From NCBI RefSeq assembly GCF_000315625.1, contig NW_005434596.1, positions 234,360 through 298,359 of the forward strand: DNA of 64,000 nucleotides, given 5' to 3'. The notes under the pieces were generated by a model. The model was not told the DNA's origin. It saw only the letters and a list, made by a program, of their open reading frames with translations, and did no database searches. The translations under genes and the position numbers were made by a program. Of the stretch, positions 1-64,000 are shown in pieces; the stretch's first letter is position 1; each line of letters begins with the position of its first letter. This DNA comes from Guillardia theta CCMP2712 (Eukaryota; Protista; Cryptophyta).

Positions 1-2760
1 CTCTTCGAGGATCGCGGCGCTGCCACTCCTCCTGTCTGGCTGCGGGGGCTGACGCATCAAGCAGCAATCCCTTTCTATGGCCTGGGTAAGGAGTCACTCC
101 CAGCCAGTGAACTTGCTGACTGCACACGGATGAAGGAAGGAGAAGAAGGAGGGTCGAGGAGGGATGCACAATAGAAGAGAAGTATCAAGGAGGAGGCGGA
201 GGCTGACAAAGAAGGGAGAAGAGGCGCATGAAGAAGAAGAGGAAGAGGAGACGTATGAAGGAAGGGGAGGAAGTGGAGACGCAAGAAGGAAGGGGGGGGG
301 ACAGGGCGGTAGCTACTGACCTTGCTGAACCACTCGTTCACTGACTTGTCGTAGCAGAGACCGACTTCTTTCCTCCCGCACACTCGAAACGATCTTGTGG
401 TCGACCTCCCTCCCCATATCTCACCCTTGAACAGCATGCCTCCCAACGACGACAAGCTGCCTCCTCCTCCTCCTCCTCCTCCTCCTCCTCCTCCTCCTCC
501 TTCTCCTGCCATTCTATCCACGTCCTCCTCCTCCAGGCTGATCCTCAACGTGCCCAGCTCAGGCTTGGACAAGCATCGCACCATCATGGCTCTCTCCTCC
601 ATCACGATCGACGGCTGCACGTGCGCCATGTTCGGCTCCGCCTTCTGCGTCAGCGCAACCCCTCCGCATCCACCAGCGTCCAGACCCTGTCGAGGAAGAG
701 ACCAGAGGAGGTGAGGAGCCAACCAGAGGAAGAGGAAACGATCTGAGGAGCACAAGACTTGATAGGGAACAGGATCAGCTCTTGAACCGTCGCTATCCTC
801 TCGTCCTGCGCGCCAGCCCCTCCCGCCTGCTCCTCCTCCTCCCCCTTGTCTACGAAGTTCGTCTCCAGGAACCGAAGGACCCTCCTCGCGTCGTCAAACG
901 TGCTCATGTACCCGAACGACACCCGCACCGCCCCTGTCGCCTTCCCGCCGATGACGCACCTCCGGTCCCCGCACACCTTCCCCTCCCTCAGGAACAGCTC
1001 CACGTCCTCGCTTGTATGCCCCAGCATCTCCTTGTTCGCGCCTGGGTTGCAGAAGGACCCCGTCCTCAGGTTGATCCCCACCAGACACGCCAGCTCCTCC
1101 ACGTGCGAGTAGTCAAGCAGCCCTCCAGCAGGCTGGAGCATGTTGAAGCAGCAGATCGAGCCGACGGCGCTGGAGGGAGAGGAGGGCGGAGGTCCGTAGA
1201 CCATAGCCGCCTTCCTCCCGTTGGCATGCCTCATCTTTCCCAGCTCGGAGGCGAAGAAATCCCTCAAGCTCCACGTGTGCTGCTCTATCCCCTCCATCCC
1301 GATCTCCTCCAGGTGCCGAAGCCCGAGCTCTGCCGCCATGATGGAGAGGAAGGGGATGGTTCCGTCCTCGAGCCTCTCGTGCAGACTCTCTCGCAGGACG
1401 AACATGTCGTCGTCGGCTCTCGCCGCCAAGACGGTGCCTGAGGCACAGGAGGAGTGAGTGAAGTCGGTTGTAAGAATGTGACCGCTGCAGGCAAGAACGG
1501 GAGAACGATAATTGTTATGTACAGAGATGGTTCGACACGTGATCGTTTCATAGACATGCAGGGCAAGAGAGGGTGGAGACAACACAAGCATAGGAATGCG
1601 AGCAGCACCTCCTCGCTCTCCTCACCTCCAGCAAAAGTCTTCTTCTCCAGGCACGCGGCCGACTCCCTCCTGATCAGCAGAGCTCCCAGCCCCGTCGGAT
1701 AGCCGAACATCTTGTAGAAGGAGAGAGTGATAAAGTCAGGTTTGTGCTCACCATCCAAACGGAGAGGCGATGTGCTGGCGTGCTTAGCGGCGTCTAACAG
1801 CACCTTCCACCTGGTGTCGCCTCCACACCCCAGCAGCTGGTTCAGAGCCCCAGCTTGCACCCTCTCAGTCCAGCTGAGGTCTAGCTTCTGACCGCTGAAG
1901 TTGCACTCAGCGGGGAACGCGAACAGGCTGAAGGTGGTCTGTTCCTTGCTGCCCTCGTCCGCATCCTTCGCGGCTGATTCCAGCACCTCAGCAGCCTGCA
2001 GAGCACATCAGAGGACGGAGAAGGTCACATGCGAGCTGGAGAAGCCTGGAGGGTGGAAGAGGAGGGCATGCAACAGAGGAGGAGGAGGAGGAGGAGAAGG
2101 AGGAGGAGGAGGATCAGGAGGATCAGGAGGATCAGGAGGAGGAGGAATAGGAGGAGGAGGAGGAGGCGGAGAAGGATCAGGAGGCAGCCTTTGCCATCTT
2201 TGGTTTCACCTGAGCATGCGGGATGGGATGGTAGGCGCACCCAGCGCTCTTGGCGTACTGGCGAGCACCAAGGACGCTGTTGTGGTTGTTGACAGTGTAC
2301 GCAAAGACGCTCCTGCCTGCCGCCCAGCGAAAGTTCTCAGCGACGATCTTGATGGCCTGAGTACAGCCGGAGGTGAAGACCACAGCGTACTCGCTCTCTC
2401 GGGCATGGAAGTGACGGAGTACAGCCAGCCTCGCTCGTCTGATTGCTTCTGCCGAGCGCAACGAGGCGGCGCTGCGGCTGTGGGGTTGCCGAAGCTGGAG
2501 GAGGCGACCAGGGTGAGTTGCTCCTGCAGCTGGCGTACTGACGTCAGTGTTGACCCAGCATGATCGACGTAAACTTCGTCCTTGGGGAGATGCTCGAAGC
2601 CTCTTCTGACTTCTTCGAGCCTCCCCGAGTAGCCATAGCCCTTATAACATTGCTTGAAGCTTACTAAATCTGCATCCTCCTCCTCCTGCTTCCTGACTGA
2701 ATCGCAATCACTGGTTCCATTGCTGTCATGCTGTATCCCCCCCAAAGGCTTCGCTCGAAG
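1..2760 (-). CDS. MOCOS: Molybdenum cofactor sulfurase (NifS-like PLP domain + MOSC_N), multi-exon; 3' end runs off the window, start codon not resolved
   Basis: Exons encode YVDHAGST, GNP(H)S, VFTSGCT, FAFPAECNFSG, VLLDAAK, SFYKMFGYPTGLGAL (PLP lysine), LRTGSFCNPG, AVRVSFGYMS and the MOSC_N motifs LFPIKSC...DRVWTLVD. One frameshift in a G-run at ~2482-2485. Confidence 0.93.
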
Positions 2761-3043
2761 AATTCGAGAACATCCTTCCGTCTCAGAGTAAGCAGTCCAT
2801 AGAGGCAAACTGAGACAAAGCAGTAGAGCAAGATCATTAAACCTGCAGGTCCAAGATCAGAAGCTGTTAATTGCAAGTTCCTACAGCGATGCACATCAAA
2901 CCCGCTCCATCCTCTTGCTGTGCTGCTCTCATACACTCCCTCCTGCACTTATCCAACTGTCTTCCTCCCCTCCGCCTAGACACGTCTCTCTTCCTCTAGC
3001 TCCTGCTGCTCCATCACCTGCTCCTGCATCTGTCCTATAGACC

Positions 3044-3061
3044 TGCTGCTGCTGCTGGTGC

Positions 3062-3102
<41 letters not shown>

Positions 3103-3123
3103 GTGCTGCTGCTGCTGGTGGTG

Positions 3124-3154
<31 letters not shown>

Positions 3155-3231
3155 CCGTAGTGGTAGAGGTAGTGGTGGTGGTTGTCCTGCTAGTTCTCCT
3201 CCTCCTCCTCCTCCTCCTCCTCCTCCTCCTC
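3044..3231. repeat. Compound (CTG)n/(GTG)n/(CTC)n microsatellite
   Basis: Directly visible trinucleotide runs. Confidence 0.9.
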
Positions 3232-3659
3232 CACACTTTCCCTAGCCTTAGTCTGCATTTTCGCCCTCATGCTAAGAGGTCTTATTTTGACTACCCTACC
3301 CCAAATATTCCATACTTCTACCCTCTCTAGGGAATTTTGTACCCACTCTTTCTATCTCAAAAGTACCCGTAGTAAACTACCCCTCCAGTCCTTCAAATGC
3401 ACCTCCCCGCCCACAAAGCTACATGAAGAGTGCCGGGAAGGAGGAGGGAGGGGGAGAGAGGAAGGAGGGGGGAGGGGGGGGGGAGAGGAAGGGGGAGGGG
3501 GAGGGGAGGAGGGTGAAGATGATGAGAAAGGAGGTTGAAGGGACAAGAATGAGAGTCCAGGCAGTGCAGGAGGAGGGGATAATGTGAAGTTGAGAATTGT
3601 TCGGATACCCTACGCATGCCTAACGCTGTCTTGAAACGCAGGCCCATGAAAAACTCCTG

Positions 3660-6911
<3,252 letters not shown>

Positions 6912-7093
6912 AGGACGAGGAAGGAAGCAGCAGCAGGATGAGGGGTAGCAAGAGGATTCTGACCAGGGGACAGGGAGAGTTGATAGGAGGTGTGAAGAAT
7001 GAGCAGAGGAGGAGAAAGAAATTGTGAAGAAACGCGTAGAGGTTTCTTTGTAAATTTTCTACTTGAATAGCAGCATCGCACAAGCAAGCAATA

Positions 7094-13754
<6,661 letters not shown>

Positions 13755-14815
13755 TTGAAATGTCCTCACGAGCCCAGGGCAGCCTCTACTGCAGCCTATA
13801 AGAGCAAGAAACAGTGAGAGGCAGACTTGGAGACACAGTGACGGCCTCCTTCGGGACCCGGGCATTCTACCCCAGCTCCTTCAGCTTTCATGGGATCCCT
13901 CTCCTACTCTCAGATCGCCACACCTGCTTGCTCCCGTTCACCGTTCTACAAGAAAAAGGCAAGGTCCTTGTCATGAATCATCCTTCTTTCGTCAAGTGCA
14001 CAAAACTGCTGCTGCTGCTGCTGCTGCTCCAGTACTTCCTGTCCTCTTCCTCCTCCTCTTCCTGTTCTTCCCCTTGCTCCTGTTCCTGCTCCACATTCTA
14101 GCCCTCGCATCCAACAAATGCACCTGCCTCTTCTTTTCTGCCGTAACATGCGGTCCTTTTGCTTCACCTCGAATGAAGTTTCTGCTGCTGATGATGTTCA
14201 ACCCTTTCCTCTCGCCCTCCCCGTCCTTTCTCTCCATCTCTCTCCTCCTCCTTCTCATCATCATCATCTCCTTGTCCTCGTCCTCGTCCTCGTCCTCCTT
14301 GTGCTCCTCCTCCTCCTCCTCCTCCTCCTCCTCCTCCTCCTCCTCCTCCTTCTCCTTACCATCATCGCCATCGTCACCAGGTACACGTGCATAGTCCAAC
14401 TCTGCACCTCGTTCACTCCAAAGTCACCCACCCCTACTCAGATACTACCCCTACCACCTCTAGGATAATAAAATTTCCGTTATCCACCCCATAGATTTCA
14501 CCCCTACCCCCAAGTGCTATCACGAGTATATGCGACTCTATGCCGCTCTCTGTCTGGGACTCCTGCGACTGGCGATGGCAACGGGGCCACCAGAGAGGTC
14601 AGAGGAGGAGGAGGAGGAGGAGGAGGAGGAGGAGAGGGGGAGGAGGGGGAGGAGGAGGAGGAGGACAAGAAGCAGAAGCAGAAAGAGGGAGGAGGAGGAT
14701 ACTGGAAGATTTGTTTCGCCCAGTCTGTTTCATGCTCTCTACTGCCAGTTTCACCATTTCTGAATCGGCTGGACCAGACAGTGACCGGCATGATGCTTTG
14801 AACATACATGGGATC

Positions 14816-16817
14816 ATGGCAGGTAGTTGCAATATGCCATCGGCACATGCTCTTACTTTCTTCTCTGTCCTCTCTTCCTTCGTTATCTGATGTTTGGACC
14901 GCTCTTGCTCTGTCACATCAGGTAGCTGCCATCGAGTTCGCGTGATCGACAGCTGCACTCCCAACCTGTTCCGCGCGGAGGTCGAGCATGCAAGAGAGCC
15001 GGCGATCTTGCGTGGATTGTGCATAGGGAAGGTAACAGGAGAAGGACGAAGCCTGGTGCTGAGACTTGACGGCAACCCAGTGCTTGCAAACTTGGACACC
15101 CGAGCACGTTGCCGAGCGAGGAGGGAGCAGAGTGGGTTCATCTTGGGAGGGAGACGCGGACCTTATCCTCTTGCAACTCAGGATGTCAGCGTCCACGTTT
15201 CTGTCAACGACAGGATGGACTTCATTGCGAAGAACTTCGAGTACAAGACCTTGCCCTTCTGCGAGCTCATCAAGAGGTAGGCGCTCCCTGCTACCTCGCC
15301 TCCTTGCCTGCTCCCTGCTGAAGGGATCCGTCCAGGGCCGCGCACGGGTGCAACGCAGACAAAGTGGAGGTAACCGCCTGCTCCTGCTCCTGCTCTCTGT
15401 CGACGTGATGGGTGGGCAGGGAGGCGACGAGATGAAGGTGGAGGGAAGAGCGGATGGGGCCGGCGGGGCAGACGCTGAGAGGGAAGAGGGTGAGAAAGCT
15501 GGGGACGCGCAAGGGCCAGCAAGGACGCAGGTTGAGAAGGACGAGGTGGAGAGAAGGAGAGGATACTTCCTTGGACCAGAGGAGAAGTATTATATGAGAG
15601 CACTCGGTCTGTTACAGTCTTTCCTTGTGTCTTACTCCCTGCCTCTCCCTTCTTCCTGCCTGCCCATCCCTCTCTGCCTTTTTCTCTGCTCCCTCCCTCC
15701 CTCCTCTTTCTGTCTCCCTCTGCCTCCCTCTCCCTCCCTCTCCCTCCCTCTCCCTTCCATTTCCTTTCGCTTCCTCTCTTCCTCTCTCCCCGTTTGCTAC
15801 CCTCTTGATTAGCTCCATTGCAGGCAAAGATCCCCGGAAGGACATCGCAGACTTCGCTTCAGATTTCCCTCTGCTGGCTGAGGAGGTTGATATCCCTCCT
15901 CTCTTCGATCGGGATGCTTACTTCAGCTCCGTCTTGCGGTTAGAACGATCATCCCCTCCCTCCCTCCCTCCTCCCTCCCTCCCTCCCTCCCTCCCTCCCT
16001 CCCGTCTCCTCGCTCCTCGTCTCACTGTCCTACTCCTCTGCCGTTGCGTTCACATGCCAGGATAGGGTTGGCTCTCCAGGAATTCACTTGTGGACGCACT
16101 ACGATGTCATGGACAACGCTCTTATCCAAGTCAAGAAGCTCATGATCGACTACAATGCTGACAAGATGAGCAGGTGACTGGAAGGAAGCGAGTTGTCCTC
16201 TTTTCTCCTCAGGTGTAAACGCACCTGCCAGTTTGGGTTGAGCGGGTGTGATGACATGGCAGGATGCTGATAACCTCTACATGGTTGGCGACAAGTCCGC
16301 AGTCCTAGACATCGACAACCCTGGTGCCCTCCTCCCTCTTGAGGCACAGGCTACCCCTAACTCGGTGCTTCTAAGATCTCACCCGCTTCCCTCTCTTCCG
16401 CCATGCCAGGCCCTACGAATGCATCATGGAGCCTGGTTTTCGCTCATTGCCATGTAGCTCGCTCACTCTCGTTGGGCAGGAGACGTACTCTTCATACCAG
16501 CCCTCTGGTTCCATAATGTCGTCTCCCTCGATTTTTCCATCGCCGTCAACGTCTTTTGGCGGCATCTGCCGAGGTACCACATCCTGCTTCACCTCTCCAT
16601 CTTCTTGGTGACATCTTGTTGACTTGATCTCAGGGATATGTACGACGGCAAGGACACCTATGGCAACAGAGATCCGCTCCCTGCTAACCGCGCGATGCAA
16701 CAAGTCGGTACTCTGATCAAGACCCTGGAAACCCTGCCAGCGGACCACCGGGACTTTTACGCGAGAAAGATAGTGAGGAAGATTCAAGAGAGTTGCTATG
16801 CGGACAGTTTGGAATGA
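14816..16817 (+). CDS. TYW5: tRNA wybutosine-synthesizing protein 5 (JmjC hydroxylase), multi-exon
   Basis: Spliced reading MAG|SCHRV..., VSVHVS...[22 protein letters not shown]|[22 protein letters not shown] (HxD), [11 protein letters not shown] (distal His), [14 protein letters not shown]. Confidence 0.93.
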
Positions 16818-16909
16818 ATCAATCGCATTACATTGAATATTGACTGTGCACTGTTGGAACAATCCGTGAGTGGTCTTAAGGACTTTACTATGATACAAAA
16901 TCAACACAT

Positions 16910-17950
16910 CTACTTTGACACAACGCTCGTAATGGGAAGAAAGCTCTCGATACTCGCGACGGCCCGATTGCCCATCTCGGGTCTCAGAGTTTTGGCTGGA
17001 CGTGCATACTCGACATTAGAGAACCCTCGCTTCAACCCGGACATGGTCTCAATCGCAGAGTCTGATCCAGCAGGTGAGACTGATCCGTCCTCCCGACCCA
17101 TCGTTGTGTCACAAGGAGCTGAGTGAGTTCTCTGCATCCTGACGGCCTTGGACTTGGGCTTCCCTGTGGACTTATACTTGTCGCATGCGTAAAGAAGTTC
17201 TTCATGATCAGTCCACATGGTCTTGGTGAGTTCGGCACCCAGCTTTCTTGTCCAGATGTCTCTCACCGCCTGTGCGGTGATGTGGAATAGATCAGCGACA
17301 ACGGCTGATCTTCCTGCAGACGCTTGCTCCATGGCCCCTGAGCCGCAAGTCTGGCGGGAACGCAGAGCGTAGACTTGAAGGACTTGATCCTTCGTCAACC
17401 ATTGCCCGTTCACACTGATGCCATCAACAACAGGCTCTGCCACAACAGTCGCAATAGCTTGCTGAGCTGGAAGGTTTGCCTGCTGCTGAGAAACATGATG
17501 GTGGACTTGGCCGAGAAACGTAGAGGGAAAATTGTTGGCCAGTTGTTGCTTGTTCAGTTGCGCAGCTTGCATTTGCTGCAAGTTCGCAGCAGTGAGCGGC
17601 GATGGCAAGGGGCTGACATTCACATTCATGCCGGAAGCCATGCTAGTTGGAATGTTTAAACGGAATGGAAAACCTTGGCTAGTCGTCTGTATCGTCTGTT
17701 GGTTGCGTGCTGCGTAGTTCAGCTGGGAGGCCATGTTTGCCACGTTCGACTTCATCTGAGAGAAGTCTGTGGTCAACGAGCCATTTGACTGCATGGCTTG
17801 CAACGCGCTTGCAGTAGCCAACATGCTCTGCATGTCCCTAGCGGTGAAGGCCGAGTTGTCCTGAAGGCCGAACTTGTTTCTGTTCTGGTCAAGGGTGTTG
17901 CTATGTATCACGTCCTGCTGTGCACGGGAAGCGAGGAATGCTGCCAACAT
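16910..17950 (-). CDS. Gln-rich putative transcription factor with an HTH-like domain
   Basis: 346-aa uninterrupted ORF with a Q/N-rich N-terminal half and LTKDQVLQVYALR...SAVVADLFHITAQAVRDIWTRK, an HTH-like pattern. Confidence 0.65.
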   Translation of the reverse strand: MLAAFLASRAQQDVIHSNTLDQNRNKFGLQDNSAFTARDMQSMLATASALQAMQSNGSLTTDFSQMKSNVANMASQLNYAARNQQTIQTTSQGFPFRLNIPTSMASGMNVNVSPLPSPLTAANLQQMQAAQLNKQQLANNFPSTFLGQVHHHVSQQQANLPAQQAIATVVAEPVVDGISVNGQWLTKDQVLQVYALRSRQTCGSGAMEQASAGRSAVVADLFHITAQAVRDIWTRKLGAELTKTMWTDHEELLYACDKYKSTGKPKSKAVRMQRTHSAPCDTTMGREDGSVSPAGSDSAIETMSGLKRGFSNVEYARPAKTLRPEMGNRAVASIESFLPITSVVSK

Positions 17951-19019
17951 AGAGGCGTCGAGAGATTGTGAGGGCGCTATCTTTAGAGCTTGCGAAGAGA
18001 TGGGGAAGATACAGAGATGGAGTTCTTCTGCGGGAGGAGCAGAACTAGCTAGCAGGAAGACGTGCAGTCGAAAGTGCGAGGATGGAAGAGGAGGCGAAGA
18101 ACTGGTTTAAAAAGAGCAAGGGGGTGGAGTCCAATAATGGGGGGTAGGGGTTATCACCCTACCTCGTGGATGAGTGCTTGGAGTTTACTCATCAAGAATC
18201 GACGTCACTTCACCCCTAAATAATCAAAATAATTACTTGAAAGTGTATGGTGGGGTCCACCACCATCAACTGAATCCACATCATGTTGGAGGGAAATTTG
18301 AGAAGGTTCAGGGTCCAAGGGGGGTGGCATCTGTGACACATCGTTCGGCTGTAAGCTCCGAAAGTGCAGGCGGGATATCGGGCAAAGGCTCCGTGGCTGA
18401 CATTATGCGGTATAAAATCTTAACGCTTCGAGACTTGAGTAAAACATGAGCAGCGCCAAATCATAGCCTTTGGGGTTTCTGTCCACCTGAATTACTACCA
18501 ATGGTCACGCGGTCAGATCAATAATATGATATAGAACCTCTATATGGTTTTAATTTGACTTACAAATATGTAAATACGCGTGATGCTCAATGCACGAGGG
18601 CGTCAGCTCCGTAGGAGTCTGTTCGCATGGATCGGAGCACGGATACCACACTTGAATCCACTCGTGACCTGCGCCTCGAAATAACTCGAGTTCTACGGTT
18701 TAATTGGGTTGTAAAGATATCTCAGTATAACGGATGGTTCGTTTTTAAGGCCGGTTTATAAAAATTGCGGTGGCCTTGTGGTTTTGCAGGGGTAGGGGAA
18801 GGGGGGTGGTGGGGTCATCAGGTGTTTTGAAATGACTATGTTATCCCCACCATTATCCACGGTGATGGAGGGGTAGAAAGAAGAAATGGTTCTGTAGAGG
18901 GTAGGGTGATCTAACTTCCCTCGTACGAAGAGGGTGGGGTGCTACAGGGGCTGCTAGGCAGAGTCGGGAGTCACGCAACTACTGCCTGATTACCCACCCT
19001 CGCACAGGAAGGACAGACA

Positions 19020-22000
19020 GTGTGTACTCGATGTCCATCCAGCCTCTCACATAACATATTTGGATCATCCAGTATCTCGGATTGTAACTCATGCGACAAG
19101 GGATACTATAACTACGATGGAGTATCCTGCACCCAGTGCCCTGTTAATTCCAACACCACAGTTATCGGGTCTGCTTCCGTCTCCGACTGTCAGTGCAATG
19201 TTGGGTATTACATGGATCTGGCACAATATGTGTGTATCTCCTGTGGTCCAAAACAAACCACTAGCAGCACGGGCTCTACATCCTCTTCTTCATGTTATTG
19301 CTTGGGTAACTACTACAGGGACGCCAACGGATACTGTACTTGCCCGGCGGGAAATTACATCGACTCGAACAACGATTGCAAGACCTGCCCTTACAACTCT
19401 TACAGCACCTCCATAAACAGTTCTTCTTGCGTACAATGCCAACCGGGCTTTAGGACAAGTTCAAAGACCTCAGGATCCTGCTATAGGCTCACCAACCCTT
19501 ACAACGACAGGAGCGTTGCATATCCTTATTGGACCAATTGTGGAAATTGGGATTCTATATCACAATATTATTGCGGTTACACGACATGGGGTGTGGGAAA
19601 AATAACTTACAAATGGTATTGCCCTGAAGGTACATCACACGTTGTCATATATGATTTGAAATCCAATACTGATATCAAGTCATGTACATCTGGTTTGACT
19701 ACATTGAACACTTCATTGAATTATTACATTCATACACAAACCGGAGGTTATCAATCTTATATCTTTGACACGGTGATAGAGCTTGAACTCAACAACTACT
19801 ACAGGCCGGTAGATACAATATATGAATACATAGGACAGAAGACATGGGTGAGAATGATGACATATGGATGGACAATCCCAGAATTGAAGATCAATACAAC
19901 TACAAATGAAATCATCAGATTTGACAATGGATGCCATCAATTTTCCTACTTGACACTGTACTCTGAAACTGACATCTACACTCCAGCCACTTTGAAATTA
20001 TCAATAGATTGGTCCAGTCCTGATTACATGTGGCATGAAAATGCAATCATACACATTACGATCGACAAAGATGCCACACCCCCCAAGTCAGTGCAAATCA
20101 TCATTGAAGGTATATGTAAAAGTTCCATATGCAATGGGCTGGTGGTCTATATTACCAAACATAGCTGCGGGGGGACGGGTGAGATATCATGCTCTACAAT
20201 GTTCTCGAAACCAGTACTTTTGACCTACATGGGTTACGACGGTGTTTATATGCAATCCGATGAATATGGGTCGATTGAGGTCAACTACAAGAAGTTTGCC
20301 ATCTATTACGATAACACTGTGGAGTATGGCCCAACTTATTATGGGACTTACTTCCATGTCTGTCTATCGCCTTCATATCCTATGCTAAGAAGTCTAGAGG
20401 GGATACGTTTCCAATCACAGGTTCCACATTGGTACGAAATCATGAGGTACAAACCTTGTTCTTATGGTTACTATGCGACAACCAACGTGAGCGACCCTTG
20501 TCAGAAGTGTCCGGTTGGAAAGTTCAGTAATCTAGTCAGCTTCATCCCAGACGACCCCGATCTGATGGAAGATGCTTCTTTCATTTGCCAGCCTTGCAAG
20601 CCTTACACCACGACCGACCCAACAAAACCTGCATACACTTCCAAGCATTGTATCTGCGCATCGGACACGATAATCTACAATCCTGCGGAATACCCTAATG
20701 CCATAGATTTTACCATAACGGAAAGGAATCTTTACGCTTGGTGTCTTCCCAGTGATTGTCCCATTGGTCAATACCATAATATGGATTATTACACAGTATA
20801 CAACTATGGATATTACAATTTTCTTGGAGGTTACTTGGTTGCTTCTACTACAATCATCTTCAACATGACCAATTTCATCCTTCCGTCCAGAACATGCTAC
20901 CCCTGCCCCTTTTCTCATTACAGAAACAGTAGCATCAGCAGTCAGAGATGTGTTAGGTGCCCGGAGACAAAAGGAACAAACTTTAAAGGGGCAACCTCCA
21001 TAGATGACTGCGTCTGTGACCTTGGGTTTTACTTCTCTGTGACGGAAGCCAGATGCATACCCTGTGCAATTGGATTCTACAAGGACGTGGCGGGCAATGA
21101 AGCATGCACCCCCTGCCCTGCAAACACCTCAACATTGATCGTTGGTGGCAATTCTTTGATGAGCTGCGTCTGTGACAAAGGATACTATAGCACGCAAGAT
21201 GACCAATGCGTTCCCTGCGCAGTAAAGACTTACAAGGCCGTGAAAGGAAATAATATTGAATGTGTAGAGTGCCCAGGGGACTCTACCACCGAGTCTATTG
21301 CCTCACCCGACTTTTCCGCGTGCAAGTGCGGTCCTGGATACAAAGGAGTGGATGGTAGCAATTGTGAACTTTGTCCTTCTGGCACTTTCAAGCAAACTTA
21401 CGGAAACTACCCTTGTATCAACTGTACTGACACCTACGTGACCGTGGATGACGGGACTGGGAACCAGGGGTGCTTCTGCAACTATGGCAACTACCAGGAT
21501 GTAACCGGAATGTGTGTCAACTGCCCAATCAACACCTACAAGGACACCATATCGAACAGCCCGGCATGCACTCCTTGCACCAACAATAGCATAACTTTAC
21601 AAGAGGCTTCGACAAGTGTTTCATCCTGCCTCTGCGAGCCAAGGTATGGGCTCAACAGCGACGGCGAATGTGTGAAATGCCCAAGCAACACCTACCGGAG
21701 TGGTTACAGCAGGAGCGCTTGCGTAGGATGCCCACTATATTCAACCAGCCAGGGATTTTCTGTCAAGGAGGATTGTGTATGCAACGCCGGTTACACGGGC
21801 CCCAACGGTGGTCCTTGCATCCCTTGCAATGACCGCACTTACAAGCCCCTACCCGGGAATGCCAATTGTACCTCCTGTCCCAGCAATACGGTATCCGCGC
21901 TTGCCTCCGTATCCGTCAACTCTTGCATCTGCAAGCCCGGTTATTTTGGCCCCGCTGGGTTGCCCTGTCAGCCCTGCGATGTGAATGCCTACAAGCCAGA

Positions 22001-24101
22001 GACCGGGGACTATCCCTGCAGGTGCAAGCCAGGATACACGGGTCCGGACAATGGCGTCTGCTCCGCTTGTCTTCTTGGCTATTATAAGATCTCCTACGGG
22101 AGCTCGAGCTGCGATGCATGCCCACCGGGTTCCAGCACTCTGAATCAAGGCAGTACAAGTCGCGACCAATGCCTTTGCTCACCCGGTCACTTCAGGCTCA
22201 ACGGAACCTGTGAGGAATGTCCCATTGGCACCTACAGCACGACATATGAGGCTCTCACTTGCATTCCCTGCTCAGGCAACACCTCCACCCTCTACACGGC
22301 ATCCTCGAGCCCCAACCAATGCCTTTGCAAACCGGGTCACGAGCTCATCTCAGTAGGAGATGGATACATCAAGGATTGCCAGGCCTGTGGACAGGGCTTC
22401 TTCAAGTCCACGCTCAACGACGGCCCTTGCTCCATCTGTCCCCCGAACAGTTGGACTAAAGGGGTATCACCTCCAGTGCAATGTCGGTGTGTTGCAAACT
22501 ATGCATATGACGGCATCGACCCCACCGATTGCAACACCTGCAGCGAGGATGCGTACTGGGACGGCACACAATGCCTGCCCTGCCCGCTCTATTCATCGGG
22601 CCCATTTGGTAGATCCACTCTCAGTGAATGCGTCTGCCTGCCTGGCTACTCCTACCCCAATGGGATAGAGTGCCTGCCTTGCCCCTACAACACTTACAAG
22701 GATTCGTCAGGAAACCAAGATTGCACCAAGTGCCCTTTCAACACCATGAGTGGGCTGGGCTCCGATAGTGTGAGCAAGTGCGCCTGCCCATATGGGTACT
22801 TCAAGAACGGTGACGACTGCGACCCCTGCCCTGCCGGCACCTACAAGCCCGACTTTGGCAACACCAGCTGCCTGAATTGCAAGCTCAACAGCATCTCACA
22901 GCCTGGATCGAAGATCGAGGGCTTCTGCCTCTGCAAGCAGGGATACTACCTTGACAGCCAGAAAAACTGTGTCGAGTGCCAAGGGAGCACTTACAAGGAC
23001 ACTGTCTCTAATGCTCCGTGCCTCTCATGTAAGCAGAATGAGTTCTTTTCTGGTAATGACCACACCACCTCTTCCAGCTGCGTGTGCGACATTGGTTATT
23101 ACCAGCTCTTTGATGGCAGCTGTGTGGAGTGCAACGTGGGGGAGGTGAAGTACTTCCTTGGCCCGGGCCCTTGTATCAACCCCCTCAAGGGTGTAGGTTG
23201 CAGCTCTCTATGCTCCATAGGGCAGCGTCTTCAAACCAAAGAGGACGTATACGACCTCTACATACAGCAGTCGGGCATATGTGGGCAGTCCGTCCCGACG
23301 CTTTACAAGTACTACAACACATCCACCTCCTCTTACACCACGGTGAATGCGACACTCGAGACCTACCTTGATCAGTGGGGGGATGCCGCCAACTGGAAGG
23401 AGAAGACAAGGGTGATCATCCCAACGGACTATACCGCCCCCGAGTGCTATTGGTACCTTAGCAACGTGCAACCGAGTGTCTTGATGCTGAGCCTGAGACT
23501 CAACGTTGACATGGCCGAGGTGGTCTTCAAGGCTGGACTCTATCGCTGCAGCAGCTGTGGCTATTCCGCAGGTCAGTGTAGCACCATCCAGAGCTTTGAC
23601 CTAAAAGACACCGCACTGCAGCAGATCGAGGTGAGCATCGACGTATACTCCTGTGTCGTGCTCAGGGTCTATTCTGAAAACTTCCCCTTGATACTCTACA
23701 ATCTCAATACCTTGGGGCTTTCGCATCCTCCACAGGTTCTGCTCCAGGTCACGAGCAAGCCACCCACCTGCGAGTGTGTCAACTGTGACGCTTCTGACAC
23801 CGCCATCGCCATTGTCAAGCCCTCCTTCATCAAGATCTGGGCTTCAAAAGCTCACGCTTACGGTTCCATTGAAGTTCTTAATGACATGATGCGGAACACC
23901 TCACTAGATCTCAAGAACTCCGCGGAGGACTGTGTCATCAAGAACCAGCTGCATTCCAGAAGCTTCGACGTGACCTTGGATTGCACAGACGGTCCCTTAC
24001 TCTCCATGGCCACGATGGTGCGGTTCAGTTCGTTGCCTCCTATGTCAATCGCAAGATCATTTTCGCTTGCAAGGTTGACATCTTGGACAGCTCAATCTTG
24101 A
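19020..24101 (+). CDS. Giant Cys-rich repeat protein part 1 (ephrin-receptor-like/GCC2-GCC3 repeats); apparently 5'-truncated and frameshifted into part 2
   Basis: 1693-aa ORF with dozens of CxxCPxxTYK...CxxCPxxSxT...SxxxCxCxxGYY repeats. No signal peptide; in-frame TGA at 18987. Confidence 0.85.
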   Translation: MCTRCPSSLSHNIFGSSSISDCNSCDKGYYNYDGVSCTQCPVNSNTTVIGSASVSDCQCNVGYYMDLAQYVCISCGPKQTTSSTGSTSSSSCYCLGNYYRDANGYCTCPAGNYIDSNNDCKTCPYNSYSTSINSSSCVQCQPGFRTSSKTSGSCYRLTNPYNDRSVAYPYWTNCGNWDSISQYYCGYTTWGVGKITYKWYCPEGTSHVVIYDLKSNTDIKSCTSGLTTLNTSLNYYIHTQTGGYQSYIFDTVIELELNNYYRPVDTIYEYIGQKTWVRMMTYGWTIPELKINTTTNEIIRFDNGCHQFSYLTLYSETDIYTPATLKLSIDWSSPDYMWHENAIIHITIDKDATPPKSVQIIIEGICKSSICNGLVVYITKHSCGGTGEISCSTMFSKPVLLTYMGYDGVYMQSDEYGSIEVNYKKFAIYYDNTVEYGPTYYGTYFHVCLSPSYPMLRSLEGIRFQSQVPHWYEIMRYKPCSYGYYATTNVSDPCQKCPVGKFSNLVSFIPDDPDLMEDASFICQPCKPYTTTDPTKPAYTSKHCICASDTIIYNPAEYPNAIDFTITERNLYAWCLPSDCPIGQYHNMDYYTVYNYGYYNFLGGYLVASTTIIFNMTNFILPSRTCYPCPFSHYRNSSISSQRCVRCPETKGTNFKGATSIDDCVCDLGFYFSVTEARCIPCAIGFYKDVAGNEACTPCPANTSTLIVGGNSLMSCVCDKGYYSTQDDQCVPCAVKTYKAVKGNNIECVECPGDSTTESIASPDFSACKCGPGYKGVDGSNCELCPSGTFKQTYGNYPCINCTDTYVTVDDGTGNQGCFCNYGNYQDVTGMCVNCPINTYKDTISNSPACTPCTNNSITLQEASTSVSSCLCEPRYGLNSDGECVKCPSNTYRSGYSRSACVGCPLYSTSQGFSVKEDCVCNAGYTGPNGGPCIPCNDRTYKPLPGNANCTSCPSNTVSALASVSVNSCICKPGYFGPAGLPCQPCDVNAYKPETGDYPCRCKPGYTGPDNGVCSACLLGYYKISYGSSSCDACPPGSSTLNQGSTSRDQCLCSPGHFRLNGTCEECPIGTYSTTYEALTCIPCSGNTSTLYTASSSPNQCLCKPGHELISVGDGYIKDCQACGQGFFKSTLNDGPCSICPPNSWTKGVSPPVQCRCVANYAYDGIDPTDCNTCSEDAYWDGTQCLPCPLYSSGPFGRSTLSECVCLPGYSYPNGIECLPCPYNTYKDSSGNQDCTKCPFNTMSGLGSDSVSKCACPYGYFKNGDDCDPCPAGTYKPDFGNTSCLNCKLNSISQPGSKIEGFCLCKQGYYLDSQKNCVECQGSTYKDTVSNAPCLSCKQNEFFSGNDHTTSSSCVCDIGYYQLFDGSCVECNVGEVKYFLGPGPCINPLKGVGCSSLCSIGQRLQTKEDVYDLYIQQSGICGQSVPTLYKYYNTSTSSYTTVNATLETYLDQWGDAANWKEKTRVIIPTDYTAPECYWYLSNVQPSVLMLSLRLNVDMAEVVFKAGLYRCSSCGYSAGQCSTIQSFDLKDTALQQIEVSIDVYSCVVLRVYSENFPLILYNLNTLGLSHPPQVLLQVTSKPPTCECVNCDASDTAIAIVKPSFIKIWASKAHAYGSIEVLNDMMRNTSLDLKNSAEDCVIKNQLHSRSFDVTLDCTDGPLLSMATMVRFSSLPPMSIARSFSLARLTSWTAQS

Positions 24102-27100
24102 TCAAGTTCGACGGCAAACTGGTTTACAGCATTGACAACGCACAAGATGCCGATCACTACGTCGAAGTGGAGGTCGGCTTTGGAGAGCACATGCTGGAGT
24201 GCTACTCTTCTTCGCTGTCACACAGCACAAACTCTCTTCAAATCGTTTACTTGAACTGGACCTATCACTATCAACCCTTCTCAATGGAGATCAACAACTA
24301 TACCGAGGGCGGCTATGCTTGCTTGAGAGAGACAGACGAATGCGGCGACTGCACTCTTGGAAGGAGGCCAAAGTATCCTGCTTCCTCCTGCCCTTGCGAG
24401 CTATGCCCTGCAGGGACCTATGGGACATACCAAGTTGGGCCCGATCCCTATGCATGCGAGCTCTGTGAGTTTGGCAAATACAGCTCAAGCCCAGGTTCCA
24501 TAGAGTGCAGCCAATGTCCCGAAAACTCCATAACATCCTCCCAGGGTGCTTCAAGGGTGCAGGACTGCGAGTGCAAGCAGGGCTACTACTTTGATGTATC
24601 AAGGTCCTTATGCAAAGAATGCCCTCCAGCAACTTACAAAGACTTCATCGGCAACCAGGCCTGCCTCCCTTGCCCAGGAACCAAGATGTCATCCATCCCA
24701 GGGTCCACGCAAGCCGATCAGTGCTTCTGTCTCGGTGGATTCATCAAGACCTCCTCCACTGTCTGCGAGCCCTGTCCTGCCAACACCTACCAGCATGACA
24801 TGTATACCTGCAAGGCCTGCCCCTTGAATCACAACTCCAGCATCGCCTCCCCCAGCATCGAGGGCTGTGTCTGCAGCGACGGCTATGCGGGGGAAAACTG
24901 CACCTCCTGTGATATTGGATACAGGCAATTGGGAGGAGCCTGTGTTCTGGATAAGGACTTTGTCAAGGATGTCAGCGCATCGCTCCACACCTGTGCCCTC
25001 TTCTCTTCCAAGGAGGTAAAGTGCTGGGGGTTGAATGATATGGGACAGCTAGGATACCTGGATGTCGCTAACCGTGGTGATGACATCAATACAATGGGAT
25101 CGAACCTTGCCGTCCTAGATGCCATCAGTCCTTTTGTAGCCGTAGTCACGACCAGGGGTTGGAGCTGTGGCCAGATGACATCGCTGGAGATCAAGTGCTG
25201 GGGCAATACCTGGCATGACACCAATAATCTCCAGTTCTTTTTTGATGGCCCTTCGGACCTCAACTTTGGAGACAACATCTATGCAACCTCGCTCTCTGCC
25301 GGCATGGACCACGTCTGTGGCATATTCAACGACCAGAGGGTGAGGTGCTGGGGAGACAACAGTCACGGGCAGCTCGGGACAGGGGACAGGACCCCTTACT
25401 ACCTCCTCCCCTACCACATCACCCCGTCTCATCCCAACATATCCTTCCCCTCCCCACCCAGGAGTATAGCATGTGGGTCTTACCACACCTGCGTGCTACT
25501 TGAGAACCGTAAGATATACTGCTGGGGCAACAACCTGCACAGGCAGCTGGGCTTCATCTCTTACAACAACGAAGACATCCTCAAGTACACCCAGTTCGCC
25601 ATAACCCAGGTCATCTACCCTGACAAACTCTATGCAAGAGGCTCAAGAACCTGTGTCATCGACATGGAGGGCCAACCCGATTGCTGGGGGTACTGCGACG
25701 ACGGGACCTGTGGTGCCAACAACACCATCGCCCTGCAGACTGGGAGGACGGCACTGAAGCTGGCTCTTACCATCAACACCACCTGCGTGCTGCTTGATAA
25801 CCACAGGGTATCATGCTTTGGCAGCAACCAGTACGGACAACTTGGCATTGACTCCAGTGACCAATCTCTGAAGATAGGCTTGCTTGGCACGGATATGTCG
25901 GATGCTCTCAGGTACAACAACATACCGCAGACCTACGTCGATGACATCTTCTCTGGGTACTACCATTTCTGCTACACCGACAACCTTGCCCTCCTGCGGT
26001 GCTGGGGCTACAATGAGTTCGGTCAGCTCGGATATGAGAACACTGTGAATCTCGGAGATCGGAGCAATGGGATCCTGATGGCACAGGGACTCGTTCCCAT
26101 AAACGTTGGTTCCATCGTCATCTCTAGCTGTGAGTCCGGCTACTTCTACAGCCTGGACCTTCTCAGATGTGTAGAGTGCAACGCCTGCCCCAGTGGCAGC
26201 TTTGCCACGAAGCCCTGCTCTACCTACCACAACACGGTGTGCCAGCCCTGTGCTACTAACCTCACATCGGGCCTGGACGCCAACAGCTATTCCGAGTGCA
26301 GCTGCAAGAAGGGGTTTGAGAGGGTGATTGCGGGTGACAAGGACTCGGCTTGCAAGGCATGTGACCTTGGCTACTTCAAGATTGTAGGCACCGACGAGAG
26401 ATGCCAGCCCTGCCCCAACGGCCTTGGATCCACCTTGTATGGTCTTGAGAGCCTTGCCCAGTGTGAATGTCCTCCGGGATACTACGGCTCCAATGGCGGC
26501 GAATGCACCCCTTGCCCAGTAGACACTTACAAGGAGGACTTTGGATCTTTGCAGTGTCAGGACTGCCCGGACCTCAGCAAGAATGCAATCCTCGGCTCCA
26601 CCTCTATCTTGGATTGCAAATGCCAGGAGGGTTATTACGACATCGGTGTTATCAACAACGTGCTCATCAATTGCAGGCTTTGCCCCAACGGCAAGTACAG
26701 CAACACCATAGGTTCCAAGTCTTGCATCTCCTGTGGCTACGGCCTGACAAGCCCTACGGGATCGAGGCTCTACTCGGACTGCACTTGCGCGGACAACTTC
26801 TTCTTCTACAACTTTACCAACCGCTGCGAACCTTGTCCCAACAACTTCTACAGGAATCCGGGAGATACGGAATGCAAGTTCAGGGGCACCAGCTACGTTG
26901 AATGTACTCCAAACTCCACCTTGAACAATCCATTCGATCAATCCATCTATGACTGTGTCTGCGACTCGGGTTTCTATGGGAACTACCTGGGTTGCGCAAA
27001 ATGCCCCAGTTACAGCATCAACATCAGAAACCAGCTCAACAACTCGAGGTTTACTGATTGCAAGTGCATACCGGGCTATACGGCTTTTTCCTTGGAGGAG

Positions 27101-30100
27101 TGCAGACCATGCCAATCGGCCACTTACAAGGACTTTATCGGCAACGAGGCCTGCACAAGATGCCCTGACAATCAGGCCTCCGATCCGGGCTCTATCTCTC
27201 TCTCGCAGTGCCAATGCATCCCCGGATACGAGCTCCTCACTGAGAACGGCGTTACTGACTGCTTTCCGTGCAAGTACAACTATTACAAGAACATAACCAG
27301 CAACGAGCTGTGTCTTCAATGCCCTAACAATAGCTACACCGTATCCACTGCCACCAACTCGTTCGAGTTTTGCATCTGCACCAACGGATACTATGGCACT
27401 GCTCCCTGCACCAAGTGCGACTTTGGTTACTACTCCAACTTCAACGAGATCGATATGGAGTGCAAGGCGTGCCCTTTGAACTCTTACACCCTCAACAGGA
27501 GCTCTACCAACGTCAGCGACTGCCTCTGCCTCCCGGGATTCTACTCCTCCACCGGCATTGGTCCTTGCTCGCCCTGTCCGCTAAAGACCTACCAGCCGAG
27601 CTACGGCAGCACGACCTGCATTGCTTGCAGTCAAAACACCGTGACACTCTCTGTTGGATCGAGTGCCATTTACGATTGCAAATGCATTGAGGGTTACGAG
27701 GGCGACGGCACATTATGCCTCCCTTGCCCTTACAACTCCTACAAGAGCATCATCAACAACTCGGCTTGCGTCACATGCCCCATCAACTCCTTCACCAATA
27801 GAAGCCTTGTCAATCTCATCTCTAGCAGTGTCGTCAACTGCATCTGCGCCCCTGGCTACGTGGCAGACGGCATCCTGGCCTATTGCGACGTCACGGCCGA
27901 AGGATACTACAAGCCTCTGTCAGGAAGCAGCATCGTGGCCTGCCCGCTCAATACCATCTCCTCCACCGCAAGTAAGAGTGTTTACGACTGCCAGTGCAAG
28001 CCCGGATTCTACGGGAGTGACGGAAACATCTGCCTCATCTGCCCAGCGAACCATTACAAGTCGGAGAGGGGAAACAGACCCTGCACCCCTTGCCCTGAGA
28101 ATATGCTATCCGCCAAGGGAAGCACCTCCCTGTCTCAGTGCTACTGCCCAACCGGATACGGCATCCTATACAACCCACAGACGATGGCATACGATTGCAA
28201 ACCCTGCTGGCCGCAAGGCTTCAACCTGTTCAATGGCACCAACACACCCTGCAAGTACTGCCCACCCAACTCGGTGACACTGCCAAACGTAGCTTCGAGC
28301 ATATCCAACTGCACCTGCAAGAAAGGATACGAGGGCCTGACAGTCGAGAGCTGCTCACAATGCTATCCTGGCAAGTTCAAAGATACTGAAAGCTTTGGTT
28401 CTTGCAAGACCTGCCCCACAGGACTGATTGCAGAGGATTATGGCTCAGAGAAGTGCAAGTGTGACAACAACAAGTTTGAGTTCCAAGGACAGTGCTATAA
28501 CCTCTACCCTGAGTTCTTTGACACGTTCCCCAGCGCTTGCGCCGGTTCGCTCATACCCTACAATCAATCGATCTACGGATGCACCTGCATGCCCGGCACC
28601 TACGATCGCAACGGGTTTCTGGACTGCGTATCCTGTCCTGCCCACCAGACCACGGACCTTGGCTCTTCACAGTGCTACTGCGTAGAGAACTACTACATGG
28701 ACTCGAACGGGGACTGCCAGATCTGCCCCTCGAACAAGGCGTCCCCCGCAAAGTCCACCAGCGTGCTTGACTGCTCCTGCCCGCAGTGCGAGGAGGACGG
28801 CCAGTGCGTGCCCTGCGCCTACCCCTGCCCTGTCAACAGTTACTTTGAAGTCAAGCCCTACAGCATCGACGACTGCCTTTGCAACAAGGGCTACTACAAG
28901 TCCGGGACAGAGTGTGTCTCTTGCGGGATAAACTCTACCACTTCTTCCGCAGGAGCCACCGACCCGTCCTCTTGCGTCTGCTCTCCTGGCAACTTCCGAG
29001 ACTCCGGGGTCTGCAAGCCATGCCCCATATCCTTCTACAAGGCATCGGAGGGAGACGGGGCCTGCTCCCCTTGCCCCTCCAACACCTACACCTCCGTGCT
29101 TGGGCAGACGGTGTGCCAGTGCTCCGACCTCAAGGTGGGGCCCGGGGAGAGCTTCAAGATCGTTTCCCTGCAAGAGCTCATCATCGACACCACCGACTGC
29201 TATATCATCATCGACCAGTACCAACTCATTCCAGGAGAGTGGATCTCGGGAACCTGCGAGTTCCGCATCCAATCCCTTGTCTCTTCGGGAACCAACACTC
29301 TCAGGGGAACCAATCCTTTCGCTATCTACTCTGTGGGACTGGTCAACATCACGGGCAACATTAGACACCTTGGATCCTTGTCCGAGACCAGGGGAGCGGG
29401 CTACTATGCGGGCTTCTGCTACTATGGGGGATCGGGAGGCGGCTTTGGAGGGCAGGGAGGCTTTGGCTCCGCCCCTGGAGGCCCAGTCTACGGCGCCAAG
29501 GAGCTATGGCCGTGGTCTTCCTACCAAGGCTCTCCGGGAGGTCAGGGAGGTGACTGCAATGTCTACAGCACGGAGACCAACCTTGGAGGGCAGGGAGGAG
29601 GTGGGGTGCTGATCGCCTCCTACACGAGAGAGGTGATCCTGGGGAGCGTCGACGTCTCCGGCAAGGACTCTGAACATCAGGGCACCATCAGGCCGGGAGG
29701 TGGAGGCAGCGGAGGAGCGATCCTTCTCATCTCACCGTTGATGGTCAAGGCTACCAACCTACTAGCCAAGGGAGGCTCCGGAAGCTCTGCCACCTTCTCG
29801 GGAGGAGGGGGAGGGGGAGGTAGGATCGCTATATGGTCCCCGGTAATCTTCTACGAGTCCATCTCCGTGCTGAGAGGAGAGGGTTACAACCAAGTGCCCG
29901 CCTTGGATGGCACCATCTACGAGGTGCTCAGGGTCCCAGACGACTATCAGACACCTGCGCTCCAGTGCTATGCCTGCAAGAACGGATCATACTACCAAGA
30001 CAACCAGTGCATCTACTGCGGAGACAATCAGATCACCTCTTCAGTCACCGGCCAGTGCGAGTGCAAGGCGGGTTACACCTCGCTGAACAACCACGGGCAA

Positions 30101-33100
30101 TGCATCGCCTGCGCCATAGGGAGCTACAAGTCTCTACCAGGCATCGGCAACTGCACCCAATGCCCTTACGTTGGCTCCTACTCACCGCAGGCCTCTACCT
30201 CACTCTCCCAGTGCCTCTGCAACTCGGGATACTACCTCTCCCAAGGCAAGTGCGAGAAATGCCCTGTAGGCACCTATAGCTCCTTCCCCAACACCAACCC
30301 AAGCTGCCAGGCCTGTCCCAGCAGCCTCACCACCATGTACACAGGAAGCACCTCGTTCCAGGAGTGTAGCTGCCCGCCCGGCACCTACTACGACCAGTTC
30401 AATGTCAAATGCAACAACTGCAGCATCGGATACTACTATCCCTCTTACGGGTACCAGCTTGGCTGCATCGCCTGTCCAAGCCCCACTATCACTCCCTACA
30501 CCGGCAGCTCCTCCAAGAGCGACTGCAAGTGCTCCGTGGGCTACTACTTCAACACAACCCTGCAAGACTGCAAGGCCTGCGAGGTTGGCAAGTACGATCC
30601 CAACTCTCTCAACGACTTCTTGCCTTGTACTTCATGCCCCGTAGCAACCTACAACCCGCTAGAGGGCAGCATCGGTCCACAGTCCTGCATTCCTTGTCCA
30701 AGAGGCACTTACTCCCTCGTATCCGAATCGAGCTCTCTGCAAGACTGCCAGTCCTGCCCGAAAGAGGACGGATCCGAAGAGATGGAGATCTGGGTGGCAC
30801 AGAGCGTCTACGTCCACACCGCCTCCGGTGTCAACCCCTACGACATATTCATCGACATCATGAATCAGATGCCAAGGCAGGACCAGACCAACGTGAAGGA
30901 GGTGATCAACTCGATGCTCCAGTGCTTCAATCAGTCCAACATACTCATGGGCAACGACGCAAGGACACTTCTCCACTGGATCACGCAGCCCTGTGCCCTC
31001 TGCATGATGGTGACGAGCTGGTCGATCCAGCAGGGCGTTGAGGTTGTGTCCAGCGACATCCCTCTGGCGAACAAGGATTTCATGAACATCGTGCTCTCCT
31101 CCGCCTACCAGCACATGCTCAACTACCTCCAGCACCTCGACATACTCCTGAACAACTGCAAGATCTCCACCAAGACGAAGCAGACCAAGTATATCGCGGA
31201 CTCCTTCGAGCTCTTTAGGGGAGCCTACGTTCACCCCGAGCTCGACAAGGTGATCTACTGCCCCCTCCCTCCCGCCACCTTCTCCTTCGTGGTCGACGTC
31301 GGCTCGGGCTGGAACAACAAGGTGGGGGTCTTTGAGCTCACCAACAAGTGCGTCTTCGCCAACATCTTCAACGTCATCTGCAACCCGAAGCTCAAGCCTT
31401 CCGACGAGTTCCTGCAGGAGATCGCCGTGATGGAGCCTACGAGGGAGTATGTGGAGGGCATGACCTCGATCGAGGGCAAGTGGGTCAACTACATGATCAA
31501 CAACGTCATGGAGCAAAGGGACTCTCTCTACAGTGAGACGGAGGCGCTCTACTTCAAGACCACCGGCAAGCACGACGCATCCAACAAGAACTACTCCGTC
31601 CTGATGTCCCTTGCCTTCAACACCGGCTCTATGGCGAGCGTCGACTCCACGATGAACCTCGTGATGCACCAGGTCAACGACTTTGCCTTCTACTCGGAGT
31701 CCACGATCATCAAGAACACGGTGGATGTGGCCAAGGCTTTGGAGACCAACACGGAGATGGACGACCTCATCAACGAGCAGCTCTACAGCATGATGAAGAA
31801 CAAGCGATACTGCTACCGGTGCATGGACAGCATGGGCCTGACGATGATGCAGGATTACCTGACCTCGCTCAACGAGATCTTCCAGCTGAGCTACACCAAC
31901 CTGAATCTCCTCTGGGTTCTTTTCATGAGCACGCTGAGCTACTCCCTCCCCCTTGAGCCTGCCTGGGCCACGTGCGTGATGGTGGTGGACGCCGCCTGCC
32001 AGCCCGAGGTGGTGGTAGACAAGAAGGTTGCAAGCCTCAGCGTGGGAGGGTCGAAGAGGGACAGCACCGGCTTCAACTTCGTCCAGGCCAGCTACACCCA
32101 GTTCATGAGTGCCATGAACAAGCTGGTGGCCGTCGGCGCCCCCGAGCTCGTCGTTTCCAACTCCAACTACTCCGACGGCAAGAGGAAGAGGATGGGCCTG
32201 ACGCTCGCGACGATGAACAACAAGGAGATCAACGAGGAGAACACCACCCACCTCACGGATTACGGCAAGCCCGTCTTCATCTCCGAGGACTGCCACAAGC
32301 TGCTGGCGGACACGGGGATGGCCAAGAACTTCATGCGGGAGGCTTGCGAGAAGAAGGAGAGCTCGAGCCAGAGCTGCAAGATCTCGGAGAACTACAACAT
32401 GAAGCTGATCATGATCGAGGAGCCGAGGCTGCTTTGCATGGCGACCAACAAGAAGGAGATTGGCAACGGCGACGCCTTCTCCATGGCTGCCCGTCTCAGG
32501 TTCCATGCCTCCGGTATGTCCGACGAGTGCGTGCCTCTGAGGTTCAGGGAGGGGGAGGGCAGCGGCAACCAGCAGCCGACGGGAGGGAGGAAGGTGAGGA
32601 TCAAGGAGACCAACGACGTCACGTTTGCGATGAAGAACAACCTCTTCAACATGCTCCCCAACGCGGGGGTCAAGAACAACAGCTCGGTGGAGTTTAACCT
32701 CAAGAGATCAAAGAAGAACGTCATACCGGTGCTTCTCTTCCACCTCACCTCTCACGTGGAGCAGATCCTGACCCTCAGCGGCTTCAAGCTCAACTGCAAC
32801 GACAACCACGGAGTGAGCAGGCTTATCTGCAGTGAGATGAACTACTTTATGTTCCGCCTGATGGAGCCCTTCCTCTCCACCGACATGAACGATGAGGAGA
32901 GGTTCACGAGGAAGCAGAAGGGGCTCATGTTCAGCTATACGGTTCCCCTTCACGTCATCAACACCGTCAACAAGAGGATCTTGTCGGAGATGTTCAAGGT
33001 CGTGCCCACCGAGGAGGACGACGAGGTTGTCTTCACCTTTGACTGCAACGCCATCGTCAGGGAGAGCGTGATCAACCTGCTGTACTCGGATATCGACACG

Positions 33101-35102
33101 AGCCTGGTCTGCGCCGGCTACCTCTGCAACATCACTTTTGATACGGTGATGTACGTTGTCTTCCGATCCGTCATCAGGATGCTGGAGTTTCCGAACCAGT
33201 ACAGCCTCTCCTCCCTGGTCAGGCTCTTCAAGTACGGGAGCGAGGCGCTGACGAGGGAGGAGATGGACAAGCTCAACCTGCTCAAGGTGTGGATCCAGCA
33301 TCGGTTGAAGTTCTTCGTGACCAACCAGGACCTGAACGAGACCAAGCCCAAGCAGGACGCGAGGGAGATGAACGAGATCCTCAAGATCGATGAGCACTTC
33401 TCTAGGTCCGGAGAGGGTGACTTTCTCTCGGGCGCCAACAGGGAGCGCTACGGCAGGAGCATCTTCCTCACCGACTCCTGTATGCAGGCCCAGAGCAGGG
33501 GAGACGACGAGCAGACGGAGAACAAGAATATGTGGAAGGTCCTGCACCAGTTCCTCATCCATATGCCGGAGGTCCAGCATGCCATGGCGAGCTTCAGGCT
33601 GAGGAAGGAGCTCATGACTCCCGATCTCTTCTACCACCTGTTCAACTCCAAGAAGATGAATCGCAGGTGCTTGAACGAGGTGTTTGATGAGAAGAACATC
33701 AAGCTCTCCGAAGTTCTGGTGAAGCTTGGCATCGATCCTACTACTATCCCTTCCTCCTGGCAGAACGTCAATCTCTTCAACTCGCAGAACGACGAGGCCA
33801 ACAGGAACTCCAACGTCTTCAACATGGTGATTGCGGGCCAGAACTGCGCGCTGACGGTGAACATCATCTCTCTCTTGCTCATCGCGCCGATGTTCAGGGG
33901 TGACAACGTCAACATCCTCCATCAGCTCCAGCAGAAGCACACCATTGCCGAGGTGGTCAAGACCTCTATGGAGATGCGCATTCCCAGGACCTACTGGCCC
34001 GTGGACAAGATCCCCACACTGCAAGTGGACCACATGGGAGAGTGGGTGAACTTCAACATGCAATCTTGCAGGAGCCAGCCGCAGCTATCGAAGCAGTTCT
34101 TCAAGAGGATCAACGATGTGGTTTGGAACGGGACGGTGCCCAAGCTCAACAGCATGAAGAGCACGATGAAGCCCTTCTTTTTAGAGGAGCTCTACTGCTG
34201 CGGGCACTACGTCAACGTCTGCAAGAGGAAGGTGGACGGCATGGAGCTGAGCGACAACCCCGTCACCTGCGATGACTACTTCAACCTGATGGAAATCAAC
34301 AACGATGCCTTCCCCTTCAGCTTCCCCAAGTTCACGGGCAACGGCAGGTATATCTTCACCAGGATCAAGCTCTGGTGCATCGTTGACATCCTCAACGACC
34401 ACTTCGACATGCACATTTACAAGGTCTCGGAGGAGGAGGAGCTCGAGCTCAAGAGCCATCTAAAAGGCAGCCTCCAAGACCTCTTCAGGCTGATCTACAA
34501 GATGAAGGTTGTGCCCTTTCCCATGATCAATCACAAGAGATTGGTCTATAGCCATCCCGGAGTCCATGGCCTGTACAGGGATTTCAGGGATGAGATCGAT
34601 GGCGGCAAGCCCATTGATTTTGGCACTCTGGTGCAGCACGAGGATGGCTCCTGGTGCTCTAGGGAGGGCAACTACCTGGTTGAGGTGAAGTACCTGGACG
34701 AGGACGATGAAGACAACGAGGGGAGGGGCTACCGCTTCGAGATCGGCTTGCACCACATCCATAAGGTTTTGGTGGCAGAGCTGACACCCATCCACGTCAA
34801 GTTCGATACCTTTCCGGACAACCTAGGTGCCAGCAGCATCGCTTACTTTAAAGATCTGACCGCTTTGCTTAGGTTTCATCTACCCCAAGAAGTTCAGGGT
34901 GAGCGAGGAGGGAGAAGAGTACGTCAAGGTCTTCTATGTCGCAGACGAAGACATCACCGTGTTCGTGGGCGTCAGCACGATGACCTCGGATGACATCAAC
35001 GACAAGGTCAAGACCACCTGCATCGATCTTGCGGTGGAGGATATGATCTACAGGGCGAGGCCAGGGGACAACGTGGCGGATGTCTTAGCCTACAGGCAGT
35101 GA
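23981..35102 (+). CDS. Giant protein part 2: Cys-rich repeats, RCC1-like propeller, Gly-rich domain, then a ~1400-aa non-repeat region with degenerate AAA+ motifs; last exon after intron 34827-34872
   Basis: 3670-aa ORF. RCC1 repeats (VKCWGLNDMGQLG, VRCWGDNSHGQLG, CWGYNEFGQLG) at ~24970-26110; poly-Gly block at ~29390-29900; Cys repeats stop at ~30760. A 46-nt intron joins it in frame to ORF 34899-35102. Confidence 0.85.
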
Positions 35103-35169
35103 CCAGATACCCGATAAGCCTCAGTAAAAACTATTTGAGCTCAAACCCCTTGATTCTTTGCAGTCCCGG

Positions 35170-35640
35170 ATGCAGAGCTATTACAGCGGCATACTTCAGA
35201 GACCTGTTCATGAGCGGAAGGAGGCTTTAGATATATCAAAAGAGGCAGAGAGGCTCGAGAAAATGTTACCATCCAGTGAGGCGGAGGAGATAGACATAGG
35301 CAAGGAGGAGAGGCTGCCGCTGAACCAAGAATTCAAGGACATAGAGTCGCTCGACGGGCAGCATAGCCAAGTGGAGGCACTGGACCTGCACGAGAGGCTC
35401 AAAGAGGGGAATATGAACCTCTCCATGTTCAACCTTAAGTTCTTCTTCCATCCCAAGAAGTCAGAGGACGAGGGGCTCTGGAATGACTTCAAGAGCATGG
35501 CACTCGAACCTTCCTCCGAGGCCTACGAGGACGTCGAGGGGCAGATCTGCGAGGGGGAGAGGGTGCAGGATCTTCAGAGGGAGGTGGAGAGAGAAGGGAT
35601 GCAACAGAGTCAGGAGTTGTTTACAATATCGGAGGCTTGA
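35170..35640 (+). CDS. Orphan acidic protein in the island
   Basis: ~157-aa ORF from ATG with island-type codon usage; converges on the next gene with a 16-nt gap. Confidence 0.55.
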   Translation: MQSYYSGILQRPVHERKEALDISKEAERLEKMLPSSEAEEIDIGKEERLPLNQEFKDIESLDGQHSQVEALDLHERLKEGNMNLSMFNLKFFFHPKKSEDEGLWNDFKSMALEPSSEAYEDVEGQICEGERVQDLQREVEREGMQQSQELFTISEA

Positions 35641-35656
35641 GAGTCTCTCTCTCCCC

Positions 35657-37557
35657 TCACTTCATTCCATTGTAATAAAGGGTGCTATACACCTCGTCCC
35701 CATTGATCGGGTTGTTGAGGACGAAGAGCTCTATGTTCTGGATCATGGGGAAGCTGAGAACCGGAAGCACGTGCCTCCAGCAGTCCTTCCATACGTGCTT
35801 GCACTGGTAGGCACAGAGGTAGAGCTGGAAGAGCTTGGTCAAGCTGAAGTGGGCCAGGGCGCTTATGCTCAGAGAGCCCAGGCATTCCATGCGGAACTTC
35901 GCCAGCTCCTCGAAGGCCTGCTTCTTGTAAGTGATCATCTCGATGATCTTCTGCAGGGTGGTGAGGTCTGGGTTGGTGATGGGGGTCTTCAGCACGTTCA
36001 TGACCATATCTGCATTCAGCACCTTCTCGAGATATTCCTTGTGGTTGAGAGTCGGCATGCTCATGATGATGTAGGTCATGAACCTTGTCCTCTTGCTGAT
36101 GGTGTTTGGGAATCTGACGTAGTTCAGCCAGGAGTCGAAGCTGTTCATGTTATAGACCGTCTTGATCCTGTCATCGGTGTGCTTGGCCACCAGGCTCTTC
36201 AGCCTCGGCCTCCCCTTGTGCAGTTGCAGGATCTTCTGCCTCATCTCAAACTTGGCGTTCTCCCTGATTGTCATGAATATGTTGATGTTGTGTATGAAGT
36301 CGTTGCTGAGATGGCAGCAGGAGGTGATGGAGGATATCAGCTCGTCGTAGTCCTCCGTGTTGAACCTGTAGTCTGCATACTTGCTCGTGAACTGCAGGGC
36401 CTTGTTCCTCATGTTGCCCTCAAAGATCTCGACCAGGAACCTCTCCATGGCGATGAAACTTGTCAGACCCATGACGTTCATCAAGAGCAGGATCTTGCAG
36501 CTGTTGACGATGTCGATCTCTTGGTTGCCTATGAAGCCAACGGATTTGAGCAGGTTCGTATGGATCCTGAAGATCTCGTTGCCGGCGAGCTCGGCCTCAA
36601 GGTCCTCGGAGTTCATCCTGATGTGCTTGATGAACTGTATCCAAGTGGAAGTGTCTCCCAGGGTGTTGCTGTTCTTGAAGGCTATGTTCTCGTACACCCA
36701 GATCCAATTGACAAACACCGGGCTCTGGTACTCATCCCCGAGATTGTCTGTCTCCTCCTTGTAGGTGGTGAGGATGAGCTGCTTCACCTTCTCGTAGGCC
36801 TCCATGGATATCTTCAGATCGGACACTCTATCGATTAGGCTCTCAGTCTCCGGAAGGCTCTCTGCTACGGATTCCCCTACGGACTCCCCTATCGACTCAC
36901 TGACGGATTCACTAACGGATTCTGTCTCTGATTCTGGATCCGAAGTCTCACCCTCTCTCAACCTATCGAGCCTCTTCCCAATGTCCTCTATGTCAAGGCT
37001 ATGCTTGGCAGATGCCGCCCTGTCTCTCTGTTCCTGCAGGATCCGCTGGTTCCTATCCTCTCTCTTGCGGTGGGCAAGGAAATGAGCCTTGATGTGCTTG
37101 ATGTTCTTCATGCAGGAGATGAGGAAGGGGACGATGCTCTCTGGGTCATTGTGGTCGACGCTGATGTTGGAACACCCCTGGACATACCTCCCCACAAGCT
37201 TCTCGGTCAGCACCTTCTTCAGGCTCTCTTCAGAGAGGTTCTTTACCGGCTCCGCCTTGGGCTGCGAGCACATTCTCTCCGCCTGCTTCCACTCCTGTGC
37301 GCTGATGCTGAAGGCGGACCTTGCCTTGACGTCCTTGCCAATCACCCTGAAGGGCATCTTCAAGCTTCCGAGGACCTTAATCTCCTTGCTGTGACTCTCC
37401 AGCGCATTCCTGTCTATGTTGCTGATGTCTATGGATGGAACCTTGTCGATGGAGGACAAGTTCTTCAATGCGCTCTCGTTCATAAAGTCTGGTTCGTGCC
37501 TTGCCTGTGAATCGAGTGAATTTAAATGACTGGATGAGCCATACATACAGATTTCAT
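35657..37557 (-). CDS. Orphan ~618-aa protein with an (ESVS/ESIG) repeat linker; 3-codon first exon and a 44-nt intron
   Basis: ATG AAA TCT|GTATGT...TCACAG|GCA AGG CAC is in frame with the long ORF 35657-37546. Confidence 0.75.
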
Positions 37558-37567
37558 GGACTCGCGC

Positions 37568-38218
37568 TCATGGGCATGTCTTGGGCTGCGGCTTCCACTG
37601 CGGGACGCTGATCTTCAGGAGCTTCGAGGGCGTGAAAGGGTCCTGATTGATCCTTATGATGTGGTCCACCTCGTGCGGGAGGCTGATCTTGAGCTCCTCA
37701 TACTTCTCCACCACGCTGCTCTCGAAGCCCACCCATTGCAGGCTGTAGATCGGGTTGCAGTGCTTCATGTTGCAGTTTGCCAGCAGCAGCTTGTATCTAT
37801 CGTAGGGGCTTGTCTGCATGAGACTCTTCGAATCCAGCAAGGGGCAGTCGAAGACAAGGATCTTGGGCACGCTGGCCTCCAGAGTCACCTGGTCTTCCGT
37901 GTAGTGAGCAAGAAAGCAGGAGTTGGCTGGCACCGCCTTGCAGAGCATGAGATCCGGATGCGCCAGATACAGCTTGTCGTCCAGGAAGATAAGAGTGTTG
38001 CCATCCCGATCCACGTAGATCAGGAAGGAGACCCTGTGTTTTGGGAGCCAGGTGGCCATAGGCTGGCCCTGGATGGATTCTGGAGCTTGCTGCCCTGTCT
38101 TGAACGGCTTGGTCTCTACGATCAGTGGCCTTAGCATGTCCAAGGGTATGTTGAACACTTGGTATACCTCCATCAGGCACAAGTTCACCACAAACCTCTC
38201 CTTCATAATGCTTTCCAT
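37568..38218 (-). CDS. Divergent nucleotidyltransferase (mRNA capping enzyme/ligase fold)-like protein
   Basis: 216 aa; SFLIYVD...FLAHYTED...ILVFDCPLLDSKSLMQTSPYDRYKLL resembles motifs III/IIIa and the following helix. No KxDG motif. Confidence 0.5.
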   Translation of the reverse strand: MESIMKERFVVNLCLMEVYQVFNIPLDMLRPLIVETKPFKTGQQAPESIQGQPMATWLPKHRVSFLIYVDRDGNTLIFLDDKLYLAHPDLMLCKAVPANSCFLAHYTEDQVTLEASVPKILVFDCPLLDSKSLMQTSPYDRYKLLLANCNMKHCNPIYSLQWVGFESSVVEKYEELKISLPHEVDHIIRINQDPFTPSKLLKISVPQWKPQPKTCP

Positions 38219-38331
38219 CTTTCAATGCTCCCAACTATTCAACAGCTCAAAGTAGAATTTGAATCGAAACTAAAAAAAAATGAAAGGATGTATTTAAGAC
38301 TTTGAACCGAACTCGGAGTGACTTGTCAGAA

Positions 38332-39621
38332 ATGGACGACAAAGATCCCTTTTCTCTGGCCATCGGAGTTGTGTATGTGATGCTGACCACCTCAGTCGGC
38401 ATCTTCAACTTCTTACAGAAGTTCTACCCATCGTTGGAGCTGCTGAAACAGTGCAACGTTGAGATGAACCAGTACACAAGCAACCCTTGTGCCTGCTGGC
38501 GCTCCATCCGGCCTACCTACTACACCCGCAGGAACTATGAGAGTATTATCTACGAGCCGAACAAGATCCAGAGCCTTGTTCCTTTCCTTTTCGTTGCCCT
38601 GTCACTGGTGCTGGCGTTCATGAACAAGATCACGGAATTGTTCGACATGCTGCGAGTATGCAACTACGTCAACTTCTTCCTGTCCTACGTCGCGATCATG
38701 GATATGTTCTATTGCCCCGTAGAATACAAGAAGGTTGTCATTTACAGCTACTACAAGAACGATGCCATTCTCAACTTTGGTTTCATCGTGTTCACGGTCT
38801 TTATTCTGAAGCACTTTGTTCCGAATCTGTCGAGCATTGAGAACGAGAAGAAGAGACTAGCCTACAGGAAGAAGTATCTCTTCAGAAGCCCTCCCGTCTC
38901 GATTCTGTGGTTCATCATCCTTTGCACGAGCTTGTGGGGAATGTACGCTTACGACGAAGACAACGACGAGAACTTCCCCTACCGATGTGCTTGCATCTTG
39001 TTCTACTATCTGAGCATCGCGCAACTGCGACGCTCCGTGTTCTATGTGATGTACAGCAACAAGAATAGTGAGTACATGCAAGCCATCTGGAATACTAGCG
39101 GAGTATTCAAAACGTTGCGCAAAAGCACCTCACAATACTATGTGTGCCACGTGAGCGAATGCACGGCCAGTTTCTGTGCCAATGTCTTCGCCACCACTCT
39201 CGGGCCTCGGTACATGGTCGTCATCGACGATACCAACCCGATCAAGGTCATCTATTGCATCTACTGGAAGAATGGCACCACCATGAGAACGAATCTCTTT
39301 GGCACTTACAAAGATCAGGTCAAGGTAAAAACCCGCATCCTGCCCATCAGTGGACTGCGGGCGGTTGAAGTTGAGCTATTCGATGCCGATCCAAAGAACC
39401 AGACTTTCTACCTCCCTCGCAGAGGCCAACATGAAACTCCAAACGGCATCTGCAAGGCATTGATCGTTAAGCTTGGATCCCCCGACGCCAGTTTCACCAT
39501 CTCCAAGTTGAAGACTGGAAAGAGCATGCAGGAGCTGAACGTGAATGTTATGTTCAGTGCCTACTTCATGTTTGATGATAATCCATATTGGAAGCAAGTG
39601 ATCCAGTTCAACACTCTCTAA
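38332..39621 (+). CDS. Orphan multi-pass membrane protein with a soluble C-terminal domain
   Basis: ~429-aa intronless ORF with five to six hydrophobic segments in the N-terminal ~250 aa. Confidence 0.7.
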   Translation: MDDKDPFSLAIGVVYVMLTTSVGIFNFLQKFYPSLELLKQCNVEMNQYTSNPCACWRSIRPTYYTRRNYESIIYEPNKIQSLVPFLFVALSLVLAFMNKITELFDMLRVCNYVNFFLSYVAIMDMFYCPVEYKKVVIYSYYKNDAILNFGFIVFTVFILKHFVPNLSSIENEKKRLAYRKKYLFRSPPVSILWFIILCTSLWGMYAYDEDNDENFPYRCACILFYYLSIAQLRRSVFYVMYSNKNSEYMQAIWNTSGVFKTLRKSTSQYYVCHVSECTASFCANVFATTLGPRYMVVIDDTNPIKVIYCIYWKNGTTMRTNLFGTYKDQVKVKTRILPISGLRAVEVELFDADPKNQTFYLPRRGQHETPNGICKALIVKLGSPDASFTISKLKTGKSMQELNVNVMFSAYFMFDDNPYWKQVIQFNTL

Positions 39622-39762
39622 AAGCCGCACCGAGCGGATCAAGGTAGAAGCTATGAAGGGGCCTGTAATTGGGATTCTCTGAGCTGTAATAAACGTCCAA
39701 ATCTTATACCTGTCTCCCTGCACGATATATAGCGCACCGCAATTACGCACTTGCATGCAGAG

Positions 39763-40140
39763 ATGTCCATGAAATTGTACCTAGGTGATAAGCTTGACTT
39801 GGTCAAGGCAGATGATAAGATCGTGGTGGAGAACGTGGGGAGTGTGATCCTGAGCCTCGGGAAGGAATACGCCTTCCACGGCTTCGACATCAAGAAGAAC
39901 GAAAGCGGCTACGTCCTCTCCGCCATGCCCTCCCCGCATTCCAACATATCGCTGCTTGACCTGCAGATGATCAAGGACTGCAACCCGGTCAGGGTGCAGG
40001 ACGTGTTTGTGAGCCTGTCGGAGGCGGGGCTGAGGGTGAGCGTGAATATCCTGAGTTCCAACGTCCCCGTCATCCTCACGGAGACCGACGTTATCAGGGT
40101 GAAGAAGAGGAGGATATGGAATTTATTTCATAAACCCTGA
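39763..40140 (+). CDS. Orphan ~125-aa protein
   Basis: Clean ORF with island-type codon usage; basic C-terminus VKKRR. Confidence 0.65.
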   Translation: MSMKLYLGDKLDLVKADDKIVVENVGSVILSLGKEYAFHGFDIKKNESGYVLSAMPSPHSNISLLDLQMIKDCNPVRVQDVFVSLSEAGLRVSVNILSSNVPVILTETDVIRVKKRRIWNLFHKP

Positions 40141-40144
40141 TACC

Positions 40145-40378
40145 TCACTGATGGAAGATCTCCTTGTGTGTGATGAACTTGGGAGGGTTTTTGCTCCTGA
40201 ACCTCTCTATCACCTCTGCAACCTCCCACTTTGAGTTTCTCCAGGGGCAGGGGCAAAGGTGGTCCACCGGGCATCTCCTCTTCTGCAGCGGGCAGTAGAT
40301 GCATCGCTTCGAGCGGGGGAAGAGGTTCGGATAGACCCTGCCCATCACCTTGCTCACCTCCTTGCTAAGCCTTTCCAT
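40145..40378 (-). CDS. Small Cys/His-rich putative Zn-binding protein
   Basis: 77 aa, CIYC...CPVDHLCPC; convergent with the previous gene, 4 nt apart. Confidence 0.6.
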   Translation of the reverse strand: MERLSKEVSKVMGRVYPNLFPRSKRCIYCPLQKRRCPVDHLCPCPWRNSKWEVAEVIERFRSKNPPKFITHKEIFHQ

Positions 40379-40519
40379 TCACGTTTATTCATTACTGACT
40401 GTCCACGTACTGATTTTTAACTTAACTTTGAGTAAAAGATTCGCAGTATGAGAGGGTGTCCAATAGCACGAGTCTAAATAGCATGTTTAAATATTGAAAT
40501 TAAACCGTATATTTTTATA

Positions 40520-41080
40520 ATGGGCCGGAATGACTGGGCTCGGAGTCCGACTCAGTGGCCCGACGGGCCCGCTGTGACAGTGTCCAACCGTCTGAACTGC
40601 GGCTGCCGTGCATTCAGTTATCATCGGACGGCCGCACAAACAATCCGGATATTTTAACTGGTAGAACGTCGGGCAGAGCGACGGCCGGGCGCCGCCGGGG
40701 CCCGAGGGAGCCTCGGCCCGGAGCTAGTCACTGAGTACTGATGGAGCCCCAAAGGTTAAGCTAACCGGGAGATCGGCCTCATCGAGCTCGACCCGCCCCC
40801 CACCCCCTCCCCCCCCGGGCCCGGGTGATCGGACCCAGTATCACTGAGTAGTAGTGCCGCACTGAGTGACGTACCCCGGGCGAGGGTTTCAACGGCCAGC
40901 TCAGTAGGAACTCACAGTTGGGTGATGGAACGTGAAGTCCGATGCGGTTCCATGCGGTCAGCACGTACTAGGCTACGCCATGATGAGCCAGAGATGAGAG
41001 GACGACAGCTGATAGTACAGCATGCTACGGCATGCCGCCATGATGATCTAAGTCTGGCTCAGTGAAGCCGCTGCTCAGCC
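40520..41080. repeat. GC-rich palindrome-rich intergenic element with recurring CACTGAGT/ACTCAGTG
   Basis: Motif copies at ~40550, 40729, 40842 and 40860, near-copies at ~40899 and ~41057; hairpin CCGAGG-GAG-CCTCGG at 40702-40716. Confidence 0.55.
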
Positions 41081-41148
41081 GCTGCTGCTGCTGCTGCTGC
41101 TGTGAAGGAAGTTACCAAGGGAGGGGCTGGTGAACAGCAGCAAGGAAG

Positions 41149-43215
41149 ATGAGATGCTTTCCTACCACCGAGTGGAAGCACAACCCATTAAGCGCCCGCG
41201 AGCATGGTGCCCATGCCAGTGTGGAGGAAGACTGGCTCCTGACAGAGCAGCTGCAAGGGAAGAGGAAGACATACGCGTCGTCCTATGACGCCTCCTTCAT
41301 CTTCGAACAACTTTGGAAGAAGAGGTTTTACGATCACAAGGGAAGGAAGATCCTACCGAGGAGCTGTCCGGAAGTGAGGATTCCTGATACTGTGATCTTT
41401 AGAGGAGGATTTCCTGTGCAGTGGTACTTCCATTCCAAAGTGGACGGGAGGTTATTGAGGAAAAGGGTGGAGTCGATCACGGCACCGAGCATCCTTGAGG
41501 TGTTTCTTGATGGGGGGCAGGAGGAGAGCAGTATAGTTGCGCAGTTTATAGGGATGCACAAGAAGAACAACAAGGTCATCAACAACATCGTTTACTTCGA
41601 CAGCAAGAGCTTGCAGAAATTCCTGTTGGGGGAGAGCTATGCGATCGACGGCTTCTTGCAGAGGTTTGTGGATGTTGAGCAGGAGATGTTCGACTTCCCC
41701 CATCACAACGTGACGATCTATAGCACCTGGTCTCAGTATGCCTGCAAGGCAGAGCACAGAGTGAGCAAGGTGAGGATGGACTCTGGCAAGCACCGCATGA
41801 CAGAGAAGTTGGACATCAGTCCCACCAAGGTTGACGTCGAGCCCATTTCCAGCAGCACACGGTTACACAAGAAGATCGCGCGGCTGTGCCATGTCATCGC
41901 CGACCACATCCGAGCAACTTCGAACGACAGCACTGAGGTCACCAACATGACTTGCTACTTCAAGATCGGAGCTCGCAAGAGGCTCTGGCTCCTTTGGGTC
42001 AGTTCCATCGCGGTCGGCGCCAAGTTCCAGGACGCGTTCGGGTACATACAGTCCCTCAAGACTTTCACAGGAAGACACTCGCCCGAGCTCGTGTGCTCTG
42101 AGTTCGTTGGCGCGATCGACTACCGCGCCATTCACGAGAGCAAGCCGGAGGCGATATCCTCCTGCGCGCTGTGCAACGTGACGCAGGAGGAGAACAACGA
42201 CTGTGCCTCGTACGCGATCTCATACCAGATGCTGTCCAAGTACGTCCAGAGGCAGCGGGAGAAGTGGATGGAGGAGAACCAGGAGCTGAGCATCAGCTCT
42301 CAGGTGGAGGAGGAATGGGGTCATGGAGACGCTCTGCTTGCCAACGTGAGGGTGCGAGCGAAGACGATCTTCACTTGCCTCAACGTCCTCTCGTCCAAGA
42401 GCATGGAGGAGTCCCAGCTCTGGTGGGGCCTCTTCGACCTCGGGTTTGAGCAGGCCGAGGTGGAGATGCTCTTCCAGCAGGTCGCTGAGCTGAGAAGGGA
42501 GAGAGGAGACAGACCGCCCCTCGGCAGCCATGGCGATACTGGAGGAGAGGGCAGGAGCAGCGCTGCTCTCGTGTCCTTGGACGAATTCGAGCATGCGCTG
42601 TCCAAGCTCGTCTTCTCGCTACCCAAGGAGCGAGGGCTCGTCCTAACCCGCAGCGCAGATAAGAGGCTGGAGATCGATGGGATGGACGACACTGCCCAGA
42701 GCGTCGGCTCGTCGGAGGACGGGAGCAAGGTCGGGGCCCACAGGAAGGATGCTTCAAGGGCGGAGGCCAGGAAGCAGGACCAGCGCGCCCTCGTGCGGAA
42801 CCTGCCGAACCTGGCGATGCGGCTGAGGGGTCGCATCAGTTTCAGCGACCTGCGGAAGATCCTCTACTCGAGCTCGCTCGACAGCGACGCCGGCGCCAAG
42901 AAGATCTGGGTGTGCAGGAGCTGCGCCATGGCGTTCAACAAGGACGCGCGGGAGATGTTCGAGTGGAGCGAGGCTGTGCATGGGGAGAGGCTGCGAGTGC
43001 AGGCCAAGAGAAAGTTCAAGATGCTACAGCAGCTCGACGAGCTGACGGACGCCCGTCTGCCGCACAGCTACCCCCTCCGAGAGCTCCCTGCCCTCTGCAC
43101 CCCCCGCATGTACGAGGCTCTGCACTCGCACGCTTCCAGGGCGAGCAGGCCGGCGATCCCGCGAGGCGATACGGGAAGGAGCCTGTGGAGACAGAGGACT
43201 AGCGAGTCAAGGTAA
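41149..43215 (+). CDS. Hypothetical protein with a degenerate ATP-grasp-like N-terminal domain; probably continues in downstream exons
   Basis: 688-aa ORF: IPDTVIF...WYF, DGFLQRFV, YFKIGARKRLWLLWVS; CALC...CRSC pair; GTAAGA donor at 43212. Confidence 0.65.
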   Translation: MRCFPTTEWKHNPLSAREHGAHASVEEDWLLTEQLQGKRKTYASSYDASFIFEQLWKKRFYDHKGRKILPRSCPEVRIPDTVIFRGGFPVQWYFHSKVDGRLLRKRVESITAPSILEVFLDGGQEESSIVAQFIGMHKKNNKVINNIVYFDSKSLQKFLLGESYAIDGFLQRFVDVEQEMFDFPHHNVTIYSTWSQYACKAEHRVSKVRMDSGKHRMTEKLDISPTKVDVEPISSSTRLHKKIARLCHVIADHIRATSNDSTEVTNMTCYFKIGARKRLWLLWVSSIAVGAKFQDAFGYIQSLKTFTGRHSPELVCSEFVGAIDYRAIHESKPEAISSCALCNVTQEENNDCASYAISYQMLSKYVQRQREKWMEENQELSISSQVEEEWGHGDALLANVRVRAKTIFTCLNVLSSKSMEESQLWWGLFDLGFEQAEVEMLFQQVAELRRERGDRPPLGSHGDTGGEGRSSAALVSLDEFEHALSKLVFSLPKERGLVLTRSADKRLEIDGMDDTAQSVGSSEDGSKVGAHRKDASRAEARKQDQRALVRNLPNLAMRLRGRISFSDLRKILYSSSLDSDAGAKKIWVCRSCAMAFNKDAREMFEWSEAVHGERLRVQAKRKFKMLQQLDELTDARLPHSYPLRELPALCTPRMYEALHSHASRASRPAIPRGDTGRSLWRQRTSESR

Positions 43216-43836
43216 GAGGAGGGAGCGGGGGTAGAGGTCTGATACCGCATGCTCCCCAGCAAAACCGATCAATCCAGAGGACTGCCAGCCATCGGGTTGT
43301 CGGCTCAGGATGTGAATCGCATGAAGACTTCGGAGCTGGTGGGTTGAGGAGGAGGGGGAGGGAGGAGGAGGAGGGGGAGGGAAGGAGAGGGAGGGAGAAG
43401 GAGGAGGGGAGGAAGGGGGAGGAAGGAAGGGAGGAGAGGAGGGAGGAGAGGAGGAGGAGGGGAAGGAGAGGGAGGGAGAAGGAGGAGGGGGAGGAAGAAG
43501 GAGGAGAGGGAGGGGGAGAGGGAAGGGGGAAGGAGGAGAAGTGCAGGTCAGAAGAGAGGGAGCACGAGGGTGGACGAAGGAAGGGGGAGAAGAGGAGGAA
43601 AGAGATGGAGTGGGTGAGACGACGGAAGTCAGAGGAGGAAGAGGAGGTCGGGAAAGGGGCAGGGGAGGGGTGGGATGCTAACAAGGGTGTACAGGAAGAC
43701 ATCATGAACAAGCTCGGGTTGACCCCTCGTCGGCCGCAGCCGCTTGAGAGGAAACCGACGCTGAAACAGTCGAGAAGTATGAAACTTTTTCTTGATGCAT
43801 GAAGAAAAATTCTTGCGCCCCAGCAGTCCACCCACC

Positions 43837-44997
43837 TCACTTTCCCAGCTGAAGTTTGTGGGCCACCACACAGCTGGTGCTGAGCACGAAATCAGATGCG
43901 AGCAGAAGCTCTCGAGTTCCACCTGCAGTACTTGAACCCCAGCCTCTCGAAGGGCGCGCTGCTGGCCTTGACCTTGCACATCCTGCTGGGGAGTGAGCGA
44001 GTGGGAAGAGGATGAGGAGGCAGAGGAGGTCACAAAACGAGGACAAGGACAAGGACAAGGACAAAGACGAGGACGAGGACAAGGACCAGGACGAGGACAA
44101 GGGCGAGGACAAGGACAAGGACAAGGACGAGGACGAGGACAAGGACGAGGACAAGGACAAGGACAAGGAGCGGGAGATCTTACTCGCACTCGAACTCGGG
44201 ATGCTTGCTCGTCACGCCCAGCCGACGTTCAGCTGCAAGCGCTCGCAGCTCACGGTCACTGAGTTTGACCTGAGACTGGAAGGAGAGTGAGGGGGAGGAA
44301 AGAGGTGAGGGGGACGAGGGAGAACACCTCTTGTACAGCACGATTCTTCTCTTCCTCCTCCTTCTTCTGCTTCGCCTGCTCCTTCTTTCTGCGCTGCTAG
44401 AGAGTGAAAGGAATAAAGGTGACAGCGGATGGAAAACCTCCTGCTCTTTCTTCCGCTGCTTCTCCTTCTCCTTCTTCTCTGCAGCTGCAAGACGGTAACG
44501 GCCATGTACAGAGGAAAGGAAGAGGAGGGCAGGGGAGGCAGGGGAGGGAGGGGAGAAGGAGAACAACCTTTCTGTTTCTGCTGCTCCTCCATCTCGATCG
44601 TGAGCATGCTCGGAATCTGAAAGAGGAAGTGATCAGAGGAGATAAAAGTCAGAGCGGAAAGAATTCTGGAAGGAAAGGCAGTGAAGTTACTCAAGTGAGG
44701 AGACACGACAAAGAAAAGTCATCTCACAAGTGCAAACAGTGACTTTCTGCGGGTGAGGAGGAAAATCACAAGACGATGAGGAGGAGAAAAGGAGCATAGC
44801 GTATGAGAAACGTGCCATGTCGCCGAGCTAACCTGCGACTTTGAGTAATCCCACTTGTCGGGTTCAGAGGCCCAGAATCTGACAAGGACAAAAACTATCA
44901 GAGCTCAGATCTTTCACTCTTCTCTTCCCTTGAGTTCCTCCTCCTGCTTCTGCTCCTGCTCCTGTTTCTGCTCCTCCTCCTGCTCTCGCTCCTGCTT

Positions 44998-45032
<35 letters not shown>

Positions 45033-45845
45033 TCTTCTCCTCCTCCTCGTCCTGCTTCTCCTCCTTCTCGTCCTCTGTTCAAGCTCTTGCCTCACCTGCG
45101 GAAGGCATCCCGCTCCTCCTTGCCCTTGCAGAGCTCGTAGGGGACCTGAGAAGAACCATCTGAGTCAGACAAGATGAGGTGAAGAGAAAAGAAGAGGGGA
45201 GGAGGGGAGGGGGAGAGGAAACGCGAGTTGGGCAGGATAGAGGAGGCAAAGGTAGAGTGGAGCAGAGGAGGGGAGGGAAGGGCAGGACAAGGAGGGGAGG
45301 GGAGAAAAGGGGATGTAGAGGGCAGAAGGGGAGAGGAGAGAAGGAGATGCAGAGGGCAGCAGGAGAGGGGAGAGGGCAGGCTAGCTTCAACCTTGCCGGA
45401 TCCGTCTCGTTGGGTTGGATCGGCGCCGAGAGAGAGCAAGAAAGAGACCTGGTGCAACTTGTCAGGGCTGAACCAGACTTGACAGGTTTGACCATGCGAG
45501 CATGGCCGGCGAGGGAAGCACAATGGAGGGGAGAACGACGGTTAACAGGCTCAATGACGTTGATAGCGCTCTCATCTGCGTTCCTTAGGTCAACGGGCCA
45601 CAAGGTTGACTCTTTGAAGATGAATTTTCAAAACCAAGGAGGAGATTTTGTGGGGAGTGAGGAATTTTGCCGTGGAGGTTTGAATCTTGCCAGAGGCGGA
45701 GCTTCTTACCTTGATGGACTAAAGCTCTGATCGCAGGTTCGTCCCTCTGACCCGCGAATTCATAAAGATTGCCAGCCACCACCACCACCACAACCACTTC
45801 CTCCTCCGCCTCCACCTCCACCACCTCCATCTCCTCCTCCTCCTC

Positions 45846-45876
<31 letters not shown>

Positions 45877-48356
45877 TCCACCACCACCACCACCACCATC
45901 ATCATCATCTCCACCACCACCACCACCACCACCATCATTATCACATCGTCATCACCACCACCTCCTCCTCCTCCACCGCCCTCAGTCTGCATGCATCTCC
46001 ATCAAACACCCCACACCTTGGAGACGAGAGAGAAGATAGCAGGTTCATTCAGTCTTTCCTCCTCCACAGACCTTGTCCCAGTCAGCCTTCAACCACCTCC
46101 ACCTTCACCGCCAACTTGCACCTCGTGGCAACAGCAGCCGCTGGAGCAGGAGGAGCTTTCTTCACTCTCACCTTGCGCACCATCACCTGCCTTCGAACCT
46201 CCGACACCTCCTGCAGGCTCTGCCACCAAGTCGTCACGCCAGGCTTGAAGGAGCAAGACCATGATGATGCAGACCATGATGATGTGGTGGACTCGATCGA
46301 CTTCTTTGAGGACGGGGCGTCTTGTAGGAAACGGAACTGACGTCTCACTCAGCAACCGCAAACAAGAAGGTGTTGGGACCATGACGGATCCTTGGGTCGT
46401 CCTTCCTGACCACCTGACAACCGAAGATGGAGTTCCTGTTGACGATGCCGGGAGCAAAGACGAAGATCAACAAGCAATCGTCCAAGTCTGCGGATAGAGT
46501 CAGGGAAGTCATGGGAGGAAGCGATGGAGAAAGGTACCCTGTTTCCACGATGACAGCAAGTCAGAGATGTCTTTTTCGAGCATCTGCTCGTTGTATCTCC
46601 TCAAGCTGATATCAAACCATTTCATCGTCACTCTCATCATCATCACAAGTGGGTGGAAAGGAAACCTTGACCCTGCTGACTTGGGCACGCTCGATCCCCC
46701 CATTGCGTCTCTTGTAGCCTGATAACGACAAGTGAGAAAGCAGGAGAGGAGAGGACAACAAAGACGAGATGAGACAGAGAGCAAGCAGAAGCATTCTTCC
46801 CCTCTTTGTCTTCTTGTCTTTACCTGCCTTGTTCCAGCTTTGGCACGGATGACATATCTATCGATGTATTGATGAGCAACAACATGGACAAAGTTACTTT
46901 GATGTAAGAGACCTTTGAAATGTCTTGTGGCGCAAACATTCGTCTCCTTTGTAGATCTGACCATCAGGTTAGTCAAACAGCTCAAGTCTCCTTGCAGCAC
47001 CCTACACAGGCTGCAAAATGTCCTCCACTGGCGAACAAGTATGCAATCTTTTCAAAGCTCTAAGTTATGACATTGCGGAGGCAAACAAAACGACCTTTCG
47101 CTTTCGGAGCTCAATCAGCAGTTCCCCAATATTCACATCCTGGCAAGTGGCACATCAAGAGAGGAAGGAAGGTGACAACATCAGGCTTGCCTCCTGATCT
47201 TCTCCTCCCTTGTTGACTGGGAGCAAGACACGAAAGATGCCAAGTTTCTGGTTCCCATACTCCTTGGCAAGGTTTTGGGGAAGGTCAACAGGTACGATGT
47301 TGGATCTTCATCAGTGGATGTCAGCATCCTCACCATGAGAACAATCTCACAACTTCTCCCATCTTCGTTCTGCCTCCTCGTCCTCTTCCCAGTCATCCTG
47401 CGAAATCCCCATCTCTCGCTATCAAAACCATCAGCATGGCGGTCTACCCCCTAGGCGCAGACCTGAGCCTGCAGAAGCTCTCGCAGCTCCTCCTCCTGCC
47501 AACGAAGCTGACTCATCATGCTGACACCACACGGGTGCCTCCTCCTCTCCTCACATCGTCCTCCGAGTACTCGCTCTCTGATCCGGAGCTGCTCTCTGCG
47601 TCCTGCCCATGGCTAGTCAAGAAACAACCGCCCGCCTCGTGCATCGCGACCTGAAGCTCGTCCGACAGCTTTTTGAACTCTTCTTCATCCACAGCATCAA
47701 GGCCGCGGGTGATCCGAATCAGGTTGAAGCGATGCCAGCCGCTCTTATAGTGATCTGCAAGCTCTTCTCTGCCATGAATCGTTCACTATGTGTGCTTGCG
47801 CTTTGTTTTGATCTGACTTGCAACCTTTTCACTCTCCTGTTCCTTCCAGTCCCTCACTACTTCTACCCCCACCCCACTCTTCTCCCTATTCTTCCCTCTC
47901 CCCTCCCCTGTTCTCCCTATCCCGCCCCCCCCTCATTTCCCTTGCTGTCGCATCTGGAGCCTTACCTCGTGGCAAACACTACACCAGGAGCTGTCCTGGA
48001 GGTTATGCCGGCGCTGGTCTCGTCGTCCCCATCATCTGCTCACACGATCAGATCCCCAGCGAGGCAACAGGAGCACAGGCTCCTACTAGCTTCTGCATCT
48101 GTTACACCTTCCCTCCTCCACTTCTCCTCTCCCTCTGCTTCGCAAACCACCCTCACAATCCACAAACTGTACAGAAATCGCAGACCCACACACCTTTCTT
48201 GGCTCCAGTTTGAGCAGATCCATGGCTGTCGTGCGCTCCGATCTCTCCCATTCCCTCCCTCCCTTCCTCTCTCATCTCTTCCTCCTGCCATGGCTTCTCA
48301 TCGCGCCGGCGTATCAGCGCCGCATCCTCCTCCCGCATCGCCAGGAACGAGCGCAT
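43837..48356 (-). CDS. ANKZF1: ANKZF1/Vms1 (ribosome quality control tRNA endonuclease/release factor), multi-exon
   Basis: HYKSGWHRFNL zinc-finger half; VLRF1 loop RYVIRAKAGTRQ|ATRDA...KSAGS|SLRRYNE; ankyrin SPLHCASLAGH...LLSLGADPTQRD; W..EPDKWDY; C-terminal treble clef PFERLGFKYC|STSCVVAH. Confidence 0.88.
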
Positions 48357-48821
48357 GGCAGGATCCCTACAAAAAGTGTGGTGCACTGGGGGTGGAAACG
48401 GTAACTAAATACTTTACTCAACAATCTTTACTCAACAACCTGGCTCTAGATTTGGCAGGACCTCATGTAAATATCTTAGAAGCCCACTTAGAGAATCAGC
48501 CACCTTGACCAGGGTACCCAAAGGGAAGTTTCAGAACTCGCATCCAAAAAATAGGATGCATTTATACTTTGTATTTGATCAAATCAAGTTTAGGAGGATC
48601 ATTTCAAAAATAAACTCAAAACTAGCCTGAAAGGTGAAGGGAGCTTTGACAGGTTTGATCTTTGCGATATGATACCGAACACAGGGCGCAGAGTAGAAGA
48701 GGAGGAGCAGTAGGAAGAGGAGGAGGAGGAGGAGGAGGAGGAGGAGAAGGAGGAGGAGGAGGAGGAGGAGAAGGTGAAGCAGGGAGATCAACAAGTGACT
48801 GAGCTATCGCAACCATTTGAG

Positions 48822-51990
<3,169 letters not shown>

Positions 51991-52276
51991 GGTGGAATGG
52001 AGGAGGAGGAGCGGGTTTCACAGGAGGAGCTGGCAGAGGGAGGAGGAGGAGGAAGAGGAGGAGGAGGAGGAGAAGGTAATGGGAATGTAGCCTTGTGAAA
52101 TGTTGTGCAAGGATGAGTTGGAACAATCCAATTGTTGCTCCTCATCCCCGCCCCTCTCCATCTCCTCTCACCCGCTTCATCCCCATCCCCATCCCACAAC
52201 GAGACTTCACTATCACAAGTGTTCACTCATTCATAAATTCATCCTCCTCCTCCTCCGTTCCTTGTTCTTCTTCTCT

Positions 52277-53710
52277 TCACCCCTCCTCCTTCTGCGACAG
52301 CAGATGCAGCAGCTCCAGGTCAGGAGGAGCCATCCTCCTCGCGAACAGGAGGAACTCTTTCCTCTTTCTCTCCCCAGCTCCGCTCACCGCCTCTGACAGA
52401 TCCACCACCTGCCCAGAGTAGCAGCATCCTCGCCTTGTCACCGTCATGCTCGCTGTGCTGTAAACCTGCATGCGACTACGGAACGACTGCAAGAGGTACA
52501 CGCTCACCCTCTTCATCCTCACCTCAGTCACCCTCACTCCTTCCTCCTCCCATCCCCCGTGCGCCACGTACCCCATCCAGGTCCCCGCATGCGAGGGGTG
52601 AGGGTACGGCGTCCCATCTAGCTTGATCCTGAACGCCTCCTCCCACTCAGTCTGCAGCTCCCCCACGCGGGGAGGAAGTCTCATCCTCAAGTGCGCGAAC
52701 GCGCAGGGGATCTGCTCATGGTTGAAGTCGAGAACTAAGTGCAGCTGCAGCATCTTCATCATCGCTCTGCCCTCGCTCCCTCCCTCCTCCTTGACGTACA
52801 GCTGGATACCCTCCCTCACACCCTCCTGCGCCAGGAGCCTGGCGAGTGCCGCGTCCATGAGCGCCGATCCGGTCCCGAAGCAGCGGATGAAGCTTTCCTC
52901 AACCTCCCAGGGGAAGCAGGAGGAGGAAAGCTCGTCCATCTCAAAGATCCCGCTCAGCCGCATCATCGTCTGCTTATCCCACTGCGAGCTCACCGGCTCC
53001 TCCCCCTCCTGCGCAGGATGGCGGCGGAAGAAGAGGAACGCGAACCCTCCGGCCTCGTTTCCCTCCACGTCCAGGTACTCGGCGTTCATCCCGCTGCTCG
53101 ACGTCAATAGGAAGCGCAGACAAGCTTGCGCCCCTCCCTCCATTCTGAGCTGCCGCTCGAACTCCGCCATGACATGCGCATCACCAGGGAGGATGAAAGT
53201 CTGCAGGTACTGCCCGATGGGGCTCGGGAGGGAGGGGAGGCAGAGCTGTCGCTGCAGCTTGCTGCTCATCGCGACGATCTGCATGTCTCGCATGCTCACG
53301 ACTGCCATGGGGCAGGAGGAGCAGGACAGCAGCCCCTCTTTCATCTCCACCTCGCCCAACTCGTCTCCCTGCTTCAGCGGCTCCCTGCTGCTGTCGTAGC
53401 CCGATGGCAGGGTCGGGCTGCAGAGGATGCTCTTCATGTGCACCTGCAGGTCCTCTAGAAGCTGCAGCACAGTCCTCCTCGACCCTAGCTTCCCTCCGTC
53501 TGGCCTCTGCCGCACTGGTACCAGGGCATCGAGCCTTTGGTGCAGCTCCTTCGTTCGCATCCTCTGGTACTGCTTGTTCAGCCTCTTCTGTATGTTGTCC
53601 TCCTTCTTCACCACCACGCTCTCCGTCCCCTGCTCTCGCTGCTTCGCATGCTCCTCCTCCCCTCGGGGACAGGCAGTCTCCTGCGGGGAGTCGGGACCTC
53701 GATGGCTCAT
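52277..53710 (-). CDS. bHLH-like transcription factor with a PAS-like segment and an unknown C-terminal domain
   Basis: KRLNKQYQRMRTKELHQRLDALVP...RRTVLQLLEDL (basic-HLH pattern), then MAVVSMRDMQIVAMS...IGQYLQTFILPGD (PAS-like). Start assumed at MSHRG. Confidence 0.6.
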   Translation of the reverse strand: MSHRGPDSPQETACPRGEEEHAKQREQGTESVVVKKEDNIQKRLNKQYQRMRTKELHQRLDALVPVRQRPDGGKLGSRRTVLQLLEDLQVHMKSILCSPTLPSGYDSSREPLKQGDELGEVEMKEGLLSCSSCPMAVVSMRDMQIVAMSSKLQRQLCLPSLPSPIGQYLQTFILPGDAHVMAEFERQLRMEGGAQACLRFLLTSSSGMNAEYLDVEGNEAGGFAFLFFRRHPAQEGEEPVSSQWDKQTMMRLSGIFEMDELSSSCFPWEVEESFIRCFGTGSALMDAALARLLAQEGVREGIQLYVKEEGGSEGRAMMKMLQLHLVLDFNHEQIPCAFAHLRMRLPPRVGELQTEWEEAFRIKLDGTPYPHPSHAGTWMGYVAHGGWEEEGVRVTEVRMKRVSVYLLQSFRSRMQVYSTASMTVTRRGCCYSGQVVDLSEAVSGAGERKRKEFLLFARRMAPPDLELLHLLSQKEEG

Positions 53711-54274
53711 CGAGCCTCTTCCTCCTAACTCGTCATGGTCAACTTGACGAAACTCTGAAGGCTGGGGTAGGAGGCTGCCGACTTGATCCTTGAACAGACA
53801 AGAAGGATGGCCGGACTTCACCCCCCATGTCTCGCAGCTCCGCCTCGAGGATCTGGGAACTTGGTCAGCAACCTCCGTCAAGACGTACACCATCACATGG
53901 CAGACAGCTACTTGGAACATGGGCCGATGACCTAACCTACGTGCCCTTGACAACACTTGCAAACAAGATCGACAGCGAGTGAATTTCGCGTTGGCCTCCT
54001 GCTGTAAATTCCTCCAGACAATCTTTCATGCACGCGACATTTACAGCCCCGTCATCGTCTGTGAGCGATTCCTTGCCCATTTTGCAGAATCATGTTGTAC
54101 GCTATCTCTCATTCCTATTGGTTAAGATTTGTGTTGCTCCAAAATGACAATTCCATCCATCCTTGCGCTGCTCTTCTCTTTCCTCCCTATGATCATTGCT
54201 CCCTCCCACAATGCCACATAGCTCTCCTATTCTTCTTCAATCCATCCAATCCACCATATGTTTCCCCTTCCAAA

Positions 54275-54321
<47 letters not shown>

Positions 54322-55619
54322 ATCCTGATCCTGCTCCTGCTCCTGCCCTCGATGCTACTGCTCCTCCTGCTCCTGCAGTTGCGCTATGCCATAGCCACAC
54401 ACTCCAAGTACCAGCATTTGCAGGACCTGGCGTCTGTGTACAAGACAGTCAAAAACTAAAAGATTATAGAATTTGTTACTACCGAGACGGTCGGTCGATA
54501 CATTTCGATACCTCAATGATTCATCCTACAAGTATATTTGAGTTAAAACTCAAACCCCCGTTTCGCCATCTTCCCTTGGAACACTCATGTCCTCCTGCAT
54601 ACACAGGGGATTCGAAACCCCCACCTCACCAAATTGTACCCCTACCCCCTCAATAAACAGAACAATCGATCGTACCCCACCTTTCCTGAATAAAAACTGT
54701 GTCTGGAACCCAGCGTTCCCCTATGTAGTGTTCCCCTATCTACAAGTACCCTTGAAAAAGATACCCCTACCCCCAAGAAGTCGGAACTCCGAGCCCATTA
54801 CGACCCTGACCCCCATTTTACGAGTGGTCAGCCAATACGTACCTGTCTGAAAATGTTTTTGAAAGCACGTACCAAGTTGCGAAACCAGAACTTATCGATT
54901 ACTCCTCCTTCTGAAAATCTTGAGATGTTCTAAGTATGCAGCGTTTCAGAAACTCATTATTTGAAAAGGAAGGGTTTCGAATAATACTTTAGAACGTATT
55001 ATTCGTTACGAGAACCGTTACTTTGGTACTGTAATGTTCCAGGAGGTGAAAACCACGACCATGGGCGATGGAGAGCAAGTGGAGGGGAGGCAGCTGAAGG
55101 AGGAAGGCCAAAGACGAGGGATCAGCTGAAGGAGGAAGGCCAAAGATCGGAGGCGAATGACCCGACCAAAGAGCTGATGGAGGATCTTGAGGAGCCTGCT
55201 GCCAGGAGACAGCGAATGGCACGCGACGCGGAAAATGAGAGAGACCGAGCGCTTCTACAACATCGAGACTGAAGCATCCCAGCTTGGGCTGGTCAAGCTC
55301 TCCCTCATAGAGAGCAAGAGACAAGCCTTCATCGCGAGAGCTAGGCTCAGGTCCTTCGCTGCCCCCTCGATCACTCGCCTTATCTGCTTCGACAGGCTGC
55401 TGTACACCTGCTCTGGGCTGATTTCCGGCAGCACATCGCATGTCTCCGGGTCTATCTATCCCGCAAAGTCTCACTTCTCGCTGTAGCACCAGACGTTGAT
55501 GATCATGATCGGACTGCCAGCGTCTTGACGGCCTCATAGTCGTCGATGTAGCAGCTCATCGTGTCTTCCATGGTGGTGATCAGCAACTCGTCTTCGTCTC
55601 CGCATGTCATACTTAATGG

Positions 55620-56216
55620 TTGCTCTCCCACAGGATCTGCTTCCTCCTTAGCAGGTCGGACGGCAAGACAATGCGGGTGTGGGATGTAGAGACGGAGGCG
55701 TGTCAGCTTGTCCTCAGAGGACACGAGGGATACTATGTGGCAGAAGACGGGAGGGCGCCGCGTCTACCTCTGACGGCGTTTGTCAAGTATGGACTCGATC
55801 TCAGGACGGCGGCTGTTTGCTTCCTCGACATGTGCTCAGTTCGTTTGAGAGATCCTTGCAGTGTGCTGGTTCTCGGATCGATCAGACAGACCTGCCGGAG
55901 AATGTCTGGCGGCTGCTGGAGATGGGAGGAGCGGTTGCAAGCCGACCCGGAGAATGTCTGGCGGCTGCTGGAGATGGGAGGAGCCGTTGCAAGCCGACCC
56001 GGAGAATGTCTGGCGGCTGCTGGAGATGGGAGGAGCCGTTGCAAGCCGACCCGGAGAATGTCTGGCGGCTGCTGGAGATGGGAGGAGCCGTTGCAAGCCG
56101 ACCCGTCTCACGGCCTGCGAAGCAGAAGAACAGCTGCTCTTGCCAGTAAGGACTGGGTGTGCAGGCACATAGGAGGGAGGGGGGCATGTTCATCAGCAGT
56201 GCCCCAGCCGGTCTGA
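55620..56216 (+). pseudogene. WD40-repeat relic interrupted by a tandem repeat
   Basis: SRSDGKTMRVWDVETEACQLVLRGHEG is one clear WD40 repeat; no complete propeller is visible. Confidence 0.5.
55895..56102 (+). repeat. Four head-to-tail copies of a 52-nt unit
   Basis: CCGGAGAATGTCTGGCGGCTGCTGGAGATGGGAGGAGCCGTTGCAAGCCGAC starting at 55895, 55947, 55999 and 56051; one mismatch in copy 1. Confidence 0.95.
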
Positions 56217-56711
56217 GATTACTTGCAGTTTCTCAGTTTGTTTCTTGCATGAGGCAGCGAGTGAGTGTAGTGGTGATATCATACCCAAGGTGAGGCCAGG
56301 GACAAGAGTCCCGGGGTGAAGTGAAGATACACAAGGAAGCATAGGAAGAGACCGAGATGCAGACAGATCTGATCTGCACTTGAAGCGAAGTAGACACGAG
56401 GACGTAGGTTGACAGTGTGCCATGTTCCCAAAGGCCTTGGAGCGTTGAGTGCCATGGCACTTTGATGGCGGTTGAGGGGACATCAAAGAGAGTGGGTCCG
56501 GCGGTAACGGTCTTTTAAAGTATTCACATGAGATAGTCGATCTCCTACTGGTCCGACTCGTTCATATGTACATCCCTGACCACACCCGTCAGCCTTCTCC
56601 TCCTTCACCCCTCGCAACAGTAATCCCGCCTCTCACAGTCAGGGGCTACAGCTTTGCTCGCGCATCGACCTCTCAGCTCACATCAAGGAAGGGCATCAGC
56701 TACACTTGCAC

Positions 56712-59700
56712 TTACTCGGCAGGTTGTCGAGCAGCCGAGCCGAAGTCGGGGTTCTTCCTTCGCTCCTCCTCGAGTCTCTGCAGCAGCTGTCAGCCTCGTC
56801 CTCCGGTCCTCCTCGCTCCTACCTGCATCACGACTGCCTGCATGTGCTCGAGGTTGTGAACTTCAAACTTCTCCTTGCATCCCCCCGCTGCCTCTCGCTT
56901 ACTCGGGTACTGCAACATCGTTAGACTGCAAGCCTCCAGACCCAGCCCCAGGAGCTCAAGCGAGGCATCAGCAGGACATCACGGGTGAAGACGAGGGAGG
57001 GCGCGAGGAGGAGGAAGAGGAGGGGACTAGCACAGGCCTTACGTTCTCTCCCAGCGCGAGCTCAAGTCTGGAGGACTTGAGGTTGAGTAGGTTGAAGGCA
57101 GGGGCCAGCTCGATGCAGTTGCTGCTCACAGAACTCAGAAGGGAGGGCACAAGACAAGCAACCGACCTGAAGAGAGCTTGCCGACAGAACACGTACAGAC
57201 CCAGACGAGCTCGCGACAGAGCCACAATCAGCCTCCTCACGTCTCGCAAGTGTCCGACAGTCTTGGTGCGCACCAGAGACAGCAGGATGTAGTCGTTCTG
57301 CTGCCCCTGGTACTTGTCCACCGTCGAAATCTTTGGCGGCATCCCCACCCCAGGGATGGACGAGCAGCGGAAGCGAGCCACGTCCTGCAGGAGGGCAACT
57401 TGCCCGTTGTACGTCGACAGGATGGTGATCTTGTCGGCCGGGTAGCCGATGATGCGCATGTACATGTAGACAGCGATGATGTACTCGGCTTCGGCGAGGT
57501 TCTGATAGAAGAAGGCAGTCGGCTCGCTCTCTCCCACTCCCCCAAGATCCTCCACGTTCACCAGCTGGAACTGATGAGCAAAACCAGCGTTGGCCAGCCG
57601 GAACATCTCCCGCCCTGTCACGTGCTCCATGTCCCCGAGCGACCGATATCGCCAGTTGTACAGCTTGGCTATCTCTGGCCTGGCTCGGCCCTGAGCATTG
57701 AGCTCGATGTAGGGGATCCCCAGGCGGACGAAGCGAGAAAACAAGCTTTGGTCCATCCTCGAGTACTTCTGGAAGGCAATGTTCTTGATCACCGGAGGAA
57801 GCTGGTTGTGGTCGCCGATGAGCACGACGCGCTTGAGCCGGCACTTGTTGCCCCTTCTCGGCTCCTGCAGCAGCATGGGGATGAACGTTTCGATCTCCAG
57901 GATCTGTGCAGACTCCTCCATCACCAGCGAGTCGAACTCGAAGCCCGACTCGATAAAGTCGTGCCGTTTCAGCGCCGCGTGCGTGCATGTCATGGCGATG
58001 ATCTTGGCCTGTGTGGTCACAAGGTACTTGGCTCGCTCCTGGTAAGTTCGGAGGATCTCAAACGCTCGGCATTCCTCCAAGAAAGTGAACATGTACTGCA
58101 CAAGCAACGTCAGCATCACTGTCAGACCCTCCAGCGCCTTACCTTGAGGTGTTGGAAGCAACCTTGAGCCGCCCTCATCGCATCCTTGCTATCCATGCTC
58201 GAGTTGAAGACTGACTCCGGCGCGTCGTTGAAAAACTCGTGGAAAGGAAACTGTTCGATGATCTTCGTCGCGTCGTTGCAGTCCTTGACGCGATCCTCAA
58301 ACTCCTCCCACCTTGCAACGATGTTGAACAGGAAGAAGTGCTGTGCCGTCTCGCACGAGTACTCCACGTCTGCTGTGATCCCTATGCTCCGAGCCAGCCG
58401 CCCCACCTCCTCCAGCAGCTCCAGCCGCTTCCCCAGCATGTACTGGACGCGTCCCCACTTGGAGAAGTCTTCCTCAGTCTCGAGCGTCTCGGCCTCGTGA
58501 CCCAGGCGCAGGAGATGTCGCTCGTCGATGTCGAGAGCAGCGATCTTCTCGAAGATGTCGTTGAGCGCCTGGTTCGAGTGAGTCACCAGCAAGATCCTCT
58601 GGTGAGGGAAGTTGTGGTAGATGTTGGAGATGATCTGTACGGCGGTGTCTGTCTTGCCGGTACCCGGGGGGCCGACGACCTGTGCGAAGCCTTCGTTGGT
58701 CCCAGCAAGAATTGCATCCACCTGAGCGGGAGTGAAGCGGATGGAGTTGGTCTTTCTCTTCAGCTCAGGGTAAGGACCTGGCTCGGGAGGAAGGTAAGAC
58801 TGGCAGACCATGGCAGCATCGCCCTCGCTGCTGGCTGGAAACTGAACGCGGAAAGGAGGAGCTACCAACCCCTTGGCGTTAGGCTTGAACTCGATTTTCT
58901 TCCCAGGAAAGCTCTCCGTCACATGCTTCTCGTCCAGGAACGTGTCGTTGAAGTCCACAGTCTGCAATGGGCTCAAGGCCGTGTAATGAGACTCTTGCGG
59001 ATCTCCATAGCCGAGCAGAACATCGTGAAGCCACTCGGGAACCACGATGTTGGTATTCATGAGATCTCTGATACACTCCAAGATCGCCTTGAAGTTGTTC
59101 TCCTGCGCCTTGCGCTTCATGATCACATTGAACGTCTCGTACACAGGATCTCCCCCGTGTTGTGCCTTGTAAGCAGCATCGATCGCGTACTGAGCCGAGT
59201 TCAGTCTCACTCGCACCTTCCTCTCTTGTCCCTGAGGCAAGCCTCTCGACTGCGGGTCGAGGTTGTTGAAGATTTTCCCATCAGAGTCCAGCATGCCGAC
59301 CACCTCGCACCCCCTGATGTACTCGATACAGAAGTCTTCCTTGCACTTCCCTTCCGTATGAGGAGGATGCTCGCCTGCCTTATACCTGGCCTTGATCGTG
59401 AGCAGAAACAGCACGTCGTGCTCTCTGAAAGTCTCCCACTCTCGTCTGAGCGTGTGGTCACGCATTCCTTGCAGCGAATAGGTCGCTTCGCCCACGACCC
59501 GCGCAGGCTTCGTTTCACCGAGGTTGGGCTTGGAGACCTCTATGACTGAGAAGGAAGTGAGAGGAAGGGACGACCGAGACCATCCCTGGAACACCGTTCT
59601 CCCGTCATCTATCCTTGGCCTCAGACGCAAAGCAACGTCTTCCACATCCTGGCGTATCTCGTAGGTGCTTTCAAGACGGAAGAGGTTGAAGTTGCGAAGC

Positions 59701-62167
59701 AGGTAGTCATGAAACGTCAAGTACTGCAGGTTCAGCTTGGGTAACGCAAGGACCTGCTCTCCAGTGAAGTTGATAGACGGCACTACGTGCTCATCCCACA
59801 ACAGGTTTTCAGTTGGATAAAGGGGAAGTGCATTGATAGCATCCAGCTGCGAAATCCGACGCTCATGGTATGCAACAGCAATCTCCAACATAGTTCTGTG
59901 ATCCAACCAAGTCAGCCCGGCCGATTCATCTTCGAACGGTATCAATCTGATCTTGCGCAACAGCTGTGATAGCTGAGTCTTGTTCAGCCTCGACAAATAC
60001 ACCCTTAGACTGTCCTTGTTTTCAACGGCTCCAATGTTAGCAAGTGCAAATTCCTTCATAATGTCAGGGAACAAGGAGTAGGCATGCCTTTGCACGAGTT
60101 GGATACGACCATAATGCCTCGCAAGCATCTCATCACGGCTCAAGGGCATACCAGTGTGCTCATTGATTTCAAAGTCCAAATAGAAGCTCAAAAGATCAAG
60201 AAGTTGATTGAAGAGTCGGCCATCTGGGCGCTTAGCGAGGTTTGCAAGGCGACATCGAATGACGAAATGGTGATCAGAGAGCAGCGCCAAGAAGAATCGG
60301 CGGGTTGGCAGTTGAGCAATCAGATCAATCAAGAATTCCAACACCCTTTCCAAGTATCGCCTCAGTTCGAATTCAAACTTGCCATCTGCCGGGATTGTGG
60401 ACAGTTGTTGAAAGAAGACCTCGAGTAACTTTGGAAGGAAGTGATCTTTCAACTTTTCCAAGCCTTCTTTCTGCACTTTCTTTTGTAATGTCCTACAGGA
60501 TCAAGCGATGTCACTGTAACCTTCAACCAAAGAATATCAAAAGTTACCTCCATTTCTTCTCAAGGTGAGGAGCTTTTCTAAGTTCTAGCTCCAACCTTGA
60601 CTTGCTCAAATGTAGCCAAAGAGGCAATGAAACTTGAAGCAAGCATGAGTTCCTGACCATTGTGTTCTCCAAGCTCTGGAAGCTGTGAATCAGAAATACT
60701 ACGATGAGGCTCCTTTCTCTATGCGAAAGCTCCTTCTTGCCATGCAGAATGGTCACGCTCTTGAAAAATTCTGAGAAAACCTGCTCACGCTCCTGAAACG
60801 GCTCCCAAGACATGACCTATGGAGGAGTTAGAAAGCAACTAGAGCTGCAAACGTAGGCTTCACCTGTTCGCGAAACTTCTCGTTCACCATGCAAACCAAA
60901 GAGAGAATGTGAGCGTCTGTAGCTTTCGATGGGTCATAGTTGGGCCATAGGTACTTCTCGAGGTATTGGCTGTATTCCAAGATCATCACTTTGTTCAACG
61001 CAAAGTTCGATGGCAGAAGTTCTTCTTTGTACAACTTAGTCACGAGTGCTGGATCCCAAGGCTTCGTCTTAGACCCTTTCCAATGCTCCTCAGCAATTGC
61101 CATCAACTTATCACTTTCCAGCTTTCGCTTCGTCGGAATGGCGTTGCTATCATCCCTGACTTTCTTCTTCTTCTTTTTATCACAAGCTCCAGAATCTGCC
61201 TTCCTCTTTGTTCCCGAGGTCTGCTCAGCCTGTTCCTCCTAAAGCTCTTCGTCAACTGCGACGGTTTTCGCAATATTACAAATACCTCAGCTTCCTCCTG
61301 CTCATCATCATCTTCTTCTTCCTAAAATCAAAGCATTGAATCAATAAAGGGGATCAAAATAGATATCTAGCACCATTTCTTCGTCTTCATCGACATCTTT
61401 GGCATCATTGGTTTCGGCACCAGCAGCTTCTAACTGACCCTGTTCTTTTCCACCATCATGTGATTCTTTTGTTTCCTTTGGTTTTGCTGGCTCGCTGCTG
61501 GCCACTGCAGGTACCTCCTTGCTCTGAGCTGCTTGTGGAACTTTGGTGCCTGCTGACAAGCGAGTATCAAGGGATCAAGGATCATACATAGTAATCTTCG
61601 TATGGATGAGAGGTGCGTGTCCTCGAATGATGAAACAGGAAATCTCACCTGCCGGGCTTTTCTGAGGAGTGCTAGCAGGTTTCTCGGGAGCAGACGCAGG
61701 GCTAGGGGTGGGTTCTTGTTGTTTCTTGGGGGACTCTTGTGGTGCGGCCGTCTTGCTCTTGGCTGGGGACTTCGCCGCTTCAGGTTTTGACGTCTCAGCC
61801 GGAGTAGCAGCAGGCTGCTGTTCCTTGGACACTGCAGGTTCTGGTGCCTGCGCTGCTGGAGCAGGAGCCTTCTCGGCTGGAGTAGCTTCCTTGGCAGGAG
61901 ACTGCTCTGGTTGGCTGGTTTCAGACGCCGCCGGAGCGCTCGTCTGCTGGCTCTGCAGGTGAGTCTTCAGACGATCACTTAAAACAGCCTTGACGCCTGA
62001 AGTCGGGAGGTTGCGAGCCTTCAACTCGGCTTTCAGCTGGTCCACCTAGGATGGGAAGCAATCAGTGACGAACCATGTTGGTAAGGTTATGAGCAGGTGA
62101 AGTCAGATGAGAACAAATGAATCACCTTCAACTTATCGACATCAGCGACAGAGAGGTCCCCTGCCAT
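56712..62167 (-). CDS. AQR: Intron-binding spliceosomal RNA helicase Aquarius with an extra N-terminal SAP domain, multi-exon
   Basis: [109 protein letters not shown]. Confidence 0.95.
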
Positions 62168-63127
62168 TTGTGAAGACCTCTCAGCTTTCTCTGCAAAAGT
62201 GCACCGACTGTCCGCACTTGCCAGGTCCAAGGCAACCCTGCCCCACACATCATTATTAGTCCGGAGTCCATAAATCAGTGAAATAGCTTGTTCAGTTTGA
62301 CATGGCCTTAGTTTGACATGGCCTCAGTTCAACAACGCACGAGCTCATCAGGAAGAGAGAGAGGGCATGTGGAAGGATAAAAATCAAACATGGAGTGAGG
62401 CTGGGCATGTGTATGGCGGGATCTGGGAGCAGGCCTTCCTCCTGTGGTCCACAGAGCTGGGAAATAGCATTGCTCCTCATGGATGAAGCGAGCTGGGATG
62501 AGGAGGGATAAACATACGATAACACGATTGAGAGAACTAGCTGTTGAGTGCAAGAAGATGAGAAGTCATGTGTGCAGGTCCCACAAAGTTTCCACCAACC
62601 CGGTGAGGAATAATTCGAAACGAAAGCAGGCGCAAAAACTGGAAGAGGAGGAGGAGCAGGAGAGTACGGAGGAGGCAGGGCAGAGAGAGCATGAGGATCA
62701 AGTATATTGAGAGGAGGAGAGGAGGAAGAGCCGATAGCCAGCGACAGACGATGAGGAGGAGGCACATAAGCCAGAGGATCCTGCCGGCATGCAGGGAGCG
62801 GCGGCGCGTGGAAACCCAAGGGGGTGGTTTAATTCGTTCGGTGGGTACTGCTCATTGATGTGGGTGGGGGGTGATTCAATAGTGCTGATTACCCCACAAA
62901 ATATTGGAAATTTTACGGGTACTTAGTCATTCAAGGTGGTAGAGATCCAGAATCTTCTTAGTTAATCGGGTGGGGTCATGAGATGACCGGTGATGTACGA
63001 AGGGCTCTCTCATTCGGAGTAGGGGTACATCCTCCCTGCTTCCGGATTACGAAGGGGGTGGGTGGTTTGCGGTGATGGGTGCTGATTGGAGGCCCGCCTC
63101 AGAGCAAGGACGATGACAGGAGTTGCC

Positions 63128-64000
63128 ATGGCGAAATTTTGTTTCAAGCTCCTCCTCCTCCTCCTCCTCCTCCTCCTCTCCCTGCCCCCTTCGAACTCCT
63201 TCTCCTTCCTGCCTTCTGCTTCTCCACTGATCTCCTTGCCTATCCACTCGCCTCTGCTCCCATTCTCTTCGTGTCCATGTCCTTGCCCTGGATCCGCCAC
63301 ATTGCTGAAAGCCGTATCCTCCTACTCGAGCCATCGAGGGAAGCGGAACCATACCTATGAGGAGACAGGACGAGCTGGAGAAGACTTGAACCATCTCAAA
63401 TATCTCTCCAAGGTCCAGCTCAGCGGAAGGAGGAGCGAAGAATTTTTTACCGACCCTCTCGGAAGGTAGGGTGTTGTTCTCCATGTCTCCTCTCCTCCTC
63501 TCCCAGTGCATGGCTGCCGCTCTTGCTCTTGTCAGTCTTTCAGTGAGCGATGCTGCTACAGGTCAGTGGTCAACACCCCTCTCATCCGAGCGTCAACCGT
63601 CACCTTCCCGAGCATGGCCGCGCTCCGAGCTCGCCCGCAAGGGATCCAAACTGTCTATGGAGGGCTCTTCTACGGGCGATATGGCACGTTGACGCACAGA
63701 GCAGCAGAAGAAGCGCATGCAGTGCTGGAAGAAGGTCACAAGTCATGCGCCGTCAGCTCAGGGAGAGCAGCCATGGTCTGTGTCTTGATGGGGCTGCTGA
63801 GGAAAGGAGATGTAGTGCTGTACTCGTCTGATATCACCCCTGCTCTCAAGAGTTTCTTGTGCGTCGAGATGAAGAGGTTGGGAGTGACGAGCGTCTCGTT
63901 CCAAGCTTCCTCCTCCCGAGACGCCCTGCTAAGTCAGCATGGGCCGGACCTCGATCGCGCTCGCATGGTGTTGGTTGAGACTTTTTCGCCCTCCTCCCCA
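63128..64000 (+). CDS. Cys/Met-metabolism PLP enzyme (cystathionine beta-lyase-like) with a bipartite plastid-targeting-like leader; partial
   Basis: Leader MAKFCFKL(n)SLPPSNS-F; VVNTPLIRASTVTFP...FYGRYG; AVSSGRAAM; MKRLGV...RMVLVET. Confidence 0.65.

Follow-up and report, generated by a model that had tools for sequence, protein, structure and literature searches.

The closest described systems are the intron-bearing, nucleus-replicating mirusviruses, in which heliorhodopsin and spliceosomal introns are characteristic traits that are rare in nucleocytoviruses (PMC12768974). Mirusvirus capsids are already known from Guillardia theta: capsid genes of clade E03, together with triplex 2 and protease, were reported by Zhao et al. 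(PMC10827195) in the G. theta assembly, whose scaffolds carry paralogs of the gene module described below. That survey is marker-based, and the part of it considered here describes neither the present locus nor its free 98%-identical counterpart, the fusion or the transcription. The Aurantiochytrium integrant AurliV-2 and the giant endogenous viral elements of algae are likewise cases in which DNA of a large virus resides in the chromosome of a protist and has genes that are expressed (PMC12606086). They are whole or near-whole genomes, whereas the block analyzed here is a 21-kb rearranged fragment devoid of virion genes.

With the intron-bearing mirusviruses (Medvedeva et al., PMC12768974) the block has several features in common: a CTGAC-containing GT-AG intron, giant Cys-repeat genes (PF07699), RCC1 and a stand-alone guanylyltransferase fold of about 210 aa. 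In the genome MIRUS_G_0022 from the same study, PF07699 genes are numerous, and there is also an RCC1 gene as well as a 627-nt gene for a stand-alone guanylyltransferase fold, an agreement by domain names and not by sequence. Intron-bearing mirusviruses share heliorhodopsin with a sister lineage of the module (38% identical), but not with the block, in which, moreover, no virion gene was recognised. No MCM annotation was found in the mirusvirus structure and annotation table searched (PMC12768974).

Extent and gene content of the block

The window, a 64,000-nt stretch of G. theta CCMP2712 contig NW_005434596.1, harbors a block (Table 1) that is a foreign, rearranged fragment and not a gene island in its evolved form. 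Reading frames cover 98% of it. As the sequence-only reading had stated, the block is free of microsatellites, with no perfect run in 19000-40400 (21,401 nt) versus 49 in the 14,776 called bases of 1-16000 and 21 in 43301-64000; the microsatellite-poor stretch extends past the block, with one run each in the host-gene regions 16001-18999 and 40401-43300. GC content is nearly alike in the block (0.528) and the flanks (0.564 and 0.540). The ORFs of up to 11 kb claimed previously are represented by a 10,803-nt ORF at 24191-34993, though this is a chimera of two genes. Tight packing holds for the gaps of 16 nt (35640/35657) and 4 nt (40140/40145), while two others measure 113 and 141 nt, and the 10-nt gap also claimed (37557/37568) depends on a predicted second intron (37548-37505, minus strand, GTATGT..CACAG) and a start at 37557, the plain-ORF gap at that spot being 21 nt.

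Table 1. Features of the block and its surroundings, in window coordinates.
Feature	Position	Strand	Remarks
Left host neighbour, 346 aa	16910..17950	-	transcribed away from block
Virus-derived block	18990..40394	.	left border ~18990-19030, right border between 40140 and 40394
Cys-rich ephrin-receptor-like repeat gene, first part	18990..24101	+	likely 5'-truncated
16-kb spliced transcript	19032..35145	+	5' end about 18998-19032
Two extra bases	24035..24036	+	absent from X6 and X13 environmental copies
Cys-repeat gene, second part, with RCC1 propeller	24037..30759	+	3' end lost at junction
Internal junction	30759..30760	+	two distant viral loci fused in frame, one shared base
MCM-like AAA+ gene	30760..35102	+	first ~420 codons missing; P-loop degenerate
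GT-AG spliceosomal intron, 46 nt, with CTGAC	34827..34872	+	removed in X7 and X9 contigs
156-aa acidic ORF	35170..35640	+	no family; 90% mate on 58-kb contig
629-aa ORF, unnamed conserved family	35657..37546	-	relatives 36-62%
216-aa stand-alone mRNA capping-enzyme (guanylyltransferase) fold	37568..38218	-	without KxDG motif
429-aa ORF with hydrophobic stretches	38332..39621	+	no family; mates on environmental contigs
125-aa ORF	39763..40140	+	no family; mate on 58-kb contig
77-aa Cys-containing ORF	40145..40378	-	transcribed
Very high-copy short genomic repeat	40395..40439	.	right border, host side
Right host neighbour, 688 aa	41149..43215	+	transcribed away from block

Among the genes of the block, none was recognisable as encoding a capsid, portal, terminase or triplex protein, and Pfam detected no double-jelly-roll capsid, A32 ATPase, PolB, D5 primase-helicase or VLTF3 in what is itself a fragment. 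Integrase and pPolB domains of Polinton-like or integrase-driven elements were absent among the block domains, and neither a terminal repeat pair nor a target-site duplication was found at the borders among the repeats listed. Searches with the block proteins against PHROGs, NCBIfam and PDB sequences, and tblastn against phages, yielded nothing significant. On the host side, a JmjC-like exon at 16061-16174 had no Pfam match.

Internal junction and environmental copies

The comparison of sequence runs covered 8 of the 24 with matches. In the 11-kb ORF, a Cys-repeat/RCC1 gene runs in frame into an MCM-like AAA+ gene that has lost its 5' end, and this ORF is recognised as a junction product because both contigs of the marine metagenome X6 break at window position 30759, with loose ends continuing. 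The first of these contigs (58,234 nt, depth 294) shows 109 differences over 6,539 nt (98% identical), continues for 18.4 kb on one side and for 33.3 kb beyond 37300 on the other, and encodes the MCM-like protein in intact form (1826 aa). The second (17,821 nt, depth 309) shows 537 differences over 9,449 nt (94% identical). The unjoined form recurs in X13 and X16, which belong to two further studies, and the joined form of the window is found in X1, X2, X7 and X9. X6 depth is zero over 17301-21300, i.e. without host flank; X13 shows a depth of 5.7-6.4 over 17301-18634, in the left host flank. Upstream of the junction, the extra bases cause a frameshift that splits a single Cys-repeat gene into two ORFs, the first part of which is an open frame from 18990 without a start codon, its first in-frame ATG being located at 19212 (1629 aa). 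The flank-free X6 contigs place homologs in a non-host context, and the junction, frameshift and truncation mark the window copy as decaying.

By sequence comparison, the small genes of the block constitute a conserved module and are not, as had been asserted of all of them, orphans: for five of the six small ORFs, the 58,234-nt environmental contig encodes a cluster mate at 90% identity, and two of the small ORFs belong to wider families. One relative of the 629-aa ORF closely resembles a protein encoded by a 238-kb contig, and the 77-aa ORF gave no match in an exact look-up. The module, comprising the MCM-like protein, a 600-aa unknown protein and the capping-enzyme fold without catalytic motif, occurs in metagenomes, in Hanusia phi protein sets and on at least four G. 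theta scaffolds, where it is represented by models 145970, 146304, 146901/118942/118945 and 148025-148027. At 38% identity, the same order of genes is seen in L001, which came from a metagenome scan, and in models 148025-148027 of G. theta. The Hanusia phi homologs are 56% identical, and this alga also carries a second, 38%-identical lineage. Heliorhodopsin (PF18761, E 2.3e-15, above cut-off), absent from the block, is encoded upstream of the 38%-identical MCM-like paralog in G. theta model P0011. A likeness of model P0013 to TATA-binding protein, seen by eye, received no support on search. No relatives were found among IMG/VR contigs in any of five scans, and only 6 representatives were present among 1.84 billion proteins.

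Intron and transcription

The 46-nt intron, of the GT-AG spliceosomal type that is a trait of intron-bearing mirusviruses, is kept in the DNA of X1 and of the environmental copy in X6. The environmental protein P0001 was read through it, and intron-less relatives align across the intron site. X7 and X9, originating from two studies, are taken as RNA solely because this intron is missing from them. The 16-kb spliced fusion transcript is well covered and present in both studies, with poly(A) tails after 35145 in 8 reads. The almost complete lack of X7 and X9 cover over 35700-39700 gives at most a weak hint that the internal genes there are quiet. The two strongest viral transcripts probably begin at the two borders and point inward, and would therefore be driven by the halves of an interrupted host promoter region. 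Some RNA was also detected for the internal 156-aa gene, and border promoters therefore cannot account for all expression. A promoter scan at the right border, of a kind not suited to a eukaryote, was empty.

MCM-like and capping-fold proteins

When the MCM-like model (mean pLDDT 39.8) was compared with 48,161 solved chains, the first five ranks went to MCM subunits, with Z values of 6.4-7.0. With Foldseek, neither PDB nor BFVD gave a match at E 0.001, hhalign of the MCM-like part against BJ1 MCM and 19 haloarchaeal MCMs was not significant, and the Atlas offered no usable match. The likeness to MCM and clade-7 AAA+ helicases consists of the top-five structural ranking and a motif order which presumably resembles that of MCM. 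At the position that we take, from this order, to be the putative Walker A motif, all seven sequences read S[TA]GFN, and the lysine of GK[ST] is absent in 7/7. In contrast to those helicases, the MCM-like protein is 1700-1830 aa long, lacks the Walker A lysine and shows no significant sequence or profile match.

The 216-aa protein adopts a nucleotidyltransferase fold, with TM scores of 0.70-0.75 to capping enzymes, and matches a snurportin cluster at a feature score of 0.92; its homolog P0044 matched PF01331 at E 6.8e-4, below cut-off. It shares the fold of mRNA guanylyltransferase and of the snurportin-1 cap-binding domain, but the proteins of this type (194-248 aa) possess no OB domain, and the KxDG catalytic lysine (motif I) is absent, all nine sequences reading ATWLP[KR]xR. 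In the free virus, both proteins are predicted to be non-catalytic and may act as adaptors on host replication and cap-binding machinery.

Origin of the block

We consider it somewhat more probable than its rivals taken together (about 0.6) that a large DNA virus, likely a cryptophyte mirusvirus transcribed in the nucleus, gave rise to the block, a rearranged 21-kb piece that likely entered the chromosome recently between two head-to-head host genes. The sequence-only reading had proposed that part of a divergent large DNA virus carrying spliceosomal introns became endogenised, which is borne out by near-identical, flank-free environmental copies, the spliced viral intron, the capping-enzyme fold and, weakly, the MCM-like fold; it missed the rearrangement and truncation of the block, its probably very recent age and its transcription. 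Of the two observations named there as fatal to it, syntenic, intron-rich and expressed orthologs across related algae with no viral homologs, and a mis-scaffolded contaminant, neither was encountered, DNA contigs running unbroken over the internal junction and, by length, over the left border. The mirusvirus-like lineage that it favored is plausible on indirect grounds, and membership is unproven because the block holds no capsid gene.

Viral DNA would have been delivered to the nucleus, and pieces of it captured by end-joining repair, as suggested by the one shared base at the junction, the lack of terminal repeats and the lack of an integrase. At 30759, two distant parts of the environmental genome are joined in such a way that the Cys-repeat gene continues into a headless MCM-like gene, and a 2-base insertion breaks the Cys gene. 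The fused unit is transcribed, spliced at the viral intron and polyadenylated, while the fragment is presumably unable to make virions.

The same history starting from a non-mirusvirus donor, be it a nucleocytovirus or some other large DNA virus that passes through the nucleus, is unlikely but deserves the most weight among the alternatives. In the Atlas, the clusters ranking highest for the 216-aa protein are viral, most of them with the label Nucleocytoviricota, one NCLDV-type marker is listed for G. theta in a published table (PMC5294986), and Cys-repeat proteins and heliorhodopsins are known in some nucleocytoviruses, heliorhodopsins for instance in a coccolithovirus. Against such a donor stand the spliceosomal intron in the free copy, a feature generally absent from nucleocytoviruses (PMC12768974), the nucleus-dependent Ariadnavirales included, and the scarcity of relatives in the IMG/VR and protein searches.

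Rather less probable is that the environmental contigs stem not from free virus but from a longer copy integrated in the genome of a related alga, in a lineage that may persist mainly in chromosomal or episomal form. The spread of the module over several G. theta scaffolds and H. phi agrees with this, as does the left-flank depth of X13, and metagenome contigs cannot show virions. Yet in X6 the module is covered about 300x and the adjacent host gene not at all, although a 90%-identity ortholog of its protein exists, and the 94-98% identity among marine, freshwater and riverine studies would still demand recent horizontal spread.

An old, domesticated cluster, vertically inherited in cryptophytes and now serving the host, could account for the 56%-identical H. 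phi homologs and the well-covered transcript in two studies, but is very improbable, since the window copy is the damaged one relative to 98%-identical intact copies elsewhere and the second H. phi lineage is what repeated invasions would give. Mis-joining of viral contaminant contigs to each other and to the host, for which it can be said that every contig listed breaks at the right-border repeat and none bridges that border, is hardly credible, as X1, X2, X7 and X9 cross the 30759 junction without differences, X1 and X2 depth is of similar order in the block and the right host flank, and an X1 contig (possibly from the source run itself) starts by length arithmetic in host sequence at 15977 and so contains the left border. 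Host and viral proteins share one 419,931-nt scaffold, possibly the source assembly itself.

Biological significance

Under the favored origin from a cryptophyte mirusvirus, the virus is likely still circulating, and since water samples contain a copy with 94-98% identity, the alga would be a growable host. Tentatively, the block may be the fresh footprint of an undescribed, abundant lineage of cryptophyte nuclear viruses whose catalytically dead MCM and capping-enzyme mimics would hijack the host replisome and cap-binding machinery; G. theta could then serve as a cultured host for isolating the 98%-identical virus, and the 16-kb chimeric RNA may affect susceptibility. Hosts are unknown for most mirusviruses and for most large viruses infecting cryptophytes, and the 94-98% match of the fragment in the chromosome to environmental contigs of high depth ties a virus directly to a host and offers a target for PCR when isolation on a culture is attempted. 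The locus also shows a host removing a viral spliceosomal intron and captures the first steps of decay, namely junction, frameshift and truncation, with transcription ongoing. Finally, the locus exposes a small family of genes whose folds resemble those of MCM and capping enzymes and which could explain how viruses lacking replication genes of their own make use of the nucleus.

The virus-derived block and its borders

The block in the Guillardia theta window is best regarded as a real insertion from a large DNA virus, recent and in decay, the probability of a recent large-virus insertion being about 0.9. Copies 94-98% alike in a marine metagenome (run X6), a viral intron, and a junction and frameshift in the window upheld the sequence-only reading of an endogenised large-DNA-virus segment. 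Given the strands of its neighbours, the block lies between two genes directed away from it. Reading frames take up 98% of its length, and its GC content differs little from that of the flanks. The asserted lack of microsatellites was borne out, with no perfect run in 21,401 bases; the flanks have 49 (1-16000, 14,776 bases called) and 21 (43301-64000). Gaps claimed at 16 and 4 nt proved exact, whereas that of 10 nt requires a predicted intron and is otherwise 21 nt.

Coordinates of the block, its giant reading frames and neighbouring genes
Feature	Position	Strand	Match
Left neighbour gene, 346 aa	16910-17950	minus	
Virus-derived block	about 18990-40394		
Ephrin-receptor-like Cys-repeat ORF	19212-24101		PF07699, E 8e-79
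Ephrin-receptor-like Cys-repeat part, first two thirds of ORF	24191-34993 (whole ORF)		PF07699, E 3e-110; RCC1 propeller
Right neighbour gene, 688 aa	41149-43215	plus	

A 24,450-nt contig of X1, the possible source run, shows no differences to the window over 23001-40426, and its start, extrapolated from its length, would fall at 15977 in a host microsatellite; in X1 and X2, the block is covered to a depth of the same order as its right flank. The right border is unbridged because every contig listed breaks inside a 45-nt sequence (40395-40439), which is a short interspersed repeat of very high genomic copy number, present once in the window, with many different flanks and a summed contig depth of 200,000-475,000 versus 84 around it. 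No terminal repeats of the block were found among the repeats listed. The left host gene matches DUF7769 weakly, and its contig depth in run X9 is very high (5,509 versus 119 for the viral transcript). Elsewhere, the window contains four nearly perfect 52-nt tandem copies (55895-56105) and, in the left flank, two assembly gaps (N runs, 7380-8117 and 9169-9654).

Environmental copies and the internal junction

The stretch is present in 20 of the 24 runs listed (nine studies), six being metagenomes from three studies, of which one run per study was compared in detail. Two X6 contigs, of 58,234 nt (109 differences in 6,539 nt against 30759-37300; depth 294) and 17,821 nt (537 in 9,449 nt against 21309-30759; depth 309), both stop matching at 30759 and continue into other sequence, namely the N-terminus of a gene for an 1826-aa protein (P0001) and further Cys repeats, respectively. 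Runs X13 and X16, from other studies, break at the same site. In the window, then, segments that lie far apart in a genome of at least 76 kb meet at 30759 with one base in common, and contigs of X1, X2, X7 and X9 read through this site in the window's arrangement. An ORF of 11 kb is present as claimed, but it is a chance in-frame fusion of two loci, not one gene. Its last 1,400 residues, the MCM-like part, belong to a separate, tiny family (seven matches; members of 1700-1830 aa) with six representatives among 1.84 billion proteins; the matches include P0001, near-identical to this large protein but with some 420 extra N-terminal residues, and a Hanusia phi relative at 56%. X6 and X13 are both without two bases that the window has at 24035, the site of the frame change between its two Cys ORFs.

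The 58-kb contig also carries 90% cluster mates of the 156-, 629-, 216-, 429- and 125-aa ORFs. Depth in X6 is zero over 17301-21300, part of the host gene included. In X13 the variable 5' region of the Cys gene is partly covered, with low depth also further left. This region (19000-21300; GC 0.41-0.44), missing in the X6 copy, is a variable, mosaic segment of a probable surface protein. Over 30641-34642, in the MCM-like gene only, freshwater run X13 contains a second, deeper and more diverged population (120-190x), which is another relative of the virus.

Transcription and intron

Runs X7 and X9, from two studies, are presumably RNA, as a 46-nt GT-AG intron (34827-34872) is missing from the contigs of both (16,235 nt, ending at 35278, and 16,084 nt, over 19032-35161). 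This intron is viral, since environmental P0001 reads through it, and relatives that have no intron align with the spliced sequence across this site. Among 200 raw RNA reads compared (from about 6% of run X21), eight carry poly(A) behind 35145; X21 reads also give minus-strand signal on the 77-aa ORF. The two best-covered viral transcripts start at the borders and are directed inward, which suggests capture of host promoters, although the weak signal from the 156-aa gene inside the block indicates that this is not the whole story. Given the frameshift, the 16-kb RNA would mainly yield a truncated Cys protein.

Predicted folds

The 216-aa protein has a predicted capping-enzyme nucleotidyltransferase fold (TM 0.70-0.75), yet the KxDG motif is missing in all nine family sequences. 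Its look-alikes include snurportin-1, a non-catalytic cap binder of this fold. The large protein, which we took to be MCM-like from its motif order, yielded a poor AlphaFold model (pLDDT 39.8, nine sequences); Foldseek and hhalign gave no MCM likeness, but VIA-align against 48,161 chains ranked MCM subunits as its top five, with Z scores of 6.4-7.0, which by the tool's own account are common. The P-loop lysine is absent from 7/7 sequences. MCM-like ancestry is rated likely and ATPase activity unlikely.

Relatives and viral affiliation

A freshwater-type JGI contig (L001) keeps the order of large, 550-aa and 253-aa genes at 34-38% identity, and the 629-aa protein has a 62% relative on a contig of 238,337 nt. 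The module order recurs in G. theta models 148025-148027, with parts on three further scaffolds; these belong to a distant, second virus lineage, 38% identical and integrated at no fewer than four G. theta scaffolds. Both lineages are present in H. phi. By themselves, these homologs would put the window in a cryptophyte, probably G. theta or one of its close relatives. In G. theta models P0011 (145970; 3449 aa, residues ~1-1590) and P0013, adjacent viral ORFs are seemingly merged, the P0011 part including heliorhodopsin and membrane proteins.

Within the large-virus reading, a mirusvirus origin is fairly probable. It is favoured by the viral intron, by the heliorhodopsin directly upstream of the MCM-like paralog in P0011, by mirusvirus genome MIRUS_G_0022, which shares the block's domain set by domain names (orthogroups in 524, 192 and 51 genomes; PMC12768974), and by G. 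theta capsids of mirusvirus clade E03 (PMC10827195). It is also favoured by the two G. theta heliorhodopsin transcripts described in PMC7714340, both of which appear, by accession-number offset, to fall in the paralogous islands. Atlas neighbours of the 216-aa protein are mostly labelled Nucleocytoviricota, the mirusvirus annotation table searched holds no MCM entry, and no virion gene was recognised in the block; each counts against a mirusvirus or leaves it open.

Neither the locus nor its environmental counterpart is described in the literature searched, which comprised papers outside subscription. This kind of insertion is already known; what is new here is the locus and the link between host and virus.
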